NCBI GenBank assembly: GCA_963815455.1 | Contig: CAWFGO010000001.1 | Location: 96,001-160,000 of the forward strand | Direction of reading: 5' to 3' | Source: an uncultured Verrucomicrobiae bacterium | GTDB taxonomy: Bacteria > Verrucomicrobiota > Verrucomicrobiia > Chthoniobacterales > UBA10450 | Length of the DNA stretch: 64,000 nt | Program-made: the position numbers and the translations under genes | Shown here: piece by piece, positions 1 to 64,000 of the stretch | Numbering within the stretch: position 1 is the stretch's first letter | Layout of the letters: every line of letters starts with the position of its first letter | Notes under the pieces: model-generated | The model's database searches: none | Seen by the model: only the letters and a program-made list of their open reading frames with translations | Told to the model about the DNA's origin: nothing

Positions 1-1
1 C

Positions 2-1219
2 GCGCTCGAGACCAAATTCGGCGCGGTTTGGGTGCAGGGCGAAATTTCCAATTACAAGCTGCATCCGAGCGGACACCAATATTTCACGCTCAAAGACCAG
101 CGCGCGCAGATCGCTTGCGTAATTTTTCGCAACACCATGGCGCCGTTGCGAGAACCCCTTGTCGATGGAACGCAGGTCCAAGTCTACGGCAACGTTTCCG
201 TTTTCGAAGCGCGTGGGCAATACCAGATCAGCGTGCAAATCCTCCAGCCGCGGGGGCTCGGTTTGCTTCAGGCGAAATTTGAAGCGTTAAAACGCAAGCT
301 CGAGGCTGAAGGACTTTTCTCGCCGGAACGGAAACGTCCTTTGCCCAAGTTTCCGCGGCGAATTGGGATTGTTACTTCGCCAACCGGCGCCGCCATTCGC
401 GACATGCTCAATGTTCTGCAACGCCGCGCCCCGTGGCTTCAGATTTTGATCAATCCGGTCCGCGTGCAGGGAACCGGCGCGGCAGCGGAAATTGCCGTTG
501 CCATCCGCGAACTAGCCACGCCCAATGAAAAATTTGCCGCTGTCGATCTTATCGTGGTCGCCCGCGGCGGCGGCAGCATCGAGGACCTGTGGGAATTCAA
601 TGAAGAAATCGTGGCCCGGACGATTGCCAGCGTGACCGTGCCGATCGTTTCCGCGATCGGCCATGAAATTGATTTCACAATTGCCGATTTCGTGGCCGAT
701 CTGCGCGCGCCAACGCCTAGCGCGGCAGCCGAATTGATCGTGCCAGACGTTGTCGATCTTCGCCGGCACATTGACTCCAGCGCGCGCGGACTGGGACGCG
801 AGTTGCTCAATCGAATGCGCGACGCCCAGCAACGGCTCGATCACGCGCGCGAGACTTTGCGACGCTGCCTCGCCCACAGGATCGACAATTACAAACGCGG
901 CCTTCTCCACATCGTCGCGGCGTTACAGTCGCGCAGCCCGGCCCGCGAGTTGGTTCTTCGCCGCAATCGCCTGGTCGATCTTCGCCGGCGTTTCGTCGAG
1001 CTGCCCGCGCGGATTCTGGAAAATGCCAGGCACCGTTTCCGCGAGGCGGAAGGAATGCTGCGCGTCCTCGGCCCTGAAGCCACGCTGGGACGCGGCTTTT
1101 CAATCACGACCGACGAATCCGGCAAATTGATCCGGAGCGTGACGGCCGTTCGTCCGAAAATGAAAATTCGAACCCGCGTCAGTGACGGCGAATTCGGATC
1201 GACAATCAGCGAGCGCTAA
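2..1219 (+). CDS. xseA: Exodeoxyribonuclease VII large subunit (5' end outside window)
   Basis: WVQGEISN..SGHQYFTLKD OB-fold, IGIVTSPTGAAIRD, ARGGGSIEDLW, SAIGHEIDFTIADFVADLRAPTPSAAAE. Confidence 0.97.
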   Translation, partial: ALETKFGAVWVQGEISNYKLHPSGHQYFTLKDQRAQIACVIFRNTMAPLREPLVDGTQVQVYGNVSVFEARGQYQISVQILQPRGLGLLQAKFEALKRKLEAEGLFSPERKRPLPKFPRRIGIVTSPTGAAIRDMLNVLQRRAPWLQILINPVRVQGTGAAAEIAVAIRELATPNEKFAAVDLIVVARGGGSIEDLWEFNEEIVARTIASVTVPIVSAIGHEIDFTIADFVADLRAPTPSAAAELIVPDVVDLRRHIDSSARGLGRELLNRMRDAQQRLDHARETLRRCLAHRIDNYKRGLLHIVAALQSRSPARELVLRRNRLVDLRRRFVELPARILENARHRFREAEGMLRVLGPEATLGRGFSITTDESGKLIRSVTAVRPKMKIRTRVSDGEFGSTISER

Positions 1220-1225
1220 AGATTT

Positions 1226-1930
1226 CTACTGCGTCAGGGTCGAGTTCAGATCTTCGTCAACAGTCGTTTCTACCTGACCGGGCAGAACGCCCAGAAGCGA
1301 TTTCGCCGTAGCCTGCTGCCTTTTGTAATAAGTGCCGTCTCCGCCTTTGTGAAATATCACGAAGCCTTTGTCACCGAATGGAACGCCCGGCGCGGTCGAG
1401 ATCGCGATGGCTGGGTTGTCGCTGTAGGTAAAATTCCTTGTCGCCAGGAAGATGACATTTGCCCCATCGCTCTCCTTTACCCGGTAAATCTTGAACGCGC
1501 AGTTGCTGGTGCCATTAAAGGGGGGTTGCAATGAGCCCTGGCTGCTACTGCTGGTAGGAGCAATGTATCTTCCGTTCCAGGGAGTAATGCCGGCCGTCGC
1601 GAACACTTTCAGATCACCCGGCTTTAAATAATCGTTATCAACAAGCCGCTGAACAAATTGCGGAACGGTAGTGATTTGAACGGTCGAATCCGTGGAAGCG
1701 GCCAAATCTCCGGGCCAACCATACTTGGCATCACCCGTTTGTGTCCCGTCCGTCGCCATGGCAAACGTCGCCAGATGCACCTGACGAGCATTGCTCACCG
1801 CCTGCGTTAGCTGACCCCGGGTGAGCGCGCCAGTAATGGCCGGAAGCGCAAATGCCGCGATGGTGGCAATGATCGCGATGACGACCAGCATTTCAATCAA
1901 AGTAAAGGCAGCGCGGCTTCTTGTAGTCAT
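1226..1930 (-). CDS. Prepilin-type N-terminal cleavage/methylation domain protein (pilin/pseudopilin-like)
   Basis: MTTRSRAA-FTLIEMLVVIAIIATIAAFALP type IV N-methylation signal. Confidence 0.88.
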   Translation of the reverse strand: MTTRSRAAFTLIEMLVVIAIIATIAAFALPAITGALTRGQLTQAVSNARQVHLATFAMATDGTQTGDAKYGWPGDLAASTDSTVQITTVPQFVQRLVDNDYLKPGDLKVFATAGITPWNGRYIAPTSSSSQGSLQPPFNGTSNCAFKIYRVKESDGANVIFLATRNFTYSDNPAIAISTAPGVPFGDKGFVIFHKGGDGTYYKRQQATAKSLLGVLPGQVETTVDEDLNSTLTQ

Positions 1931-1978
1931 GAAGGCAAGTGAGATGGACCGCAAAAATCGCGGGAAATGCGTAAGAGG

Positions 1979-4181
1979 TCAAGCTTGGAACTTAAACGCA
2001 ACCGTTGCCAGCGGCGGCAACTGAATCAGGATCGACTGCTCGCGCCCCATCCATTGTCGATCCTCGCTCTGCACGCCGCCCAAATTTCCGACATTGCTCC
2101 CGCCGTAGGTCTCGGCATCGGTATTGATGATCTCGCGATAAAATCCGGCGCGCGGCACGCCGAGACGGTAATCATGGCGCACCATCGGGGTCGCATTCAC
2201 GACAAACACGATCGTCTCGCCGTCGCGCGATTTGCGCATAAACGAAACCACGCTGTTATCGGCGTCGTGAAAATCGATCCATTCAAAACCGTCGTAGCTG
2301 TCGTCCTGCTGCCACAAGGCCGGCTCGCTCTTGTAAGTGTAATTGAGATGTTGCACCAGCCTGCGCAGACCGTCGTGGGCCGGAAGATCGACCAGGTGCC
2401 AGTCGAGGCTCGTGTCGTGGTTCCATTCGCGCCACTGCCCGAATTCGCTCCCCATGAAGAGCAGCTTTTTGCCGGGCTGCCCGTACATCCATGCATAAAA
2501 CATTCGGAGATTTGCAAACTTCTGCCATTCGTCCCCCGGCATCTTCGACAACAGCGAGCGTTTTCCGTGGACGACTTCATCGTGACTCAGCACCAGGATG
2601 AAATTTTCCTGGAACGCGTAGAGCAAAAAGAACGTGATGTTACCGTGGTGAAAACGGCGGTAGATCGGATCGAGCGACATGTACTCTAGGAAATCGTGCA
2701 TCCAGCCCATGTTCCATTTGAGCCCGAACCCGAGCCCGCCGAGATAAGTCGGGCGCGACACACCCGGCCATGAGGTCGATTCCTCGGCGATGGTCATGAT
2801 GCCCGGAAAACGCTCGTAGCAGATTTCGTTGAAGCGCTTCAGAAAATAAATCGCGTCGAGATTTTCGCGGCCTCCGTAAACATTCGGAATCCATTGCCCG
2901 GGTTTTCTCGAATAATCGAGATACAGCATCGACGCCACCGCATCCACGCGCAGACCGTCGATGTGATATTTGTCGAGCCAGAAAAGCGCATTCGCGATGA
3001 GAAAATTGCGCACCTCGTTCCGGCCGAAATTAAAAATAAGCGTGCCCCAATCCTGATGTTCGCCCTGGCGCGGATCCATGTGCTCGTAAAGATCGGTCCC
3101 GTCGAACTCGGCCAGCGCGTGTGCGTCCTTCGGAAAATGGGCCGGTACCCAATCCATGATCACGCCGATGCCAGCCTGATGGCATTTGTCGATGAAATAG
3201 CGCAGCTCGTCGGGCGTGCCGAACCGGCTCGTGGGCGCGTAATAGTTTGTGACCTGATATCCCCACGAACCTTCGAAAGGATGTTCTGCAATCGGCAGCA
3301 ATTCAATGTGGGTGTAGCCCAGTTCGAGCACGTAGGGCAGGAGCGTGTCGGCAAGTTCGAGATAAGTCAGTTGTCGATTATCTTCATCAGCCCGGCGTCG
3401 CCACGATCCGAGATGGACTTCATAAATACTGAGCGGACTCCGCGGCCAATCTTTCGAGCGACGTTGCTCCATCCATTCTCCGTCGCTCCATTTGTAACGC
3501 TCAAGGTTGTAAACGAGGGACGCTGTCGATGTTCCGTGCTGGCCGAAAAATGCGAACGGATCGCTCTTGAGCAAAAGCGCGCCGGTCTGGGCGCGGATTT
3601 CGAATTTGTAGTGCGCGTTTTCTTTCACGCCGGGCAAAAATAATTCCCAGGTGCCGGCGCCGAGAAGTTTGCGCATCGGATTCACGCGACCGTCCCAGCC
3701 GTTGAAATCGCCCACCACGCTGACCCGCTGCGCATTCGGCGCCCAAACGCAAAAGTAAACGCCCGATTCGCCGCCGATGCTGCGCAGATGCGCGCCAAAT
3801 TTTTCGTAGAGCTGCCAGTGTTGTCCCTCGGCAAACAAATGCAGGTCCACTTCGCCCATGATCGGGCCATATTGATACGGATCCCGCATCACCAGCTCCG
3901 AACCGTCCCAGCCCGTCAGACGAATCCGATAATCGAGCTCGCGTCTTGCTCCCGGCACGTTCGCGCAAAAAAATCCGTCCCGATGAATCTTCTCCGCCGC
4001 AATGTGGCGACTCTCCATTCCGCACGATATCGATCTTCTTCGCATCGGGCCGAAAGACGCGAATGACCAGATCATCTCCTGCTCGATGCGGTCCGAGAAT
4101 CCGGAACGGATCGGAGTGCGTGCCGGACAAAAAACTGTTCAACTCGTCCGGCGGCAGGCTGGCGACTTCGAACGGCTTCAT
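1979..4181 (-). CDS. glgB: 1,4-alpha-glucan branching enzyme; frameshift near 4020 (probable sequencing error)
   Basis: N-terminus HSDPFRILGPH in ORF 3501..4181; WAPNAQRVSVVGDFN, YEVHLGSW, DGLRVDAVASMLY, LSHDEVVHGK in ORF 1979..4075. Confidence 0.95.
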
Positions 4182-4269
4182 GTGTCACCATCGTATCTCC
4201 CTCTTGTGATGTCGAGTGGATGACAAATGCACTTTGATTGCGCGCTCTTGCTCGCATACGCTTGGAACG

Positions 4270-5200
4270 GTGCAAACGACCACGCGCGATGCAGTTGATG
4301 AGTTGCTCGAGACTTACGGTGAGACCGGCGGCATAAATTATCTCGAAGCCGCGGCGCTCGCTCCCGTCGCGGCTCTCCATCGAAGCGGCTTGCGCAGAAT
4401 TGATGAGCCTGATGTTCCCGGGGTTCCGCAGCGAAGCGTTGGTCAGCTCGGAAGATCTGGCCGATACCACGCGCACCCGGGTAAGAAATTTGCGCGCCCG
4501 GCTCAAGACCGAAATGTGCCGGAGCCTGGGCAAGATTCCGCCGGACAAAGCAACCGAAGCGAAAGCCGAAGAACTCTTGAATGGGTTCATGGCCGAGCTG
4601 CCGTCGGTGCGTCGCATTCTCTGGACAGATATCGATGCCGCCTACGAAGGCGACCCGGCGGCGAAGAGTTACGAGGAAATCATTCTGGCGTATCCGGCGC
4701 TGGAAGCGATCGCGATTTATCGAATGGCCCATCTTCTCTACGACAAAGTGCCGCTGATTCCGCGGATCATGACCGAGTGGGCCCATAGCCGCACCGGGAT
4801 CGACATCCACCCCGGCGCAAAAGTTGGATCGCATTTTTTTATCGATCACGGCACCGGTGTCGTGATCGGCGAGACAACCGAGATCGGCTCGCGGGTCAAA
4901 CTTTATCATGGCGTCACCCTCGGCGCGCGCAGTTTTCAAAAGGATAATCACGGCAAAATCAAAAAGGGCGGGAAACGTCATCCCAAGGTCGAGGACGACG
5001 TGACGATTTATCCAAACTCGACCATGCTCGGCGGTGAGACCGTGATCGGCGCACGATCGACAATCGGCGGCAACGTTTTCCTGGTCCAAAGCGTGCCGCC
5101 GGATTCGCTCGCCTATTACGAAGAGAAACAGCTGCGAAGATCGTTCCCAAGCGGAGCCACAAGCCGCGGCACCACCGGCGCGACGAATTCAGCGCGATGA
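4270..5200 (+). CDS. cysE: Serine O-acetyltransferase; frameshift near 4360, C-terminal tail may also be shifted
   Basis: AAYEGDPAA, TGIDIHPGA, FFIDHGTGVVIGET, KRHP hexapeptide motifs; N-terminus VQTTTRDAVDELL in another frame from GTG 4270. Confidence 0.9.
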
Positions 5201-6486
5201 TCTATTTCGATTACAACGCCACGACGCCACTGTGCGATCCCGCCCGCGCGGCGATGCTCCCTTATTTGGATCGACATTTTGGAAATCCGTCGAGCGTTCA
5301 CGCGGCTGGACGCGAAGCGCGCGCGGCAATTGATGATGCGCGCGACAAACTCGCCGCGTTCATCGGCGCCAAATCTCATGAAATCATTTTCACCAGCGGC
5401 GGCACCGAATCGTGCAACCTCGCCGTGCTCGGTTTGGCCCGAACAAAGTGGCATCGGCATCCTGCCGATGGGACATCGCCTGGAAGGCGATGCCACATCA
5501 TCTCGAACAAGGCCGAACATCATGCGGTTCTCAACGCGATCGAGCACTTGGAAAAGCATGAAGGCTTCGAAGTGACGTGGCTCGGCGTTTCAGAAAACGG
5601 AATCGTCGATCTTAATCAGCTTGCGGAATCGATTCGTCCGGAGACGCGGCTGGTTTCGATCATGACCGCGAACAACGAGACGGGTGTGATTCAACCGATG
5701 CGTGAAATCTCGGCAATCTGCCGGGCCAAAGGGGTTCTGCTGCACAGCGACATGGTGCAATCATTCGGGAAGATCAGTCCCGTCATTCCGACCGAAGTGG
5801 AGGAATCCCGTGATGCCACCCTGAAGGTAATGCAACGGGGTCCTTCGACCCCGAAAGCTTTCGGGGCTCAGGATGACACTGATTTTCTTTCACTGGTCGA
5901 TGCCGCCAGTTTCGCCGCTCACAAATTTTACGGGCCGAAGGGCGCAGGATTTCTTTATCTGCGCAGTGGATTGTCGATCCAGCCAATGATGTTTGGCGGC
6001 GCGCATGAAAACCAACGACGGCCCGGGACGGAAAACGTTGCCGCGATCGCCGGGATGGCCGCGGCCGCGGAATGGACGTTGCGCGACCGCGAGACCGAAC
6101 AAGAACGCGAAGCGCAACTGCGCGATGATTTGTGGACACGCATTTCGAGCAACTTCTCCGCCGCAGTTCAAAACGGCGATACGGGACAACGGCTCTCCAA
6201 CACTCTCAACGTAAGTTTTCCCGGCATCGACTCGGAGACGATGCTAATGGCGCTCGATTTGGAAGGCGTTTGCGCATCAAGCGGATCGGCCTGCATGGTC
6301 GGCTCCGTCGTTGCCTCGCACGTCTTGCTCGCCATGGGTCTGCCGATGGAACGCGCCGGCTCAGCGGTTCGGTTCTCGCTCGGCAAATGGACGACCATGA
6401 ACGAAATCGATGGCGCCGGTAACGCGATTCAACGCATTTGCGACCGGCTAACGAAGGCGAAACAGAGCGAATATGCCGTTGTTTAG
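5197..6486 (+). CDS. Cysteine desulfurase (IscS/NifS family) with two in-frame palindromic insertions
   Basis: IYFDYNATTP, FGNPSS, FTSGGTES, ANNETG, AHKFYGPKG (PLP lysine), SSGSAC. Confidence 0.95.
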   Translation: MIYFDYNATTPLCDPARAAMLPYLDRHFGNPSSVHAAGREARAAIDDARDKLAAFIGAKSHEIIFTSGGTESCNLAVLGLARTKWHRHPADGTSPGRRCHIISNKAEHHAVLNAIEHLEKHEGFEVTWLGVSENGIVDLNQLAESIRPETRLVSIMTANNETGVIQPMREISAICRAKGVLLHSDMVQSFGKISPVIPTEVEESRDATLKVMQRGPSTPKAFGAQDDTDFLSLVDAASFAAHKFYGPKGAGFLYLRSGLSIQPMMFGGAHENQRRPGTENVAAIAGMAAAAEWTLRDRETEQEREAQLRDDLWTRISSNFSAAVQNGDTGQRLSNTLNVSFPGIDSETMLMALDLEGVCASSGSACMVGSVVASHVLLAMGLPMERAGSAVRFSLGKWTTMNEIDGAGNAIQRICDRLTKAKQSEYAVV

Positions 6487-7099
6487 GCAGCTCGAACTTG
6501 GAATTAACGCACCTGTAGCCGGGGTCGATGACCCCGGTCTCTTGGCTCTTTGGAAGCAAGCTGCCGGCGGGACCATCGATCCCGGCTACAACGGCGCGAA
6601 GAGCGAGGCCGCATTGCAGACAAGAGCCTGTGATCTGCTGCGGGCCAACGGGGCCAATCGAATCGCATCCCAGGTTCGCGTGGAATGGAACGCACGGTTG
6701 AGAACCTGCGCCGGGCGCGCTGATTACCGGCACAAATTGATCACGTTAAGCCCTGAGCTCGCCCGCCATCCGGGCGAAATCGAACGCACGCTGCGACATG
6801 AGCTGGCTCATTTTCTCGCACAATTCCGGGCCGGGCGACGCCGAATTTCACCGCACGGTAAGGAATGGCGCCAAGCTTGCCGCGATCTTGGGATCGGTGA
6901 TGAAAAACGTTGTCACAATCTTCCCTTTGCATCGACCCATCGCCGCCACCGCTGTTTGTATCGCTGCCCCAGGTGCTGGCGTGATTTCCCGCGGGTCCGA
7001 CGAATCCACCGACCAGTTGCGTGTCTGGCCTGTTGCCGTTCGCACAATCGTGGAAAATTCGATGCGCGCTTCAGATTGCGACTCGTGAGCGCTGCCTAA
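6473..7099 (+). CDS. SprT-like zinc metalloprotease
   Basis: WNARLRTCAGRA, HELAH, HGKEW, C-terminal CxxC..CxxC. Confidence 0.88.
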   Translation: MPLFRQLELGINAPVAGVDDPGLLALWKQAAGGTIDPGYNGAKSEAALQTRACDLLRANGANRIASQVRVEWNARLRTCAGRADYRHKLITLSPELARHPGEIERTLRHELAHFLAQFRAGRRRISPHGKEWRQACRDLGIGDEKRCHNLPFASTHRRHRCLYRCPRCWRDFPRVRRIHRPVACLACCRSHNRGKFDARFRLRLVSAA

Positions 7100-7101
7100 T
7101 C

Positions 7102-7243
7102 TGTCATCCTGAGCGAAGCGAAGGACCCCTCGAACGCGATTCCGCCGGCGCATGTCCCAGCGCACAACAGTCGGCCCAGACGATGTGAACGCTTGCGTGT
7201 TTTTAGACCAGTGGCGAGGTCCCTCGCTTCGCCCGGGATGACA
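7102..7243. repeat. Long palindromic element, GTCATCC...GGATGAC family
   Basis: TGTCATCCTGAGCGAAGCGAAGGACC...GGTCCCTCGCTTCGCCCGGGATGACA; relatives at 5782, 20951, 37195, 55852 and half copies near 44963 and 58452. Confidence 0.9.
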
Positions 7244-7263
7244 AACGCGAAGCGCAGATCACC

Positions 7264-8407
7264 CTAGATTTCCTTATCGCTCCCCTCGCCTTTCACGGCT
7301 TTCTCTCCCCGCAGCTTCGCCTGGATGAACACGTCGATGTTGCCATCCATCACGTCCTGCACATTGCTCGTTTCCGCTCCGGTGCGGTGGTCTTTCACCA
7401 TTTGATAGGGCTGAAAAACGTAAGATCGAATTTGGCTGCCCCAGGCGATCTCGCCTTTTTCTCCGTATTGCCGTTCGATTTCGGCGCGCTTCTTGTCTTC
7501 TTCCAGTTGATAAAGCTTCGCTTTCAACATTTTTAGCGCGAGCTCGCGGTTGCGCCCCTGGCTGCGTTCGGCCTGACAGGCGACCACGATTCCGCTCGGC
7601 TTGTGTAGAATGCGCACGGCCGTTTCGACTTTGTTAACGTTTTGCCCACCCTTCCCGCCCGCGCGGAAGGTGCTAACCTCGATGTCAGACGGATCGATTT
7701 CGATCGGCGTGGAATCCGCGATCTCGGGAACCACATCGACACTGGCAAAAGAGGTATGACGCCGTTTGTTGGCGTCGAACGGCGAGATGCGCACCAGCCG
7801 ATGGACGCCCCGCTCAGTTTGCAGATAGCCATAAGCATAATCGCCGCTGACCAGCAACGTAACCGACTTGATGCCCACTTCTTCGCCGGTTTGAACATCG
7901 ACAATCTGCGATTTGAAACCGCTGCGCTCGATCCAGCGCTGGTACATCCGCAGCAGCATGTCGGCCCAATCGCACGATTCCGTGCCACCCGCGCCGGAAT
8001 GGATCGTCACGAACGCGTTGGCGCGATCGTTGTCGCCGGAAAGAAATTGGCGCAGCTCGAATTCCGCTAGCTGATGTAAAAGCCGCTCATGCTCCGTCGT
8101 AACGTCGCGCTCGGCCTGGGCTCGATGCGTTTCATTTTGCTCTTCCGATGCCAGTTGATGCAGTACTTCAAAATCAGCGATCGCGCGTTCCAGTTCGCGA
8201 AATGGATTGATGAGCGAACGCAACCGCGAGACTTCTTCGACATCGCCCTGGGCCCGCTCCCGGTTCGACCAAAAATCAGGCGCGCTCATTCGCGCCTCGA
8301 TCGTGCCTAAATCCTTCTCCAGTTTCTCGACGTCAAAGAAACCTCCGCAAATCGCGGACGCGCGATTTTAAGTCTTCCGCATCGACAGTCGAGATTTCAG
8401 TTGGCAT
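7264..8407 (-). CDS. prfB: Peptide chain release factor 2 with programmed +1 frameshift at CTT-TGA-C (8338-8332)
   Basis: SPF and GGQ motifs; ATG 8407, CTT is codon 24, then TGA C preceded by SD-like GGAGGT; +1 frame joins ORF 7264..8289. Confidence 0.97.
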
Positions 8408-8442
8408 GCGGAGAAGATAACTGACCGATTACGGGATGCAAA

Positions 8443-8513
8443 GTGTAGCGGCGTTTGTGCCAAACGCCGAACCAAGCGAACAGGCCCTCGCCGCGGCGAG
8501 CGCCTCTACAACT
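8443..8513. repeat. GTAG-type REP doublet (REPIN-like), left flank of RAYT
   Basis: TGTAGCGGCG..CGCCG...GGCCCTCGCCGCGGCGAGCGCCTCTACA; 69/71 identical to 8979..9049. Confidence 0.92.
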
Positions 8514-8528
8514 CAATATGACTGGTTC

Positions 8529-8984
8529 ATGCCCAACAAACCGCCGCGGCTCGACTGGATATTTCAGTCGTACGATCCGCCTCTTTTCTTTGTTACGTTC
8601 AATACTGCTCACCGAAAGAAGCTCCTCGCAAACGCAACGTTGCACGACTCGTTTGTTGAGTTCGCGAGGGCCGGCGAATCGCATGGCGTTGGCGTCGGGC
8701 GTTATGTAATCCTACCCGACCATGTGCATCTCTTTGTGCGCGGGGATCGAAGCTTTGTCTTGTCGCAATGGGTCCGCATGTTGAAAAGAAAACTATCCAC
8801 GGCGATTTCAGCCGAACCACCACATTGGCAACACGGATTTTTCGATCATCCAATCCGGCACAGCGAAAGTTACGCAGCGAAATGGGAATACGTGCGACAA
8901 AACCCAGTCCGCGCAGGATTGGTCGCGACACCCGAAGAATGGCCCTGGCAAGGTGAAATCGTTAGAATCGAGGCCCAGGTGTAG
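8529..8984 (+). mobile_element. REP-associated tyrosine transposase (RAYT, HUH/Y1 family)
   Basis: FFVTFNT, YVILPDHVH (HUH), WQHGFFDH.IR, EYVRQNPVRAGLV..EEWPW; REP doublets on both sides. Confidence 0.92.
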
Positions 8985-9049
8985 CGGCGTTTGTGCCAAA
9001 CGCCGAACCAAACGAACAGGCGCTCGCCGCGGCGAGCGCCTCTACAACT
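8979..9049. repeat. GTAG-type REP doublet, right flank of RAYT
   Basis: Direct repeat of 8443..8513; supplies the RAYT TAG stop. Confidence 0.92.
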
Positions 9050-9407
9050 ACCTGCGCGCTGAATCTCTCTTCTTCGCGTTTTGTGGCGACTCCAGGCGAA
9101 AGATGACTTCGCCTTCTTTCATCAGATCGAGTTTATCGCGAGCAATCGTTTCGAGGTAAACGGAGTCGGTCTTGAGCAAATTGACTTCGCGGGTCTGACG
9201 CGTGAGCAATGTTTTCTGCTCGTTGACCTGCGCTTGCAGATTGTCGATCTCAGCGCGGCTTTGCGTGAGTTTCTTATAGGGCGGCACGAACAAACTCACC
9301 ACTCCGAGCCAGACCGCCAAGAAAAGAAGGACGATGACGATCCGGTTCAGCCGTTGCCAAAGTGTGGCGTCGCGTCGGGCACGGAAATCTCCGTAGGTCT
9401 GGTCCAC
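9048..9407 (-). CDS. Septum formation initiator (FtsB/DivIC family)
   Basis: One TM helix, coiled coil, YLETIARDKLDLMKEGEVIF; directly downstream of eno. Confidence 0.85.
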   Translation of the reverse strand: MDQTYGDFRARRDATLWQRLNRIVIVLLFLAVWLGVVSLFVPPYKKLTQSRAEIDNLQAQVNEQKTLLTRQTREVNLLKTDSVYLETIARDKLDLMKEGEVIFRLESPQNAKKRDSARR

Positions 9408-9408
9408 G

Positions 9409-10740
<1,332 letters not shown>

Positions 10741-10936
10741 TCAAGCCATTTGGAGATTCGCAGCTCACGCAACGGGCTCCGCTCATTCGCTATTCATTCC
10801 AAGATCCGGACGAAGTCCTGCAATTGCGCCTTCAGGAAAATGGTTCGCGACCAACGAGTCCTTCGTCATTGGTCATTCGTCATTTCTTGCGTCTCCATGG
10901 CGCCGGCTCTGGCCGAGCCCCTTGGTTGGTGGGTTA

Positions 10937-10972
10937 GACAGATTCATGTCGCATATGCGACCTGAATCTGTC
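10937..10972. repeat. 36-bp palindrome (1 mismatch) just downstream of PaaX-like gene
   Basis: GACAGATTCATGTCGCAT|ATGCGACCTGAATCTGTC. Confidence 0.9.
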
Positions 10973-10978
10973 CTTCGC

Positions 10979-11764
10979 CTAAGCGGGCCTGAACGTACGC
11001 AGCTGGTGGCCCGCTTCTCGCAGCACCTGCATACGACGACGCCATGCCCGTTGCCCGAGATAATCGCGCGGCAAAATTGGCGATGGCAATAAGGGGTCGA
11101 TAGCAATCGCATTTAACCATCCGTCGCGCTCGGCTGCAGCCCAGCGCCGCAATTCCTTTGCCGCATTCTCATTCTTCAGTGCGCCGCCCGGTCGCTGGTC
11201 GATCACTTTCAGGTGCTGGACATAGCGGCGGTTGATTCGCTCGAAGTCCCAAGCGCCTGCAACAATGTCCGCATCCGATTCTCCTCCACACGGTCGCACC
11301 TCTAATAGGACCAGGGATTCCACGTTGATTTTCCCGCCACAAAGAATCTGCTCTTCTCCCTCCAACGGGTCGGGCGTAATCCAGACGCTGTTTTGTAGGT
11401 AACCAAACCCTTTGCTGCGCAGATAACGTCGCAACCGGTCCCGCTGAGAATTTTTTCGCGTGGGCACGTCGAAAAGCACCATCCGCCATTTTCCATCCCA
11501 AGGCCGAGCCCAGCGTTCTTTCGGATCGCGTCCACCAAGGACATGAAGTCGGCCTTGCGCCGTCAATCGATAGAGTCTGTCCTCCATCGCATTGGCTTTT
11601 CGCTCAATCCACTGTTGTCGTTCCAGCCTCGAAATGCGTTTGAGCATTCCATTTCGGTAGGCCCAGCTTTCGAATGAATCGTCGATATTTCGAAAACTCG
11701 GACGCATCAGTTGGTCGGCGGTCCAGAGTAAATAATAGAGAAACTCCTCGGTCTTCGGACTCAC
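10979..11764 (-). CDS. PaaX-like protein (wHTH, Cas2-like middle domain, PaaX C-terminal domain)
   Basis: YRLTAQG, WDGKWRMVLFDVP..RDRLRRYL..GFGYLQNSVWITP, AWDFERINRRY, DPLLPSPILPRDY. Confidence 0.85.
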   Translation of the reverse strand: MSPKTEEFLYYLLWTADQLMRPSFRNIDDSFESWAYRNGMLKRISRLERQQWIERKANAMEDRLYRLTAQGRLHVLGGRDPKERWARPWDGKWRMVLFDVPTRKNSQRDRLRRYLRSKGFGYLQNSVWITPDPLEGEEQILCGGKINVESLVLLEVRPCGGESDADIVAGAWDFERINRRYVQHLKVIDQRPGGALKNENAAKELRRWAAAERDGWLNAIAIDPLLPSPILPRDYLGQRAWRRRMQVLREAGHQLRTFRPA

Positions 11765-11797
11765 GACCGATTATCACAAAAATCTCGCGTCACTTCA

Positions 11798-11837
11798 AGG
11801 CCAGTTTCATGTCGCATATGCGACATGAAACTGGCCT
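11798..11837. repeat. Perfect 40-bp palindrome upstream of PaaX-like gene
   Basis: AGGCCAGTTTCATGTCGCAT|ATGCGACATGAAACTGGCCT. Confidence 0.92.
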
Positions 11838-11962
11838 GCTGCCGGGATGGAGATTTGGTAAAAGGCGCAGGCCGTGAATTATTGGCGCTATTGTTTGCGT
11901 CGCTTGAGAGAAGGCGCCGCTACAATCCGCCAGGGGTGGAGCAACGATCAACGACGGCGATG

Positions 11963-12298
11963 CTATTTCCCCGGCTCCGCACCTACGGCAACTTTGGCAA
12001 GGATCGGTTCCACGTCCGGATCGGCCTTTATCATGCCCGCTCGCAGCGCGTCACGAAATTCCTGAATCGCCTTGTTGCGCTTTTGAAAGGCGGCCTTTAC
12101 AGCAGGATCTTGCACTGCCTTTTGCTCGGCCGCGCGCAGCTTTAGCTGCTCGTCCAGCGATAAGTTATTGACCCTCTCTTCTCGCTCCCGCACCTGTTTG
12201 CGTAGATCGCTGTCATCCACCCCCTGGGAGAAAGCACACGGTGCGATCTGAGTGATAGCGAACACAACCAGCGGGAGAGCGAATGCTTTGAGTCTCAT
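11963..12298 (-). CDS. Hypothetical secreted helical protein
   Basis: Signal-peptide-like N-terminus then charged helix; follows sulfotransferase on the same strand. Confidence 0.6.
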   Translation of the reverse strand: MRLKAFALPLVVFAITQIAPCAFSQGVDDSDLRKQVREREERVNNLSLDEQLKLRAAEQKAVQDPAVKAAFQKRNKAIQEFRDALRAGMIKADPDVEPILAKVAVGAEPGK

Positions 12299-12321
12299 AA
12301 GAAAAAAAGTAGCACAGCGCT

Positions 12322-12912
12322 TCAATCTTTGCGACCAGTCCCAACACGTTGACGATAGAGTGCAGGATCGACAACGGCAGCCATTGCGTTGAGATCCATG
12401 TCCTGCTCAAGAAACCCGTTAATTTCTTTAGCTGCGCCGAGCGGTTCACGAAGAACCCGGCCATGCTCGATGCCGAGGAATCGGCAGGTGGGTTGCGTGG
12501 CCAGCCATTCTTCAATTTGGGCCAGCTGACTCGCGTAGACTTTCGCAAGCATGGCCTCGTCTGCGCTGGTTTTACCTTGCCGCTCCAGCATCACGCGCTG
12601 ACTGGCGAGAATTTCTTCCATGGGCCGCTTCATCAGGATAATGCGATATTGAAATCGGCCGTCGGTTGGAAGTTCACGTAGAAGAAGGTGAATGATCTTC
12701 ACGACCCGTCCACGCGCCTGGTCGAGCCAGAGTTTGTCGCTGCGCAGTCGTTTCACCGGCTCGAACTCAAAATAGCCACGCGGATTACTTTCATCGGGCG
12801 CGCGCAAGTCGTCCGTCAATGGAGGTAGTCCTCCCGCGACGAGCATTTGCATCATGAGCGAAGTGCCAGATCGCGGGAGTCCGCTCACGACGGTGATAAA
12901 ATCGCGCTGCAT
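12322..12912 (-). CDS. Sulfotransferase family protein
   Basis: VSGLPRSGTSLMMQML PAPS-binding loop; NPRGYFE. Confidence 0.88.
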   Translation of the reverse strand: MQRDFITVVSGLPRSGTSLMMQMLVAGGLPPLTDDLRAPDESNPRGYFEFEPVKRLRSDKLWLDQARGRVVKIIHLLLRELPTDGRFQYRIILMKRPMEEILASQRVMLERQGKTSADEAMLAKVYASQLAQIEEWLATQPTCRFLGIEHGRVLREPLGAAKEINGFLEQDMDLNAMAAVVDPALYRQRVGTGRKD

Positions 12913-14936
12913 TAATCGACAGTTGGCTGAGGTAATCCCTCGGCAAGGATGCGTTTTACAATGTCACGATGTTTGTTGGCTGTTTCTGTTCGGCCTACGC
13001 GATTGGCAATTTTTGAAACGTAACGATGGGCAAGCAGGAAGTCGGGACGCATGGCCAGACAGATCTCAAACGCCTGCAATGCACGCTCGTACCAGCCGAG
13101 CCGGGAGAGGACCGCTCCGAGCTGGAAATGGGCGATTGGAAAATCGTGAAACAGAGAAATCGCCTTAAGACCGCACTGAACGCCATCTTCCAGACGCCCC
13201 TGCCGGGGAAGGGCAACACTCAGGCCGTAGTATGCTTCGGCGTTGTCCTCATCCAGTTCGAGCGATTTGCGAAATGCCGTTTCCGCTTCGCGCCAGCGGC
13301 GCAGTCGCAGACACGCCCGGCCAATCCGACAAAGTAACCACGGATCCTGCGGTCCATGAACCAAGGCACCTTCAAAATGCCGGAGCGCACCCGCGACATC
13401 GTCCGTAAGCCAACAATGGAAACCGCGGAAGAGCGCCATTTGCTTGGCATCCGGTTTTAGAACCTGGAGCTGATCCAGAACGCGACCGAGCGCCTTAGCA
13501 TCGCCCGCCGATACGGCTGTCTGACCGGCGAAAGCAACGTAGCGCGCTTCCTCGGGAAATTGCTGCGCCAACTCTTCGGCTAGAGCGAGAGCAGCAGCTG
13601 GTTGTTTGCCGTCGATGTAGCTGCAAGCCAGATTGAATTTCTGTTCTGCGCGCGCCCGGGCGATATCGCGCTGGATGTCTTCGCCAGGCGCTTCCAGATA
13701 GCCCAGCTCGACGAGCTGATGCAGCGCGGCCGCCGCGGCCTCGGGGTCGTCGGCGATATTTTTTGTTTCGCCACCATTGACAGCGGGGTCGGGAACGTCC
13801 TCCCATGAAGCAATGCGCTCGAGTTCCGGCATTTCTTGGAAAGCGTTGACCAGCACCTTGCCTTCCATATCCCGGCCTATCGGCAGGCCGAACATCGAGA
13901 GAACGGTGGGTGCTATGTCCAGGAGGGTAGCACCGTGAACAATGTCGTCCTTTTTGATTCCGGGACCAGCGAGCACAAAGATGCCGAAATTGCGGTGCCA
14001 CTGCGCGGGGTCGACTTCGCCCGTGGGACGCCTCGCCCCGTTGAGAAAGCCGTGGTCCGACACGATCATGACGTGCGCGTCCGGACCGGCCAGCTCGAGC
14101 AAACGGCCCAGCATCTGGTCGTGGAATTCGTAGGTCGCGTTCATGACGCCCTGGAAAACTTCAAAAAGATCGGGGCGCACGTGTTCCATTCGGGGCGGGT
14201 GAAAGACCATGAAATCGTGTCCTATGTGATCGATCGCCTCGTAGTAAGCGGAGCAAAAATCCCACGGCATCTCTTCCATCACCGCAGTCGTGACCGCGTG
14301 CAGTGAGGCGCATTCGGCCAGTCGTTTTGCGAATGAGTGAAGTAGACGGCGAACCTCCGGGTCGCGTTGATCGAGCTGTTGTGCCAGCGGGATGAACTGC
14401 GAAAGCATGGGACCGGTCACCTCACCCGGATGGAGACGCAGTTCCGCGAGCGACTCGGCCAGATGAGCAGGCTGCACACTATTTGGCTGTGGCGGCCAAT
14501 TCGCCGGCGTGGCGGAAGCGGGAGCAACCGGAAATTGGTGAGAAATACAGATGCCTTTGATGACTTCGGCCGGGTGACTCGCGTACCAGCCTACGGCGTG
14601 ACAGCGTTTGCCGGCCTGCGACAAGATATTCCAGAGCGCTTTGCACTTTCGCGTGCCGCTTGAGGTAGGCCTCAGGGCCGCACCATCCGGGGTCGGCTCT
14701 ACAAATCCGTGCACACCGTGAAGGTAGGCCCGTTTGCCGGTTGCAATTGAAGTCCAAAGAACCGGCGACAAAATTGGCTGGAGGGTCAGGAGGTTTCCCA
14801 TGACGCCGCCATCTACCAATCGCTTCAGATTGGGCATTCGGTCCGCATCGAGCAGCGGATGAATCATTTGCCAATCGGCCGCATCCCAGCCCACTAGCAG
14901 AAGTTTTTGTGCAATCGGTTCGATCATTGCAGTCAA
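12912..14936 (-). CDS. Alkaline phosphatase/phosphodiesterase-superfamily protein with C-terminal TPRs
   Basis: LLVGWDAADW, LSPVLWTSIATGK, DHIGH, VSDHGF; TPR helices in the C-terminal third. Confidence 0.88.
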   Translation of the reverse strand: MTAMIEPIAQKLLLVGWDAADWQMIHPLLDADRMPNLKRLVDGGVMGNLLTLQPILSPVLWTSIATGKRAYLHGVHGFVEPTPDGAALRPTSSGTRKCKALWNILSQAGKRCHAVGWYASHPAEVIKGICISHQFPVAPASATPANWPPQPNSVQPAHLAESLAELRLHPGEVTGPMLSQFIPLAQQLDQRDPEVRRLLHSFAKRLAECASLHAVTTAVMEEMPWDFCSAYYEAIDHIGHDFMVFHPPRMEHVRPDLFEVFQGVMNATYEFHDQMLGRLLELAGPDAHVMIVSDHGFLNGARRPTGEVDPAQWHRNFGIFVLAGPGIKKDDIVHGATLLDIAPTVLSMFGLPIGRDMEGKVLVNAFQEMPELERIASWEDVPDPAVNGGETKNIADDPEAAAAALHQLVELGYLEAPGEDIQRDIARARAEQKFNLACSYIDGKQPAAALALAEELAQQFPEEARYVAFAGQTAVSAGDAKALGRVLDQLQVLKPDAKQMALFRGFHCWLTDDVAGALRHFEGALVHGPQDPWLLCRIGRACLRLRRWREAETAFRKSLELDEDNAEAYYGLSVALPRQGRLEDGVQCGLKAISLFHDFPIAHFQLGAVLSRLGWYERALQAFEICLAMRPDFLLAHRYVSKIANRVGRTETANKHRDIVKRILAEGLPQPTVD

Positions 14937-14992
14937 ATCAGAGGGACTAATCTACGCTACAACGGCGATTGCTCGTTGTCCCCTGACTAAGC

Positions 14993-15033
14993 AAAAACCG
15001 CGCTCACGCCAACCATTCGGCGCGAGCGCGGTT
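14993..15033 (-). terminator. Probable intrinsic terminator after PEP-CTERM gene
   Basis: GC-rich hairpin AACCGCGCTC..GAGCGCGGTT followed by a T-run on the minus strand. Confidence 0.65.
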
Positions 15034-15068
15034 CTGTTAGAATGAACGGTGCGCGGTAGCTATTTCAA

Positions 15069-15797
15069 TCAAGCTGCGTGCTGCCGGCGCCACCTGCGCA
15101 GGCCAGCCGCACCTGCGGCCAAAGCGCCGATGGTCAGAAGCGCCACCGTCGAAGGCTCGGGAACGACAGTGATCGGCGCTCCGGTATTATCGAAACTCCA
15201 GCCTAGTACCGTTACAGGGAAGCCACCCACATCGGGCGCGTCCGCCGCCCCGAAAGAGGCGACCTTGCTGGTCGCGAAGTTATTGAGGGCCGGGGCGCTG
15301 TTGGTGGTGGTGGTCATCGTCAGATAGCCATAGTTCGTCACGCCAAGCCCGTTGACGAAAGCAAATCCCAAGATATGCGTGCCGCTCATGAGATAAGGTG
15401 AACCCGTTGTCCCCAGAATCGCGCGAGTATATGTCGAAGCAGGGCCGACCACGGTGCCAGGCGCGAGATCGAGATAAGGGCCAGTGGCTGTTGCCGCAAC
15501 TCCTCCTGCCGGAGCTGCTGACCAGTAAAACCCGAGCTGAGTGAGACCGGCTGCGGCATAAGGGTTGAAGTCCCAACCTGGATTCGCGCCGCCCGAACCG
15601 GCGGTCGCGCCCGTCTCAAGGTTAATATAAACGCCGCCAAAGGTCATGGGGACCGGGATCGGCGTACTAAATGTAATGATATCCGCTTCAGCTTCCTGCG
15701 GTACCGCGGCGGCGGTGCCGACGAGCGCTGCTGCGCACATGCCAAGACGAACGTTAACGGAAGAGGGATCGAGTTGAAGAATGTTTTTGTCTTTCAT
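15069..15797 (-). CDS. PEP-CTERM sorting domain surface protein
   Basis: Signal region (AAALVGTAAAVPQEAEA), Gly/Thr/Ala-rich body, VPEPSTVALL-TM-RRWRR. Confidence 0.92.
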   Translation of the reverse strand: MKDKNILQLDPSSVNVRLGMCAAALVGTAAAVPQEAEADIITFSTPIPVPMTFGGVYINLETGATAGSGGANPGWDFNPYAAAGLTQLGFYWSAAPAGGVAATATGPYLDLAPGTVVGPASTYTRAILGTTGSPYLMSGTHILGFAFVNGLGVTNYGYLTMTTTTNSAPALNNFATSKVASFGAADAPDVGGFPVTVLGWSFDNTGAPITVVPEPSTVALLTIGALAAGAAGLRRWRRQHAA

Positions 15798-16014
15798 AAG
15801 CTTAATGAAGTAAGGATATAGCTTGCAGTTAGAGGCGGTTGTATGGGTTTCAGTTTCTAAAGTCAATAATAAAATGCGCCCGGAACCGGAAAATTTCCGC
15901 CAAAGGGCGAGCTCACTTTTAGGCGTTTAGTCCAGGTTCCGGCGCTAACCCGATTGATTCCACGGAGCGACATTCCCATTGGCAATTTCGCTGGACCGAC
16001 CGATAATTCGACTC

Positions 16015-16827
16015 ATGACCGCTTGGGGAAGACTCGTGGCAATGGCGTTGGTGATGAGCATTTGCGCCGTCATTGGCGCGGAATCGCCCCGGCTTTCCTC
16101 CGATCAACTGGCCAAGGCGATTAAGAACGACGCCATTAGCATCCCAACTCCGGGCGAGCTTTTTGCCGCTCTGTCCAAGCCAGGGAAACCAAATTGGTCG
16201 GGCCAATATCGCGCACCGATGCCGATGACTTATCGCAACCGCGCCCAGATCGCGCTCAACCTTGGGGGGCTGATAGCCGACGGATTCGTTGCCGTCGAAG
16301 CGAAGGACAGCCAGCAGGTCAAAAATATCGGCGCGGACATTATCAAGCTCGCAAAAGCTCTCGGGGTGAGTGAAAACCTGCTCGGCCGCGGCAATAGCAT
16401 TAACGAATTTGCCGAGAACGACGATTGGGACACGCTGCAGGAGGAACTGGAAGCGACCCAGAACGAAGTGAAATCGTCGATGCAATCGCATAGCGATCAG
16501 GATCTGGTCATTCTCGTGAGTCTGGGTGGATGGATTCGGGGCACGCAGGTGGTTAGCGCAGCGATTCTGCAAAATTACGACGAGCGCAGCGCCAGGGTTC
16601 TCCGTCAGCCGGCCCTGGTCAGCTTCATGCAATCCAAGATCAACGATGTCTCGCCCGAGCTGCGCAATGAGACCCTGGTCAAGAACGTCAGCGAACAACT
16701 CGACGGGATGGAAAAACTGGTTTCGTTTCCCTCCGGCAAAGCGCCGACTGAAGAAGAGGTGCGCAAAGTGAGCGAAGCGGCCGGTAAGATGATGGAGACG
16801 ATCCGGACCAAGACCGACACAAAATGA
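16015..16827 (+). CDS. Hypothetical exported helical protein
   Basis: Long ORF with signal peptide; overlaps next gene start (ATGA). Confidence 0.7.
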   Translation: MTAWGRLVAMALVMSICAVIGAESPRLSSDQLAKAIKNDAISIPTPGELFAALSKPGKPNWSGQYRAPMPMTYRNRAQIALNLGGLIADGFVAVEAKDSQQVKNIGADIIKLAKALGVSENLLGRGNSINEFAENDDWDTLQEELEATQNEVKSSMQSHSDQDLVILVSLGGWIRGTQVVSAAILQNYDERSARVLRQPALVSFMQSKINDVSPELRNETLVKNVSEQLDGMEKLVSFPSGKAPTEEEVRKVSEAAGKMMETIRTKTDTK

Positions 16828-17255
16828 AGCGGCGTCTGTTTCTCCTGTCGATCCTCGTCCTGGCCTTCAGCATTTCCGCGCGAGCCCAGACCGATACCGA
16901 AGTTGACGCCCGCAAAGCCGCGCTCGATCTGGCCGGGGCCTTCAGCAACGACGGATTCAAAATTCGCGACGGTCACTGGTGCGGCACGATCAAGCCGCAC
17001 GATCACGCTCTCATCGCCGTCAATCTTTACGCGGGAAATCAGTATTGGTTTACCGCCGGCGCGACCGATCTGGCCAAAAAGATTAGTGTGAACCTTTACG
17101 ACGAAACCGGAAAACAGGTCGTGACGGAAAGCTATAACTCAGGGGAAAAAGCAGCCGCCGGATATTCGCCCACCAGCAGTGGGCAGTATTACGTCTCGGT
17201 CGATCTGGTCGATGGCAAGGAAAGCAGTTTCTGCCTCGTCTATTCGTATAAGTAG
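16824..17255 (+). CDS. Hypothetical secreted protein
   Basis: Signal peptide MKRRLFLLSILVLAFSISARA; beta-rich body. Confidence 0.7.
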   Translation: MKRRLFLLSILVLAFSISARAQTDTEVDARKAALDLAGAFSNDGFKIRDGHWCGTIKPHDHALIAVNLYAGNQYWFTAGATDLAKKISVNLYDETGKQVVTESYNSGEKAAAGYSPTSSGQYYVSVDLVDGKESSFCLVYSYK

Positions 17256-17285
17256 CGGGCGTCGTCCTGATCTGGACGCCTCTTA

Positions 17286-17326
17286 GTTGAACGTTGGGCG
17301 TTGAGCGTTGAGCGTTGAGCGTTGAG
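17286..17326. repeat. Heptamer tandem repeat (GTTGAGC) x about 6
   Basis: gttgaac gttgggc gttgagc gttgagc gttgagc gttgag, ending at the acylphosphatase ATG. Confidence 0.85.
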
Positions 17327-17602
17327 ATGATCTCGCTCCAGGTTTTTTATGAAGGCACCGTGCAAGGTGTCGGTTTTCGCTGGTCGGTCCGCCACATCGC
17401 CAAAGGCTTTGATGTCACAGGCTGGGTCCGCAATTTGCCCGATGGCCGAGTGGAACTTCAGATCACCGGCGAAGAAAATGAAGTGCGGGCCTTTCTTGAA
17501 GCGATCGCAAAAAGCGAGCTGCGCGGCCTGATCCGGAAACAAACTGAATCAAAACTGCCCGAGCCCGTCACAGCGCGCGGCTTCGAAATTCGCCATGACT
17601 GA
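17327..17602 (+). CDS. acyP: Acylphosphatase
   Basis: [21 protein letters not shown]. Confidence 0.93.
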
Positions 17603-18452
17603 TTCGGCTGTCGCCATCAACGGGCTGACGAAGGTTTTTCCGGTCCCGTTCCGTCGACACGGGATCGTGGCGGTGCGCGATCTCGATCTTCAGGTGAATC
17701 CCGGCGAAGTTTACGGCTTGCTCGGGCCTAACGGATCGGGTAAAAGCACTACGCTCAAGATCATTCTCGGCCTCGTTTCGCCGACGCGCGGCCGCACCGA
17801 AATTTTCGGCCGCAACAGCCGCTTGGTTGAGAGTCGCGACGCGGTTGGTTTCTTGCCGGAGAATCCGTATTTCTACAAATATCTCACCGGCGAAGAGACG
17901 CTGCGATTTTTCGGAAAACTTTGCGGGCTCAACGACTCACGCCTAAAGAACCGCATCGGCGAGTTGCTCGATCTCGCCGGTCTGACAAAAGCGCGAAGCC
18001 TGCGCCTGGGCACTTATTCGAAAGGAATGCTCCAACGCATCGGGCTGGCCCAGGCGTTGATCAACGAACCGAGACTGGTCGTCCTCGACGAACCGACGGC
18101 CGGTGTCGATCCCGCCGGCTCACGCGATATTTGCAATTTGATTCTCGATCTTAAACGGCGCGGAATCACCGTGCTGCTTTCGTCGCATTTGCTGGCGCAG
18201 GCCCAGGAAATTTGCGATCGCGTGGGCATTCTCTCAAATGGCATCCTGGTGCGCGAAGGCCGGCTGGACGAGCTGATCGCGATTGAAAACCAAACCGAGC
18301 TCGTTTTGAAAAATGCTTCCGGCGCGTTGCTGAACGAAATCGAAGCCCTCGCCGCCAAATCGAACGCCAAAGTGATCGAACAACGAAGATCGACAACGAC
18401 CTTGGAGCGTCTCTTTCTCGAAACGACGTCTGAACCGGGCGAACAAAAATGA
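17595..18452 (+). CDS. ABC transporter ATP-binding protein
   Basis: [25 protein letters not shown]. Confidence 0.95.
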
Positions 18453-18456
18453 ATTC

Positions 18457-18531
18457 TCCGCAGATTTCGCAGATTTACGCAGATTGGGAGCCCAGAAAAT
18501 AATCTGCAGAAAATATGCGTTAATCTGTGGA
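18457..18531. repeat. Inverted-repeat element built of CGCAGATT units
   Basis: TCCGCAGATTTCGCAGATTTACGCAGATT...AATCTGCAG..AATCTGTGGA. Confidence 0.75.
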
Positions 18532-18547
18532 CCAAAAACTCTTGTCG

Positions 18548-19435
18548 ATGACAGAAAGACAATATCGCTCGTTTTCCCTGGCGCGCATTCTCGCGATCAC
18601 GGCCAACACGTTGACCGATCTGACCCGGCAGAGGGTTTTCTATGTTCTGCTGATGTTCGCGCTGCTTTTGATCGGCAGCTCGATCTTCATGGCTCGATTC
18701 ACTTTCCAACAGGAATTCCAAATCCTGAAAGATATTTCGCTCGGTGCGATGTCGATCTTTACATCGTTGCTGGCGATCCTGGCCACGGCGCGGCTGATTC
18801 CGCAGGACGTCGAGGACCGCACTGTTTACACGATTCTGGCCAAGCCGGTGCCGCGTTTCGAATATGTGCTTGGAAAAATCGCCGGCGTTCTCCTGCTTCT
18901 TGGGATCAGCGTGCTGGTGATGAGCGCGCTTTTTCTATTCGTGCTTTACGTGCGCGAGCAATCGGTGCTGCACGAAACAACGCGCCAGATGTCGGCCGCA
19001 CCGCGAGAGCAGCTCGACGCTGCTTTGCGCGCCGTCCGGGCTTCGGCGCTGAACATCGATATCTTCCCAGGCATCGCGATCATCTATTTAAAAGCATGCC
19101 TGCTCGCCGCGTTGACCCTTTTCGTTTCCACTTTCGCCACTACAAATATTTTCACCGTCGTGGTGATGGTCTTTGTTTATTTCATCGGCCACCTGCAGGC
19201 GACCGCGCGCGAGTATTGGTTGCAGGAACACAGCAGCGGTTGGATCACGCGTGCATTCCTGGCTGTCGTGGCGCTGCTGTTTCCCGATTTGCAGGCATTC
19301 AATCTGGTCGATGATATTGTCGCGGGCGCGGCCATCCCATTGGGCCTGTTTCTAAACACTGCCGCGCTCGGCATTTTTTATACGGCGATCTATACTTTGC
19401 TGGCTGCATTCGTGTTTCAGGGCAAAGAGCTATGA
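18548..19435 (+). CDS. ABC transporter permease
   Basis: Multiple TM helices; EDRTVYTILAKPVPRFEYVLGK motif. Confidence 0.88.
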   Translation: MTERQYRSFSLARILAITANTLTDLTRQRVFYVLLMFALLLIGSSIFMARFTFQQEFQILKDISLGAMSIFTSLLAILATARLIPQDVEDRTVYTILAKPVPRFEYVLGKIAGVLLLLGISVLVMSALFLFVLYVREQSVLHETTRQMSAAPREQLDAALRAVRASALNIDIFPGIAIIYLKACLLAALTLFVSTFATTNIFTVVVMVFVYFIGHLQATAREYWLQEHSSGWITRAFLAVVALLFPDLQAFNLVDDIVAGAAIPLGLFLNTAALGIFYTAIYTLLAAFVFQGKEL

Positions 19436-20191
19436 TGCGTTCCCTTTTGTCGGTTGCGATGGTGCTCGCGTTTGGCGTAATCAAACTGCCGGCCGAGCAC
19501 GCTCTCTTCGGGCAACATCGACAACAGCATTTTCTCGGCGTCGAATTCAATCTCGATCTTGCGAGAACAGATCGGGCAGCTCGGCTTCATCGCCGCACTC
19601 AGCGGATTTCGCGCAGCCGTCGCGGACGTTCTTTTCATCCAAGCGCACGTCGCGTGGGAACGAACGGAATGGGGCCGCGTGCTATTGCTGTTTCGGCAGG
19701 CCACGACTTTGCAGCCGCGCTCGATTTTGTTTTGGGACATGGCCGCGTGGCACATGGCCTGGAATGCCAGCGTGGCCGCAATGAACGATCCAACTCAGCC
19801 CCGCCTTGCCTTGCGCGTCAAAGCCCAGCGGGAATATTTTGCGCTGGGCAAGGATTTTCTCGAACGCGGCATCGCGAACAATCCCGATAAGCCGCAGCTC
19901 TACGAATCGCTGGCCCGGCTTTACCAGCAGAAATATCACGATCACGTGCGCGCCTCGGAATATTACGCAAAAGCCGCCGCCCTTCCCGGCGCGCCGAGTT
20001 ACGACAAACGATTTGCCGCCTATGAGCTATCCTATTGCGAAGGGCGCGAGCGCGAGGCCTACGAACGCTTGCACCGGCTTTACGAATTGGGCGAGAAAGA
20101 GCGTGTGCCTACGTTGATCGCGCGGATAAAGTTTCTCGAAAACAAACTCGATATTCCGCAGGATCAGCGGATTCTCGATCGCGCGCCGTAA
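19432..20191 (+). CDS. Hypothetical membrane-anchored TPR-like protein; frameshift near 19560
   Basis: ORF 19432 N-terminus joins ORF 19559..20191 (WDMAAWHMAWN, FLERGIANNP). Confidence 0.7.
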
Positions 20192-20201
20192 GGCGTTCGC
20201 T

Positions 20202-20930
20202 ATGCCAATGCGTTTTGCTATTTTTAGTGACATTCACGCCAACCTCGAGGCGCTCGACGCCGTTCTGGCCGATGCCAACGAGCGCGAGTGCACCCATTTT
20301 GTTTGTCTGGGCGACATCGTTGGTTACAACGCAAACCCGCACGAGTGCGTCGAGCGCGTGCGCGAGATGGATTGCCCGATCGTGAAAGGCAACCACGACG
20401 AGCAGGCGTCGCTGGTCGAATCGTCGCGCGACTTCAACGAGCTGGCCGAGCACGCCATCGACTGGACTCGCAATCATCTGATCGAGGAAGACAAGACTTG
20501 GCTGCGCGAATTGCGATTGCAACGTCAGGTGCGCGATTTCACCATCGTGCACGCCACCCTCGATACCCCGGCCCAATGGGGCTACGTCTTCAATAATCTC
20601 GATGCGGCGGCGAGTTTCACCTATCAGCACACCACCGTTTGCTTTTTCGGTCACACCCATGTGCCGATGGCATTCATTCGAGACGACGGAGTGAAACGAA
20701 TAAAAATCGAACAACTGCGCATCGAGCCGGGCAAGAAATATTTCATCAATGTCGGGAGCGTCGGTCAGCCGCGCGACGGCAACTGGCGCGCCGCCTATTG
20801 CATTTACGACATCGAAACCGCCAACGTCGAACAACGCCGCGTAAAATACGATTTGGAAACCGCCCAGGAAAAAATTATCAAAGCCGGCCTGCCCGATCTC
20901 CTGGCCGAACGATTGGCACTCGGAAGGTAA
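20202..20930 (+). CDS. Metallophosphoesterase (calcineurin-like)
   Basis: SDIHAN, LGDIVGY, GNHD, GHTH, NVGSVGQPRD. Confidence 0.93.
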   Translation: MPMRFAIFSDIHANLEALDAVLADANERECTHFVCLGDIVGYNANPHECVERVREMDCPIVKGNHDEQASLVESSRDFNELAEHAIDWTRNHLIEEDKTWLRELRLQRQVRDFTIVHATLDTPAQWGYVFNNLDAAASFTYQHTTVCFFGHTHVPMAFIRDDGVKRIKIEQLRIEPGKKYFINVGSVGQPRDGNWRAAYCIYDIETANVEQRRVKYDLETAQEKIIKAGLPDLLAERLALGR

Positions 20931-20950
20931 GATCGACAAGTAATGGAACC

Positions 20951-21063
20951 CGTCATCCTGAGCGAATATGCCAGTCCGGCGCGGACCGAAGGATCCCGAT
21001 GAATTACTTTAAAGCTCCAGCTACGGGATTCTTCGACTCCGCTTCACTCCGCTCAGAATGACG
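20951..21063. repeat. GTCATCC...GAATGAC palindromic element
   Basis: CGTCATCCTGAGCG...GGATCCCG..CGGGATTCTTCG...CGCTCAGAATGACG. Confidence 0.88.
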
Positions 21064-21074
21064 ACATACACTTT

Positions 21075-22058
21075 GTGAAATCAATTTTAGTGATCAAACC
21101 CAGTTCGCTCGGCGACATCGTCCATACGTTGCCCGCCGTCGCTGCTGTCCGCGACACATTCCCCGAGGCCGTGATCACCTGGGTCATCAATCCCGAGTTT
21201 TCCCCGCTCCTGCGCGGAAATCCCGATGTCGATCATGTCCACATTTTCCCGCGAAATGATTTCAGCGGCATCGGCGCGCCGCAAAGTTTCGGGCCATGGT
21301 GGAAAACCACGCGATCGCTAAAGCCCGACATGGCTCTGGATTTTCAAGGCTTGCTGCGCAGCGCGCTCATCGCGAAAATTAGCGGCGCCAAAGAAACTCT
21401 CGGGATGAACGATGGCCGCGAAGGCTCGCGTTTGTTCTACAATCGCTCTGCCAGGGTCAATCGCCGCGAGCACGCGGTCGAACGCTACCTCAAGCTGGCC
21501 GAGCTGGCCGGCGCCAAAATCGGGAACGCGCTCCGTTGTCCAATCCCAAGCGGCGATCCGCTCCCGCGGTTCGATGAATATCCGCCGTATATTCTGCTGC
21601 ATCCTTTCGCCCGCGGTGGCGGCAAATCGCTTTCCAACGCGGTCATCGAAGAAATCTGTGTCGCCTTTGCGCCCACGCGTGTCGTCGTCGTCGGAAAATC
21701 GCCGCGCAAAATTAATGCGCCCGATAATTGCGTTGAGCTGACTAATCAAACCACGCTGCTCCAGTTGATTCATCTCATCCGCAAAGCGCATTTCGTGATC
21801 AGCGTCGACAGCGGACCGATGCACATCGCCGCAGCGGTGAGGGACAATCTCCTGTCGATCCACACCTGGACCGATCCCCGCCGCGTCGGCCCTTATAATC
21901 CCGACGCCTGGATTTGGAAACACGGCCGCATGCTGCGCATGCGCGAATTGGAAACAACCAAGCTCAAAAGACGCGGCCGCCAATTCAAACCCAAGGACGT
22001 CCCCGCGATCCTCGAACTCATTCGCCCTCTGGTGCCGATCGATCCGATGCTGGCTTGA
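21075..22058 (+). CDS. Glycosyltransferase family 9 (LPS heptosyltransferase-like)
   Basis: IKPSSLGDIVHTLP, DFQGLLRS, DSGPMHIAAA. Confidence 0.93.
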   Translation: MKSILVIKPSSLGDIVHTLPAVAAVRDTFPEAVITWVINPEFSPLLRGNPDVDHVHIFPRNDFSGIGAPQSFGPWWKTTRSLKPDMALDFQGLLRSALIAKISGAKETLGMNDGREGSRLFYNRSARVNRREHAVERYLKLAELAGAKIGNALRCPIPSGDPLPRFDEYPPYILLHPFARGGGKSLSNAVIEEICVAFAPTRVVVVGKSPRKINAPDNCVELTNQTTLLQLIHLIRKAHFVISVDSGPMHIAAAVRDNLLSIHTWTDPRRVGPYNPDAWIWKHGRMLRMRELETTKLKRRGRQFKPKDVPAILELIRPLVPIDPMLA

Positions 22059-22067
22059 GATCGATCG

Positions 22068-22153
22068 GGTGGATAAAGCAGTCCCTTGCTCGATGTTAAG
22101 TCAGGCGGCGAAGCCGCGTTATTAGCATCGCCCGACGGAGCGGCCGATCCACC
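22068..22153. repeat. GGTGGAT...ATCCACC palindromic element
   Basis: Shares CGATGTTAA..GGCGGCGAAGCCGCGTTA..AGCATCG core and one arm with the copy inside smc (52438..52525). Confidence 0.85.
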
Positions 22154-22175
22154 TCAGAAACTACCGGACGTTTGC

Positions 22176-24812
22176 TCAGCGTTTCGCCTGGAAATCGGCC
22201 AGGAGCTTTTCGTACTTCAGCGTGGAAGGATGATTCGGGCCCAGGACTCTGCGCGCACCTTCCGCCGCGCGGCGCGCAAACTCGTTCGCTTCGGAAATCT
22301 TGTTCTGCCGGACCAGGCCGCGGGCGAAATCGTAGCAGGATTCCAAAGTATCGGGATGAGTCGGCCCAACTATCTTTTCCCGCAGTTGAAGGACGTTGCG
22401 CATTTCGGCATCGGCGTCCTGGCCCTGATCCATTTGCGTTCTGGCCAGGCCGCTGCGGCTGGACAACGTAATCGGATGCTCGGGCCCGAGCACCTTCTCT
22501 TCGAGCTTGATCAGGTCCCGAAACTGCGCTTCGGCCTCGGCATACTTGCCTTCGCCTTCGAGAATATTGGCCAGGGTGTCACGAGCACCGAGCGTGGCGG
22601 GGTTCTCCGCGCCGCTGGTCGCTTCCAGACGTCTGACGACCGGCCAAATTTCGGCCTCGGCCTCGGCATACTTGCCTTGTCGAGCGAGCGAGTCGGCAAG
22701 GTTGTTGCGGCTTCCAAGTGTATCGGGATTTTCCGGCCCGAGCACTTTCCTTTCGATCCCGATAAGCTGGCGAAACTGCGCCTCCGCTTCAGCATATTTG
22801 CCCTCGTTTTGCAGCATCACCGCGAGATTGTTGCGGCTCCCAAGGGTGTCGGGATGCTCCGGCCCGAGCACTTTCTCCCGCAGGCCTAACACGTCGCGAA
22901 ATTCGGCCACCGATTCCGCATATTTTCCCTCCGCTCCGAGCACCCCGGCAAGATTGTCGCGGGCTCCGAGTGTATCGGGATGTTCCGGGCCGAGCACTTT
23001 CCCCCTCAGTTTGATGACCTCACGAAACAGCGCTTCCGCGTCGGCATACTTGCCTTCATTTTGCAGCGTGACGGCGAGATTATTGCGATTGTCGAGCGTG
23101 TCAGGATGCGTCGGCCCGAGCACTTTCTCTTCCAGTTTGATCAGATCCCGAAACTGCGGTTCCGCCTCGGCAAATTTGCCCTCGCTTAGTAGCGTCGTAG
23201 CGAGCTTGTTACGGCTTTCAAGGGTATCGGGATGCTCTGGTCCGAGCACTTTTCCCCTGAGTTCCAGCACTTGTCGATATTCGGCTTCCGCTTCAGCATA
23301 CTTGCCTCGACTCAAGAAGGTGAAAGCCAGGTTGCCCCGGGTCCTCAGAGTGTCGGGGTGCTCAGGTCCGAGCACTTTTCCTCGGAGTTCGAGCACCTGT
23401 CGATATTCGCTTTCTGCATCCGTATACTTGCCTTCGCCCATGAGCGCGTTGGCCACACCGTGACGGCTGGAGAGCGTGTCAGGGTGTTCGCGGCCAATTA
23501 CCTTTTGCTCCAGCTTGATGACCTCCCGAAACCCGGCTTCCGCTTCGGCATATTTGCCTTGCCGGTAAAATGCGTAGGCCAAACGGGCCCGACTTCTCAG
23601 GGTGTCGGGATGTTCCGGACCGAAAACACGAGCGCGTACTTCAACAACGCTGCGCAGTACTTTTCCCGCGTCGCTGTATTGCCCCTGATCAATGAGCAGA
23701 TCGGCAATTGCGTATTGAACTTCCGACCAATCTTCCGGGTGGCGATCGCGATCAGTCAGTTTCTCAGCTTCGCGGAAGTATTCCATCGCGTGAACGTATT
23801 GAATGCGTTTCTGCGCCGACAGGCCCGCCAGTTTTAGACCAGCGACCGCAGCGCCCAACTTTGGCGGCGCACTTTTTTGTGCCTCGTCCGCCGCTTGCAA
23901 AGCCAAACGCTCCGCTTCGACATAGTCTTTCGTCACGTAAGCGGCGTTCGCGCGCTCGAAAAGACTCGCCTTGGGCGATTGCTTCAGTTGCTCGGCAAAC
24001 TTTGGGAGCTTTTCTCGAAGGACTTTCGGGTCAAGCCCGAGCTGTTTCCCGAGCTCGCTGTAAACGCGTTCCTCCAGTGCCGCCTGGTTTTCACCGGCTC
24101 GAGCTTGAACGTTCTCGACGATCGCGCCTCTTGGCCGCGCGGTGGTTTCGCCGGTTTGAGCCTGGCGCGCCCGGGCCTCGATGTTTGGATAATCCATGAT
24201 GCCTTCCCGCAGCTTGGCAATCTCGGACTTCATCTCGGCCTGGCCGTGCAGTTGCCAGATTACCAAACCGACGATGACCACAAGCAGCGCCGTAATACCC
24301 AACGCCCACTGTTTCACTCCGCGTCGAAGCTGGGTAAGATCGTCGCGCAGTTTGAGAACACTCGCCTCCAGTCCTTCGGTCGTGGTCAGAGAATGGTAAA
24401 CGTGCGTGTCGGACTGCAACGTGCGGCGATAGGCATCTTGCAATTCGCGAAGCTCTTCCGGCTCTGGTTCGTGGGGATCGATCGGAAAGGTTTCGTCGAT
24501 GAAAAGATACCAGACCTTCTTGTCCCGTTTTCGCGCATAGAGCCCTTCGTACTGGGTGTAACTAACCCGGCCGAATTCTTCATCCGCTCCCGGCGGTTCC
24601 GCGCCGTAACATTGTCCAACGAGTTGAACGACGCCCTTGCACTGATCGATTTGCTGGCGCAGCAATCCGCGCAGATCCCCGCCCTCGGTCCCGAAAATAT
24701 CCTGCCACACCGGCTGATAGCCCAAAAAGGTCAGCGTGTTAGCGACCAGTTGCCGAGCGCTGCGAAGCTCACGGCTCACCGCAGAAACGAAAATCAGGGG
24801 ACGCGGAGTCAC
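22176..24812 (-). CDS. DUF4062-like N-terminal domain, one TM helix and 12 kinesin-light-chain-type 42-aa TPR repeats
   Basis: IFVSAVSRELRSARQ..VGQCYG..SYTQYE; TM WALGITALLVVIVGLVIW; 12 GPEHPDTL-like motifs. Confidence 0.88.
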   Translation of the reverse strand: MTPRPLIFVSAVSRELRSARQLVANTLTFLGYQPVWQDIFGTEGGDLRGLLRQQIDQCKGVVQLVGQCYGAEPPGADEEFGRVSYTQYEGLYARKRDKKVWYLFIDETFPIDPHEPEPEELRELQDAYRRTLQSDTHVYHSLTTTEGLEASVLKLRDDLTQLRRGVKQWALGITALLVVIVGLVIWQLHGQAEMKSEIAKLREGIMDYPNIEARARQAQTGETTARPRGAIVENVQARAGENQAALEERVYSELGKQLGLDPKVLREKLPKFAEQLKQSPKASLFERANAAYVTKDYVEAERLALQAADEAQKSAPPKLGAAVAGLKLAGLSAQKRIQYVHAMEYFREAEKLTDRDRHPEDWSEVQYAIADLLIDQGQYSDAGKVLRSVVEVRARVFGPEHPDTLRSRARLAYAFYRQGKYAEAEAGFREVIKLEQKVIGREHPDTLSSRHGVANALMGEGKYTDAESEYRQVLELRGKVLGPEHPDTLRTRGNLAFTFLSRGKYAEAEAEYRQVLELRGKVLGPEHPDTLESRNKLATTLLSEGKFAEAEPQFRDLIKLEEKVLGPTHPDTLDNRNNLAVTLQNEGKYADAEALFREVIKLRGKVLGPEHPDTLGARDNLAGVLGAEGKYAESVAEFRDVLGLREKVLGPEHPDTLGSRNNLAVMLQNEGKYAEAEAQFRQLIGIERKVLGPENPDTLGSRNNLADSLARQGKYAEAEAEIWPVVRRLEATSGAENPATLGARDTLANILEGEGKYAEAEAQFRDLIKLEEKVLGPEHPITLSSRSGLARTQMDQGQDADAEMRNVLQLREKIVGPTHPDTLESCYDFARGLVRQNKISEANEFARRAAEGARRVLGPNHPSTLKYEKLLADFQAKR

Positions 24813-24825
24813 CTGTCTTCAGGTA

Positions 24826-26780
24826 TCAAGTTGTGCCGCCTGTGACAAGCGCCGATGCAGCCGTGCGGCGCACATGATATGCCGGCAGCGTGCCATACCC
24901 TTTCGCCATCGGGGTTTGCCCTACGTAATCGCATGTAAAACCCTGCTCGTGACGCGCCGCCGCGAGCGCGGCGAATAATTCGCTGGCATAAACTTGCCCG
25001 GGCGGAGTAATCGGCTCGATCCGCGCGGCCCGGCTCACATGCGTCCCGCTATAGCTCCGGCTCCCGGTAATCGGGTCGTTGAATTCGTAAACCGGCCCCG
25101 CATGAAGCCCGATTCGAAGATTCAGGCCGGTTCGAAAACCTTTCTCCTCCCACTTTGTCGCGGCCACGAATTCGGCCAGAGCCAGCGCAAAATTTCCCGC
25201 AACATCGACATCGGAAAACACGAAGTAGAGGCCGTCGCCCCATGTGTTTTTCGCGATAATGCTTTCCCGGAATTTCTCGCTCAACTTCGCGATTCCCCCG
25301 AGAAAATATTGCACAAACCGCGGCACCTCGGCCTCGCTCAACTTGCTGAAGCCGACCGCATCGGCAAAAAGGATCGCCACGATACGCGAACCAAATCCTT
25401 CCGATCCGGTAGGGCGAGACTCCGTAGAACCGACAAATTTTTTCGCTCCGCGGCGCCGCGCAACATCGGCGATAGAGGCAAGATCGACAATCTCCGGCTC
25501 GTAACCGAGGCTTCGCCAAGCTTGGACGGCGCTGGCTGCCCCGCCCGGACCATCGCCGGTTAGGCCATCCCAGACCGCCATGGGAATCAAATCCGTATCC
25601 AGTCGATGCGCACGAATCGTCGCCAGGCCGAGAATGAGATCGTTACAGAATTCGTAGGACACACCGCCAATTTCGAGCCGTTGACTCGAAGCAGTAATCA
25701 CCCGCGCCGCCCGCTCGAGAACCCGAGTCGAAGCGCGCGCGCCAATTCGTCTTGGGCAAGAAATCGACGCTATCGCGCAAAAATTCCTCTTCCACATAAG
25801 GCAGCACGACGGAGATCTTCGCGCCGTGATCGAGCATGGCTTCCAGAAAAAGAATGTCGGAGCCGCATGCAGCCGAAGCGAAACCAAACCCAGGCTTCAA
25901 TCTGTCGATCCTATTCTGAATTTCCTGCGCGACGACTGGTTCGAGTTCCGGGGGAAACCGCGGCGCAGGCCGATCCGCTCGATCGATCATATGCCCGGCA
26001 AATATCATCACGCTGGGAATGTGAAGATACTTGTCGATCCAATTCGAGGTCTCGTTCCAATGCGTGAGAATCAGCCGCGCATTCCGCCGGCTGGAATTGA
26101 GGTCGCCGTAGCGATTTTTTCCCAATTCGGCGGCCCGTGCATACCATTCTTCCGCCTGCTTCCAATCGCGCAGGATCAGGGCCGCTTCTCCGAGCACTGC
26201 AAGTTCCCAGTAGGAATCTCCGGCCGGACTTTGAATTTCCTTCAGGCATTGTTCGCGCACCGCATTGGCAATCTCTCGAGCACGCTCAGTCTCATTCGTA
26301 AGAAGGCTCATGGTAGCCGCGTTGATCCCGGTCCAGTAACCACCGGTCGCGCGATAGGCCTCGGCATAGATTTCCGCCGCGCGCGCGAGGAATTTTTCGC
26401 GTTCGCCCGGTGTGGCCGCGGTCGCGGCCAGATCTTTGTAAGTGCGGCCGAGCATGCCGAGCGTTTCTTCACCGGTTTGACCTTCGCTGCGTAATTCTTC
26501 CAGAGCCGCGTTGGCTCGTTCCGTTGCTCCGCTCCGCGCCAGGGCGAGGCCCCGCAGTTGCCGTAACCGGATGTCGGCTGAGAATTTCGTTAAGCCTTCA
26601 TGAACCACATCGTAGGCCAGTAACGGTTCGCCCTGCGCCAGAATGCGTTCGCCCAGACACGCGATACGCTTCAGCAGATTGCGACCATTCCTCCGGCTCG
26701 CGCGCCCGCCAGATTGCCATCAACTCCGCAACGTCGGCCGACGCAGCGCGTTCAAGCAACTTGTCGATCTTGTCCGGCAC
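24826..26780 (-). CDS. TPR-sensor + SLOG-like + class III nucleotide cyclase protein; frameshifts near 26660 and 25725
   Basis: ETLGMLGRTYKD/YWTGINAATM; FAGHMID..SAACGSDILFLE; ILFADAVGFSKL, TWGDG, RIGLHAGPV, AARIEP; three consecutive ORF pieces. Confidence 0.82.
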
Positions 26781-26789
26781 TTTCGAATT

Positions 26790-27492
26790 TTATGCCTTGC
26801 CCGCTCTTTGCCGAAGAACAATTTCGGCCATTGGCAGATCGCGCGGATATGTGATCTTGAAGTTGAAATCCTGATTCGGGACGAGAACGATTTTGCGACC
26901 AAGATGTTCAACCGCGGAAACTTCATCGGTCACCACAAGCTTCTTGTCGGTCACTGCGCGGTAGGCTTCTTCCAGCAGCTTTATCTCAAACACTTGCGGC
27001 GTTTGCATCGCGTAAACTTGGTGGCGATCGACCGAACCGGTCACAACCAAATCATTATCCGAGCCGGATGGATCAACATCGGCCCGCTTGAGTGTGTCAC
27101 TGATCGGCTCGGCCAGGGTCGCCGCTCCGTGAGCACGGCCGGCTTCGAAAACGCGCGTGATTTTCTCCGGCGTAATGAGCGGCCGGGCCGCATCGTGAAC
27201 AGCGACAAAATCAGCGCTCGGATCGAGATTCTCCAGGCCGATGCGACACGGAGTCGTAACGCTCGGCACCGCCCGCCACGATCTTTCTCGTCTTTGTTTG
27301 CGGCCCAAGGAGCTTGCGCAGTTCGGCGAGACTGTCGCTGCGCCCGACGAGAATAATTTCATCTACGCAGCTCGTGCGTTCGAACGCCTCGATGGTATGC
27401 GCGATCACCGGCTTGTTCGCCAACGGCGCAAAGAGCTTGTCGAAGCCCATCCGCTCGCTGCTGCCGGCGGCGACGATGATCGCGGTTAGCAT
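26790..27492 (-). CDS. ispD: 2-C-methyl-D-erythritol 4-phosphate cytidylyltransferase; frameshift near 27245
   Basis: IIVAAGSSERMG, GGAERYDSV, VHDAARP, QTPQVF, NFKITYPRDL. Confidence 0.93.
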
Positions 27493-27545
27493 GGTTGAGA
27501 GCGTTGAGTCGTCTGACAGAGTTGAGAAGAGGTCGAGATATCCAC

Positions 27546-28019
27546 TCAACCTCTCAACGTTCTCAGCTCACTCAATTGTTTCTGCACTTCCGCGCTCAAT
27601 GTCTTGCCATCGGCGCGGCCGGCAACTTTCTCTTGCAATGCTTTCATCACCGCGCCCATCTGCGCTTTCGACGTGGCGCCGGTCTCGGCGATCGTTTCGC
27701 GCACGATCTTCGCCAAATCATCCGCGCTCATCGCCTGCGGCAAATACGAACTTAAGATCGACAATTCTTCCTTTTCCTTCGCCGCCAGCTCCGGCCGCCC
27801 GCCTTTCTCAAAACTCTCGATCGAGTCCTGCCGTTGTTTGACCTGCTTGCGAATCACTTGCGTTGCTTCGCCATCGTTCAGCACGCCTTCCGCGCCCGAT
27901 TTTTCGATCGCCGCATATTTTATGGCGGCTTTAAGCATGCGCAGGACGCCCAACTTGGTCGCATCCTTGGCGCGCATCGCCTCTTTCAAATCCGAATCGA
28001 CTCGTTCCGAGAGTGTCAT
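27546..28019 (-). CDS. GatB/YqeY domain protein
   Basis: DLKEAMRAKD, KQRQDSIESF..GR, MGAVMK..GRADGK. Confidence 0.92.
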   Translation of the reverse strand: MTLSERVDSDLKEAMRAKDATKLGVLRMLKAAIKYAAIEKSGAEGVLNDGEATQVIRKQVKQRQDSIESFEKGGRPELAAKEKEELSILSSYLPQAMSADDLAKIVRETIAETGATSKAQMGAVMKALQEKVAGRADGKTLSAEVQKQLSELRTLRG

Positions 28020-28058
28020 GCGGTCAGGCTACGATAGCGGTAGAGCCGCGCAACTCAA

Positions 28059-28985
28059 TCAGGCCAGGATTTCGGCGCATTTGCGCGCCGACTCGGCATC
28101 GCTCACCGAGACAACATCGACATCTTTGCGCGTTCGCTTAAGTAAGCCGGCGAGAACGCCGCCGGGCCCAAGTTCGATGAAAAAATCGCAGCCGAGACCA
28201 AGCAGCCGCTCCATGCAATCGGCCCAGCGGACCGTGCTCGTGACCTGGTCCTGCAATGTGCGATGAACATCCGGCAGAGTCTTGACCTCGTCGCCAGTCA
28301 CGTTGCTGATAACAGGAAACTGAGGCAGCTGCATCTGCACATCGAGAAGAGCAGACCCGAGCTTTTGATACGCGCTGTCCATCAATCGCGAGTGATATGC
28401 GCCCGCAACGTTGAGCATTGTTGCCCTGCGAATTCCATATTCCCTGGCCACGCCGACCGCCGTTTCCACCTTGGCCAGTTCACCCGAGATCACGATCTGA
28501 CCGGGTGAATTGATATTGGCAACATCGACATCCTCGGCTGCCGCCAGGCGACGCACGTCATTTTCTGCGCCGCCAATCAACGCCGCCATGCCGCCGGTTG
28601 TTGCGGAACAGGCTTCATCCATGAATTTGCCGCGCTTCTGCACAAGCAAAAGACCGTTCGCAAAATCAAACGTACCCGCCGCTGCGTGCGCGGTCAGTTC
28701 GCCCAAGGATAACCCGGCTGCGCCGCCAATAGGAAAACTACCCGCCAGGTCGCGCACAGTCGCCAGACACGCGAGGCCATGAACATAAAGCGCCGGCTGA
28801 CAATTGCTCGTCTTGGTCAGCTCTTCGATCGGACCATTCCACGCAATCTCGCTCAATTTGCGGCCGAGGGTTTCATCCGCCTTTTGGAACATCTCCGCCG
28901 CGACGGGAAATTGATCGGCCAGATCGCGCCCCATCCCGACGGCTTGCGCACCTTGCCCGGCAAACAATAGTGCAATTTTCTTCAT
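28059..28985 (-). CDS. fabD: Malonyl CoA-ACP transacylase
   Basis: FAGQGAQAVGMG, GLSLGE, GAYHS, ELGPG. Confidence 0.95.
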   Translation of the reverse strand: MKKIALLFAGQGAQAVGMGRDLADQFPVAAEMFQKADETLGRKLSEIAWNGPIEELTKTSNCQPALYVHGLACLATVRDLAGSFPIGGAAGLSLGELTAHAAAGTFDFANGLLLVQKRGKFMDEACSATTGGMAALIGGAENDVRRLAAAEDVDVANINSPGQIVISGELAKVETAVGVAREYGIRRATMLNVAGAYHSRLMDSAYQKLGSALLDVQMQLPQFPVISNVTGDEVKTLPDVHRTLQDQVTSTVRWADCMERLLGLGCDFFIELGPGGVLAGLLKRTRKDVDVVSVSDAESARKCAEILA

Positions 28986-29118
28986 AGCTTCAGTTAGTTA
29001 ATCGCAATCTCTCAATAGGGCGAGCCTCTTCTCCTTCTATCGTACCGCCCGTCATCCTTTTTCCTTGCCAAAGGCAACTCCCCCGGCATAACAAGGACCG
29101 CCGTTAACCCAATTCGTC

Positions 29119-29655
29119 ATGAAAAATTATCTAATCTGCCTGCCGCTTTTGTTTCTTACCTCCTGCGCCACCATTACTCGTGGCGTCCACGAAAAACTCT
29201 ACGTAAACAGCGATCCGTCAGGAGCGAATGTTAAACTTTCGACCGGTGAAAACGGTGTCACCCCAGCAAAATTCGTAAAGAGCCGCCGAGGTGAATCGTT
29301 CACGGTGACGGTGTCCAAGGCAGGGTACATTCCCCAGACGGTAAGAGTTGAAAGCAAATTTTCCTCAACTGGAGGAACGGCAATGGTGGGCGGCCTTCTG
29401 GCTGGCGGAGTTATCAGCGGAGGCATCGATGCCGCAAGCGGCGCCTACAATTCTCTCTATCCGAACCCAGTTTCGGCGAATTTGGTTCCAACTGGCAAAG
29501 CCGGCAAGCGTGCCAGGAGCGAGCCCGCAATCGAGCTAGCTCCAGCCCCGCCGAAGAAAACTTCATCGCCCAAGCCCAAGCCAACGCCGAAGCCCAAATC
29601 AACGCCAAAGCCCACGCCATCCCCAACGCCAAGTCGCTCGTTCCGGCCGCGCTAA
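29119..29655 (+). CDS. PEGA-domain lipoprotein with Pro/Lys-rich tail
   Basis: Lipobox LTSC; VNSDPSGANV..GVTP; PKPKPTPKP tail. Confidence 0.78.
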   Translation: MKNYLICLPLLFLTSCATITRGVHEKLYVNSDPSGANVKLSTGENGVTPAKFVKSRRGESFTVTVSKAGYIPQTVRVESKFSSTGGTAMVGGLLAGGVISGGIDAASGAYNSLYPNPVSANLVPTGKAGKRARSEPAIELAPAPPKKTSSPKPKPTPKPKSTPKPTPSPTPSRSFRPR

Positions 29656-29808
29656 CGGCGCAGGCGTGAAGTTTCTGGTTTGAATTAGATCAGACGGAGC
29701 TGCGCTCCCCGTGCGAGAGCGCGATTTCTGGTAACGCGTGCGCTATCCAGTAGAAATTGCTCTTGCACCTCGTCACCGACTCGCGAGCGTAAATGAGTTG
29801 TCGATCCT

Positions 29809-31065
29809 ATGGCCTTCACTGTGCGCGAAATTGAATCTCCCGATCCGGTAACGCGAGTTGCGGCGGCGGACGCGCGGTTGCGCCAGGACGATGACGATAT
29901 CGGCGAGAAAATGGTGCTCAATATGGGGCCGTCACACCCGGCCACCCACGGCGTGCTGCGGCTGGTACTCGAACTGGACGGCGAGATCATTGTTAAGGCC
30001 ACGCCGGATGTCGGCTTTCTGCATCGCGGAGATGAAAAAATCGCCGAGAACATGCAGTACAATCAGTTCGTCCCCTACACCGACCGGCTCGATTATCTCG
30101 CGCCGCTCTCGAACAATGTCGCTTACGCGCTGGCGGTGGAAAAGTTGATGGGTTGGGACATCCCGCCGCGCGGCCAGGCGATTCGCACGATTTGCTGTGA
30201 AACGTCGCGCATCTCGTCCCATTTGATGGGCCTTGGCGCCATGGCTCTCGATCTCGGCGCGATGAGCGTTTTTCTCTACACTTTTACCGAGCGCGAAAAA
30301 CTCTACGATCTTTTCGAGCTATTGACCGGCGCTAGGTTTACCACCTCTTACACGCGGGTTGGCGGACAGATTCGCGACTTGCCGGACAAGTTCATCCCGC
30401 AACTCAACAAATTTCTGGACGAGTTCATCCCGCAACTGGACGAGATCGACAAGTTGCTCACTCGGAACCGTATCTTTGTCGATCGAACGAAAGACATCGG
30501 GGCGATCCCAAAGGATCGCGCGATTGCCTACGCCCTCTCGGGGCCGAACCTGCGCGGCAGCGGAATCGACCACGATTTGCGCCGCAAACACCCGTATCTC
30601 GATTACGACCAATACGATTTCGATGTCATCGTCGGCAGCGCGGGTGATTGCTACGATCGCTATTTAGTGCGCATCGAGGAGATGCGGCAAAGCGTCCGCA
30701 TTTTGCGGCAAGTGATCGACAGATTGCCGGGTGGCCCGATCAATGTGGTCGATTGGAAAAACATGACGCCGCCGAAATCGCACGTGATGACGAAGATGGA
30801 AGAACTCATCCATCATTTTATTGTCGTGACGGAGGGCCCCAATGTGCCGCCTGGCGAGATTTATTTCGCCACCGAAAATCCGAAAGGCGAGCTCGGTTTT
30901 TACATCAACAGCAAGGGCGGTGGCGTGCCGCACCGGTTGAAAATCCGGGCGCCATCATTTGTAAACCTGAGCATCTTGCCGGAACTCTTGCCCGGTTGCA
31001 TGGTGAGCGACGTGCCTGCGGTCCTCGGGAGTCTGGACTTCGTGATGGGTGAATGCGACAGATGA
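29809..31065 (+). CDS. nuoD: NADH-quinone oxidoreductase subunit D
   Basis: LNMGPSHPATHGVLR, GFLHRG, DRLDY, GECDR. Confidence 0.97.
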   Translation: MAFTVREIESPDPVTRVAAADARLRQDDDDIGEKMVLNMGPSHPATHGVLRLVLELDGEIIVKATPDVGFLHRGDEKIAENMQYNQFVPYTDRLDYLAPLSNNVAYALAVEKLMGWDIPPRGQAIRTICCETSRISSHLMGLGAMALDLGAMSVFLYTFTEREKLYDLFELLTGARFTTSYTRVGGQIRDLPDKFIPQLNKFLDEFIPQLDEIDKLLTRNRIFVDRTKDIGAIPKDRAIAYALSGPNLRGSGIDHDLRRKHPYLDYDQYDFDVIVGSAGDCYDRYLVRIEEMRQSVRILRQVIDRLPGGPINVVDWKNMTPPKSHVMTKMEELIHHFIVVTEGPNVPPGEIYFATENPKGELGFYINSKGGGVPHRLKIRAPSFVNLSILPELLPGCMVSDVPAVLGSLDFVMGECDR

Positions 31066-31367
31066 GTATGAAATTATCGACCCTGCGAATTTCGGTTCTA
31101 TCGATGTGCCTGTTGGCCGGGCTAATTTTAACCGGCTGTGATCGAGGCGGAACACTGACCCTGGCGAACTATAACAAGGTCACCGTTGGGATGTCCAAAA
31201 CGCAGGTAGAAAAGATTCTCGGCCCCCCGACCTCAGTCGAGAAGATCGACATGTTTATCTTCAAGAAGACGACATATCGGTACGAGGCCGGCAAAAAATT
31301 TGCGATGATTACTTTCAAGAACGACGAGGTGGATAGCAAAGATACCAATCTGGGCACGTCACCTTAA
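31062..31367 (+). CDS. Small lipoprotein (BamE/SmpA-like fold)
   Basis: Lipobox LTGC; GMSKTQVEKILGPP. Confidence 0.72.
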   Translation: MSMKLSTLRISVLSMCLLAGLILTGCDRGGTLTLANYNKVTVGMSKTQVEKILGPPTSVEKIDMFIFKKTTYRYEAGKKFAMITFKNDEVDSKDTNLGTSP

Positions 31368-31375
31368 TTGCGAAC

Positions 31376-31684
31376 ATGCCGACCCTGAGCCTTCTTTCCC
31401 GCACCGTAGCGCGTTGGCCTTTCCTGCTCATGCTCGTGCTCGTGTTCATGCTCGAAATCTCCTGCTCCAACCGGCGAATCACCGCGGCCAATGTCAATGA
31501 AGTGGTCGAGGGAATGTCCAAGAAACAGGTGGAGTCGATCCTCGGTCCGCCTACTTCAGTCGACAACGCCGATTTCGTTTTGATGAAAAAAATGACTTAC
31601 GTCTACCGGCAGGATAACGGCAGCGTGACGGTCGTTTTCAAAGACGACAAGGTCATCGAAAAACAAAGCACGTTGTCCGAATAG
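31376..31684 (+). CDS. Small lipoprotein, paralog of the preceding gene
   Basis: Hydrophobic leader ending ISC; GMSKKQVESILGPP. Confidence 0.72.
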   Translation: MPTLSLLSRTVARWPFLLMLVLVFMLEISCSNRRITAANVNEVVEGMSKKQVESILGPPTSVDNADFVLMKKMTYVYRQDNGSVTVVFKDDKVIEKQSTLSE

Positions 31685-31695
31685 CTTTTCCTCCG

Positions 31696-33681
31696 GTGGA
31701 CTCGACGAGCACGAATGTTCCCGCCGAGGTGGAGCGGAAAATGGATGAAGCGATCGCGCGCTATCCGCAAGATCGACAACGGAGCGCGGCGATGCCGCTG
31801 TTGCATCTCTGGCAGGAACATTTCGGATTCATCAACGACGATGCGGTGACCTGGATCGCAACTAAGCTCGGGCTTCAGCCGATCAATATTCTCGAGCTGG
31901 TCACGTTTTACCCGATGTTTCGCACTGAAGCGGCGGGCAGAACACACATCCGGGTCTGCCGCACGCTGAGCTGCGCCATGGCGGGCGGTTATCAGGTAAT
32001 GGAAAATTTATGCGCGGCCACGGGAATTCAACGCCAACTCGATCCCGCAAGCGCGGGACACACTCCGATTACGGTGAGCCCGAATGGAAATTACAGCATC
32101 GAGTTTGTGGAATGTCTCGCCAGTTGCGGCACCGCGCCCGTTTGCATGGTGAACGACGATTTGCACGAGAACGTTCAACCGGAGATTGCCGGGAATATCT
32201 TAGGCGGGCTGCCAGCGCTGCGTTATGTCAACCAGCCGCATCCTTTGGAGCATCGCCTCGTCTTCAAAAACGTCGGGCGCGGCGATTGGACGACCGACAT
32301 CGATTGCTATTTGCGCGACGGCGGTTACGCGGATTTGCGCAAAGCGGTAACGATGTCGCGCGAACAAATCGTCAGCGAAGTCAAGACCTCGGGCTTGCGC
32401 GGCCGCGGAGGCGCCGGATTTTCCTGCGGACTCAAATGGAGCTTTATCAAGCCGGATGAAAAACGTCCGGTCTATCTGATCTGCAATGCGGACGAATCCG
32501 AACCCGGCACGTTCAAGGACCGCTACATCATCCACGAAGACCCGCACCAGCTGCTCGAGGGCATCCTGATCTCCTGTTTCGCCCTGAACGCCCGGACGGC
32601 GTACATATATATAAGAGGTGAATTCCCCGAGGGGGCCCGAATCCTAGAAAACGCCATCGAGGAGGCCCGGGCCCATAATTTCCTGGGCAAGGACGTTCTC
32701 GGCACAGGGTTCGACGTTGAGGTTTACATTCACCGCGGCGCGGGCGCTTACATCTGCGGGGAAGAAACCGGGCTGATCGAATCCCTGGAAGGGAAACGCG
32801 GCTATCCCCGGATTAAACCGCCTTACTTCCCCGCCGTGCTCGGTCTTTACATGTGCCCGACCATCGTCAACAACGTCGAAACGCTTTGCCATGTGAAACA
32901 CATCATCGCCATGGGTGGCGCAAAGTATTCGGGTTTGGGGCGTCCCAATAATACCGGCACCCGCATCGTGTGCGTCAGCGGCGACGTGCAACGACCCGGT
33001 TATTTCGAGATCGAGGTCGGCGCGGTGACGATGGGCCAATTGATTTACGAAATGGCCGGCGGAATCAGGAACCGACGCACGCTGAAAGCTGTCATCCCCG
33101 GCGGCACCTCTGCAAAAGTGCTGCGGGCCGACGAGCGTTTCAAACTAAAACAAAAACAGCCCGATGGATCGACAATCGAACGCGAAATGTCGATCGACGA
33201 GCTCCCGATGGATTTCGATTCACTCGCCGCGGCGGGCTCCATGGCCGGCTCGGGCGGCGTGATCGTTCTGGACGATTCCCGCGACATGGTCTGGGCCCTC
33301 AACAACATCAACGAATTTTACGCTCACGAATCGTGCGGCCAATGTACCCCCTGCCGGGAAGGCTCGCTCTGGATGAAAAAAATCACCGAACGGATGTTGC
33401 TCGGCGGCGGCGTGGTCCAGGATCCAAAAACGCTCAAGACGATCGGCGACAACATTGCCGGCCGCACCATTTGCGCTTTCGGCGAAGCCTGCGCCTGGCC
33501 GACTCAAAGTTTCGTCCAGAAATTTCCCGACGAATTCGCCGCTCGCGCCCAGAAGCCCCTTCCGCCGCCGCTCCCGCCCGAGATCACGCCTGAAGAATTA
33601 ATCGAAGAAGAAGAAATCCCAACCACTCCCCTCGCCCACGACCCCGGCTGGGAAAAAGCCGGCACTGCCGGAACAATCTGA
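31696..33681 (+). CDS. nuoEF: Fused NADH-quinone oxidoreductase subunits E and F
   Basis: VTFYPMF, CRTLSC, ECLASC (NuoE) then GLRGRGGAGF, NADESEPG, GAYICGEET, ESCGQCTPCREG (NuoF) in one ORF. Confidence 0.93.
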   Translation: MDSTSTNVPAEVERKMDEAIARYPQDRQRSAAMPLLHLWQEHFGFINDDAVTWIATKLGLQPINILELVTFYPMFRTEAAGRTHIRVCRTLSCAMAGGYQVMENLCAATGIQRQLDPASAGHTPITVSPNGNYSIEFVECLASCGTAPVCMVNDDLHENVQPEIAGNILGGLPALRYVNQPHPLEHRLVFKNVGRGDWTTDIDCYLRDGGYADLRKAVTMSREQIVSEVKTSGLRGRGGAGFSCGLKWSFIKPDEKRPVYLICNADESEPGTFKDRYIIHEDPHQLLEGILISCFALNARTAYIYIRGEFPEGARILENAIEEARAHNFLGKDVLGTGFDVEVYIHRGAGAYICGEETGLIESLEGKRGYPRIKPPYFPAVLGLYMCPTIVNNVETLCHVKHIIAMGGAKYSGLGRPNNTGTRIVCVSGDVQRPGYFEIEVGAVTMGQLIYEMAGGIRNRRTLKAVIPGGTSAKVLRADERFKLKQKQPDGSTIEREMSIDELPMDFDSLAAAGSMAGSGGVIVLDDSRDMVWALNNINEFYAHESCGQCTPCREGSLWMKKITERMLLGGGVVQDPKTLKTIGDNIAGRTICAFGEACAWPTQSFVQKFPDEFAARAQKPLPPPLPPEITPEELIEEEEIPTTPLAHDPGWEKAGTAGTI

Positions 33682-33692
33682 AGATGAAACTT

Positions 33693-33760
33693 CATGCTCG
33701 TGCTCATACTCCTGCTCATGATCGATCCTTTTCGATTACGAGTATGAGCACGAGCATGAG
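33693..33760. repeat. Inverted pair of hexamer arrays
   Basis: CATGCTCGTGCTCATACTC...GAGTATGAGCACGAGCATG. Confidence 0.8.
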
Positions 33761-33772
33761 CAGGACCAGATA

Positions 33773-35497
33773 ATGGCCGATCTCACGACAGCTCAGCCGA
33801 TGTTCAACGTCCAGATCGATGGCGTGTGGCATCAGTTCCCAAAAGGGACCCGCGTGATCGAGGCCTGCGCCCAGGCCGGCGTGTTCGTGCCGCGATATTG
33901 TTATCACAAGAAGCTCAGTTCGCCGGGCAATTGCCGGATGTGTTTGATCGAGATGGGAATGCCGAAGATGGGACCCGATCGCAAACCGGAGCTCGGTCCG
34001 GATGGCCGGCCGGTGATCAACTGGATGCCACGGCCGCAAATTTCCTGTGCCCAGGAAGTCTCGGACGGCATGGGTGTGCGCACCGATTCGCCGCTGGTGA
34101 AAGAATGTCAGCGCGGCGTCATGGAATTTCTGCTCATCAATCATCCGCTCGATTGTCCGATTTGCGATCAGGCCGGTGAATGTCGATTACAGGAATTCAG
34201 CGTGGAGTTCGGAAACGCTGAATCGCGTTTTCTGGAAAACAAGGTGAAGAAGCCAAAGAATGTCGTGCTCGGCCCGCGCGTCACGCTCGATGACGAGCGC
34301 TGCATTCTCTGCTCGCGCTGCATTCGGTTCTGCAACGAGATTGCGCATGACGACGTCCTCGGCTTCGTCGATCGCGGCAGTCACACCGTCCTCACCGCGC
34401 ATCCCGGCAAACGCCTGGAAAATAATTATTCGCTTAACACCGTGGACATTTGTCCGGTCGGCGCGCTGACTTCGAGCGATTTCCGTTTCAAGATGCGGGT
34501 CTGGTTCTTAAAGGAAACAAAAAGTTTCTGCACGAGTTGCGCGACAGGTTGCAACACGCTCATCGGAACCCGCGAAGACGTGATCTATCGCCAAACTCCG
34601 CGCGAGAATGACGCGGTGAACTCCGCCTGGATGTGCGATTATGGCCGGCTCAAGTTTGATTATCTCCAATCGGAGAAACGATTATTGGAGCCGCGTGTCC
34701 GCCTCGGGGACAAATTGCAACCGACGGACTGGAGCAACGCGACGACGCAGGCTGCCATGCTCTTGAAACAATTTTCCGGCTGGGAAATTGCCATCGTCGC
34801 GTCCGGCCGGATGACCAATGAAGAGCTTTGGCTCACCGCGCAACTGGCCCGCACCCTCAACGTTCAGTTGATCGACATCGTCCCGCGCAGTGGACCCGGC
34901 GACGATATTTTACTGAGCACTGATCGTAATCCGAATACGAACGGAGCGCGTTTGCTCGGACTCACTTCAAAACCGGGCGCGAATTTGTCCGCCATTGCCG
35001 AAGCGGTGAATTCGGGACGGGTGCGAGCGTTGGTCACGCTTGGCGAAAATCCGATCGCATTCGGAACCGCGCCTGAATCTCTTGCGAATCTTGCGGCGCT
35101 TGTGGTGATGGATATTTTGTCGAACGCGGCAACCGATTGCGCAACGGTTGTGCTGCCTGCATCGGGCTTTGCCGAAAAACGCGGTTCGATGGTCAATGGC
35201 GAGGGACGGCTGCAACGTCTGAACCGCGCCGTGCGCGCGCCGGGTCAGGCCCGCGATGATTGGGAAATCCTGCGCGACCTGCTTCAAGCCGTCGGCGGCA
35301 GCAACGGACTCTATTCGATCGAAGATGTTTTCCGGCAAATGAGCCAATGGGTTCCGCAATTTGCGGGATTGAGTCTCAGCTGGATCGGCGACCTCGGCAC
35401 GCATGTGATGGATGCGCACGATCCCCCGCCGCCGCCGGTCGATCTTGAGGCGCAAGATATTGAAGAAGCAGATTTGAAAAAACCGCCGGGCCGGTAG
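33773..35497 (+). CDS. nuoG: NADH-quinone oxidoreductase subunit G
   Basis: PRYCYH..GNCRMC, NHPLDCPICDQAGEC, CILCSRC, CPVGAL. Confidence 0.95.
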   Translation: MADLTTAQPMFNVQIDGVWHQFPKGTRVIEACAQAGVFVPRYCYHKKLSSPGNCRMCLIEMGMPKMGPDRKPELGPDGRPVINWMPRPQISCAQEVSDGMGVRTDSPLVKECQRGVMEFLLINHPLDCPICDQAGECRLQEFSVEFGNAESRFLENKVKKPKNVVLGPRVTLDDERCILCSRCIRFCNEIAHDDVLGFVDRGSHTVLTAHPGKRLENNYSLNTVDICPVGALTSSDFRFKMRVWFLKETKSFCTSCATGCNTLIGTREDVIYRQTPRENDAVNSAWMCDYGRLKFDYLQSEKRLLEPRVRLGDKLQPTDWSNATTQAAMLLKQFSGWEIAIVASGRMTNEELWLTAQLARTLNVQLIDIVPRSGPGDDILLSTDRNPNTNGARLLGLTSKPGANLSAIAEAVNSGRVRALVTLGENPIAFGTAPESLANLAALVVMDILSNAATDCATVVLPASGFAEKRGSMVNGEGRLQRLNRAVRAPGQARDDWEILRDLLQAVGGSNGLYSIEDVFRQMSQWVPQFAGLSLSWIGDLGTHVMDAHDPPPPPVDLEAQDIEEADLKKPPGR

Positions 35498-35512
35498 CGC
35501 TCGAAGATCGAC

Positions 35513-36574
35513 ATGGATTTTTTCTTCATCATCACGTCACTGCTGAAAATTCTCGGGATCCTTTTTGTCATAATTCTGCCGATGGTTTCTTACAGCGTGT
35601 ATGCCGAACGCCGCGTCAGCGCGCTAATTCAAGACCGGGTCGGACCGAACCGAGTCGGGCCATCGGGATTGCTTCAGCCAATCGCGGACATGTTCAAATT
35701 GCTGCTCAAAGAGGATTTCACACCGCGGCATGTGAACACGTTTTATTACTGGCTCGCGCCGGCGCTGGCGATGATGCCGGCCATTATTACCATCGCGGTT
35801 GTGCCGTTTGGCAGCACGCTTTTCGGCGTCCCGATGGTGATTGCCGACGTCAATGTTGGCGTTCTTTTCATCTTCGCCATCGCGTCGCTCGGCGTTTACG
35901 GGATCGTCATTGCCGGTTGGGCATCGAATTCAAAGTATCCGTTTCTCGGTGGAATCCGTTCCAGTTCGCAAATGCTTTCCTACGAGCTCTCCCTCGGGCT
36001 CGCCGTTATTCCGATCTTCATGCTCGTTGGAAATCTCCGGCTGACCAGTGTCGTTCAGTATCAGATCGACAACGGCTGGTTCATCGTCCCGTTCGTCGGT
36101 GACTGGATGAACCCATGGAAATGGCTCCTCGCCGTTCCGATGATAGTTTCGTTCGTAGTTTTCACGATCGCCATTTTCGCCGAAACAAATCGGTTGCCGT
36201 TCGATCTGCCCGAAGCCGAACAGGAGCTCGCCGGCGGTTATCACACCGAATACAGCTCGATGAAGTTCGCCCTCTTTTTTCTCGGTGAATACGCAGCCAT
36301 GATCACCGGCTCGGCGATTATCGTGACCTTATTTTTCGGTGGCTGGCATTTTCCCGGAATCCCGAATGGATCGCATGGATGGATTTTCGGTCTCATCAAC
36401 ATCGCGGTGTTTTTCACCAAAGTCGCCCTGCTGCTCTTTTTCTTTATCTGGGTTCGCTGGACCCTGCCCCGGTTTCGTTACGATCAATTGATGCGACTCG
36501 GCTGGCTCTTCTTTTTCGAAATCGCGCTGGTAAACATTTTTATTGTCGCGGGAATCCTGGCATTTGCCCACTAA
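35513..36574 (+). CDS. nuoH: NADH-quinone oxidoreductase subunit H
   Basis: QDRVGPNRVG, AETNRLPFDLPEAE, RWTLPRFRYDQLM. Confidence 0.97.
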   Translation: MDFFFIITSLLKILGILFVIILPMVSYSVYAERRVSALIQDRVGPNRVGPSGLLQPIADMFKLLLKEDFTPRHVNTFYYWLAPALAMMPAIITIAVVPFGSTLFGVPMVIADVNVGVLFIFAIASLGVYGIVIAGWASNSKYPFLGGIRSSSQMLSYELSLGLAVIPIFMLVGNLRLTSVVQYQIDNGWFIVPFVGDWMNPWKWLLAVPMIVSFVVFTIAIFAETNRLPFDLPEAEQELAGGYHTEYSSMKFALFFLGEYAAMITGSAIIVTLFFGGWHFPGIPNGSHGWIFGLINIAVFFTKVALLLFFFIWVRWTLPRFRYDQLMRLGWLFFFEIALVNIFIVAGILAFAH

Positions 36575-36649
36575 ACACACGAAATATCACGAAACCGTTT
36601 AGAACTAACTTGATCACATTTTTTGTGTCCTTTCGTATGTTTCGTGGGC
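36566..36649. mobile_element. MITE-like element with GCCCAC terminal inverted repeats, overlapping nuoH stop
   Basis: GCCCACTAAACACACGAAA...TTTCGTATGTTTCGTGGGC; same ends as the GxxExxY cassette. Confidence 0.75.
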
Positions 36650-36660
36650 AATTCTGATTC

Positions 36661-37191
36661 ATGACCGTTACCGTTACACGACCCAATCTAAACTGGCGCG
36701 AGCGATTATATCTGCCCGCAATCGTGGCCGGGCTCGCCATTACCTTTAAGCATTTCAAGAACATGTTGCTCGGCCGGACCAAGGTCACGATGCAATATCC
36801 CGAGCAAAAATGGGACGCGAACATGCCCGATTATTATCGCGGCGCGCCTGCGCTGGTCCGCGACACCGACGGTCGCGTCCGATGTGTGGCCTGCCAGCTT
36901 TGCGAATTCATTTGTCCGCCGCGCGCGATCACCATCGTTCCGGACGAGATTTCTTCGACCGACCGGTTCGCCAAGGTCGAGAAATACCCGATCGAGTTCG
37001 ACATCGACATGATCCGCTGCATTTACTGCGGGATGTGCGAAGAAGTTTGTCCCGAGCAGGCGATCTTTCTGCGCAAAGATTACGCCATCACCGGGTTTAC
37101 CCGCGAAGAAATGGTGCATCACAAAGACAAGCTAATCGAAATCGGCGGCGTCATGCACGGGGTCGTTTTGAAATGGAACGCAAAGAAGTAA
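36661..37191 (+). CDS. nuoI: NADH-quinone oxidoreductase subunit I
   Basis: CVACQLCEFICP and CIYCGMCEEVCP. Confidence 0.97.
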   Translation: MTVTVTRPNLNWRERLYLPAIVAGLAITFKHFKNMLLGRTKVTMQYPEQKWDANMPDYYRGAPALVRDTDGRVRCVACQLCEFICPPRAITIVPDEISSTDRFAKVEKYPIEFDIDMIRCIYCGMCEEVCPEQAIFLRKDYAITGFTREEMVHHKDKLIEIGGVMHGVVLKWNAKK

Positions 37192-37194
37192 GAC

Positions 37195-37314
37195 TTGTCA
37201 TCCCGAACCGCGAAGACGGTGAGGGATCTCGCTATTACCTGAAATTGTCGAGCCAAGGCAAGTCGACGACTTGGGCTCCGGCTGTGAGATCCTTCACTTC
37301 GTTCAGGATGACAA
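37195..37314. repeat. GTCATCC...GGATGAC palindromic element
   Basis: TTGTCATCCCGAAC..GAGGGATCTC...GAGATCCTTCAC..CAGGATGACAA. Confidence 0.88.
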
Positions 37315-37320
37315 AGCGGC

Positions 37321-37356
37321 GGCGGCGTAATGCACGGCGTCGTCCTAGAATGGAAT
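37321..37356 (+). pseudogene. Remnant second copy of nuoI 3' end
   Basis: Encodes GGVMHGVVLEWN versus GGVMHGVVLKWN at 37144..37179. Confidence 0.8.
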
Positions 37357-37413
37357 ACGACAAATGAGTTCGGAAATCCGAAATTCGAAATCCGAAATCC
37401 GAAATTAAAGAGA

Positions 37414-37917
37414 ATGTCGCCTTTTTTATTTTGGACTTTCGCAATGCTGATGCTGGTCTTCGGCGCGGCCGTTGTCATCAATCGCAATCCGGTGGCGAGC
37501 GCGCTGAGTCTGGTCGTTTCGTTTCTCGGGCTGGCCGCCCTCTTTATGTCGCTCAATGCCTATTTCATCGGCATCATTCAAGTGCTCGTTTACGCCGGCG
37601 CGGTGATGGTCCTGTTCCTTTTCATCATCATGCTTCTCCATCTTCGCATCGAGGAACGGCGCCGGATCAACTGGACGGCGTCAGCGGGCGGAATTGTCGT
37701 CGCGCTTGTTTTGCTTGTTCAAATCTTTTTCGTGATTGGAAATTTCGAGCCCGCTCGGCAAGCGATTCCGCCACTCACAGCATCGACAATTGATGATGTC
37801 CACAACATCGGCGCTCTGCTTTTCAGCAATTACAATCTTCCTCTGCAAATCATCGGGGTTCTCATTCTCGTGGCGACCATCGGCGTCGTTCTCCTGAGCA
37901 AACGCGAACCAAGATAG
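37414..37917 (+). CDS. nuoJ: NADH-quinone oxidoreductase subunit J
   Basis: RNPVASAL, QVLVYAGAVMVLFLFIIMLL. Confidence 0.95.
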   Translation: MSPFLFWTFAMLMLVFGAAVVINRNPVASALSLVVSFLGLAALFMSLNAYFIGIIQVLVYAGAVMVLFLFIIMLLHLRIEERRRINWTASAGGIVVALVLLVQIFFVIGNFEPARQAIPPLTASTIDDVHNIGALLFSNYNLPLQIIGVLILVATIGVVLLSKREPR

Positions 37918-37921
37918 TTTA

Positions 37922-38021
37922 GCCCACGAAAATACGCGAAATGACACGAAAACAGAAAATGTCAGGAAATTGCCGATGTTTATCTCTGACATTTTCGCGT
38001 TCTTTCGAGTGTTTAGTGGGC
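37922..38021. mobile_element. MITE-like element with GCCCAC terminal inverted repeats after nuoJ
   Basis: GCCCACGAAAATACGCGAAATGACACGAA...TTTAGTGGGC; retains GCCGAT....TCTCTGA like the GxxExxY gene end. Confidence 0.75.
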
Positions 38022-38034
38022 ACAAAACAATAAC

Positions 38035-38355
38035 ATGATCACGCTGGGCGATTATCTCATGGTCAGCGGCGCGCTGTTCGCCATCGGATTCGCCGGCGTG
38101 ATGCTGCGACGCAATCTCATCATTATTCTGATGTCGTTGGAGTTGATGTTGAACGCATCAAATCTATCTCTGGTAGCTTTCTCGCGATTCCGGATCGATC
38201 CCGCCGGCTTGCCGAATTACAGCGCTCAGGTCTTTGTCTTTTTTATCATCACCGTTGCCGCGGCCGAAGTTGCTGTCGGGCTGGCCATCATCGTCGCTCT
38301 CTATCGCGCCCGCCAAACGACGCATGTGGAAGATCTCAGGAGTTTGAAATTTTAG
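38035..38355 (+). CDS. nuoK: NADH-quinone oxidoreductase subunit K
   Basis: [23 protein letters not shown]. Confidence 0.96.
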
Positions 38356-38831
38356 CCCACGAAACACACGAAATGACACGAATGGAAGAAAAGGGAGAAC
38401 TCGTTTACAAAGATGAAAGCTACGCCAGCATCGGCGCGTGTTTCGTCGTCTACAAAGAGAAAGGGCTGCGGATTTCTCGAGCCGGTTTATCACGAGTGCC
38501 TGGAAATCGAGTTCGAATCCCAAAGGATCCCGTTTCGGTCAAAACCACCCCAAACGCTTCAATATCACGGGCGGACCCTTATCCAGACATTTCATCCCGA
38601 TTTCATTTGCTATGATAAGATCATCCTCGAAATCAAAGCTGTCTCCGTACTATGCGATGAGCATCGCGCTCAGGTGCTTAACTATCTCAGCGCGACGGGA
38701 TGCAAATTGGGGCTGCTCGTCAATTTTGGTCATTGGCCAAGAATCGAATACGAACGCCTCCTTCCTAGAAAACATGAACCCGCCGATTTCCGTCTCTGAA
38801 AATTTCGTGTCCTTTCGTGTGTTTAGTGGGC
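38355..38831 (+). mobile_element. GxxExxY cassette with 28-bp terminal inverted repeats
   Basis: Left GCCCACGAAACACACGAAATGACACGAA; right end reverse-complements to GCCCACTAAACACACGAAAGGACACGAA (2 mismatches). Confidence 0.75.
38382..38799 (+). CDS. GxxExxY protein (PD-(D/E)xK nuclease family); one frameshift near 38463
   Basis: ELVYKDESY..GACFVVYKEKG then CGFLEPVYHECL, PDF..IILEIK, AQVLNYL..GLLVNFG. Confidence 0.9.
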
Positions 38832-38851
38832 AAAAAATGACTCTTCTTTGC

Positions 38852-38902
38852 CGTGCCCGACAAACAACCCACGTGGAAGATCTGCGTAGCCTGAAATTTT
38901 AG
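38852..38902 (+). pseudogene. Remnant second copy of nuoK 3' end abutting nuoL ATG
   Basis: Encodes [16 protein letters not shown], identical in protein to 38305..38355. Confidence 0.9.
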
Positions 38903-40705
38903 ATGGAAGCCGAGAACCTTGTTCCCTGGATCGTGTTGCTCGCGCCGCTGGCCTCGGCGGTCGTGATCACGCTCTTCGCCCGTCGGTCACAAGGGTTGAG
39001 CAGTTTTCTTTCCGTCACTGCTGTGCTCGGGAGTTTTGCCGGGAGCTGCTGGATTTTTCAGCGCACCGGCGATTTCACAGTTGAAATCAATTGGATCGAC
39101 ATCAGCGGCGGGCTCAAGGCGCCGCTCGGGCTCACTCTCGATTATTTGTCCAAGACAATGCTGGTTCTCGTTTCTGGTGTGGGAGCGATTATCCACATTT
39201 ATTCGCTTGGTTACATGCGCGGCGAAGAGGGCAAATCGCGTTATTTCGCCGGTCTGTCGCTCTTCATGTTCGCCATGCTCGGGATCGTTCTGGCCAACAA
39301 CTTCGTGATGTTATTTATTTTTTGGGAGCTGGTGGGATTCACCTCCTACGTGCTCATCGGTCACTGGTTCGATCGTCCGGCGGCGGCAGACGCGGCCAAG
39401 AAGGCGTTCATCACCAATCGTCTCGGCGATTTCGGATTTATGCTTGGCATCCTGATGATTTGGGTGCCGACCGGCTCGGTCGTTTTTCCCGACATCAACG
39501 AGCGATTGTCGATCCTGACGAACAATCCCGCGTATCTGACGGTAGCCGCGCTTCTGATCTTCTGCGGCGCAGTCGGAAAATCCGCGCAATTTCCGCTGCA
39601 CGTCTGGTTGCCAGACGCGATGGAAGGTCCCACGCCGGTCTCAGCGTTGATCCACGCGGCGACGATGGTTGCCGCAGGCGTTTACATGCTGGCCCGCGTC
39701 GCGTTCATCATTCAAGCGTCGGAAACAGCGCTCATGGTCATTGCCTGGATCGGGACGATCACGGCGCTCATGGCCGCGCTGATTGCCACCCAACAGGACG
39801 ACATCAAGCGAGTCCTGGCTTATTCCACGCTTTCGCAGCTCGGTTACATGGTGATGGCCATCGGTCTGGCCTCGAGCGAAGCAGCGATGTTTCACTTGTT
39901 CACCCACGCGTTTTTCAAAGCGCTCCTGTTCCTCGGCGCCGGCTCGGTCATCATCGCGCTGCATCACGAACAGGACATTTGGGAAATGGGCGGCCTCTGG
40001 CGCAATCTCAAGATTACGTTTGTCACATTTCTCATCGGCGCGTTGGCCCTCATGGGTTTGCCGCCGTTCAGCGGTTTTGTCAGCAAGGATGCGATCCTTG
40101 CTCTGGCCTACGAGCATAACAAATCGATCTTCGTGCTCGCCCTGGGCACCGCGTTCTTGACCGCGTTTTATGTCACTCGTTTGCTCATGGTTGTTTTTCT
40201 TGGGCACCCGCGCGGACACGCGGCCCGGGTCAGCAAAGAATCGACGTTTGTCATGACGGGGCCGCTCGTCGTTCTCGCGCTCCTCGTGATTGCGAGCAGT
40301 TTCGCTGCGTTCAACAATCATTTCCTTGTTCTTCCAAGCCAGGGCGCATTTTTAGAGACCGTTCCTTTGTTCGCCACCGGCGCGCTCGTCTTCGGCGTCG
40401 GGCTCGCCTTTCTGTTTTATCGCGGACGCGCCACCGAAGCTGTCTACGTCGATCTTCTCCGCCGCCGTTTTTACATCGACGATTTTTATCAATGGCTCAT
40501 CAACTGGACCCAGGAACTGCTCGCCCGCGTCGCTGCGTTCTTCGATCGCTGGATAATCGACGCCGGCGCGGTCCGCGGAGTGAGCGGCGGCACCTGGGGA
40601 GTCGGCGCGCTGTTGCGATTGGTTCAAGTAGGTAATTTGCAGGCTTACGCGTTTCTCTTCGGCCTGGGCATCGTCGCGCTCATTTATTTTGCCGTTTTCC
40701 GATAG
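38903..40705 (+). CDS. nuoL: NADH-quinone oxidoreductase subunit L
   Basis: GKSAQFPLHVWLPDAMEGPTPVSALIHAATMV, HLFTHAFFKALLF. Confidence 0.97.
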   Translation: MEAENLVPWIVLLAPLASAVVITLFARRSQGLSSFLSVTAVLGSFAGSCWIFQRTGDFTVEINWIDISGGLKAPLGLTLDYLSKTMLVLVSGVGAIIHIYSLGYMRGEEGKSRYFAGLSLFMFAMLGIVLANNFVMLFIFWELVGFTSYVLIGHWFDRPAAADAAKKAFITNRLGDFGFMLGILMIWVPTGSVVFPDINERLSILTNNPAYLTVAALLIFCGAVGKSAQFPLHVWLPDAMEGPTPVSALIHAATMVAAGVYMLARVAFIIQASETALMVIAWIGTITALMAALIATQQDDIKRVLAYSTLSQLGYMVMAIGLASSEAAMFHLFTHAFFKALLFLGAGSVIIALHHEQDIWEMGGLWRNLKITFVTFLIGALALMGLPPFSGFVSKDAILALAYEHNKSIFVLALGTAFLTAFYVTRLLMVVFLGHPRGHAARVSKESTFVMTGPLVVLALLVIASSFAAFNNHFLVLPSQGAFLETVPLFATGALVFGVGLAFLFYRGRATEAVYVDLLRRRFYIDDFYQWLINWTQELLARVAAFFDRWIIDAGAVRGVSGGTWGVGALLRLVQVGNLQAYAFLFGLGIVALIYFAVFR

Positions 40706-40813
40706 CCCACGAAACACACGAAATGACACGAAAAGGAGAAACAGATCTGATTTACGGCGACTCGCTGATTCCTATTTCTGAAAATTCCGTGTCTTTTCGT
40801 GGGTTTCGTGGGC
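40705..40813. mobile_element. MITE-like internal-deletion derivative of the GxxExxY cassette at nuoL stop
   Basis: First 28 bp identical to cassette left end; interior resembles the first and last codons of the GxxExxY ORF. Confidence 0.78.
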
Positions 40814-40838
40814 AAGCAAATCCCCTCCTCTTTCTCTG

Positions 40839-42320
40839 ATGCTTCTTTTCCTCATATTTTGCCCGATCGTTGCGGCGTTCGTGATCATGGCCGGCGCGCC
40901 GGCCCGAAAAACGGCGTTGCTCGCTTCGTGGTTGATGCTCGCGTCCGCGGCCGCACTCTTCGCTCAATTCGCGCAGCTCGAACCGAAGTTTCAGTTTGTC
41001 AGTTCATTTCCAATTTCTCCCGAGTTGCATCTCGGCTTTACCGTTGGGCTCGACGGTTTGAGCCTGATCATGGTGCTGCTGGCCGCCATCGTCACGGTCG
41101 CGGCCGTCTGGTTCGCCGGTAAGATCGACAATCACGAAAATGCATTCTACGCCTGCCTGCTTTTTATTTCCGGCGGCGCGATCGGAGCATTTTCGTCGCT
41201 CGATTTGTTTTTCTTTTATGCCTTTCACGAACTCGCGCTCATCCCGACATTCCTGCTGATCGGAATCTGGGGGAGCGGAAATCGCGTGGCCGCGGCGTGG
41301 AAGATCACAATTTATCTCGCAGTCGGTAGCTTCATCTTGCTGCTTGGCTTGATCCTGCTTTACCAAAGCGTCCCGGCCGCATCGCGGAGTTTCGATATTC
41401 GCGAGCTACAGGCTGCGATCGCGACGCGGCAGATTCCGGCGAATGCGCAGCACAACATTTTCCTGCTCCTGCTTGTCGGCTTCGGAATTCTCGTCTCGCT
41501 GTTTCCGTTCCATACCTGGGCGCCGGAGGCGTACGCATCCGCGCCCGCCCCGGCGGCAATGCTGCATGCCGGCGTCCTGAAAAAATTCGGGCTTTACGGT
41601 TTGCTGCGGATTGCCCTCCCGCTGCTCCCGGAAGGAGCGCGGCACTGGAGCCATCTGTTAATCGTGCTGCTGCTCGGGAATATCATTTACATCGGGTTGG
41701 TCACCATCGCGCAAAAACGACTCGATTGGATGCTTGGTTACTCCAGCGTGATGCACATGGGTTACATTTTTCTCGGGATCGCCAGTGCCAACGTTCTCGG
41801 CACCACTGGGGCCGCGACTCTGATATTCGCGCACGGGCTTTCCATCGCGTTGCTGTTCGCGCTGGCGGGGGAAATTCGCACCCGTACCGGCACGCTCGTG
41901 TTCAGCGATCTCGGCGGTCTCGCGAAAGTGATGCCATTCGCCGGTCTCGCCTTCGGGCTCGGCGCATTCGCGGCCATCGGTCTTCCCGGCTTCGCCAACT
42001 TCGCCGGCGAAATCATGATCTTTTTCGGCGCGTTCCGAACCGGCTGGGATATGACGCGGTTCCACACGTTTCAAATCGCGACCGCGCTGGCGCTCTGGGG
42101 CGTGGTGATCTCAGCCGTTTATATGCTCCGCGCGTATCGAAATGCATTCATGGGTCCGCCGAATGAGCGCTGGAACAAGCTTGTCGATCTTCGTCCCGGC
42201 CTGCGCATCCCGATCGCGTTGCTGGTCGCCGCGCTTCTCTGGATCGGATTTTATCCCCAATCGTTTATCCGCATTCTTGCGCCGGCGCCGAGCACTTATT
42301 CCGCATCCGCAAAGCCATGA
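40839..42320 (+). CDS. nuoM: NADH-quinone oxidoreductase subunit M
   Basis: GLDGLSL, FPFHTWAPEAY, YSSVMHMG, GLPGFANFAGE. Confidence 0.96.
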   Translation: MLLFLIFCPIVAAFVIMAGAPARKTALLASWLMLASAAALFAQFAQLEPKFQFVSSFPISPELHLGFTVGLDGLSLIMVLLAAIVTVAAVWFAGKIDNHENAFYACLLFISGGAIGAFSSLDLFFFYAFHELALIPTFLLIGIWGSGNRVAAAWKITIYLAVGSFILLLGLILLYQSVPAASRSFDIRELQAAIATRQIPANAQHNIFLLLLVGFGILVSLFPFHTWAPEAYASAPAPAAMLHAGVLKKFGLYGLLRIALPLLPEGARHWSHLLIVLLLGNIIYIGLVTIAQKRLDWMLGYSSVMHMGYIFLGIASANVLGTTGAATLIFAHGLSIALLFALAGEIRTRTGTLVFSDLGGLAKVMPFAGLAFGLGAFAAIGLPGFANFAGEIMIFFGAFRTGWDMTRFHTFQIATALALWGVVISAVYMLRAYRNAFMGPPNERWNKLVDLRPGLRIPIALLVAALLWIGFYPQSFIRILAPAPSTYSASAKP

Positions 42321-43741
42321 TTGCCGCGCCCTCACTCGAAATTGCCGTGCTCGTTCTGGGCATGCTGCTCCTGATGTGGGAAGCGTTTGCCACCAAGACC
42401 GACAAGCGCGTTTTGGCCGTTACTGGAATTGTCAGCCTCACGCTCGTGCTGGCAGCGTCGTTCTTTTTGATTCCAAATATCGAACCCGGACAGATCAGCG
42501 GTTTCCGTGGCTTTTGCACCGTCGATCCGCTGTCGATCTTCTTTAAGCGATTTGCGCTGGTTACGACCATTTTCGTGCTGGTGATGATGATCGATTACGC
42601 GCCGGTCGTGCGCAGTTGGTTCCCCGGCGGGACTGCGCAAGCCGGCCTCGGTGAATTTTTCTCGATCCCGATCTTTACCTGCGCCGGACTGATGTATCTG
42701 GTCTCGGCCGTCGATTTCATTTTCATTTTCGTCGCGCTCGAGCTGGTCACGATCTCATTTTATGTCCTGGTCAGTTTCACTCGACGAAACCCGCTGACGC
42801 TCGAAGCCGGAGTGAAATATCTGGTGTTGAGCGCCCTCTCGACCGGATTTCTGGTTTACGGGATTACCTGGATCTTCGGAGCAACAGGCGAAACGAATCT
42901 GCAACGCATCGCCGAGGCTTTGGCGAACCCCGAAACCGAACATGGCGCCGCGCTCTTTGGCATGGTGCTCGTCCTCATCGCGCTCGGATTCAAAATCGCA
43001 GCGGTGCCATTCCAAATCTGGGTGCCCGATGTTTACCAGGGCGCGCCAACGCCGGTGACAGCGTTTCTTTCCGTCGGCTCGAAAGCGGCGGGGTTCGTCG
43101 TTTTGCTGCGCGTGTTGCAACCGTTCTCGATGATGCCGCAAATGCACCGGTTGATCGTCCTGCTCGCGTTCCTCACCCTGATTTACGGAAATCTGGCCGC
43201 GTTGCCCCAAACAAATTTGAAACGACTGCTGGCTTATTCGAGCATCGCTCACGCCGGCTATTTGCTCGTCGGCGTGGCCTGCTTCGACGGACCGGCAGTC
43301 GGGTTCTATCTCATCGCGTATCTAATTATGACGCTTTTGAGCTTTGCTGTGCTGGTCATCGTTTCGCAACAAACCGGCGAACAGATCGCCGATTTCAACG
43401 GCCTGGCCACGCGCTCGCCCTTTCTCGCCTTCGCCATGTTAACCGGAATGATCTCACTCGCCGGCGTGCCATTCACCGCCGGGTTTCTCGGAAAATTCTT
43501 TATCTTCTACGCCGCCATCGCGCACCGACAGATCGCGCTGGTGGTCGTTGGCGTGATCACGGTCGGCTGCGGATTTTATTATTATCTCAAAGTGATCCGC
43601 GCGATGTATTGGCAACCCGCACCGAACACCGACAAGATCCCAGTCAGCGCCCTGTCACGTTTCGCGATCAGCGCCTTGATTATCGCCACGATCTGGCTCG
43701 GCGTTTATCCGCAGCCGATCCTCGATGCGTTAAAGCGGTAG
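42317..43741 (+). CDS. nuoN: NADH-quinone oxidoreductase subunit N
   Basis: EAGVKY, FKIAAVPFQIWVPDVYQGAPTP, KRLLAYSSIAHAGY. Confidence 0.96.
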   Translation: MIAAPSLEIAVLVLGMLLLMWEAFATKTDKRVLAVTGIVSLTLVLAASFFLIPNIEPGQISGFRGFCTVDPLSIFFKRFALVTTIFVLVMMIDYAPVVRSWFPGGTAQAGLGEFFSIPIFTCAGLMYLVSAVDFIFIFVALELVTISFYVLVSFTRRNPLTLEAGVKYLVLSALSTGFLVYGITWIFGATGETNLQRIAEALANPETEHGAALFGMVLVLIALGFKIAAVPFQIWVPDVYQGAPTPVTAFLSVGSKAAGFVVLLRVLQPFSMMPQMHRLIVLLAFLTLIYGNLAALPQTNLKRLLAYSSIAHAGYLLVGVACFDGPAVGFYLIAYLIMTLLSFAVLVIVSQQTGEQIADFNGLATRSPFLAFAMLTGMISLAGVPFTAGFLGKFFIFYAAIAHRQIALVVVGVITVGCGFYYYLKVIRAMYWQPAPNTDKIPVSALSRFAISALIIATIWLGVYPQPILDALKR

Positions 43742-43760
43742 CATCTGCGATCTGACCTCC

Positions 43761-43809
43761 GGAGGGTCGTGCTTCTGCACGACCAGGACGTGAAGAATCA
43801 CGTCCCTCC
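43761..43809. repeat. GGAG-type REP doublet between convergent genes
   Basis: GGAGGGTCGTGCTTCTGCACGACC-A-GGACGTGAAGAATCACGTCCCTCC. Confidence 0.8.
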
Positions 43810-43817
43810 GAACCGGA

Positions 43818-44429
43818 TCAGTCGCTCAGTTCGACGTTCCAGTAGGCAAGATCGACAAAGTGCCGCCAGCTTTCGTGTTGCGGCGCGGAGAACGTGACAT
43901 GCACGAATGGACGCCACTTCGGCCGCTTCGGTTTGCGAATGAGAATCATGTGCGCTTCCTGCGGAAGCCGGTTCCCCTTGCGGGTATTACAGGGGATACA
44001 CGAGCAAACCACATTTTCCCACGTCGTCGTCCCACCCCGGTCGCGCGGGACCACGTGATCAAGATTCAGATCGTTCCGATCGAACGTGTGACCGCAATAC
44101 TGGCAGGTGTTCTTGTCCCGTTCGAAAACGTTGTGCCGGGTAAATTTCACTTCCTTTTTCGGCAACCGATCGAAAAACAGCAGCACGATCACCCGCGGGA
44201 CCCGGATCTTGAACGAAATCGTCGGGACCAGCTCATGGGCGGGCGCGTTAGCCGAAAAATCGCGCCAGCTATCGAAATCGTGGGTAAGAAAATTGTTTGG
44301 CTCGTCCGACGAAACGACATGAGCGTGTCCCGCATAGACAAGCGAGAAAGCCCGCCGGGCAGAACAGATATTCACCGCCTGCCAGAGGCGATTCAGCACC
44401 AGAACCTGACTGTTCAACGAGGATTGCAA
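43818..44429 (-). CDS. HNH endonuclease family protein
   Basis: VLVLN, RDKNTCQYCG, LDHVVPRDRGG..WENVVCSCIPCNTRKGN. Confidence 0.92.
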   Translation of the reverse strand: MQSSLNSQVLVLNRLWQAVNICSARRAFSLVYAGHAHVVSSDEPNNFLTHDFDSWRDFSANAPAHELVPTISFKIRVPRVIVLLFFDRLPKKEVKFTRHNVFERDKNTCQYCGHTFDRNDLNLDHVVPRDRGGTTTWENVVCSCIPCNTRKGNRLPQEAHMILIRKPKRPKWRPFVHVTFSAPQHESWRHFVDLAYWNVELSD

Positions 44430-44551
44430 ATGTGTCCCTCCTACCGCTTTGCGCCCGCACTACCGCGAGCATTTACGGAAATGGGCCGACAGGTACCACC
44501 CGCGTTTTTCATTGTCAACGCGGAGGGCCCAGCCTGTTCTGGTGCCTGCGC

Positions 44552-44653
44552 TGTAGCCGCGGTCGCTGACCGCGGCCGCGCGGATTATCTCTGTTCCTTG
44601 CGGCCGATCCGCCTTCGCTGGGCTTCGGCGTGACGGGCACGGCCACCTCTACA
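44552..44653. repeat. GTAG-type REP doublet with a nested 30-bp hairpin element
   Basis: TGTAGCCGCGGTCGCTGACCGCGG...CTCTACA; nested TCCGCCTTCGCTGGGCTTCGGCG at 44608. Confidence 0.7.
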
Positions 44654-44702
44654 CCTACGAAATCTGACTTGTCGATCTTGTATTCGATCATAAGGTCGAA
44701 GC

Positions 44703-44906
44703 ATGAGCGGGCAAGGTTCGGCGGGCAATGTACTGGCGGCGCTCTGCAGTTTCTTTATCCCGGGGCTGGGACAATTGCTCCAGGGACGATTGCTGATGGC
44801 GATCTTCCAGTTTTGTCTGGCGGCGGTTCTCTGGTTCGTTCTGCTCGGCTGGGTGATTCATTTGTGGTCGATCCTTGACGCGGCGCTGTTCAAGCCGGCA
44901 ACGTGA
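44703..44906 (+). CDS. Small membrane protein
   Basis: GNVLAALCSFFIPGLGQLLQGR motif plus TM helices. Confidence 0.75.
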   Translation: MSGQGSAGNVLAALCSFFIPGLGQLLQGRLLMAIFQFCLAAVLWFVLLGWVIHLWSILDAALFKPAT

Positions 44907-45048
44907 CGTCGCATCCGGATTGACGGCGTCTGACACAACGACCTACAGGGGGATTACATTAAGAGATGTCTCCCAGCCTCCGCGTAAAGCTACGGCGCGG
45001 CAGGCGACTCCGCTCGACATGACAAGCGATTCGTGTCCATTCGTGGTT

Positions 45049-46091
45049 ATGACCGCGCAGTTTCCTAGCGAGCAGACGGAGTCCGGGGAATTTAAGCGTC
45101 AGGAAGACGCGTTTCGGGAATGGATCTCGAATGATGGATCAACTCCCTATCCCGCTACGGCTAATCGTTATCATCTTTACGTTTCGCTGGAGCCTGCCCG
45201 TGGGCGAGCCGGACGGTGATATTTCGGAAGCTGAAAGGACTCGAAGAAGCGATCGGCCTGACGATTGTCGATCCTGTTCGGGACAACAATGGCTGGGCGT
45301 TCCGCGATCCTGGAGGGGCGACCTCCGTGTCGTCCTCCTGCCCGGACGTGCCGAAGCACGTCCCTCCGTCGACTGATCCGGTTAACGGGTTTCATTATCT
45401 GAGCGAAGCCTACGCGGCGACCGATCCGAATTACGACGGGCGCGTCACTGTGCCGGTACTGTGGGACAAGGAAACAAGAAAGATCGTTAACAATTGCGAG
45501 GACGATATCTGTCGCATGTTCAACGACGCGTTCAACGAGTTTGCCCGGAACAAAGACGTCGATCTTTTTCCGGATGAGATTGAGGCGGAGCACATGAAGC
45601 TTTGCGAATTCATTCACGACAACGTAAACAACGGCGTTTATCGGGCCGGGTTCGCCACTCGCCAGCGAGCTTACGAGATTTCCTGCCGAAAACTCTTTGA
45701 GGCACTCGACGAACTGGAACAACGCCTGTCGAAAAGCCGCTATTTGTTTGCGAATCCCGGTGGAGAGAGCGGGAAGCTGTCAGCTTCCCCTACAGTTGGG
45801 AATCGAATTGTCGAAGCGGACTGGCGATTATTTTGCACGCTGGTCCGGTTCGACGTCGTCTATCACGGGCATTTCAAATGTAACATTCGCCGCATCATCG
45901 ATTACCCGAACCTGCAGGGTTATCTGATGGATTTGTATCAGCGGCCTGGGATCGCGCAGACCGTGAACTTCGATCACATCAAGCGTCATTATTATATGAC
46001 GCACACCGAGATTAATCCGACGCGCATTGTTCCGCTTGGTCCGGCACTCGACCTCACGACGCCGCATGGGCGGGAGGCCATGAAGAATTGA
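45049..46091 (+). CDS. Glutathionyl-hydroquinone reductase (YqjG-like GST); frameshift near 45190; two in-frame REP insertions
   Basis: RYHLYVSL-(ACPWASR), RVTVPVLWDK, VNNGVYRAGFA, EADWRLF..RFD, HIKRHYY. Confidence 0.92.
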
Positions 46092-46297
46092 GCCCGCGAA
46101 TTACGCGAATGGGCGCGAATGAAAAACGGATTGATCCGCCAAACACGCCAAAAGACCCCAAATAGGAACGGATTTGCTTCCCCCCTAAACACACTAAAAG
46201 GCGCGAAAATGTTCCAGGCACTTGTGATAAACCGGTTCGTCATTTCGTGTGTTTCGTGGGGTTAGTTCCCCCGGACGGGACAGAGCCCATCCCTCCA
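46092..46297. repeat. Cluster of degenerate CACGAA-type element ends plus a GGAG REP half
   Basis: GCCCGCGAATTACGCGAA.., CCCCTAAACACACTAAA..TTTCGTGTGTTTCGTGGGG, GGACAGAGCCCATCCCTCC. Confidence 0.6.
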
Positions 46298-46381
46298 GGT
46301 TCGCCGAACGGATGCGAAAGCTATAGAGGCGGCGAGATTCATGAATTGACGGAGTCTTCCTGTTAAGATAGCGGTGGGGTC

Positions 46382-47200
46382 GTGAGACGGACTGCCTCAA
46401 CCCTGTCGATCCTGCTGGCCTTGAGCGCGTTCGCGTTTGCCGGGCCCGAAAGCTATTCCGGTAAGGAAATGAAGCAGGTAGCGCGCTACGAAACGCCCTC
46501 CTGTCCGAACTGGACCGGGTTCTACATTGGCGGCTTTGGCGGATACAAGTTTGGAGTGATCGATCCAACCCTTCGGTTGGGTGGATTCTGGGAAGACTCA
46601 CAGCCGGACTTGGAGACGTTAAAGTCCCGCGCCGACGACAACCTCGACACCAGCGGCGCGGAGCTGGGAGGATTGATCGGTTACAATCATCAGTGGAACA
46701 ACTGGGTGCTGGGTCTGGAGGCCGCCGGCAGTTATCTCTGGTTGCGAGATTCGCACGGGGACGGTGATTTCTTCTCATCAAACGGGAACCAGTTCTTCAC
46801 TGAGACTTCATTCAAGACGCACTACCTGTTCACGGTCGGACCACGCATTGGTTATGCCTTATGCAAGTGGTTGCCATACGTCACCGGGGGGCTGGCGGTG
46901 GGAGACCTGGATTTCCACCAGCAATTTCACGCGCCGGACTTCTTTCCCGAAATAGCCGGCGGCACAAAAAGCGAGACGAATGCCGGGTGGTTTGTTGGCG
47001 GCGGGCTGCAATATGCCCTAACCGATCGGTTTCGTGAGGGACAGAATTTTCCCGCCTGGAGCGTCAGAGTCCAATATCAATACGTCGATCTTGGATCGAC
47101 GAGTTTCGATCACGATTCGGTGCCCTCCAGTTACCCGAGCGGCAGCAAAGTGGAATTGCGGGAGGACAACGCTTCGTTCGCCATCATCTACGGTTTTTAA
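46382..47200 (+). CDS. Outer membrane beta-barrel protein (Omp25/31-like)
   Basis: Signal peptide, WTGFYIGG, GGLIGYNHQW, terminal Phe. Confidence 0.88.
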   Translation: MRRTASTLSILLALSAFAFAGPESYSGKEMKQVARYETPSCPNWTGFYIGGFGGYKFGVIDPTLRLGGFWEDSQPDLETLKSRADDNLDTSGAELGGLIGYNHQWNNWVLGLEAAGSYLWLRDSHGDGDFFSSNGNQFFTETSFKTHYLFTVGPRIGYALCKWLPYVTGGLAVGDLDFHQQFHAPDFFPEIAGGTKSETNAGWFVGGGLQYALTDRFREGQNFPAWSVRVQYQYVDLGSTSFDHDSVPSSYPSGSKVELREDNASFAIIYGF

Positions 47201-47281
47201 GTGCGTCCCCGCCGGGGCGCCGGCGACCCTTGAACTCGGAAACGAATTGCTGTTTTCACGCTGATCGGTAAATCTGCGCGA

Positions 47282-48592
47282 ATGTCCGCGCTCTCGGCCC
47301 CAAAAGAAGAAGCGGGATTGATTCGCGCGATTGGCGTTCCGGGACTGGCCGCCAACATTGTTAATTCAACGGTCGGCGCGGGCATTTTCGCATTGCCGGC
47401 CGTGGTCGCGCTTCAGCTCGGCGCGGCTTCTCCTCTGGCCTACGTGATTTGCGGATTGGCGATGTGTTTGTTCGTCACTTCGTTCGCTATGGCGGGCAGT
47501 CGGGTTTCGCTCACCGGCGGTCTTTACGCATACGTTGAAGTGGCCTTCGGCCGATACGTCGGTTTTCTGGGCGGCGCACTTTATTTTCTCACCGCGATCC
47601 TGGCGATTTCCGGAATTGTCGGCCTCATCGCCACTTCCGTGGGCGGTTTGATTCCGATCCTGGCGCCCCAGATTGGCCGGGTGTTCACCATCCTGTTCAT
47701 CCTGACGTTTCTCGTCACGATCAATATCCGGGGCGTCCGGGGCGGCGCGCGCGCGGTCGAAGCGATCACATTGATCAAGCTCGCACCGCTGATCATTTTC
47801 ATCGTAGCCGGTATTTTTTTCATCCGGCCCGAGGCTTTGGCCTGGCCCGGCTGGCCGTCGGGCGACCTGCTCGGCCGAAGCGTTCTGCAATTACTGTTTG
47901 CTTTTGTTGGTGTGGAGGTGGCGTTAATGCCGAGTGGCGAAGTCAAGAATCCGGCTCGCACCGTGCCGCGGGCGATTTTCACCGCGCTCGGGATAACGAC
48001 GTTGCTCTACATTCTGATTCAACTCGTGGGGCTCGGTGTTTTGGGGAACGAGCTTGGGAAATACGGGGAAACGGCGCTGGCCGAGGCTGCCGGGCGATTC
48101 ATGGGAAACGTGGGGCGAACACTGATGCTCTCCGGCCTGGCGATTTCCGCGTTTGGATTTGCCACTAGCGATATTTTGAGTTCGCCCCGGATCATCTTTG
48201 CCTTCGGGCGGGACGGCGTTCTGCCGAAATGGTTCGCCCACGTGCATCCGCGATTCCACACACCCGATGTCGCGATTGTGACTTACGCCGTGGCGGCGTT
48301 TGCGCTTTCGTTCTGGTCCACGTTTCAGGAACTGGCGGTGCTTTCCAACATGGCGGTGCTGTTGCTTTATATTCTCTGCTGCCTGGCCGCGCTGGAATTG
48401 AACCGGCGCGATGTTCGCAGCGACGGCGCGCCGTTCAAGTTTCCTGGGGCGATGTCGGTTCCAATCCTGGCGATCGGCGTGATCATTTGGATTCTGGCAC
48501 ACGCCACGGTCAAGGAAGTCGTGTTCACCGGGATCTGTCTTGCGGTCGCGTCGATGCTGTTTGTTGTCCGGCAAGTGGTGGCGAAACATTGA
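47282..48592 (+). CDS. APC family amino acid permease
   Basis: VGAGIFALP, TGGLYAYV..AFG, FAFVGVE..GEVKNP, RDGVLP; multiple TM helices. Confidence 0.93.
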   Translation: MSALSAPKEEAGLIRAIGVPGLAANIVNSTVGAGIFALPAVVALQLGAASPLAYVICGLAMCLFVTSFAMAGSRVSLTGGLYAYVEVAFGRYVGFLGGALYFLTAILAISGIVGLIATSVGGLIPILAPQIGRVFTILFILTFLVTINIRGVRGGARAVEAITLIKLAPLIIFIVAGIFFIRPEALAWPGWPSGDLLGRSVLQLLFAFVGVEVALMPSGEVKNPARTVPRAIFTALGITTLLYILIQLVGLGVLGNELGKYGETALAEAAGRFMGNVGRTLMLSGLAISAFGFATSDILSSPRIIFAFGRDGVLPKWFAHVHPRFHTPDVAIVTYAVAAFALSFWSTFQELAVLSNMAVLLLYILCCLAALELNRRDVRSDGAPFKFPGAMSVPILAIGVIIWILAHATVKEVVFTGICLAVASMLFVVRQVVAKH

Positions 48593-48624
48593 GTGGACAA
48601 GGATCGATGCCGATCAAGGGGCGG

Positions 48625-48658
48625 TTGACTGCTGCATCTGATGCATTATCATCAGATG
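48625..48658 (+). promoter_or_regulatory. Sigma70-like promoter overlapped by an inverted-repeat operator for vapBC
   Basis: TTGACT-N16-TATCAT; CATCTGATG-N6-CATCAGATG at 48635..48658. Confidence 0.65.
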
Positions 48659-48895
48659 ATGCGAACCACCCTTGAGATCGATGATGATGTTCTGGCCGCC
48701 GCCAAGGAACTAGCGGCCCGGCAAAATACCACCGCCGGAAAAATGATCTCTGAAATGGCCCGGCGCGGGATTCAATCCCGGCACGGCAAAGGATCGTCCA
48801 AGCACAGGAATGGATTCGAGATCTTGCCAGCAGACAAACGAGTTGTTACGCCCGATCTCGTCCAGAAGCTTCTTGAAGAATCGGTCGAGCCGTGA
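48659..48895 (+). CDS. VapB-type antitoxin (RHH)
   Basis: MRTTLEIDDDVLAAAKELA; overlaps the toxin start. Confidence 0.88.
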   Translation: MRTTLEIDDDVLAAAKELAARQNTTAGKMISEMARRGIQSRHGKGSSKHRNGFEILPADKRVVTPDLVQKLLEESVEP

Positions 48896-49320
48896 TTGCA
48901 CTGCTCGACATTAACATGCTCATTGCGCTCTTCGATGCGGCTCATGTGCATCATGGCGCCGCCCACGAATGGATGACGAAACACCGCTCGTTCGGTTGGG
49001 CAACCTGTCCGATTACCGAGAACGGGTGCGCTCGAGTGATGTCGCAGCCTAACTATCCGGGCCATCTTCCGGTGGCGGAGATTGTGCGCCGGGTTGCGGC
49101 GGCAACGTCGGAACGCGACCACAGGTTCTGGGAGGATTCGATTTCGTTGTGCGATCCGAAGCGGTTCGAACCAGGTCTAATACTGACGTCGCGAAATCTA
49201 ACCGATGTTTATTTGCTCGCGTTAGCGGTTGAAAAAGGGGGCCGGCTTGTCACTTTCGATCGCGCCATACCCTCGCGGGCGATACGAGGAATCAAAGATC
49301 GACATCTCCTTGTATTGTAG
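48892..49320 (+). CDS. VapC PIN-domain toxin
   Basis: LLDINMLIAL, TCPITENG, TDVYLLALA..LVTFD. Confidence 0.92.
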   Translation: MIALLDINMLIALFDAAHVHHGAAHEWMTKHRSFGWATCPITENGCARVMSQPNYPGHLPVAEIVRRVAAATSERDHRFWEDSISLCDPKRFEPGLILTSRNLTDVYLLALAVEKGGRLVTFDRAIPSRAIRGIKDRHLLVL

Positions 49321-49511
49321 CCGTTCTGATTGAAAGTTTGAGGTTCGTTTTTATGGATGTTGATTGTGGACAATCGGATGTTCGCCCAAGCCGGCCACAA
49401 TATGGTGTGGTCGGACGGCTGCCAGACCCTTCAAATTGTGTAATTTTAAGCTTGTAACCCCCCGAACCCCCCTATATTTACCCTTCAAGGCCCGAGCTTT
49501 GCGGCCACCAC

Positions 49512-52500
49512 ATGCATCTCCAATCGCTCGAACTTTTCGGCTTCAAATCGTTCGCCGATAAAACCACCTTCAATTTCCACGAGGGCGTGACGGCCATTGT
49601 GGGGCCTAACGGCTGCGGCAAATCCAATGTGCTCGACGCCATCAAGTGGGTCCTGGGCGAGCAATCCGCCAAATCGCTTCGTGGCGGCGAAATGGCCGAC
49701 GTCATTTTCAACGGCACCGACTCGCGTAAACCGGTCGGGTTTGCCGAAGTCTCCCTCACCTTTTCGGATTGCGCGACGGAACTCGATGTCGATTGGAACG
49801 AAGTGCGGGTGACGCGCCGCGTTTTTCGCGACGGGAATTCGGAGTATTTCCTCAACAAAACGTCCTGCCGTTTGCGCGATATCCAAAGTCTGTTTGCCGA
49901 TACCGGCGTGGGCCGGGCCGCCTACTCGATGATGGAGCAAGGCAAGATCGACATGATCCTGAGCTCGCGTCCGGAAGATCGCCGCGCCATTTTCGAAGAA
50001 GCGGCCGGGATTACGAAGTATAAAACGCAAAAGCGCGAAGCGCTGCGCAAACTGGAAGCGACCGAGGCGAACCTGTTACGCGTGGGTGATATCATTAAGG
50101 AAGTGAAACGCCAGATCGGGTCGCTTCAACGCCAGGCTGGCAAGGCGCGACGTTACCAGGCGTTGCACGCCGATTTGCGGGCGCTCGACACCCACCATTC
50201 TCGCAAGCAACTCGAATCGCTCGAGACCGAGTTGGGAAAATGTCGAGCCGAGATCGAGCGAATCGGCGAATCGGAAACCGCGACGCGCCAGAAGATCGAC
50301 AGCGGCGAAACCGAACTCGGCGAACAACGGCGCGCTCTCGATGAGATCGATACGAAGATCGCCGATGGCCGGACCGAGTTGCAGCGTTTACAAAGCGAAA
50401 TCGGCACGCACCACAGCCGGATCGAATTCAATCGGCAACGGGCCAGTGAACTAACCGAGCTGATCGAGCGCTCCCGAAAAGACATCGCGGGGGCGGAAGC
50501 GAAGCGGACGCAACAACATAAGGACATCGAGCAGGCCAACGCGCTCATTGAAAAAACCAGCACCCTGGTTCAAGCCAGGGAAGCCGAATTGGCCGAGCTG
50601 ACTGCTTCCATTGCCGAATTGCGGACTGAGCGTTCCACGCACGAAACAGAATTGGAAAAACTCCGGGCGTCGTTCTCGAAAAACGAGAGCCGAACGGAGG
50701 AGCTGGAAGACGAGCTTTCCGGAATCACGATTCGCCGGGAAACAACCCAGGAGAATCAGCGCGATCTCGATGCTGCAATTTCCGAGGCGAACAAAGCTCG
50801 AACCAAAGTTGAACAAGAGATTGCCGCCGCGCGCACGGCGACCGCGAGCGCGTTAAAGAACGTCGATCTTCTGAAGACCGACGCGCAGACGCGGGAAGAA
50901 ACTTTGCAGCAACATCGACAGCTTTTGGCCGAAGCCGAGAAGAGCCTCTTGGCGATGGAGCGGGCGCTGGCCGAAAAGGAATCGCGCCTGGAAATCCTGC
51001 GCCAGCTGAATGAAGAAGGCGCAGGACTCGCCCAGGGTTCGCAGGCCGTGCTCAAAGGTCTCGATGATCCGGCCCGGATCCAATCCGCGCTGGCCGGCCC
51101 ATTTGTTTCGAAGCTCGATGTCGATCCTAAGTTCATCGGCGCGATTGAGGCGGCGCTGGGCCGAAGTCTGCAGGCGATCGTTTTGGAAGATCCGGCGCTC
51201 GCGCCGGAAATAATTTCGACATTGACCAGGAAGAATCTGGGACAGGCCGCGTTGATCATTCCGAGACTCGGCAGTTCATCGGCGAAGAAACACGGAAAAC
51301 TTCCGGGAAACTCGCTCGGCTGGGCCATCGACAAAGTGAGGGCTCCGGAATCGCTCGCTCCGCTGGTTGCCCAATTGCTTCACAACGTCGCACTTTTCGA
51401 CAATCTCGATCAGGCCCTGGCCGCGCGCCAAAAACAGAGGCGAGTTCGGCGCAGCCACACTTGCCGGCGAATTTATTTCGATGGAGGGCGTTGTCTTCGG
51501 TGGCAGCAGCGAAACTGCGTCCGATTCGTTGCTCGAGCGCAAATCGCGCATCTCGATCCTGACCGCGGAACATTCGGTCCTGGGCAAGCAACGGGACACT
51601 CTGCGAGAAAAACGAGACGAAGAAACCGCGCGGCTGGAAAAAGCAACGCGCGAATTCGAAAGGGTCCGCGCTCAATTCGAATCGGCTGGGCGTGAGCAAT
51701 CGGTTTCCGAAAGCCGGATTCAATTTCTGGAGCGCGAACGGGAAGAAGTCCAACGCAAGATCGACAATCTGCGCTCGGAAGATGCAACGCTCCGGCAACA
51801 ACTGGACGCGGCCGACGAACGGATTACAGCGCTGCAGGCGGAATTGGAAACGGAACGGGACGCTCTTGCCGAGAAACAGTCGGAACAATCCAGGGCAGAG
51901 GCCGCACGCAACGACCTATCAAAACGCGAAGAGGAAGCCGGTGAGAAGTTGAATGAGCTTCGCCTGGCGCTGGCAACAGAACGTCAACGACAGGACAACC
52001 TGCTGGCGCAACGCCAGCCGATGACCGCCCGCGAAACGGAGCTGGCCGAGACCATCGCCGCTCGCAGGGCCGAGATTGCCGATTTTGAAAAGCGACTGGC
52101 CGCGCAATCGAACGAATCGAGGGACGCGGAAACGGCGATTGAGAAGCAGACCGTGCAACGCGCCGCGTTGGAGCAATCGATTGTTGCGCTGGCGGATCAA
52201 CGTTCAAAACAGCTGGCCGCGACGAATGAAATCGAGTCGGGCCTGCGGAATGTTCGCAACAGCTTGAACGAGCTGCACGATCTGCGTGCGCAACAGCAAG
52301 TCCGCGAATCACAGCTGGGAATGCAGATCGACAATCTGCTCGAACACATCGAGCGGCGGTATCAGCTCAATCTGCGCGAGTTCGCGCTGGATCAGCCGGC
52401 GTTCGAGAAGACGTTGCGAGTGCAGCTGAAACGGCGCGGTGGATCGGCCGCTCCGTCGGACGATGTTAATAATGGCGGCGAAGCCGCGTTAAACTCAGCA

Positions 52501-53277
52501 TCGCGCTCGGAGATCGCGATCCACCAGGATCTTTCGGATGAAGACCTGCAAAAATTAATCGGTGATCTGACCCGCCAGCTCGACAACATGGGCCCGGTTA
52601 ATCTCGAAGCCGTGCAGGAATACGACGAACTCGAAGAGCGTTACAAATTTCTCGAGACCCAGAACAACGATCTCACCAATTCGCGGCGTGAACTGCTGGA
52701 TGTCATCTCCAAGATCAATTTAACCACGCGAAAACTATTCGCCGATACGTTTGCGCAGGTGCGGGCGAATTTTAAAGAGATGTTTGCGGAGCTATTCGGC
52801 GGCGGCCGGGCCGATCTTTTGTTGATGGACGAGAACGATCCGCTCAATTGCGGGATCGAGATCAGCGCAAAACCGCCCGGGAAACAGCTCCAAGCGGTTT
52901 CGCTGCTCAGCGGCGGCGAGCGCGCCATGACGGCGGTGGCGTTGCTCTTTGCGATTTACATGGTCCGCCCGAGTCCATTCTGTATTCTGGACGAGATCGA
53001 CGCGCCGCTCGATGAAAGCAACATCAACCGGTTCGTCAAAATGCTGGAGCGGTTCGTGGCCCAGAGTCAATTCATCATCATCACTCACAACAAGCGCACC
53101 ATCTCCAAGGCCGATATTCTTTATGGGGTCACGATGGAAGAACGCGGCGTGAGCAAACTGGTCGGGATGAAACTGACCGGGCCGCGCGAAGTCGCGACCG
53201 ATCAGGCATCCAACGGCAACGGTAACGGGCATCAGGAAACCGCGACGCAGCGGCATTTCGCCCTGGCAGGACGATAG
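49512..53277 (+). CDS. smc: Chromosome segregation protein SMC; frameshift near 51435
   Basis: GFKSFAD, GPNGCGKSN, hinge, LLSGGER, ILDEIDAPLDE, ITH. Confidence 0.96.
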
Positions 53278-53288
53278 AATTCTCATCG

Positions 53289-53433
53289 CTGGGGAGCACA
53301 GGCTGCCAGCCTGTTGTTTTCGGCAGCTTGCCGAAAAGCTCTTCGAACACACAATGTTTAGTCGGCTACGACGTCGAGCAAATGTCGTCGGCAAGCTGCC
53401 GCCGACTGCAGGCTGGCAGCCTGCGCTCCCCAG
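53289..53433. repeat. CTGGGGAGCACAGG...CCTGTGCTCCCC multi-hairpin element
   Basis: Terminal IR plus internal CGGCAGCTTGCCG/CGGCAAGCTGCCG; copies at 54635, 58252, 62685. Confidence 0.9.
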
Positions 53434-53494
53434 AATCGATATGCATCCTAAAAAAATTTTGCGCACGGTTGTCGATCCTGCGTAAAATCACTGG

Positions 53495-54562
53495 ATGCTT
53501 CAGACGGCGCAGCGCAAAGGGAAGAAATCCGCCGCTAAATCTGCGCAGGCAAAAACAGCGAAGAAGCCCCGGATCCACGAGCGATTCGTCGAGGCGTTTC
53601 GCTGGATGCTTTTAGCCCGAATTCTCGAGGACAAACTGGCCAGCCTTTATCGCGGCGGCATGATTGTCGGCGGCGTTTACCTCGGCAAAGGCCAGGAAGC
53701 GGTCAGCGCGGCGTGCGGCATGTTCTTGAAAAAGGGCGACGTGTTTGCGCCGCTCATTCGCGACCAGGCCGGCCGGTCGGCGTTCGGTGAACCGTTGCTC
53801 GACGTGGTGCGCACGTATCTCGGCTCGGTAAAAGGACCGATGCGCGGCCGCGACGGCAATATTCATCGAGGACGCCCGGGAGAAAATCAGCTGGCCATGA
53901 TCAGCCATTTGGGGGCGATGACGTCGGTCATTACCGGAAAGCTGCTGGCGAAACGGATGAAAGGCGAAAAGGACTTCGTCGGGCTAACGACTTTGGGTGA
54001 AGGGGGGATGCAGACCGGGGCGACGCATGAAGGGCTGAACATCGCGGCGGTTGAGCAAGTGCCCCTGGTGGTCGTAGTCACGAACAATCATTGGGCCTAC
54101 TCGACCCCTAACGAACGCGAATTCGCCTGCGCGAACCTGGTCGAGCGCGCCAAAGGCTACGGGTACGAAGGGCATACGATAGACGGCACCGACTTGAACC
54201 AATGCCTTGAGATTATCGAGACTGCAGTGCAGCGCGCGCGGGCCGGCCGGCCACCGCAAATGGTGGTCGCGGAGGTCTTGCGCCTGGCGGGGCACGGCGA
54301 ACATGATGACGCCAGCTACGTTCCGCCGGAGATGAAGAACGAGCCTTTCGCCCAGGATCCGGTTCAGCGAACGGAAAAATTCATTCTTGAGCACGGGCTG
54401 CTTGACCGCGACGGGTTGCAACAGATGCGCGCGGAGATCGCAAAGCAAGTCGATGAAGCGGTGACGACGGCACAGCAAGAAGAGGCGCCGAACGCGAATG
54501 AAGAAAATTGGTGCGCCTTATCGCGACGCGAACTGGCCGGCCGCGGCGAAGCCGGCGAATGA
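53495..54562 (+). CDS. 2-oxoacid dehydrogenase E1 alpha subunit
   Basis: GQEA, GEGG..NN TPP motif, RLAGHGEHD. Confidence 0.92.
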   Translation: MLQTAQRKGKKSAAKSAQAKTAKKPRIHERFVEAFRWMLLARILEDKLASLYRGGMIVGGVYLGKGQEAVSAACGMFLKKGDVFAPLIRDQAGRSAFGEPLLDVVRTYLGSVKGPMRGRDGNIHRGRPGENQLAMISHLGAMTSVITGKLLAKRMKGEKDFVGLTTLGEGGMQTGATHEGLNIAAVEQVPLVVVVTNNHWAYSTPNEREFACANLVERAKGYGYEGHTIDGTDLNQCLEIIETAVQRARAGRPPQMVVAEVLRLAGHGEHDDASYVPPEMKNEPFAQDPVQRTEKFILEHGLLDRDGLQQMRAEIAKQVDEAVTTAQQEEAPNANEENWCALSRRELAGRGEAGE

Positions 54563-54864
54563 CGAAGCTCGAATGACGAAATCCGAAGGAATGTCCTAAT
54601 GACGAATGACCAAAAGGCGCGCATTCGCGTAACTCTGGGGAGCACAGGCCGCCGGCCTGTGGGATTCGGCCGCTGGCCGAATGCATTTGGGTGCAAATAC
54701 GTTGAGGAACCTAAACAGATTCGCGGCAAGCTGCCGCGAAGTACAGGCTGGCAGCCTGTGCTCCCCGGACACAAAACCCGTTCGCCAATTTTTTATCATG
54801 GCTTCGACATTCGTCGTTGGAATTTCGTCATTGTATCGGCATTCGGATTTCGTGCTTCGTCATT
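54558..54864. repeat. AATGACG-array inverted element containing a nested CTGGGGAGC element (54635..54768)
   Basis: AATGACGAAGCTCGAATGACGAA...TTCGTGCTTCGTCATT outer arms. Confidence 0.82.
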
Positions 54865-54870
54865 TTCCCC

Positions 54871-55839
54871 ATGAGCGTCACGTACTTGGAGGCTATTCGC
54901 GAGGCGCAGGCGAAGTTGCTGCGTGAAGACGAGCGCGTTTTCATCTACGGACAGGACATCGCGGGAAAATTCGGCGGCGCATTCAAAGCGACGAAAGGTT
55001 TGGCGGCAAAATTCCCAGGGCGAGTGCTGAACACGCCGATCAGCGAAGACGCCATGGTAGGAACGGCAATCGGCGCCGCGCTGGAAGGAATGCGGCCGAT
55101 CGTGGAGATGCAGTTTGCCGACTTTTCCAGTGTCGCGCTCAACCAGATCTTAAACAACGCCGGCACCCATTATTACCGAACAAATATACCTGTGCCGATC
55201 ACGGTGCGGTTGCCATCGGGTGGAACCAAAGGAAGCGGCCCGTTTCACAGTCAGAGCATGGAAGGGCTCTATTCGCATTATCCGGGGGTGATCGTCATGA
55301 CCCCGGCAACTGTCGAGGACGCCTACACGATGTTGATCGATGCGGTCCGGATCGACGACCCGGTCGTCTACTGCGAGCACAAGTATTTGTATTACCATCT
55401 CAAGGCCGACAAGCTGCCGACCGAAGGCTTGCCAACCGGCAAGGCGCGGATTGTCCGCCCGGGACGCGATCTCACGATCGTAACTTACAGCGCGATGGTC
55501 CACGAGTCGCTCGCAGTGGCTAACGAATTGCACAGGGACGGATTCGAGATCGAAGTCGTCGATCTGCGAACGGTGAAGCCGCTCGACACGACAACGGTGC
55601 TGGCATCGGTCGCGCGAACCGGCCGGCTGTTGTGCGTCGGCGAAGCGTTCCCCTGGGGCGGCGTCACCGCGGAAGTCATCGCCCGCGTCGCGGCTGAAGG
55701 TTTACATCTGCTTGATGCCGCGCCGGCGCGCATCAACGCGAAGGACACGCCGATTCCCTATCACCCGAACCTCTGGATCGAACACCGGCCGAATCAAAAG
55801 ACGATCGCGGCCAAGGCTCGCGCTGTATTAGCGGAATGA
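54871..55839 (+). CDS. 2-oxoacid dehydrogenase E1 beta subunit
   Basis: NTPISE, EMQFADF, GPFHSQ, EVVDLRTVKPLD. Confidence 0.93.
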   Translation: MSVTYLEAIREAQAKLLREDERVFIYGQDIAGKFGGAFKATKGLAAKFPGRVLNTPISEDAMVGTAIGAALEGMRPIVEMQFADFSSVALNQILNNAGTHYYRTNIPVPITVRLPSGGTKGSGPFHSQSMEGLYSHYPGVIVMTPATVEDAYTMLIDAVRIDDPVVYCEHKYLYYHLKADKLPTEGLPTGKARIVRPGRDLTIVTYSAMVHESLAVANELHRDGFEIEVVDLRTVKPLDTTTVLASVARTGRLLCVGEAFPWGGVTAEVIARVAAEGLHLLDAAPARINAKDTPIPYHPNLWIEHRPNQKTIAAKARAVLAE

Positions 55840-55851
55840 TATCAATCTGGC

Positions 55852-56036
55852 GTCATCCTGAGCGAAGCGAAGGACCTGGCAAAAGGTATTGCGCTTCCGC
55901 GTGTGCAAACGCATTATCTGCCGGTGCAAACGCGACGAACGCTTGCGCGATTGTAGCTTCGACTGTGAGGTCCCTCGGTCCGAGCCGGACTGGCATTGTC
56001 TGCGCGGCTCCCGCCACGGCAGGCAGGCGGGATGAC
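55852..56036. repeat. GTCATCC...GGATGAC palindromic element with nested small hairpins
   Basis: GTCATCCTGAGCGAAGCGAAGGACCT...AGGTCCCTCG...GGGATGAC. Confidence 0.88.
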
Positions 56037-56051
56037 AAACGATCATAGATT

Positions 56052-56156
56052 ATGCCTCAAGTTCCAATCACCATGCCGCAGCTCGGCGAATCGATGGCCG
56101 AGGCAACGATTGTTTCAATCAAAGTGAAGCCGGGCGACAAAGTCGCCGCCGATCAG
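56052..56156 (+). pseudogene. Remnant copy of the first 35 codons of the E2 gene
   Basis: 56046..56156 matches 56987..57097 at 107/111. Confidence 0.92.
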
Positions 56157-56791
56157 TCGGGAATAGACGGATCGCGGTTGATCACCCGCGATCGGTTAAT
56201 GCGTCGCGGGCGCGTTCTGTAACGTCCCGAGCGTTCTCTTACATGAAACCCGATCTGTTTCGGTAGCGGCTCCGGTTCTGGTGGCGGATCGATGATGTCC
56301 ATCACGCGCTGAAGGATGGTAACAATAGCGGCTTCATGGACATCGAGGCGTTCCTTTAATTCCTTCTCGAGGGCGGACAGTTTGCGCGCCAGTTGGTTCG
56401 TGTCGTTCAGGACCCGCCGCATGGCAATGAACGCGCGCACGACAAACACGCTCATCTGAGCGGCCTGGGTGCTATTAAGTACGTTTGCCGCCATGATCGC
56501 GCCGTGCTCGGTGAAAGCATATGGGCGGCGGCGGCGGCCGCCATGGCTCAAACTTGAGGTGCCAAATTGGTACTTCAAGTCTTGCCATTCGGTGGCAGAA
56601 ATCTGGAACATAAAGTCTTTCGGAAAACGATCGCGATTACGCTTAACAGCCCGATTCAGCGCCTTGGTCTGGACGCCGTAGACTTGGGCCAAGTCAGAAT
56701 CCAGCATGACCTTCTCGCCACGAATTTCGTGGATCAGGCTCGCGAGTCGCTCTACCGCCAACGCCAATCGTTTGTCCGTTCTTGGCATCAT
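56153..56791 (-). CDS. ORF6N-domain DNA-binding protein
   Basis: IRGEKVMLDSDLAQVYGV..LNRAVKRNRDRFPKDFMFQ, PYAFTEHGAIMAANVLNS, IGF. Confidence 0.92.
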   Translation of the reverse strand: MMPRTDKRLALAVERLASLIHEIRGEKVMLDSDLAQVYGVQTKALNRAVKRNRDRFPKDFMFQISATEWQDLKYQFGTSSLSHGGRRRRPYAFTEHGAIMAANVLNSTQAAQMSVFVVRAFIAMRRVLNDTNQLARKLSALEKELKERLDVHEAAIVTILQRVMDIIDPPPEPEPLPKQIGFHVRERSGRYRTRPRRINRSRVINRDPSIPD

Positions 56792-56992
56792 GCGACCGTA
56801 GTGACAATCAGGCCGAAAGAGAAGCGATTTGCTGGTCAGAAGGTTGAGGCTCCGAACTGGCGTTTCATTCTCTGCCACCCTAGAATTGCGGCACGCGTTG
56901 ATCCGATTAAGATGTGCCACAGAATAGAACATTCGGCAGGCGAGACGCCTGCCGGCCTCACAGGCAGGATGCCTGTGCTCCGGAAGTAGATT

Positions 56993-58249
56993 ATGCCTCA
57001 AGTTCCAATCACCATGCCGCAGCTCGGCGAATCGATGGCCGAAGCGACGATTGTTTCAATCAAAGTGAAGCCGGGCGAGAAAGTCGCGGCCGATCAGGAG
57101 ATCATTGAAGTCGAAACTGACAAAGCGATCATGGGCGTGACCACGCCGTGCCCGGGGGAGATTGCGAAGATCGACGCAGAAGTGAAAGGCGTTTATCCGG
57201 TTGGCGCCGTGCTCGGATACGTGGAAGCGAGCGAAGCAGATGCGGCGCGATTTCAAAAACGCGCACCCGAACCGCCAAAGGGCGAAGTATCGATGGAAAT
57301 TCCCGGTCGCGAAGAGGAGCCTGCTGGCGCGGGTAATGGCAGCAGCTCCCATTTTCAAGTGGACGATACCGCTTTGCCGCAAGTCGCAGTGGGGTCGGAT
57401 GTCGATCAACGCGGCGGTTTGCCGGTTCCGGCGAGCGCCAAAGGCGCGGGATATCTTTCGCCGCGGGTCCGAGCCCGCATGGCCGAGTTGCAATTGACCC
57501 AGGCCGATCTTGCCAGCATCGCTGGCACAGGCTCGGCCGGCCGGGTTACGATCAAGGACCTGGAGACTTTTCTCAGTTCGATCGAATCGCAACCAGCGGA
57601 AAAACCGAGCGCGATTCGCACCGGCGTTGCCGATGCGATGCGACGCAGCTGGGCCCGGCCACTGGCAACGGTGGGCGTTTCGGTTTGTTTGGATCCGGTG
57701 CTGCAGGACCGCGCGCAACGCGACCCGAAACCCGGCCCGGCGTTGTATGCGGTGCGCGCGCTAGCCCTCGCACTTGCCGAGCAACCGAACGCCGCCGCTC
57801 GATTGATCGGCGGCCGGGCGATCAGCTCACAATCGATCGACATCGGAGTCGCTGTCGAAGCTGGGGAAGGAATCATGGTCCCGGTGATTCGTAACGCCGA
57901 CAAAACTTCGCTGGCCGACATGATGAATCGTTACACCGAGCTTGTCGATCTTGCGCGACGCCGGCGCCTGACGAGCGAGATGACTTCGGGCGGAATTGCT
58001 TCCGTTTCCAATTTTGGAACGTTCGGCCTGGACTGGGGCACACCGATTCCTCTCCCGGATCAGACGATGATCCTTGGACTCGGCGCAGGAAAGAAAACCC
58101 CGGTGTGGGACGAATCGAAAAATGAATTCGTTCCGAAAACCGAAGCGCAAGTCACATTAAGCTTCGATCATCGTAGCCTCGATGGCGGCGGCGCCGGACG
58201 CTTGCTCAAGCGGGTGATCGAGTTGCTGGAAGAGCCGGAGACGCTCTGA
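56993..58249 (+). CDS. 2-oxoacid dehydrogenase E2 (dihydrolipoamide acyltransferase)
   Basis: MPQLGES, EVETDKA lipoyl lysine, GTGSAGRVT, SFDHR. Confidence 0.93.
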   Translation: MPQVPITMPQLGESMAEATIVSIKVKPGEKVAADQEIIEVETDKAIMGVTTPCPGEIAKIDAEVKGVYPVGAVLGYVEASEADAARFQKRAPEPPKGEVSMEIPGREEEPAGAGNGSSSHFQVDDTALPQVAVGSDVDQRGGLPVPASAKGAGYLSPRVRARMAELQLTQADLASIAGTGSAGRVTIKDLETFLSSIESQPAEKPSAIRTGVADAMRRSWARPLATVGVSVCLDPVLQDRAQRDPKPGPALYAVRALALALAEQPNAAARLIGGRAISSQSIDIGVAVEAGEGIMVPVIRNADKTSLADMMNRYTELVDLARRRRLTSEMTSGGIASVSNFGTFGLDWGTPIPLPDQTMILGLGAGKKTPVWDESKNEFVPKTEAQVTLSFDHRSLDGGGAGRLLKRVIELLEEPETL

Positions 58250-58251
58250 AT

Positions 58252-58382
58252 CTGGGGAGCGCAGGCTGTCGGCCTGCAGTCGGCGGCAGCTTGCCGACGA
58301 CACGTAATTATTGCAACACCATGACTGACAAGCTTTTCGGCAAGCTGCCGAAAACAACAGGCTAGCAGCCTGTGCTCCCCAG
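58252..58382. repeat. CTGGGGAGC multi-hairpin element
   Basis: Same terminal and internal IRs as 53289..53433. Confidence 0.9.
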
Positions 58383-58489
58383 ACTCGCTTGCCTCGCGCA
58401 AGTTGAGAACTATCTTCTGGACAGCACGAGCGGTGATCGAGTTAGCAGTAAGAGATTCTTCGACTTCGCTCGGAATGACAAAGGACGTT

Positions 58490-59044
58490 ATGCACGAGAA
58501 CACTGAATTTACTTTGAGTCGCGATTGCGAGGTAATCCTGATCCCGAGCGGGACGAAATTTACGGTACCGGCCGGAACCAAAGGAGTAATTACGCAGACG
58601 CTTGGTGGAAGTTATACCATCGCTACTTCGTATGGTCTCTCACGCGTCGCCGAGAAGGACATCGACGCGCTCGGAATCGAGAAACCGGTGGCCAAGACCG
58701 AATCGAAGGCCGCGGCCACGACTAATGGCGAAGTCTCCGAGGACGATGTTTGGAATCAATTGCGCCAGTGCTTCGATCCGGAAATTCCGGTTAACATTGT
58801 CGATCTTGGCCTGGTTTACGATTGCCGGTTGATCAAGAAAGATGGCGGCGGCACGCGGGTGGAAGTGAAAATGACTCTCACCGCGCCCGGGTGCGGAATG
58901 GGACCGGCCATTGCCCACGACGCGCAAAGCAAGATTTTGAGCATCGACGGCATCGATGAAGCCGATGTGCAGCTGGTCTGGGACCCGCCGTGGAATCAAA
59001 GCATGATCAGCGAACCGGGCCGGATGAAGCTGGGAATGATTTGA
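58490..59044 (+). CDS. sufT: Fe-S cluster assembly protein SufT (DUF59)
   Basis: ITQTLGGSYT, DPEIPVNIVDLGLVY, MTLTAPGCGMG, VWDPPW. Confidence 0.9.
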   Translation: MHENTEFTLSRDCEVILIPSGTKFTVPAGTKGVITQTLGGSYTIATSYGLSRVAEKDIDALGIEKPVAKTESKAAATTNGEVSEDDVWNQLRQCFDPEIPVNIVDLGLVYDCRLIKKDGGGTRVEVKMTLTAPGCGMGPAIAHDAQSKILSIDGIDEADVQLVWDPPWNQSMISEPGRMKLGMI

Positions 59045-59063
59045 TCGCCGTTCACATGATCTA

Positions 59064-60404
59064 ATGCCTGCGATCTCCTCGGAAAAAACAATCGAGGAGG
59101 AAACGCGTCGCGTTCTGGCCGAACTTTTCGACGGCGCGTCGCTCGACAAGATGGGCGTTCGCCTCTGGAACGGAGCAAGGTGGCCGGACGAGCGTCCCCG
59201 CGACGCGGTTCTGGTCCTGAAGCATCCCGGCTCGCTCGGGAAAATGTTCCTGCCTGGGACGGAGGTCGGCCTGGGCGAGGCATATTTGCGCGACGACTTC
59301 GATATCGAGGGGGACATCGAGGCGGCATTCGAAATTGGCGATTTTCTACTCGGCCGTCTTGGAGGTTGGAAAAAAAAGATCAAACTCGGCGGGCTGCTAG
59401 TTGCCCTTCCGCAGGGTGACGGAACATCGACCCGCCTTCGCACGGCTACGGCGCGGCAGGCAATCGAACGGGCCGCGAGGCAGTTGCTCCCGCGAATTCG
59501 GGGCAAGAAACATTCACCGGAACGCGATCGGCGCGCGGTCACGTTTCATTACGACGTTTCGAACGATTTCTATCGGCTTTGGCTGGATCGGCAAATGGTC
59601 TATTCCTGCGCCTATTTCCGATCGCCGGACGATGATCTCGAAACGGCTCAGGAGCAGAAGTTGGATTACATCTGTCGCAAACTGCGGCTGCGTCCCGGTC
59701 AGCGTTTGCTCGATATTGGCTGCGGCTGGGGCGCGCTGGTCATTCATGCGGCGAAATATTTCGACGTGCGCGCAGACGGAATCACGCTGAGTCAGCCTCA
59801 GGCGGAATGGGCCCGGGCTCGCGTCGCCAACGAGGGCCTAACCGAAAAAGTGAAGATCGATCTGCGGGATTACCGCGAGCTTGCTGCAAACGGCGCGGAG
59901 TCTTACCACGCGATCGTAAGCATCGGCATGGCCGAACATGTCGGACGTGAACGACTCATGGATTACTTTGCCATTGCCCATCGAGTCCTCCGGCCGGGCG
60001 GTGTTTTTCTCAACCAGGCAATCGGCGAAGATGTCGTTCGGCGGCCGGACAATCGAAACGGGTCATTCATCGAGGACTACGTCTTTCCAGACGGCGATAT
60101 TCCGCCGTTGCCGATCATGTTGTCTGCGGCTGAATCGGCCGGCTTCGAGATTCGCGATGTGGAAAATTTGCGTGAACACTATGCGCTGACGCTGCGACAC
60201 TGGCTGCGCCGGCTGGAAACGCACCATGATGAGGCACTTTCCTTCGTGGACGAGAAGACTTACCGGGTGTGGCGCCTTTACGTGGCCGGTTCCGCGCACG
60301 GATTTCAGCACGGCCACATGGCAGTTTACCAAACGCTGCTGGCAAAGCTGGAAGTCTCTGGTGAGATTCATCACCCTCTCACTCGCGACGATTGGTACCA
60401 ATAG
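59064..60404 (+). CDS. cfa: Cyclopropane-fatty-acyl-phospholipid synthase family methyltransferase
   Basis: HYDVSNDFY, YSCAYF, LDIGCGWG, HYALTLRHW. Confidence 0.9.
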   Translation: MPAISSEKTIEEETRRVLAELFDGASLDKMGVRLWNGARWPDERPRDAVLVLKHPGSLGKMFLPGTEVGLGEAYLRDDFDIEGDIEAAFEIGDFLLGRLGGWKKKIKLGGLLVALPQGDGTSTRLRTATARQAIERAARQLLPRIRGKKHSPERDRRAVTFHYDVSNDFYRLWLDRQMVYSCAYFRSPDDDLETAQEQKLDYICRKLRLRPGQRLLDIGCGWGALVIHAAKYFDVRADGITLSQPQAEWARARVANEGLTEKVKIDLRDYRELAANGAESYHAIVSIGMAEHVGRERLMDYFAIAHRVLRPGGVFLNQAIGEDVVRRPDNRNGSFIEDYVFPDGDIPPLPIMLSAAESAGFEIRDVENLREHYALTLRHWLRRLETHHDEALSFVDEKTYRVWRLYVAGSAHGFQHGHMAVYQTLLAKLEVSGEIHHPLTRDDWYQ

Positions 60405-60428
60405 AGTCGGACAACGGCGGCTTCGATC

Positions 60429-60498
60429 TGTAGCGGCGGTCTCTGGCCGTCGATATCTTTCAGAAGAGAGTTTGCGACGGCCAGAGACCGCCGCTACA
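60429..60498. repeat. GTAG-type REP doublet
   Basis: TGTAGCGGCGGTCTCTGGCCGTCG...CGACGGCCAGAGACCGCCGCTACA, perfect 24-bp arms. Confidence 0.92.
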
Positions 60499-60549
60499 AA
60501 GAGATCGCGATATTGCGAGCTCGCTCACAATTTTATTTTTTGCGAATCG

Positions 60550-60577
60550 TTGACAGTGAGCGGTGTGCTTTTATACT
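60550..60577 (+). promoter_or_regulatory. Sigma70-like promoter for rplI-dnaB
   Basis: TTGACA-N16-TATACT. Confidence 0.6.
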
Positions 60578-60633
60578 CGTGACCCGCGCTTACCGATCAA
60601 AACTTTCTTGAGCGTGGTTTGGAGAAGATCGAC

Positions 60634-61181
60634 ATGCCTTTGACTGAACTTATTCTGACTGAAAACGTGCCCGGGCTGGGTGCTGAAGCCGACGCCGTAA
60701 AGGTGCGCCGCGGTTATGCCCGTAATTATTTACTGCCACAGGGCAAAGCATTCGAGGTTACCCCGGCGGCCATGCGCCAGCTCGATAATCTGAAGAAAAA
60801 ACGAGCCGAACGCGAAGCGCGCGAGCTAAACGAATCGGAAGAACTTGGCCCGGCGAATTGGCAAACTGCGAATCCCACCTTTACGCTGGCGACCGGCGAG
60901 ACTGGAAAAGCATTCGGATCGGTCACCGCGCAGGACATCGTCAACCGGCTCAAGAACGAAATCGGAGCCGAGATCGATCGCCACAAGGTCGTTTTGGAGC
61001 GACCGGTCAAAGATACCGGCGAACATGAAGTGCAAATCAAACTGCATCACGACGTAAGCGCGACTTTAGTTTTGTGGTGAAATCGACGGAAGAACCGAAG
61101 CCCGAGCAAACCGCGGCGGCAGAGCCCGAGAAAAAGCACCGCTCGTTTTTCCGCAGAAAAAAAGAAGAACCAGAAAAATAG
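60634..61181 (+). CDS. rplI: 50S ribosomal protein L9; local frameshifts near 60848-60880 and 61075
   Basis: VKVRRGYARNYLLPQG, GKAFGSVT..DI, IKLHHDV. Confidence 0.93.
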
Positions 61182-61184
61182 TTA

Positions 61185-62680
61185 ATGGCGACTCAACCGT
61201 CCTCTCCTTGGAGCGGTGGGAAGCCTCGTAAAGCAGCTGGGAATGGCGCTGGCCGAGGTTCGGCAGCGCGAAGCGGCGAAAATGTTATTCCCATTTCGCC
61301 AACAGGTTCTCGCAGGATATTCACCGCACTCCGCCGCACAGCGTGGAAGCCGAGCAAGGCGTGCTCGGATCGATGCTGATCTCGCCGCGTGAGGCGATCG
61401 GGGAATGCGTCGAAAAAATCAACGAGGAATATTTTTACATTCCCGCGCACCAGACCGTCTACGGCGTCCTGGTCGAGCTTTGGAACGCCGGACAGGCAAT
61501 CGATCTGATTACTTTCACGCAAATACTGCGTGACCGAAACCTGCTCGACGCCATCGGCGGGCCGGCATTTGTGACCAGCCTTTTCACCTTCGTCCCCACG
61601 GCCGCGAACGTCGAATACTACATCGACATCGTCCGCGATAAGTACATCCTGCGCCAAATCATCGCGACCTCTACGGAGAGCGTGCGACGCGCTTTCGAGG
61701 AGCAGGAAGACGTCAGCAATCTGCTCGATGAAGTAGAACAGCAGATTTTCGCCGTGGGCGAGGACCGGTTCAAAGGGCAGATGCTCTCGATGAAGGACCA
61801 GGTGATGGAAGCGATCGAGTCGATCGAGAAACTCTACGAGCGCAAGGGCGGGATCACGGGCATTTCGACCGGCTTCATCGAATTCGATCGAATGACCAGT
61901 GGATTGCATCCGGCGGAAATGATTGTGATCGCGGCGCGCCCAAGCATGGGAAAAACCGCGCTGGTGATGAACATCGCCGAGCACGTGGCTGTCCACGATC
62001 AGCTCCCGGTCGGCGTATTCAGCCTGGAAATGAGCAGCCAGCAGCTCGTGCAACGCCTTCTTTGCTCGCGTGCGCGGGTGAATCTGCAAAAAGTGCGCGA
62101 CGGATTTCTGGCCGAACGCGATTTCCCGAGCCTGACCGCCGCCGCGTCGAAATTGGCCGAAGCGAAGATTTTCATCGATGACAGCGCGGGCCTGAGCATT
62201 CTGGAACTGCGAGCGAAAGCGCGCCGGCTCAAAGCGCAACACGATGTGCAACTTTTGGTGATCGATTATCTGCAATTATTAAGATCGACATCGCGCCGGG
62301 CCCAGGACAATCGACAGCTGGAAATCTCGGAAATTTCCGCAGGACTAAAAGGATTGGCTAAGGAATTGAAAATCCCGGTGATCGTTGTGGCACAATTAAA
62401 TCGCCAACCGGAGCAGCGCACTGGAGGCAAGCCGCGTTTGAGCGATCTGCGTGAATCCGGCTCAATCGAGCAGGACGCCGATCTGGTTGGGTTGCTGGTG
62501 CGTCCGGAACTGTACGAGGAAGACGAAGAAGCCCGAGTCGAGAAATCCGGGGAAGCCGAGTTGATCATCGCCAAGCAGCGCAACGGTCCGGTCGGTGAAA
62601 TTCCGCTCACATTCCTAAAAGAATTCACGCGATTCGAAGATCGTGCCCGCAACGTGAGCGAGCCCGACGAAGCGTTATAA
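61185..62680 (+). CDS. dnaB: Replicative DNA helicase; frameshift near 61310
   Basis: PPHSVEAEQGVLG, AARPSMGKT, FSLEMS, IDYLQL, LSDLRESGSIEQDAD, KQRNGP. Confidence 0.97.
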
Positions 62681-62684
62681 GGCT

Positions 62685-62824
62685 CTGGGGAGCGCAGGCT
62701 GCCAGCCTGCGGGTTTCGGCAGCTTGCCGAAACCGGGCATCCACTCGTCCACCGAAAATACCATTGCAAAGATGTTGCCGGCGGGGCCGTCGGCAACTAC
62801 AGGCTGGCAGCCTGTGCTCCCCGG
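62685..62824. repeat. CTGGGGAGC multi-hairpin element between convergent dnaB and tkt
   Basis: CTGGGGAGCGCAGGCTGCCAGCCTG...CAGGCTGGCAGCCTGTGCTCCCC. Confidence 0.9.
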
Positions 62825-62825
62825 A

Positions 62826-64000
62826 TCAGAGACTTTTGGCTGCGTCGACAACGTGTTGGGCGTCGATGCCGAGCTCCTTCATCACTTGATCGCCCGGGGC
62901 GCTCATGCCGAAGCGGTGCAGACCGATCACTTTCCCATCGAGGCCGACATATTGATCCCAAATTTGAGTGACTCCTGCCTCGATCGCGACACGTTTCCGA
63001 CACGATTTCGGCAAAACCTCATCCCGATACTTTTCCGATTCACGAGCAAACCGTTCGAAGCAGGGCATCGAAACGACGCGGACGCCATCGCCGAGTTCCT
63101 TGGCCGCTGCCAGCGCGTGCTGCAACTCACTTCCGCACGACATGAGGATCAGCTCGAGTTTCCCTTTTTCCTTTCGGGCGATGTAACCGCCCCGGAACAC
63201 ACCCTCGCGCCGCAATTTAACATCGACATCGTTCAGCATCGGAACGGTCTGTCGCGTGAGCGCGAGAAAAGTCGGGCCATCCGTTCGCTGCATGGCGGCG
63301 GCGAACGCGCCGGCTGTCTCCTCCGGATCGGCCGGACGAATCACGTCGATCTGCGGCATCAGACGCACCGAACTCACGGTCTCGACCGGTTCATGGGTGG
63401 GGCCGTCTTCGCCGACGCCGATCGAGTCGTGCGTGAAAATGTAAATATTTGGCAACTTGGAAAGGGCGGCGAGTCGAATGGAGGCGCGGCAATAATCGGT
63501 GAAAACCAGAAAGGTGGCGCCCGACGCGCGAAAAAGTCCGTGGTAGGAAATTCCGTTCATGATTGCGCACATGCCGTGCTCGCGGATCCCGAAATGAATG
63601 TTGCGGCCGCCCGGGGTGTTTCGATTAAAATCCTCTCCGTCCTTGATGTAATTCAGGGTCGATCCGTGGAGATCGGCGCTACCGCTCATGAGCAATGGAA
63701 TCGCCTGGGCGATCGGTTGTAACGCTTCGCTGCCCGCCTTTCGGGTCGCCAGCTTGGCGTCTTTCGGAAACTCCGGAATCTTCGATAAAAGGTCGCCGGG
63801 AATTCTTCGCTCGATGCCGTCATCAAGCATTTTCGCCTTATCGGGATTTTTCTTCCGCCATTCGTTGTAGGTTTTCTCCCAGCGATCGTACTCGGCGACG
63901 AGTTTCTTTTTGTGCTCGGCAAAATAATCGTAGACGTCTTTCGAGACGAAATAATGTTCGTCGGGCAATCCGAGCGCCTTGCGTGCAGCATCGACATATT
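62826..64000 (-). CDS. tkt: Transketolase (5' part outside window)
   Basis: GSADL, FGIREHGM, THDSIGVGEDGPTHEP, RVVSMP, FGMSAPG. Confidence 0.96.
   Translation of the reverse strand, partial: YVDAARKALGLPDEHYFVSKDVYDYFAEHKKKLVAEYDRWEKTYNEWRKKNPDKAKMLDDGIERRIPGDLLSKIPEFPKDAKLATRKAGSEALQPIAQAIPLLMSGSADLHGSTLNYIKDGEDFNRNTPGGRNIHFGIREHGMCAIMNGISYHGLFRASGATFLVFTDYCRASIRLAALSKLPNIYIFTHDSIGVGEDGPTHEPVETVSSVRLMPQIDVIRPADPEETAGAFAAAMQRTDGPTFLALTRQTVPMLNDVDVKLRREGVFRGGYIARKEKGKLELILMSCGSELQHALAAAKELGDGVRVVSMPCFERFARESEKYRDEVLPKSCRKRVAIEAGVTQIWDQYVGLDGKVIGLHRFGMSAPGDQVMKELGIDAQHVVDAAKSL

Follow-up and report, generated by a model that had tools for sequence, protein, structure and literature searches.

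Sequence-specific self-DNA words have, to our knowledge, a firm published basis in just two bacterial families, and the cyanobacterial HIP1 word is a recent candidate. The Neisseriaceae DUS, a hyper-abundant, non-palindromic, strand-neutral and clade-restricted word, is read by the minor pilin ComP. The Pasteurellaceae USS (Haemophilus influenzae type) has a short asymmetric core with softer flanks, occurs in thousands of copies that lie mostly in genes and in few tolerated frames, is missing from recently acquired DNA, and arises by point changes at orthologous positions, not by insertion (excerpt of PMC1939737). Significantly even spacing and no orientation bias are reported for uptake sequences (excerpt of PMC1939737). 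HIP1 (GCGATCGC), a palindromic octamer that contains GATCG, is hyper-abundant in genes and spacers and quasi-periodic (10-90 kb), and parts of it serve as sites for orphan methyltransferases. Its sites are conserved between genomes beyond background (excerpt of PMC5861425), and its function, long unknown, is now proposed to be that of an uptake/transformation signal (excerpts of PMC5861425 and PMC13756078).

Here we describe GATCGACA, a word unrelated to the USS, from the phylum Verrucomicrobiota and known from sequence alone, which shares with the USS each of the features listed above and with the DUS its hyper-abundance, non-palindromic form, strand neutrality and clade restriction. From these statistics, we put at roughly 0.4 the probability that GATCGACA is a lineage-specific self word of the Haemophilus uptake-signal type, and thus a candidate uptake signal. 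Its abundance hints at putative DNA exchange among kin in these soil microbes. The source organism belongs to the Chthoniobacterales, close to Ca. Udaeobacter, a placement based on the top matches (74-78% identity) of a cyclopropane-fatty-acid-synthase-like protein; the Udaeobacter lineage is among the most abundant soil bacteria. Literature searches for GATCGACA returned nothing relevant, nor did searches that paired Udaeobacter or Verrucomicrobia with uptake sequences or natural transformation; they turned up no paper on natural transformation with Verrucomicrobia as its main subject.

The window, the whole stretch of 64,000 nucleotides that was analysed, contains 15 exact copies of the 11-mer AAGATCGACAA, eight on the plus and seven on the minus strand, against 0.04 expected from 100 dinucleotide shuffles (largest shuffle, one copy). 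All 15 were refound where the preliminary description had placed them. That description had taken the 11-mer as the unit, which does not hold: the unit is the 8-base core GATCGACA with soft, degenerate flanks, C-A-R-core-W-Y-G, at positions C(-3), A(-2, 69%), R(-1), W(+8), Y(+9) and G(+10). With at least 15 exact copies and about 20 near-copies, it undercounted the 57 cores in the window (29 plus, 28 minus). All 13 near-copy positions that it named carry GATCGACA, with offsets of 1-2 bases because 11-mer starts had been given. The proposed reading frames (KIDN, VVDL, RST, DRQ, LSI) all occur among the window sites, and the copies at the stop at 20930, before nuoD, at the nuoH start and between genes at 44670-44677 were likewise recovered. 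Nine of the 57 sites lie between genes or on the edge of one. The sites are listed below by coordinates, strand and type, with the residues read across genic copies.

541..548, minus, core GATCGACA in gene, AVDL
750..760, minus, exact AAGATCGACAA, VVDL
880..887, plus, core, RIDN
1197..1204, plus, core, GSTI
2055..2062, minus, core, glgB-like gene, DRQW
4798..4805, plus, core, GIDI
5055..5062, plus, core, RSTI
5269..5276, plus, core, DRHF
5972..5979, minus, core, LSIQ
9242..9249, minus, core, intergenic
10412..10422, minus, exact AAGATCGACAA, enolase gene, KIDN
12366..12373, plus, core, VVDP on gene strand
16846..16853, minus, core, LSIL
18104..18111, minus, core, GVDP
18386..18396, plus, exact AAGATCGACAA, RSTT, rare AGA used
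18750..18757, minus, core, MSIF
20929..20939, plus, exact AAGATCGACAA, overlaps stop of 20202-20930 gene
21227..21234, minus, core, DVDH
21853..21860, minus, core, LSIH
25480..25490, plus, exact AAGATCGACAA, KIDN
25903..25910, minus, core, RIDR
26032..26039, minus, core, WIDK
26761..26771, minus, exact AAGATCGACAA, intergenic
27754..27764, plus, exact AAGATCGACAA, LSIL on gene strand
29799..29806, minus, core, 3 bases before nuoD start
30444..30451, plus, core, nuoD, EIDK
30477..30484, minus, core, nuoD, FVDR
30714..30721, plus, core, nuoD, VIDR
31244..31251, plus, core, KIDM
31769..31779, plus, exact AAGATCGACAA, nuoE/F fusion gene, DRQR
33167..33174, plus, core, GSTI
33188..33195, minus, core, MSID
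34870..34877, plus, core, nuoG, LIDI
35506..35513, plus, core, last base is first base of nuoH start codon
36064..36071, plus, core, nuoH, QIDN
39094..39101, plus, core, nuoL, WIDI
39507..39514, minus, core, nuoL, LSIL
41121..41131, plus, exact AAGATCGACAA, nuoM, KIDN
42181..42191, minus, exact AAGATCGACAA, nuoM, LVDL
42531..42538, minus, core, nuoN, LSIF
43848..43858, plus, exact AAGATCGACAA, HNH endonuclease gene, FVDL on gene strand
44669..44679, minus, exact AAGATCGACAA, intergenic (core 44670-44677)
45266..45273, minus, core, IVDP
46404..46411, minus, core, LSIL
49297..49304, plus, core, DRHL
49946..49953, plus, core, smc, KIDM
50294..50301, plus, core, smc, KIDS
51119..51126, minus, core, smc, DVDP
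51757..51767, plus, exact AAGATCGACAA, outside gene calls
52326..52333, plus, core, outside gene calls
53470..53477, minus, core, intergenic
57400..57407, minus, core, E2 acyltransferase gene, DVDQ
57835..57842, plus, core, SIDI
57942..57952, minus, exact AAGATCGACAA, LVDL
58797..58807, minus, exact AAGATCGACAA, IVDL
60627..60634, plus, core, rplI 5' end, KIDM in gene call; its ATG may be the true start
62283..62290, plus, core, dnaB, RSTS, rare AGA used

The 3.62-Mb source genome (G000, 90% complete) holds 2,535 cores, about one per 1.4 kb, and GATCGACA is its top 8-mer both by raw count and by excess over a Markov-3 model (401 expected). Two 11-mer forms, ending in ACAA (499 copies) and ACAT (489 copies), are equally common. 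Beyond about three bases on each side of the core the copies share no similarity. The mismatch profile of the roughly 2,500 near-exact sites is very sharp. One-mismatch forms are mildly enriched too; examples number 497, 275 and 148, where the average 10-mer has 7.8 copies.

GATCGACA is maintained at the DNA level, as the preliminary description had argued. Genes contain 2,182 copies, whereas synonymous shuffling leaves 365 +/- 16 and shuffling of codon order 176 +/- 17; for the 10-mer the figures are 979, 85 and 10.6. The tripeptide VDL is encoded by GTCGATCTT 483 times (21.7 expected) and RST by AGATCGACA 55 times (0.5 expected), with use of the rare codons CTT (14% of Leu) and AGA (4% of Arg). 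Consistently, intergenic copies number 338 against 20-142 expected, and the flank logo does not differ between 288 intergenic copies and 2,148 coding ones. The idea that codon usage and frequent peptides (KID, VDL) produce the word as a side effect, or that it is a set of mobile REP/MITE repeat copies, draws on the commonness of the codons AAG, ATC and GAC (relative use 0.47, 0.60 and 0.45) and on the 87% of copies that lie inside genes, in favoured frames. The survival of the excess under both codon-preserving nulls and the tripeptide codon counts rule out a codon or dicodon artefact; the word also occupies all six frames and the spacers, and it is missing from word-poor relatives that have the same proteins. 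A REP or MITE would be expected to have a longer unit and to lie mainly between genes, whereas likeness here stops about three bases from the core and most copies are genic. We give either origin a negligible chance.

The copies are dispersed and without strand bias. On contig C2 (negative skew throughout, genes mostly on the minus strand) the strand counts are 249 and 276, and on contig C5 (positive skew, genes mostly on the plus strand) 98 and 114; the four orientations of neighbouring copies are equally frequent (644/631/628/626), and 47 word-rich genomes of the family carry 28,672 forward and 28,237 reverse copies in total. The word is therefore unlike Chi or KOPS, as the preliminary description had held. 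An over-represented, lineage-specific 8-mer missing from foreign DNA could also be a polar chromosome-maintenance motif (Chi, KOPS/AIMS), but these strand counts, free of replichore polarity, refute polarity of that type and make such a role extremely improbable. At short range, and only there, the copies are spaced more evenly than chance would give: pairs closer than 300 bp are depleted (z -4 to -5; none of 300 jitter nulls as low), and large gaps are in excess, with 15 word-free gaps above 10 kb against 2.3 expected. The annotated gaps include an IS110/integrase island, a glycosyltransferase cluster, a low-GC block and a toxin-antitoxin and IS block that also contains a 16S gene; depletion in islands, one of the checks proposed earlier, was thus observed.

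Spacers hold similar densities whether divergent (0.60 per kb), tandem (0.51) or convergent (0.50), and density does not change along genes, ruling out a terminator or promoter role. Close pairs are evenly distributed over the four orientations (19/18/18/13), which excludes inverted-pair structure. The DUS differs on these points, since GATCGACA shows neither an excess of close inverted pairs nor a preference for convergent spacers, and its 87% genic share contrasts with about 35% for the DUS of N. gonorrhoeae (excerpt of PMC1939737). On the 1.7-Mb contig C1, a simple FFT with 500 permutations, a plainer test than the published one for HIP1, revealed no periodicity between 5 and 200 kb (top power 7,057; 95th percentile of permuted maxima 10,389) and thus none of the HIP1 kind.

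Among 201 genomes of the family, 47 are rich in GATCGACA, and density varies more than 10-fold inside single genera, a spread that sets the word apart from the USS. Sites of the source genome are kept in word-rich relatives, at 42/70 positions in G007 (13.5% for all 8-mer windows) and 48/79 in seven other rich genomes, but not in equally diverged word-poor ones (2/54, 5/58 and 7/67, or 14/179; 7/51 pooled). Flanks differ slightly among genomes (G007 prefers ...ACAT), and sister genera have another, unrelated word, GCCTAACGA, which is a further difference from the USS. Such variation in word or flanks between related genera recalls the DUS dialects. Those dialects are, however, point variants of one word, whereas GATCGACA and GCCTAACGA are not point variants of each other. 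An apparent dialect in G017 was discarded: its enriched GATCGTAG words belong to a repeat element of about 24 nt and do not form a short word.

A search for uptake genes in the source genome returned three PilB-type ATPases, PilC, four PilT-like ATPases, secretins, pilins, a full-length ComEC and DprA. ComEA was not found there by Pfam HHH_3, TIGR00426 or tblastn with the ComEA-like protein of G007, even though the upstream neighbour of the G007 gene has a match at 85%. Across the family, G007, G015 and G024 are the only ones of 10 word-rich genomes in which ComEA-like proteins exceed the cut-off, compared with 8 of 14 other genomes; ComEA was not found in six of the ten word-rich relatives, and neither G013 nor G018, both near-complete and rich, has a match over the cut-off. 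The association of ComEA with the word is not positive, and its absence from the source genome and most rich relatives is a difference from the USS system. Of 41 genomes of the order, 39 have ComEC, which therefore fails to track the word and is uninformative; the copy in G007, a very rich genome, is broken by a stop or frameshift. Unlike in the DUS system, no ComP-type receptor domain passed the cut-off (best PF16732, ComP_DUS, match 19.5 bits against 27.3). No tested gene tracks the word. The earlier proposal of an uptake sequence is thus partly supported: the statistics match uptake sequences, most closely the Haemophilus type, and type IV pilus parts, ComEC and DprA are present, but the set of parts is incomplete, as ComEA was not found in the 90%-complete source genome.

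The alternative suggestion of a methylation-linked motif gained no support from the genes tested. A Dam-type (D12 class, GATC) methyltransferase was not found in the gene search. An orphan beta-class N6/N4 methyltransferase, kept by the family among housekeeping genes, occurs in 22 of 24 family genomes, rich or poor, and identity to the source-genome copy does not separate them, which speaks against it as the determinant of the word. The source genome has a strain-specific Dcm-Vsr pair. It lies inside the word-free low-GC block, was not found in G001 of the same genus, and has only distant (32-37%) matches in 3 of 24 family genomes; it is therefore not the cause.

All of the sequence statistics fit selection for an intracellular role equally well, as was first argued for HIP1 (excerpt of PMC5861425). 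GATCGACA might be kept for nucleoid or chromosome organisation or a methylation-linked process, with a cytoplasmic DNA-binding protein or orphan methyltransferase, not the uptake machinery, as its reader. Both words contain GATCG, both have sites conserved across genomes (for HIP1, excerpt of PMC5861425), the family retains the orphan methyltransferase, and most rich genomes lack ComEA. GATCGACA is nonetheless no palindrome, no Dam-type enzyme was detected, the orphan methyltransferase occurs in rich and poor genomes alike, the FFT on C1 showed no periodicity, and HIP1 itself is now proposed as an uptake/transformation signal (excerpt of PMC13756078). We regard such an intracellular role as rather unlikely.

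A mutational origin without import is improbable: a specific mismatch or nicking enzyme, through biased repair or gene conversion, would convert near-matches into the word, which would therefore pile up as a by-product. The raised one-mismatch forms agree with such a process, any drive would explain sites that cost rare codons, and Dcm-Vsr offered a concrete enzyme pair before its exclusion on the grounds given above. A purely mutational process predicts Poisson spacing, at odds with the repulsion below 300 bp, and we know of no repair enzyme with an asymmetric specificity of 8-13 bp. A slightly weaker candidate still is an abundant global regulator or nucleoid-associated protein that binds at the word. 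An asymmetric logo of 8-13 bp that is the same in coding and non-coding DNA is what such a protein might leave, but equal spacer density and the flat genic profile indicate no promoter link, and the number and sharp mismatch profile of the sites are unlike those of known regulator sites, which cluster round a loose consensus (excerpt of PMC1939737).

For the uptake-like self word, the most likely mechanism would be the one known for the Haemophilus uptake signal. GATCGACA with its soft flanks would be read as double-stranded DNA, and we infer that the reader is the uptake machinery. Import through the type IV pilus, ComEC and DprA would prefer word-bearing fragments; recombination would swap the resident allele for imported kin DNA, and word-bearing alleles would therefore spread by molecular drive, at a cost in codon choice and even in amino-acid choice. 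In one part of the Udaeobacter family, point changes would thereby have written the word into the long-resident core genome, where it is then held. More tentatively, the family may run its own sequence-specific uptake, independent of those of Neisseria and Haemophilus, with at least two unrelated words, GATCGACA and GCCTAACGA, which would have replaced each other among genera. Its receptor and periplasmic DNA binder would probably be novel, given that no ComP domain passed the cut-off and that most word-rich genomes lack ComEA.

If the uptake reading is correct, natural transformation would be kin-restricted in a highly abundant, still uncultured soil lineage. Another clear case, from a different phylum, would show that self words belong to bacterial genome evolution in general and are no quirk of a few host-associated bacteria. 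In practice, GATCGACA is a sharp metagenome marker for DNA of the clade, flags foreign islands inside these genomes, and predicts which DNA to offer in attempts at transforming these organisms, which have been intractable to date. The family's switch between two words and the density spread within genera also provide a natural experiment for finding the reader protein. As to whether the word arose once or several times, the very rich G007 falls, in an RpoC tree, outside the main rich clade (support 96/92 and 99/97); an AU test did not reject joining it to that clade (p = 0.21).

All 15 exact copies of the 11-mer AAGATCGACAA listed in the preliminary description were recovered in the window, 8 on the forward and 7 on the reverse strand, and the claimed over-representation held against dinucleotide-shuffled windows (0.04 copies per window, shuffle maximum 1). 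The window covers bases 96,001–160,000 of contig C1. The 8-base core word GATCGACA occurs there 57 times (29 forward, 28 reverse) among ordinary housekeeping genes: glgB, enolase, release factor, the nuo operon, smc, pyruvate-dehydrogenase-type genes, rplI and dnaB. Across the whole assembly, G000 (3,619,036 bases in 7 contigs, G+C 56–57%, completeness rated 90%), there are 499 copies of AAGATCGACAA, 489 of the sister 11-mer AAGATCGACAT, 1,124 of the 10-mer AAGATCGACA and 2,535 of GATCGACA (0.70 per kb). The last is the top 8-mer by count and also the most over-represented one under a third-order Markov model (401 expected). Outside the fixed core the flanks favor C at −3, A at −2 (69%), A/G at −1, A/T at +8, C/T at +9 and G at +10; farther out no base preference is seen genome-wide. 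A single mismatch within ATCG reduces the G000 count from 1,124 to 3–21.

The word is maintained at the DNA level, as the preliminary description had suggested. A crude gene caller based on ORFs and codon usage (2,890 genes, 81% of G000 DNA) places 1,004 cores in sense and 1,176 in antisense orientation, 338 between genes and 17 across a gene boundary. Cores in genes occupy all six reading frames, the favored ones being xxG-ATC-GAC-Axx (n = 655) and, on the opposite strand, xxT-GTC-GAT-Cxx (n = 786); these frame counts are approximate because the gene calls contain split genes. Conserved genes lying as two adjacent ORFs (C1:543834–545373, C2:323559–324347 and others) include those for HerA, Ddl, MurG, Mur ligases and a POT transporter, which is consistent with single-base assembly indels. 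The enrichment persisted under both coding nulls, with 2,182 cores in genes compared with 365 ± 16 when synonymous codons were shuffled per gene and 176 ± 17 when codon order was shuffled (10 shuffles each); the corresponding values for the 10-mer were 979, 85 and 10.6. The tripeptide VDL occurs 759 times in G000 compared with 341 expected from residue frequencies, and its GTC-GAT-CTT spelling 483 times compared with 21.7, yet CTT makes up just 14% of leucine codons. Similarly, KID occurs 489 times (131 expected), 368 of them spelled AAG-ATC-GAC, and RST is spelled AGA-TCG-ACA 55 times (0.5 expected). The 338 intergenic cores exceed the 20–142 expected under Markov models of orders 0–5 trained on intergenic DNA itself, and the flank logos of 288 fully intergenic and 2,148 fully coding copies agree. 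Therefore GATCGACA is kept as DNA and distorts both codon choice and protein sequence.

The copies show no strand polarity. On contigs lying within one replichore, the two strands carry 249/276 copies on C2 (negative skew, genes mostly on the reverse strand) and 98/114 on C5 (positive skew, genes mostly on the forward strand). The four orientation pairs of successive copies are nearly equal (644, 631, 628 and 626), core density is similar over convergent, tandem and divergent spacers (0.50–0.60 per kb) and flat along genes, and no periodicity was found over 5–200 kb. Close pairs are scarce: 26 compared with 56 below 30 bp, 127 with 185 below 100 bp and 444 with 519 below 300 bp, with none of 300 replicates as low as observed when every copy was jittered by ±1.5 kb. 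Spacings of 500–1,000 bp are in excess over this null. Gaps longer than 10 kb without a core number 15 in G000 compared with 2.3 expected. The depletion in islands raised as a check by the preliminary description was seen among the nine gap regions annotated, which include an island with an IS110 transposase and an integrase, together with the following.

Word-free gaps in G000
HigB/IS/PIN block, also carrying a 16S gene
Low-GC glycosyltransferase/methyltransferase cluster
Low-GC block with HerA and a Dcm-Vsr pair
40-kb block of ABC-transporter and glycogen genes
PAS kinases
Cadherin/dockerin gene of 3,465 residues

The word is confined to part of the Udaeobacter family. Forty relatives were compared, 24 from the family and 16 from other families of the order. 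The 10-mer is abundant (522–2,607 copies) in nine of the 24, intermediate in three and present in 12–62 copies in the remaining 12; all 16 other-family genomes carry 0–19 copies. A wider sample comprised 201 family genomes belonging to 36 genera; of these genomes, 47 reach at least 100 copies per Mb, as does the median of 13 genera. Density is 1,238–1,607 per Mb in the top genus and varies from 54 to 771 and from 20 to 348 per Mb within two large genera. These counts take in the unpublished genomes G003, G008, G015, G151, G171 and G188, of which G015 and G188 are among the 47; no conclusion rests on unpublished genomes alone. The closest matches of a cyclopropane-fatty-acid-synthase-like protein from the window (74–78% identity) come from MAGs labelled Candidatus Udaeobacter sp., Verrucomicrobia bacterium and Chthoniobacterales bacterium; seven loci of these MAGs hold 27 cores in 40.7 kb, compared with 25 cores in 491 kb of distant loci. 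A gene of this type in the window (59064–60404, forward strand) has relatives of 45–60% identity scattered across Chloroflexota, Acidobacteriota, Gemmatimonadota and others, which suggests a patchy and possibly transferred gene.

Word sites stay in place only in genomes where the word is abundant. In 100-kb samples aligned to G000 (72.5–74.2% nucleotide identity), the rich relative G007 keeps 42 of 70 aligned G000 sites intact, compared with 13.5% of all 8-base windows; reciprocally, 42 of 106 G007 sites are common to G000. The poor genomes G002, G012 and G021 retain 2/54, 5/58 and 7/67 sites against backgrounds of 10.5–11%. Smaller loci, with a background of 14–25%, gave 48 of 79 sites kept in seven rich genomes pooled (21 of 26 in G011 alone) and 7 of 51 in eight poor genomes pooled. 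Since sites are not kept in poor relatives, protein constraint is ruled out as the cause of their conservation, which is compatible with continuing drive or selection. An RpoC tree of 32 rows, from which G003 and nine genomes of other families were omitted because they lacked the loci, recovered the family at 100/100 support. Within it, nine rich genomes fall in a 13-genome clade (99/97) together with G010, G012, G022 and G023, which are poor or intermediate. Outside this clade, the very rich G007 forms a pair with G005, a poor genome (96/92). Joining G007 to the clade was not rejected by the AU test (p = 0.21), and the tree is compatible with a single gain and several losses or with several gains.

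GCCTAACGA is a second word that is hyper-abundant and specific to this family; it is densest in genera without GATCGACA. Samples of the poor genomes G002, G012 and G021 (L127–L141) contain its 8-mer 24–30 times per 100 kb compared with about 1.3 expected. Its maxima per Mb are 531 (G004), 502 (G020), 475 (G005) and 445 (G006), and its minima coincide with dense GATCGACA: 56 in G000 (204 copies), 63 in the same-genus genome G001 and 59 in G016. Other families have 2–14 per Mb, under the reversed-word control. G002 and G012 share 6/12 and 6/13 of their GCCTAACGA sites compared with a 9.4% background, but the sites are not shared with G000 (2/16).

GATCGACA is a new addition to the few self words known to be hyper-abundant (DUS, USS, HIP1). 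Full-text literature searches yielded nothing relevant on GATCGACA, on uptake or competence in Udaeobacter, or on uptake sequences or natural transformation in Verrucomicrobia. Every sequence-level property of GATCGACA agrees with what is reported for uptake sequences, the Haemophilus type being the closest match: many copies within genes, no orientation bias, notably even spacing, and growth by point changes under molecular drive (PMC1939737). We tentatively attribute the abundance of the word to uptake-linked drive, with a probability of about 0.4. A bias toward one word per imported fragment would make copies repel each other below 300 bp. Mutation alone would not be expected to produce this repulsion, and biased repair acting without import appears improbable.

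An intracellular role like that first assigned to cyanobacterial HIP1 is less likely. Comparable statistics were there taken to reflect selection for a chromosomal function (PMC5861425), and HIP1 is now itself proposed as an uptake or transformation signal (PMC13756078; bioRxiv 10.1101/2024.09.10.611283). For HIP1, gene families have been related to word density by phylogenetic regression (PMC13756078). That the word serves a DNA-binding protein of another kind seems improbable as well. Single-gene tests revealed no word-tracking gene among those tested.

The set of uptake genes found in G000 is incomplete. Of the genes singled out in the preliminary description, comEC is present in G000, encoding a full-length protein of 736 residues; no ComP-type domain scored over the cut-off, and neither two profiles nor a tblastn search using the ComEA-like protein of G007 found ComEA in this 90% complete assembly, although the upstream neighbor of the G007 gene matches G000 at 85%. 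The failure to find ComEA counts against uptake, though not decisively. Helicobacter pylori is not known to encode ComEA and relies on another DNA-binding protein in the periplasm. ComEA-like genes exceed the cut-off in 3 of 10 rich and 8 of 14 other family genomes, and ComEC, present in 39 of 41 genomes, is thus uninformative as a correlate of the word. G000 also encodes DprA, PilC, three PilB-type ATPases, four PilT-like ATPases, three secretins and several pilin-like proteins. Loci for the latter are C1:1001763–1002958, C1:1445935–1446875, C1:79966–80595, C1:386638–387261 and C3:512575–513054. As for methyltransferases, no Dam-class enzyme was found in G000; two loci of other kinds are as follows.

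DNA methyltransferase loci in G000
C1:1049485–1050381 (L148:4485–5381), reverse strand, orphan beta-class N6/N4 DNA methyltransferase with an SPPY motif
C1:536943–538216 (L236), adjacent Vsr mismatch endonuclease and C5 cytosine methyltransferase (Dcm-Vsr)

The orphan enzyme, in housekeeping surroundings and flanked by a GT87 glycosyltransferase gene and thiG, does not track the word, being present in 22 of 24 family genomes (57–85% identity) irrespective of it. The Dcm-Vsr pair lies beside a 718-residue HATPase protein in a word-free 13.9-kb gap of low GC (52.8%). It was rejected as a driver of the word, since its island lacks the word and the pair is essentially limited to the G000 strain. 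No such pair was found in G001, of the same genus, and the locus is therefore probably a recently acquired restriction-modification-type island.

Several further features were observed. In G007, the word-richest relative of the first sample, ComEC lies in two pieces with a TGA inside (C9:459447–460251), either a genuine break or an assembly indel. On G000 C2 (344931–349948; L232:2931–7948), a Roadblock/LC7 protein and a small Ras-like GTPase, an MglB/MglA-like pair, directly adjoin a PilB-type ATPase, and a GspH-like pseudopilin is encoded close by; the arrangement suggests polarity-controlled pilus activity. A stand-alone HNH endonuclease gene of 203 residues follows nuoN directly in the window (43821–44429, reverse strand) and holds one exact AAGATCGACAA, with another in the downstream spacer. 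The 8-mer CGGCTACA has 306 copies in G000 compared with 84 expected, equally on both strands. The commonest long repeat of G000 belongs to a family containing GCTCAGGATGAC, a 12-mer with 135 copies (16-mers up to 64). The G017 sample (L207–L211) has 22 copies in 100 kb of a repeat of about 24 nt containing GATCGTAG; conservation extends along the full length of the repeat, which makes it a repeat element, not a short word.

What the first reader, a model, noticed from the sequence alone, without database searches (positions are those of the whole stretch)
36566..40813. GxxExxY nuclease cassette with terminal inverted repeats and a MITE-like family at nuo stop codons
Seen: the GxxExxY ORF (38382..38799) fills a 477-bp unit (38355..38831) bounded by 28-bp inverted repeats with 2 mismatches. 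Three short elements with the same ends lie at 36566..36649, 37922..38021 and 40705..40813. The latter two retain sequence like the ORF end (GCCGAT/GCTGAT...TCTGA), and 40705 also resembles its start, as expected for internal deletions. All four begin at or within 5 bp of a stop codon: nuoH's last codons and TAA come from the element, and the nuoK and nuoL TAG overlaps GCCCAC. A related end follows the GST stop at 46092. Known: GxxExxY proteins are a small, widespread PD-(D/E)xK nuclease family of unknown function, not recognised transposases. Inference: an autonomous/non-autonomous mobile element pair mobilised by a PD-(D/E)xK nuclease.
Basis: partly seen in the sequence, partly recalled or inferred. 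Interest (0 to 1): 0.82.

Follow-up and report, generated by a model that had tools for sequence, protein, structure and literature searches.

The report
Self-spreading nuclease cassette between respiratory genes
A 0.5-kb cassette, one small nuclease-like gene of unknown function between mirror-image repeats, sits between respiratory-chain genes; related bacteria show it being gained, swapped between species, moved to new gene junctions and shrunk to gene-less copies, which points to an apparently undescribed, homing-like selfish element.

Summary
The four elements are real. The 477-bp unit carries a PF13366/TIGR04256 gene, frameshifted here (error or decay, undecided). Two of the three short copies keep ORF-end sequence.

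Mobility is well supported. Of 100 related nuo operons, the nuoK-L junction is empty in 60 and holds a full cassette in 16 (three repeat types), unclustered on the host tree. The 80 closest metagenome relatives occupy nuoJ-K, K-L, L-M and non-nuo sites. Cassette and flanking genes diverge independently in both directions; dN/dS is about 0.07.

It does not behave like a classical IS/MITE pair. I found no fixed target duplication. Moved copies drag 12-45 bp of their old flanks, and a synonymously diverged copy of the nuoK end follows this cassette. That fits break-and-copy recombination (homing-like).

That the nuclease drives this is inferred, not shown. Four-helix-bundle genes, which are not known nucleases, share the layout, and gene-less hairpins of another family show the same duplicated gene ends.

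No paper found describes the link. This scan noted the class before on other DNA (at least 94 genomes). I saw no swap, site-switch or flank-carry evidence in the notes listed.

The parts
38355..38831 (+). Full cassette, 477 bp: left arm, GxxExxY ORF, right arm, between nuoK and nuoL
   Evidence: 76 of 80 closest relatives have both arms, nearly all units 455-477 bp
38355..38382 (+). Left arm, three units of a CACGAA(A/T)-type word; its first base is the G of the nuoK TAG
   Evidence: outer 18 bases 79-100% conserved in 72 relatives
38382..38799 (+). GxxExxY / PDDEXK_3 ORF with a 1-nt frameshift in 38460-38465; the E, D and ExK residues invariant or near-invariant in the family are present
   Evidence: relatives lack the extra base
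38804..38831 (-). Right arm (2 mismatches to the left arm)
38832..38844 (+). Right flank matching the nuoL start of another cassette-bearing allele; inferred donor-derived; its ATG (38837) opens a 21-codon frame ending at the nuoL ATG
   Evidence: alignment to L266
38845..38902 (+). Second, synonymously diverged copy of the nuoK 3' end (versus 38298-38355), its TAG abutting the nuoL ATG
   Evidence: 13 nt differences, 10 of 11 changed codons synonymous, P about 3e-6 against neutral decay
37922..38021 (+). Short derivative at nuoJ-K keeping the ORF 3' end; left flank TTTA resembles the nuoK-end flank of the home site
   Evidence: full cassettes occupy J-K in 8 metagenome relatives
40705..40813 (+). 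Short derivative at nuoL-M keeping both ORF ends
   Evidence: the same-genus genome G001 has a full cassette at the identical position
36566..36649 (+). Gene-less hairpin at nuoH-I that supplies the last two codons and stop of nuoH; no ORF-derived interior
   Evidence: sister repeat types do the same in G018, G050, G069, G084, G130
46092..46261 (+). Nested stack of arms of the three sister repeat types after the GST-like gene stop
38035..38355 (+). nuoK, host gene whose 3' end forms the home site
38903..40705 (+). nuoL, downstream host gene

Best explanation
A promoterless, selfish mini-cassette that spreads like a free-standing homing endonuclease. SHOWN: it sits right after the stop codon of a conserved gene, co-oriented; each protein clade has its own arm sequence and one or a few home junctions; it is gained, lost and replaced at those junctions across species; it occasionally moves to a new junction carrying pieces of its old flanks; internal deletions leave gene-less hairpins; the ORF is under purifying selection. 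INFERRED: the Cas4/RecB-like nuclease, made from the host operon's transcript, binds its cognate repeat arms and nicks or breaks DNA at or near the junction. Host recombination then copies the cassette from a donor allele. Homology on both sides gives a clean swap. Homology on one side and microhomology on the other gives donor gene end + cassette + stranded recipient gene end, as at 38298-38902, or a jump to a new site. Gene-less hairpins are derivatives that the same activity can move in trans.
For: Empty, full and short states are scattered on the host tree: 32 changes versus 32.5 shuffled, 89 genomes. Cassette and nuoL protein identity are uncorrelated, rho -0.06 over 170 pairs. Synonymous change upstream/cassette/downstream: L412-L426 0.09/0.47/0.08 and L427-L446 0.55/0.13/0.44, with sharp borders. 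At L-M, of 25 pairs with upstream flank at least 90% identical, the cassette is at most 85% in 15 and the downstream flank in 0; host-block controls 0 of 29, 2 of 20, 0 of 6, 0 of 6. The site label needs 11 changes on the cassette tree, minimum 3. A nuoK-end-like left flank occurs at 31 of 53 non-K sites versus 9 of 767 control windows. dN/dS about 0.07. E31, E41, E81, K83 invariant and D71 at least 90% in 82 sequences. Fold closest to Cas4 SSO0001 and lambda exonuclease. Arms are conserved as sequence, without compensatory covariation, as expected of protein sites. 8 of 8 arm-bounded units of 400-499 bp found by DNA pattern alone carry this gene.
Against: No activity was measured and no cut site was found; one candidate target word in nuoK was rejected. 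PF05635 four-helix-bundle genes, not known nucleases, have the same layout: 12 of 13 in this genome and 6 at nuoH-I in relatives. Duplicated gene ends also follow gene-less GTCAT hairpins at nuoI-J in 4 genomes, so that footprint is not specific. Long duplications are rare: 2 clear of 68 cassettes. At close range cassette and flanks mostly co-descend (rho 0.53-0.63 versus 0.74-0.81 between flanks; at K-L 6 of 6 pairs with both flanks at least 90% have cassettes at least 90%). The discordant pairs are not independent: about six sequences at L-M and two to three groups at K-L. Metagenome contigs can be chimeric at repeats. A 136-aa RecB-like domain has no obvious long-site recognition module. 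Both GxxExxY genes of this genome are frameshifted.
Confidence: 0.5

Rival explanations
1. Host-driven spread. The long inverted arms form hairpins that host structure-specific nucleases or stalled forks break, and host recombination shuffles them. The protein is cargo that binds the arms (autoregulation or RNA processing). One mechanism would serve GxxExxY, four-helix-bundle and other arm-bounded cassettes, much like minimal mobile elements with built-in hotspots.
For: Same layout in a non-nuclease family. Every nuo junction examined hosts alternative hairpin families. The gene end-element-gene end footprint also occurs with gene-less hairpins of another family. G022 has 25 matches to this arm but a sister-type cassette at K-L.
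Against: Catalytic-type residues are invariant and dN/dS is 0.07. Arms are conserved in sequence, not only in pairing. Arm type tracks protein clade. Genomes with the arm are enriched for the cognate protein clade: 15 of 27 versus 15 of 124, kin not independent.
Confidence: 0.25
2. Classical autonomous/non-autonomous pair. The protein acts as a transposase on its terminal repeats, RAYT- or TnsA-like, cutting out and pasting full and short elements.
For: Terminal inverted repeats, cognate short copies across the genome, internal deletions, at least 11 site switches. TnsA is a PD-(D/E)xK protein involved in transposon excision (PMC3424549, passages).
Against: No fixed duplication at any junction. 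Flanks of 12-45 bp travel with the cassette. One copy per genome in 25 of 27 carriers. No cross-site pair above 88% identity among 74 units. No strand-transfer domain is evident in the model.
Confidence: 0.12
3. RNA-mediated copying. The cassette is transcribed with the operon, reverse-transcribed by an RT encoded elsewhere, and the cDNA with variable flanks recombines into a site nicked by the nuclease.
For: Co-oriented upstream stop in 68 of 71 arm-bounded cassettes and no promoter-like site. Flank carry-over of variable length. The parallel four-helix-bundle family is related to DGR bAvd (recalled from memory, not tested).
Against: No RT in the cassette, and I did not search for one in trans. 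Orientation is equally explained by the need for host transcription. The only paper pairing GxxExxY with an RT treats it as a mislabelled cas4 neighbour.
Confidence: 0.08
4. A domesticated host module, inherited vertically, that tunes expression or processing of operon mRNA; patchiness reflects repeated loss.
For: Purifying selection; placement between cistrons; mostly single copy per clade.
Against: Occupancy is unclustered on the host tree. Close relatives hold different cassette types. Cassettes 94.5% identical sit in hosts with 71-75% identical flanks.
Confidence: 0.05

Closest known systems
Free-standing homing endonucleases of T4-like phages (seg/mob; 'intronless homing'; PMC2988022, passages read)
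   Same: Lone nuclease gene between conserved genes, often promoterless and expressed from host transcripts; spread by recombination with co-conversion of flanks; cycle of gain, decay and loss.
   Different: Bacterial chromosome rather than phage; PD-(D/E)xK Cas4/RecB-like fold rather than GIY-YIG or HNH; bounded by clade-specific inverted repeat arms; leaves a genome-wide family of gene-less hairpins; cleavage not shown.
REPIN/RAYT and TIRtron/TIRYT systems (PMC3733652, passages; bioRxiv 10.1101/2021.07.10.451892, abstract)
   Same: Single-copy gene flanked by its cognate inverted repeats, dispersed gene-less hairpins, repeat type tied to protein clade.
   Different: The protein is not an HUH tyrosine transposase; the arms lack GTAG/CGTC tags; RAYTs are described as non-jumping and vertically inherited, whereas this gene changes site and host.
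MITEs with their autonomous insertion sequences (general knowledge)
   Same: Terminal inverted repeats; internally deleted copies.
   Different: No DDE or HUH transposase; no fixed target duplication; ends not precise; no near-identical copies at different sites.
ORF-bearing 23S rRNA intervening sequences (Coxiella S23p IVS; PMC4990558, abstract) and the PF05635 cassettes seen here
   Same: About 0.45 kb, one small ORF, horizontally acquired, ORF prone to decay.
   Different: Lies between protein genes rather than in rRNA; different protein; RNase III excision not tested.
Paired tandem-repeat 'predicted global regulator binding sites' of Geobacter metallireducens (PMC2700814, passages; supplements not opened)
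   Same: Inverted pairs of short tandem repeat arrays with variable spacers in intergenic DNA.
   Different: Described as regulator sites; no link to GxxExxY or to mobility in the passages seen.
Minimal mobile elements of Neisseria (cited in PMC1797815, passages; original paper not seen)
   Same: Alternative small inserts at one syntenic junction between conserved genes.
   Different: As I recall them, they have no terminal repeats, no self-encoded nuclease and no jumps to new junctions.

Membership tests
GxxExxY / PDDEXK_3 (TIGR04256, PF13366) | HMM score above curated cut-off | tested here: met
   108.9 versus 22 bits; 111.7 versus 35 bits
PD-(D/E)xK nuclease superfamily | Restriction-like alpha/beta core with conserved D...ExK | tested here: met
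   Model of an intact relative, pLDDT 91.9; best match Cas4 SSO0001, Foldseek E 8e-5; Z 8.2, rmsd 4.7, 104 aligned; D71 at least 90%, E81 and K83 invariant
PD-(D/E)xK nuclease superfamily | Nuclease activity | not testable with these tools
   No assay; function listed as Unknown in PMC3424549
Free-standing homing endonucleases | Lone nuclease gene between conserved genes with empty alleles in relatives | tested here: met
   60 empty and 16 full of 100 at nuoK-L
Free-standing homing endonucleases | Horizontal inheritance at a fixed site with co-conversion of flanks | tested here: met
   (few independent events; metagenome contigs)
Free-standing homing endonucleases | Site-specific cleavage of the empty allele, filled allele immune | not testable with these tools
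   One candidate target word examined and rejected
REPIN/RAYT, TIRtron | HUH (Y1) tyrosine transposase | tested here: not met
   Pfam gives only PF13366; the 16 Y1 matches in the genome lie 6.5 kb or more from any end of this family
REPIN/RAYT, TIRtron | Gene flanked by cognate repeats, with dispersed gene-less hairpins | tested here: met
REPIN/RAYT, TIRtron | Non-jumping, vertically inherited catalyst | tested here: not met
   Site switches and host swaps
IS/MITE pair | Terminal inverted repeats and internally deleted copies | tested here: met
IS/MITE pair | Precise ends with fixed-length target-site duplication | tested here: not met
   Variable carried flanks and no constant duplication; no very close empty/filled pair was available
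IS/MITE pair | Recognised transposase in the element | tested here: not met
rRNA intervening sequence | Located in an rRNA gene | tested here: not met
   Between protein genes; no Rfam match at E 0.1 or below in 36000-47000
rRNA intervening sequence | Excised from RNA by RNase III | not testable with these tools
   Short copies fold into hairpins of -26 to -48 kcal/mol; no RNA data

The most novel reading that the evidence does not exclude
A distinct class of mobile DNA: roughly 0.45-kb cassettes whose single small protein reads its own short-unit repeat arms and triggers recombinational copying into operon junctions, needing neither transposase nor integrase. GxxExxY would be its nuclease-type driver, with four-helix-bundle and other families as parallel members, together accounting for many unexplained intergenic hairpin repeats in bacteria.
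Probability: 0.3. Interest if true: 0.9.

Novelty: new variant of a known kind. Interest (0 to 1): 0.72.

Why it matters
PF13366 is common (133 of 151 genomes in this family, 61 of 121 in the phylum sample) and has no assigned function. The evidence here gives it a concrete substrate (its own arms and a named junction), a life cycle and a direct assay. If the nuclease is the driver, this is a very small homing-like element acting in bacterial chromosomes. It would explain families of intergenic hairpins, rewritten gene ends and mosaic borders in core operons such as complex I, and offer compact nucleases with many natural specificities.

Tried and rejected
1) Fixed target-site duplication: not found in family, genome-collection or metagenome loci.
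2) Long gene-end duplication as a general rule: 7 of 68 cassettes reached p 0.01 or less, but only 2 are clear, this window and G018. A wider junction scan flagged 9 of 187, of which about 7 look real, 4 of them with another hairpin family.
3) The nuoK word resembling the arm end as a nuclease target: no depletion or enrichment pattern, 6 of 60 empty, 1 of 6 genome carriers, 1 of 20 metagenome carriers.
4) Compensatory pairing between arms: own partner 23.85 versus shuffled 24.0.
5) All short copies at stop codons: not genome-wide.
6) Reads for the frameshift: only contigs of relatives from one study, no RNA holder listed; undecided.
7) Homodimer prediction: no answer, score 0.01, no evidence either way.
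8) PDB sequence search with the alignment: 0 hits at E 1 or below. Rfam 0 hits. Promoter scan 0, terminator counts at chance level.
9) Viral contigs as vehicle: only 2 loci, one with arms; a narrow peptide pattern was used.
10) Four-fold-site comparison among family genomes: mostly saturated.
11) The genus holds only one other genome, so no strain-level empty/filled pair.
12) Literature: 'GxxExxY' gave 2 listed papers; PF13366/PDDEXK_3/TIGR04256 gave 2; combined-term searches listed nothing describing this link. Subscription papers and bioRxiv supplements are not covered.


Full report
1. OBSERVATION. The four units are at the stated places in an intact nuoH-N operon. Arm mismatches over 28 bp are 2 (38355-38831), 3 (40705-40813) and 6 (36566-36649); 37922-38021 needs a 1-nt gap. 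A profile of the ends finds 38 hits in the genome against 2 weak hits in the reversed genome. The ORF is PF13366/TIGR04256 with one extra base in 38460-38465. Relatives lack that base. The assembly is indel-prone, with 6 other frameshift sites in about 54 kb of conserved genes. But both GxxExxY genes in the genome are frameshifted, more than that rate predicts, so error versus decay is open. The second gene (C2, after a gene I read as tgt from its translation) has its own arm variant. Two short copies keep ORF-end sequence, one does not.

2. ARMS ARE THE RULE. PF13366 occurs in 133 of 151 family genomes. I fetched about 100 loci among the best-scoring matches plus 20 nuo operons, out of 422 matches, so the sample favours full-length genes. 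Of 85 ORFs, 72 have flanking inverted repeats scoring 24 or more, against 6 of 255 displaced and 6 of 1700 shuffled controls. In 30 phylum-level and 2 viral loci it is 27 of 33 against 2 of 124. Arm type follows the protein tree: 17 changes versus 59 shuffled; linkage alone would also give that. Of 71 arm-bounded cassettes, 68 begin within 35 bp of the stop of a co-oriented upstream ORF, and each clade has a dominant home junction. Starting from DNA alone, 84 ends in the genome collection gave 70 paired units. Most record titles there are Verrucomicrobiota, so the host probably is too (inference).

3. EMPTY SITES AND TURNOVER. Among 100 scored nuoK-L junctions: 60 empty, 16 full cassettes of three arm types, 5 short derivatives, 19 other inserts. 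The states are unclustered on a nuoI/J/L tree of 89 genomes (32 changes versus 32.5 shuffled; 11 genomes dropped for stops or truncation). J-K is empty in 90 of 101, L-M in 76 of 87 and H-I in 38 of 96. The same-genus genome has a full cassette exactly where this window has the 109-bp copy, and a short copy where this window has the full one. Stepwise internal deletions are visible in G009, G011, G076 and G132.

4. HORIZONTAL SWAPS. Of the 80 closest metagenome relatives (of 532 or more), 76 have both arms and 74 an intact ORF; dN/dS is about 0.07 over 258 pairs. Cassette and flanks decouple in both directions, which a rate difference cannot explain: synonymous change upstream/cassette/downstream is 0.09/0.47/0.08 for L412-L426 and 0.55/0.13/0.44 for L427-L446, with borders within about 60 bp of the arms. 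At L-M, 15 of 25 pairs with close upstream flanks have divergent cassettes and 0 have divergent downstream flanks; host-gene controls give 2 of 61. Against this: these pairs come from few sequences, many close pairs co-descend, and contigs may be chimeric at repeats.

5. JUMPS THAT CARRY FLANKS. The 74 complete units lie after nuoL (34), nuoK (20), nuoJ (8) or elsewhere (12). Site changes at least 11 times on their tree, though sites are still strongly clustered (shuffled 35.8). At 31 of 53 non-K sites the left flank resembles the last 12-16 bases of nuoK, versus 9 of 767 control windows; L440 and L459 carry about 27 bases of it at a non-nuo site. Non-nuo copies L434, L438 and L439 appear, by eye, to carry both the nuoL end and the nuoM start from an L-M ancestor. 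No constant duplication exists. In this window the cassette is followed by 13 bases that match the nuoL start of another carrier allele (L266), then by a second nuoK end in which 10 of 11 changed codons are synonymous (P about 3e-6). Both copies were therefore once coding ends in different lineages. I infer that a donor segment joined by homology on the left and microhomology on the right. G018 shows a similar case. A joint in two soil contig sets hints at a third, but it was laid at 85% likeness and is weak.

6. THE PROTEIN. An AlphaFold2 model of an intact relative (pLDDT 91.9) is closest to Cas4 SSO0001, then lambda exonuclease and RecB-like domains (Foldseek E 8e-5; Z 8.2, only modestly above other restriction-fold rows). 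E31, E41, E81 and K83 are invariant in 82 sequences. The arms show no compensatory covariation but high sequence conservation, which suits protein binding. Genomes with the nuo-clade protein more often hold this arm: 15 of 27 versus 15 of 124. This count includes the cassettes' own arms, and kin are not independent; G022 and G157 have many arms without the closest cognate gene.

7. THE MAIN CAVEAT. The layout is shared. PF05635 four-helix-bundle genes have such arms in 12 of 13 cases tested in this genome, of 20 matches, and fill nuoH-I in 6 relatives. Gene-less hairpins of many families alternate at every nuo junction examined. The gene end-element-gene end footprint recurs at nuoI-J with a GTCAT hairpin in this window and three other genomes. 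So the movement is shown, but the catalyst is not.

8. COMPARISON AND NOVELTY. It works most like a free-standing homing endonuclease (PMC2988022, passages) dressed like a TIRtron (PMC3733652, passages). It fails membership of RAYT systems (no HUH domain; not vertically confined, against the abstract) and of IS/MITE pairs (no fixed duplication, no transposase). PMC3424549 lists the family as function unknown with multiple transfers (passages). Geobacter paired repeat sites (PMC2700814, passages; supplements not opened and could bear on prior description), the Coxiella IVS (abstract) and minimal mobile elements (passages in PMC1797815) are partial parallels. Searches listed no description of the GxxExxY-arm link. 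Earlier notes of this scan report the class in at least 94 genomes. A word search there for homing or co-conversion with GxxExxY found none holding all words; I saw only a few lines of each note.

9. UNPUBLISHED GENOMES. G003, G008, G015, G141 and G161 enter the tallies. G141 is 1 of the 85 rows, and G003 and G008 are rows. No conclusion depends on them.

10. VERDICT. A real, mobile, selected, apparently undescribed cassette family. Mobility about 0.9; nuclease-driven homing-like mechanism 0.5. Interest 0.72; new variant of a known kind, with a 0.3 chance of being a class of its own.

Noticed in passing
window 37143-37408: nuoI-J junction: a GTCAT...ATGAC hairpin (about 37196-37313) is followed by a diverged second copy of the nuoI 3' end (37320-37367) and a 7-mer arm. 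The same layout, with the copy starting at nearly the same codon, occurs in G049, G073 and G157, hinting at a fixed break point in nuoI. This hairpin motif has 331 matches in the genome.
   Followed up: partly
L170, L179, L182, L196, L203, L208 (nuoH-I junction): PF05635 four-helix-bundle cassette with TCTTCC-type arms at nuoH-I in six relatives.
   Followed up: partly
nuoF-G junction in L065, L068, L069, L071, L073, L074, L076, L079, L108: A different GxxExxY clade with CAGGAA-type arms has its home here; empty in several other genomes.
   Followed up: partly
G000 C2:225065-225490: Second GxxExxY cassette, also frameshifted, whose left arm supplies the stop of the upstream gene; 14 matches to its arm motif in the genome.
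   Followed up: partly
window 53289-53437, 54635-54770, 58248-58386, 62684-62826: Four hairpins with GGGGAGC-type ends, fitting the GGGGWSAS motif of TIRtron repeats; 16 Y1 matches in the genome.
   Followed up: no
window 44875-46091: GST-like gene is split by a frameshift near 45200, probably an assembly indel.
   Followed up: partly
window 22509-23516: Seven or more tandem 126-nt (42-codon) repeats, probably a repeat protein on the minus strand.
   Followed up: no
window 43818-44429 (-): HNH endonuclease gene just downstream of nuoN; no link to the cassette tested.
   Followed up: no
L406, L454, L458, L482: Tandem stacks: a full cassette beside an older short copy or arm, in L406 with a duplicated nuoL end between them.
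   Followed up: partly
L227, L238, L284: The same arm type with a GxxExxY gene sits at another junction, apparently between ABC-transporter genes, in Opitutae-type records (gene identity read from translation only).
   Followed up: no

What the first reader, a model, noticed from the sequence alone, without database searches (positions are those of the whole stretch)
38305..38902. nuoK 3' end duplicated around the GxxExxY cassette with only synonymous differences
Seen: 38305..38355 and 38852..38902 both encode [16 protein letters not shown]. They differ at 10 of 51 nt and every change is synonymous. The orphan copy abuts the nuoL ATG (TAG-ATG), so it looks like the ancestral end. Inference: a decaying target-site duplication would not stay synonymous. 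The two copies therefore diverged as working genes in different lineages, and the cassette arrived carrying a replacement gene end (homology-anchored integration at one side, or Campbell-type integration of a small circle).
Basis: partly seen in the sequence, partly recalled or inferred. Interest (0 to 1): 0.75.

Follow-up and report, generated by a model that had tools for sequence, protein, structure and literature searches.

The report
Displaced nuoK tail beside nuclease cassette
The last 17 codons of a respiratory-chain gene occur twice, on either side of a small selfish hairpin cassette, and the differences between the copies mark a scar of recombination between two long-separated versions of this locus rather than a working feature.

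Summary
38305-38355 and 38852-38902 both encode [16 protein letters not shown], and the 10 differences in 51 nt leave the peptide unchanged. Ten random substitutions were all silent in 0 of 100,000 trials.

Between the copies lies a 28-nt-inverted-repeat cassette with a frameshifted GxxExxY/PDDEXK_3 nuclease gene. New here: the 20 nt between the cassette and the orphan look like the first codons of a nuoL gene. The layout is therefore nuoK | cassette | nuoL' | 'nuoK | nuoL, a joint between a cassette-bearing and a cassette-free haplotype that had diverged to synonymous saturation (pS 0.78).

The cassette sits at this site in six related genera and is as diverged as the flanking genes. Orphans in two of them are decaying. 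Thirty other cassette loci have no bracketing orphan.

Best reading: one-sided homologous plus illegitimate recombination, or break repair on a foreign template.

The same genome holds at least three more synonymous-biased gene-end duplications, including nuoI. This scan has noted similar scars in other genomes. It is a new member of a known kind.

The parts
38035..38355 (+). nuoK, complete (106 aa), stop TAG 38353-38355 whose G is the first base of the cassette's left arm
   Evidence: ORF; NF004320 NuoK E 4.5e-33, above cut-off
38305..38355 (+). functional copy of the duplicated nuoK end (16 codons + TAG)
38355..38382 (+). left inverted-repeat arm of the cassette (pairing extends to 38350)
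   Evidence: I1 (33 nt, 91% complementary); motif hits
38373..38799 (+). GxxExxY / PDDEXK_3 nuclease gene. It is broken by one extra base near 38458-38460: the N-terminal 25-30 codons are in frame 38373.., the rest in frame 38413-38799.
   Evidence: TIGR04256 E 2.5e-32; PF13366 E 2.4e-31; intact homologues; (1 nt 'left out' at 38460 in some relatives' contigs, extra base shared by contig X3:17)
38804..38831 (+). right inverted-repeat arm (pairing extends to 38836)
   Evidence: I1
38832..38851 (+). spacer: an A-run plus a probable remnant of a nuoL start. The ATG at 38837 lies 5 nt after the arm, as in relatives. The remnant runs into CGTG 38852-38855, which is shared with the orphan (inferred microhomology joint).
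   Evidence: end-to-end alignment with nuoL start of L005, score 11, reached by 14 of 2000 shuffles; arm-to-start distance 7-10 nt in L002, L003, L004, L019
38852..38902 (+). orphan copy of the nuoK end, TAG abutting the nuoL ATG
38837..38902 (+). 21-codon mini-ORF (nuoL' start codon read into the orphan in frame) ending TAG|ATG at nuoL; a possible relay for translational coupling (inferred only)
   Evidence: frame open; no family
38903..40705 (+). nuoL, complete (600 aa)
   Evidence: NF005141 E 3.2e-191
37143..37355 (+). second case in the same operon. The nuoI end (37143-37178) is repeated at 37320-37355 around a different 118-nt hairpin element (37196-37313). The repeat has 6 nt differences and 1 amino-acid change, and its distal end is decayed.
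   Evidence: D7
36565..36649 (.). ORF-less hairpin element of the same arm family, between nuoH and nuoI; two more lie at 37921-38022 (nuoJ/K) and 40705-40813 (nuoL/M)
   Evidence: D2/D3/I2-I9; (z -5.7 to -6.8)

Best explanation
The locus is a recombination scar. Two versions of the nuoK-nuoL junction existed in related lineages. One had the hairpin GxxExxY cassette directly behind the nuoK stop and directly before the nuoL start. The other was cassette-free, with nuoK TAG abutting nuoL ATG. Their nuoK ends had each evolved as working gene ends until silent sites were saturated.

A single event joined the cassette-bearing version, cut about 19 nt into its nuoL, to the cassette-free version 51 nt before its nuoK stop, at a CGTG microhomology. 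The other side of the exchange was ordinary homologous recombination. This corresponds to homology-facilitated illegitimate recombination, or to repair of a break next to the palindrome on a diverged incoming template.

The result keeps a complete nuoK and a complete nuoL, which is why it survived. The stranded 51 nt are a young, unselected relic.

Shown: the duplication, its purely silent divergence, the cassette's anatomy, its age at this site, and the decay of orphans elsewhere.
Inferred: the nuoL' remnant, the microhomology joint, the mechanism and the youth of the event.
Not resolved: which side was imported.
For: 1. Silent-only divergence at saturation. pS is 0.78 and no residue changed. 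Ten random substitutions were all silent in 0 of 100,000 trials. If half of that divergence had accrued in a neutral orphan, many replacement changes would be expected (my estimate, not computed: about 20 or more at the 36.5 non-synonymous sites).

2. Orphans are not protected elsewhere. G018 (L008) has a 40-nt orphan with 4 of 12 residues changed. G009 (L009) keeps only the last 10-29 nt. G011, G013, G023 and G022 have none (sequences).

3. Cassette-bearing relatives place the nuoL start 7-10 nt after the right arm. Here an ATG lies 5 nt after the arm. The 19 nt from it align end to end with a relative's nuoL start, score 11, reached by 14 of 2000 shuffles.

4. Orthologous nuoK ends from different genera can be silent-only at this distance. 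Of 137 pairs with 9-11 nt differences, 3 had 0 residue changes, for example L003/L005, which share unusual residues.

5. The cassette does not itself make orphans. None of 30 other GxxExxY loci in the family had a gene tail repeated across the cassette.

6. Other scars of the same kind occur in this genome around unrelated inserts: nuoI pS 0.75/pN 0.04, C5:179577 0.72/0.04, C3:650303 orphan 2 0.86/0.

7. Relatives' contigs from another data set bridge cassette, orphan region and nuoL.
Against: - No parental (cassette-free or donor) allele was found. The metagenome scan gave 9 loci, none close. The genome scan gave 1 unrelated hit. Only one same-genus genome exists among those searched.
- Identical peptides at 10 nt differences are rare even among orthologues: 0 of 48 pairs with exactly 10 differences, and 3 of 137 with 9-11. 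Both copies also share the residues L-R-S, seen in none of the 28 relatives' ends listed. The two parents would therefore have to be close in protein yet saturated at silent sites.
- The nuoL' remnant is 1 nt out of frame relative to an intact nuoL start, and its support is modest (p about 0.007).
- Orphans at the same site in three genera could mean one old event rather than separate young ones.
- A duplication, rather than a deletion, is not the usual product described for homology-facilitated illegitimate recombination (recalled; passages in PMC5361080 describe displacement).
Confidence: 0.58

Rival explanations
1. Self-mobile unit in the manner of fungal mitochondrial mORFs or of e14/phage 21 in icd. 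The nuclease cassette travels together with a recoded copy of the nuoK end. The nuclease cuts cassette-free junctions inside the nuoK end, and repair copies cassette plus replacement end. The silent recoding makes the carrier immune to its own nuclease.
For: - The order gene core / inserted end / nuclease ORF / native end is exactly that of the mORF gene hybrids, whose inserted ends also differ mostly silently (PMC3630166, passages read).
- A PD-(D/E)XK nuclease gene lies in the insert.
- The cassette occupies the same nuoK|nuoL site in six related genera, and orphans occur in three genomes.
- Silent-site saturation together with perfect residue identity, including lineage-specific L-R-S, would fit selection for recoding.
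Against: - None of 30 other GxxExxY cassette loci in the family shows a gene tail repeated across the cassette.
- Orphan lengths differ (51, 40 and about 12 nt).
- The nuoL' remnant indicates an imprecise joint.
- Cassette divergence matches host divergence, so there is no sign of recent spread.
- The nuclease gene is broken here and in G009.
- The nuoI case has only a gene-less hairpin element.
- Nuclease activity of this family is untested; the search for 'GxxExxY' found 3 papers, 2 of them listed, each with a single occurrence.
Confidence: 0.15
2. [quoted passage not shown] The structure would be old and its letters young.
For: - Orphans sit at the same place in G000, G018 and G009.
- The cassette is old at the site.
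- Insertions flanked by 30-420-bp target repeats without any mobility gene are documented for nuclease-bearing restriction-modification units (PMC2853133, passages read).
- Simple tandem [gene end + hairpin element] repeats exist in this genome at C3:217064 and C1:1098793.
Against: - It needs two events where one suffices.
- The orphan's left border differs between genera.
- The spacer is better explained as a nuoL start than as decayed nuoK (4 of 12 matches by eye).
- G001 (same genus), G011, G013 and G022 have no orphan.
Confidence: 0.14
3. The orphan is kept by selection because it is translated. The 21-codon mini-ORF 38837-38902 starts at the leftover nuoL start codon and ends TAG|ATG, relaying ribosomes to nuoL. 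Both copies therefore stay under constraint.
For: - The mini-ORF is in frame and ends exactly at the nuoL ATG.
- No Shine-Dalgarno-like motif precedes nuoL (by eye).
- The leftover ATG has the same context that serves nuoL in cassette-bearing relatives.
Against: - Coupling needs translation, not a particular peptide, so it does not explain silent-only change.
- Relatives' orphans are not intact ORFs, and the roughly 93%-similar soil strains lack about 30 nt here.
- No family matches the peptide.
Confidence: 0.08
4. Assembly artefact: a chimera of two strains.
For: The genome comes without reads that I could lay. Several relatives' contigs break at 38309 and 38846, the borders of the repeat.
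Against: - Two independent contigs from another data set bridge cassette to nuoL through the orphan region.
- The two copies share no run longer than 11 nt, so they cannot confuse an assembler.
- Similar structures occur at other loci of this genome and in G018.
Confidence: 0.03

Closest known systems
mORF gene hybrids of fungal mitochondria (Allomyces macrogynus atp6; Glomus sp. atp6, atp9, cox2, nad3); PMC3630166, passages read
   Same: The order of parts is the same: gene core, inserted replacement C-terminus, nuclease ORF, stranded native C-terminus. The two ends differ strongly at DNA level but little or not at all in protein. The authors interpret this as transfer from another lineage.
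   Different: In mORFs the nuclease is LAGLIDADG or GIY-YIG with demonstrated mobility (as stated in that paper). Here it is an uncharacterised, frameshifted PD-(D/E)XK gene inside a hairpin cassette. A nuoL' remnant marks an imprecise joint, and 0 of 30 other cassettes of the family carry a gene end. It is a bacterial chromosome, not mtDNA.
e14 prophage in E. coli icd with the icdC relic; PMC13626634, passages read; phage 21 recalled
   Same: The insert supplies the working 3' end of an essential-pathway gene and leaves the displaced end as a pseudogene downstream. The differences are largely silent.
   Different: e14 is a 15-kb element with its own site-specific recombination system that excises under SOS. 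Here the insert is 0.5 kb, there is no recombinase, and there is no identical core longer than 11 nt.
Homology-facilitated illegitimate recombination and the orphan arrays it is invoked for (T6SS effector-immunity, Rhs); PMC5361080 passages; PMC3240628 abstract in listing
   Same: There is one homologous anchor in a conserved gene and the other end is joined illegitimately. Earlier 3' pieces are stranded downstream.
   Different: Those arrays displace variable toxin tips and immunity genes under diversifying selection. Here a housekeeping gene end is replaced by a protein-identical one, and the parents were not recovered.
Insertion with long target duplication of restriction-modification units (Furuta, Abe and Kobayashi 2010, PMC2853133; passages read)
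   Same: A nuclease-bearing insert without mobility genes is flanked by direct repeats longer than 30 bp, and these can overlap a gene's 3' end.
   Different: The repeats listed in the passages I read are about 93-100% identical (44/46, 47/47; 384/412, 417/423, 388/397), and both align to one target in an empty-site strain. Here they are 80% identical with only silent differences, and no empty-site genome is available.
GxxExxY hairpin cassettes noted repeatedly by this scan (e.g. e1-782843, e1-5072438, e1-4980788); not found described in print (search 'GxxExxY': 3 papers, 2 of them listed, each with one occurrence)
   Same: The same cassette design occurs, with gene-less hairpin derivatives in operon spacers, including nuo operons.
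   Different: Those notes concern the cassette. The present finding concerns the duplicated gene end, which is not a general property of the cassette.

Membership tests
NuoK (NADH-quinone oxidoreductase subunit K) | Full-length match to the NCBIfam equivalog above its cut-off | tested here: met
   NF004320 113.2 bits (cut-off 57), residues 3-105 of 106
GxxExxY / PDDEXK_3 (TIGR04256, PF13366) | HMM match above the curated cut-off | tested here: met
   111.7 bits (cut-off 35); 108.9 bits (cut-off 22); profile positions 15-115 of 116
GxxExxY / PDDEXK_3 (TIGR04256, PF13366) | Intact reading frame | tested here: not met
   One extra base near 38458-38460 splits the gene (intact homologues). The extra base is shared by contig X3:17 and absent from contigs in X1 and X4.
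Integrative element targeting a gene 3' end (e14 / phage 21 type) | Integrase or other recombinase gene in the element | tested here: not met
   The 477-nt element holds one ORF family only.
Integrative element targeting a gene 3' end (e14 / phage 21 type) | Identical att core shared by both repeats | tested here: not met
   The longest identical run between the copies is 11 nt.
Integrative element targeting a gene 3' end (e14 / phage 21 type) | The element supplies a working replacement end, and the displaced end lies on the far side | tested here: met
mORF-type mobile nuclease carrying a gene terminus | Nuclease ORF lying between the inserted and the native terminus | tested here: met
   (layout only; nuclease activity not testable here)
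mORF-type mobile nuclease carrying a gene terminus | The native terminus is clearly closer to near relatives than the inserted one | tested here: inconclusive
   Against G001 (same genus), the orphan has 12 differences and the functional copy 15 of 51 (by eye). Against G009 the identities are 82% and 86%. All relatives are about 80% identical.
mORF-type mobile nuclease carrying a gene terminus | Other copies of the element also carry a terminus of their target gene | tested here: not met
   0 of 30 further cassette loci. Only G018 and weakly G009 at this same site.
Insertion with long target duplication (RM-type) | Direct repeats longer than 30 bp flank an insert without mobility genes | tested here: met
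[quoted passage not shown]
   80% identity with saturated silent sites. No empty-site genome of the species was found.
Homology-facilitated illegitimate recombination product | Illegitimate joint at a short microhomology, with foreign sequence on one side | tested here: inconclusive
   The nuoL'-like spacer ends in CGTG, shared with the orphan.
Transposon target-site duplication | Short fixed-length repeats directly abutting both terminal inverted repeats, at every copy | tested here: not met
   20 nt separate the right arm from the orphan. The three ORF-less copies in the operon show no flanking direct repeat (by eye).

The most novel reading that the evidence does not exclude
GxxExxY hairpin cassettes may be free-standing homing-nuclease elements of bacterial chromosomes that, like fungal mitochondrial mORFs, can move together with a silently recoded, cleavage-immune copy of the target gene's end. 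On this reading the silent-site saturation with perfect residue identity at nuoK (and at other gene ends in this genome) records selection for recoding rather than long separate descent. The leftover nuoL start, read into the orphan, would then serve as a relay ORF that restores coupled translation of nuoL.
Probability: 0.12. Interest if true: 0.8.

Novelty: new member of a known kind. Interest (0 to 1): 0.45.

Why it matters
The scar shows that a core respiratory operon of a soil bacterium has exchanged DNA with a lineage diverged to silent-site saturation, and that the exchange ended in an imprecise joint next to a palindromic selfish cassette. Such stranded gene ends are built-in records of the other parent. 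Read systematically, they could measure how often and how far housekeeping loci recombine, and whether hairpin cassettes provoke the breaks.

This genome alone has at least four such cases, and this scan has noted similar ones in other phyla. The phenomenon may therefore be general, although each single case is an unselected relic.

Tried and rejected
- Donor/recipient assignment by similarity. All 28 relatives are 70-86% identical in every segment, and the same-genus genome is not closer than the others. No assignment was possible.
- Codon usage of the two copies. The summed log relative frequencies are -18.8 and -18.9, which is uninformative.
- Search for parental alleles. A degenerate pattern for the last 10 codons + stop gave 9 loci in metagenome contigs, none close and none with an orphan. 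It gave 1 unrelated locus in genome contigs.
- Sequencing runs. There were 4 DNA runs of one soil study with small shares (0.08-0.11) and no RNA holder listed. Laid as contigs only, they give no raw reads of the source and no clear cassette-free joint among the joints shown (16 joints were not shown).
- Rfam. There were 0 matches at E <= 1 in 36400-41000.
- Promoter/terminator scan. It found 0 promoter-like sites and 8 terminator-like sites against 7.3 expected, none in the cassette.
- Target-site duplication and orphan-as-conserved-peptide readings. Both were rejected (see the membership test).
- Genome-wide tail scan. It gave 166 same-strand hits against 18 on the control strand, but most are tandem paralogues, repeat-arm translations or wrong-frame ORFs. 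I inspected 9 of them and kept 4 as silent-biased cases.
- One search used a wrong frame for the nuoI query. Only the raw sequences printed there were used.

Full report
**Observation.**
Window 38305-38355 is the end of nuoK (38035-38355; NuoK equivalog E 4.5e-33). Window 38852-38902 repeats it. Both encode [16 protein letters not shown], and they differ at 10 of 51 nt without any residue change. The second copy's TAG is followed directly by the ATG of nuoL (38903-40705; NuoL E 3e-191). Ten random substitutions on this stretch were all silent in 0 of 100,000 trials. The proportion of silent sites that differ is 0.78, which is at saturation.

**What lies between the copies.**
- Directly from the G of the nuoK TAG runs a 28-nt arm (38355-38382). 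Its inverted partner is 38804-38831, with 2 mismatches (I1).
- The arms enclose a gene of the GxxExxY / PDDEXK_3 family (TIGR04256 E 2.5e-32; PF13366 E 2.4e-31).
- One extra base near 38458-38460 breaks the gene. The first 25-30 codons are in the frame of 38373 and the rest in the frame of 38413-38799.
- In soil-metagenome contigs of relatives, this base is missing in some contigs (X1, X4), and the extra base is present in another (X3:17). The frameshift is therefore a real allele, not an error of this assembly.
- Gene-less elements with the same arms fill the spacers nuoH/I, nuoJ/K and nuoL/M. They fold as long hairpins with z -5.7 to -6.8.
- The genome has only about 19 arm-motif hits, 8 of them in this operon, and one other, broken, GxxExxY gene.
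- No Rfam family matches.

**The spacer.**
Between the right arm and the orphan lie 20 nt (38832-38851).
- In relatives that carry the cassette or its gene-less form at this site, the nuoL start codon lies 7-10 nt after the right arm (L002, L003, L004, L019).
- Here an ATG lies 5 nt after the arm.
- The 19 nt from it, ending in CGTG, align end to end with the nuoL start of relative L005 up to the conserved Pro-Trp codons. The score of 11 was reached by 14 of 2000 shuffles against 32 relatives' starts.
- It is 1 nt short of being in frame with an intact nuoL start.

I read the locus as nuoK | cassette | nuoL' (19 nt) | 'nuoK (51 nt) | nuoL. This is a joint between a cassette-bearing and a cassette-free form of the junction, at a 4-nt microhomology. 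The support is suggestive, not proof.

**Relatives.**
- Of 41 genomes searched, 40 have nuoK.
- Among the 28 relatives with both genes on one locus, 19 have nuoK and nuoL within 25 nt.
- Six have a GxxExxY cassette directly behind the nuoK stop: G011, G013, G023, G018, G009 and G022 (confirmed by the family search).
- G001, the only same-genus genome, has a gene-less element with the same arms. Two further relatives have other hairpin elements.
- G003's locus (unpublished) ends in nuoK and was left out. G008 (unpublished) is one of the 19.
- The G000 and G009 cassettes are 76.7% identical over 485 nt, like the flanking genes at 76-80%. The nuoK-stop/left-arm junction is 94.7% identical over 38 nt between G000 and G001.
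- The cassette is therefore old at this site in this clade.

**Orphans elsewhere.**
- A test of the last 60 nt of nuoK against the 110 nt before nuoL finds an orphan in G018. It is 40 nt long, was matched by 0 of 1000 shuffles, and has 4 of 12 residues changed.
- A weak orphan occurs in G009 (3 of 1000 shuffles; essentially the last few codons + stop).
- None was found in G011, G023, G022 or G005 (L013). G013 gave a borderline match (26 of 1000), which I read by eye as lying in the arm region.
- In G018 and G009 the orphan's TGA overlaps the TTG start of nuoL (by eye).
- Orphans recur at this junction, and where they are older they decay. The orphan is not a conserved peptide.

**Is the duplication a property of the cassette?**
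The family profile matches 50 of 61 family genomes. In 30 further cassette loci I found no gene tail repeated across the cassette. The only hits at least 450 nt apart were 6-10-residue matches, which looked from their composition like translations of repeat arms; I did not inspect each one. The cassette as such does not make orphans.

**Is it a property of the genome?**
A scan of every ORF tail against its downstream 2.5 kb gave 166 hits on the same strand and 18 on the control strand. Most are paralogues or repeats. Of the nine I inspected, I class six here.

| Locus | Insert between the copies | pS / pN |
|---|---|---|
| nuoI end (37143-37178 / 37320-37355) | a different hairpin element | 0.75 / 0.04 |
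| C5:179577 | 716-nt insert | 0.72 / 0.04 |
| C3:650303, aldehyde-dehydrogenase-like end (named by eye), second of two orphans | about 0.8 kb: a ~700-nt two-ORF insert, a decayed first orphan and a short repeat | 0.86 / 0 |
| C2:90612, ribosomal-protein-L11-like end (named by eye) | 700-nt insert | 0.25 / 0 |

- The first three loci, like nuoK, are silent-biased with silent sites near saturation. C2:90612 shows only three silent differences.
- The distal end of the nuoI orphan is decayed.
- In relatives' contigs, one joint runs from nuoI straight into the orphan-type end (37125 -> 37320, side 36 nt, three runs).
- Two others, C3:217064 and C1:1098793, are plain, nearly identical tandem repeats of gene end + hairpin element.

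**Inference.**
If the two nuoK ends had started identical and the orphan had drifted freely, replacement changes should outnumber silent ones in it. There are none. Both copies must therefore have been working gene ends for nearly all of their separation, and they were joined recently.

Orthologous ends from different genera can look like this, but rarely. Of 137 pairs with 9-11 differences, 3 had identical peptides. None of the 48 pairs with exactly 10 differences did. The pairs are not independent, and G001 and G003 were not in this set. Both copies share L-R-S, which none of the 28 relatives' ends listed has. The two parents were therefore probably close in protein while saturated at silent sites.

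**Mechanism.**
The simplest route is a homologous exchange on one side and an illegitimate joint on the other. This matches what is described as homology-facilitated illegitimate recombination and is invoked for orphan arrays (PMC5361080, passages; PMC3240628, abstract in listing). Equivalently, a break beside the palindrome could have been repaired on an incoming diverged template. That palindromes provoke breaks is recalled, not tested here. A Campbell-type single crossover of a circle gives the same product.

**Direction.**
Because the cassette and its left junction are old in this clade, the reverse is at least as likely: a resident cassette allele, with an imported 'nuoK-nuoL piece. Neither similarity nor codon usage decides, and no parental allele was found.

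**Possible consequence.**
The leftover ATG at 38837 is in frame with the orphan. This gives a 21-codon ORF that ends TAG|ATG at nuoL, and nuoL has no obvious Shine-Dalgarno motif (by eye). The ORF could relay ribosomes to nuoL. This is inference only, and it would not explain silent-only divergence.

**Comparison with known systems.**
- The closest layout is that of the mORF gene hybrids of fungal mitochondria (PMC3630166).
- Next is e14 in icd with its icdC relic (PMC13626634).
- Then come insertions with long target duplication of restriction-modification units (PMC2853133).
- The present case lacks a recombinase, an identical core, near-identical repeats and recurrence at other cassette copies. 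I therefore file it as a recombination scar of the displaced-gene-end kind, not as a member of those element families.
- This scan has noted similar silent-only gene-end duplications in other genomes (lepA, rny, rpsJ, ettA, eIF4E), and has noted the GxxExxY hairpin cassettes many times. Those notes gave leads to papers, not evidence.
- The only paper search for the cassette family ('GxxExxY') found 3 papers; the 2 listed each hold a single occurrence.

**Verdict.**
This is a real, young scar without demonstrated function, and a new member of a known kind. Interest is moderate.

Noticed in passing
window 37143-37355: The nuoI end is duplicated around a different 118-nt hairpin element (37196-37313). 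The repeat has 6 nt differences and 1 residue change in 12 codons, and the orphan's last codons are decayed with a 1-nt indel. Relatives' contigs include one that runs from nuoI directly into the orphan-type end.
   Followed up: partly
window 36560-36580, 38350-38358, 40700-40708: The stop codons of nuoH (TAA), nuoK (TAG) and nuoL (TAG) lie inside or overlap the outermost bases of the left arms of the hairpin elements. The elements appear to supply or share the stop codon of the upstream gene.
   Followed up: no
G000 contig C5 near 179,500 (outside the window): The last 23 codons of a 179-codon ORF are repeated 716 nt downstream (1 residue and 14 nt differences). The 12 nt after both stops are identical. 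The insert holds small ORFs, among them a minus-strand Cys/Gly-rich 46-codon ORF.
   Followed up: partly
G000 contig C3 near 650,300 (outside the window): An aldehyde-dehydrogenase-like gene end is followed by a ~700-nt insert with two small ORFs, then a decayed 37-codon orphan, then a second 12-codon orphan with 6 silent and 0 replacement differences. This is a stack of displaced ends.
   Followed up: partly
G000 contig C2 near 90,600 and 82,300 (outside the window): A ribosomal-protein-L11-like gene end is repeated 700 nt downstream (3 silent differences). Another gene end is repeated 471 nt downstream around a hairpin element (5 of 21 residues changed).
   Followed up: partly
G000 contigs C3 near 217,060 and C1 near 1,098,790 (outside the window): Nearly identical tandem repeats of [gene end + hairpin element], with units of 240 and 195 nt.
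   Followed up: partly
relatives' nuo operons (places): Many family genomes have a second GxxExxY gene about 4-5 kb upstream of nuoK in the same operon (for example G009, G006, G020, G021, G005, G008). G001 has one about 2 kb downstream. The nuo operon is a preferred home of these cassettes.
   Followed up: no
L009 (G009) about 2120-2200: The GxxExxY gene at the nuoK|nuoL site of G009 also looks frameshifted, by one extra T (by eye). The family match stops at profile position 97.
   Followed up: partly
window 37366-37400: A short run of GAAATCC/GAAATTC heptamers lies just upstream of the nuoJ start, in frame with nuoJ and with the nuoI orphan.
   Followed up: no
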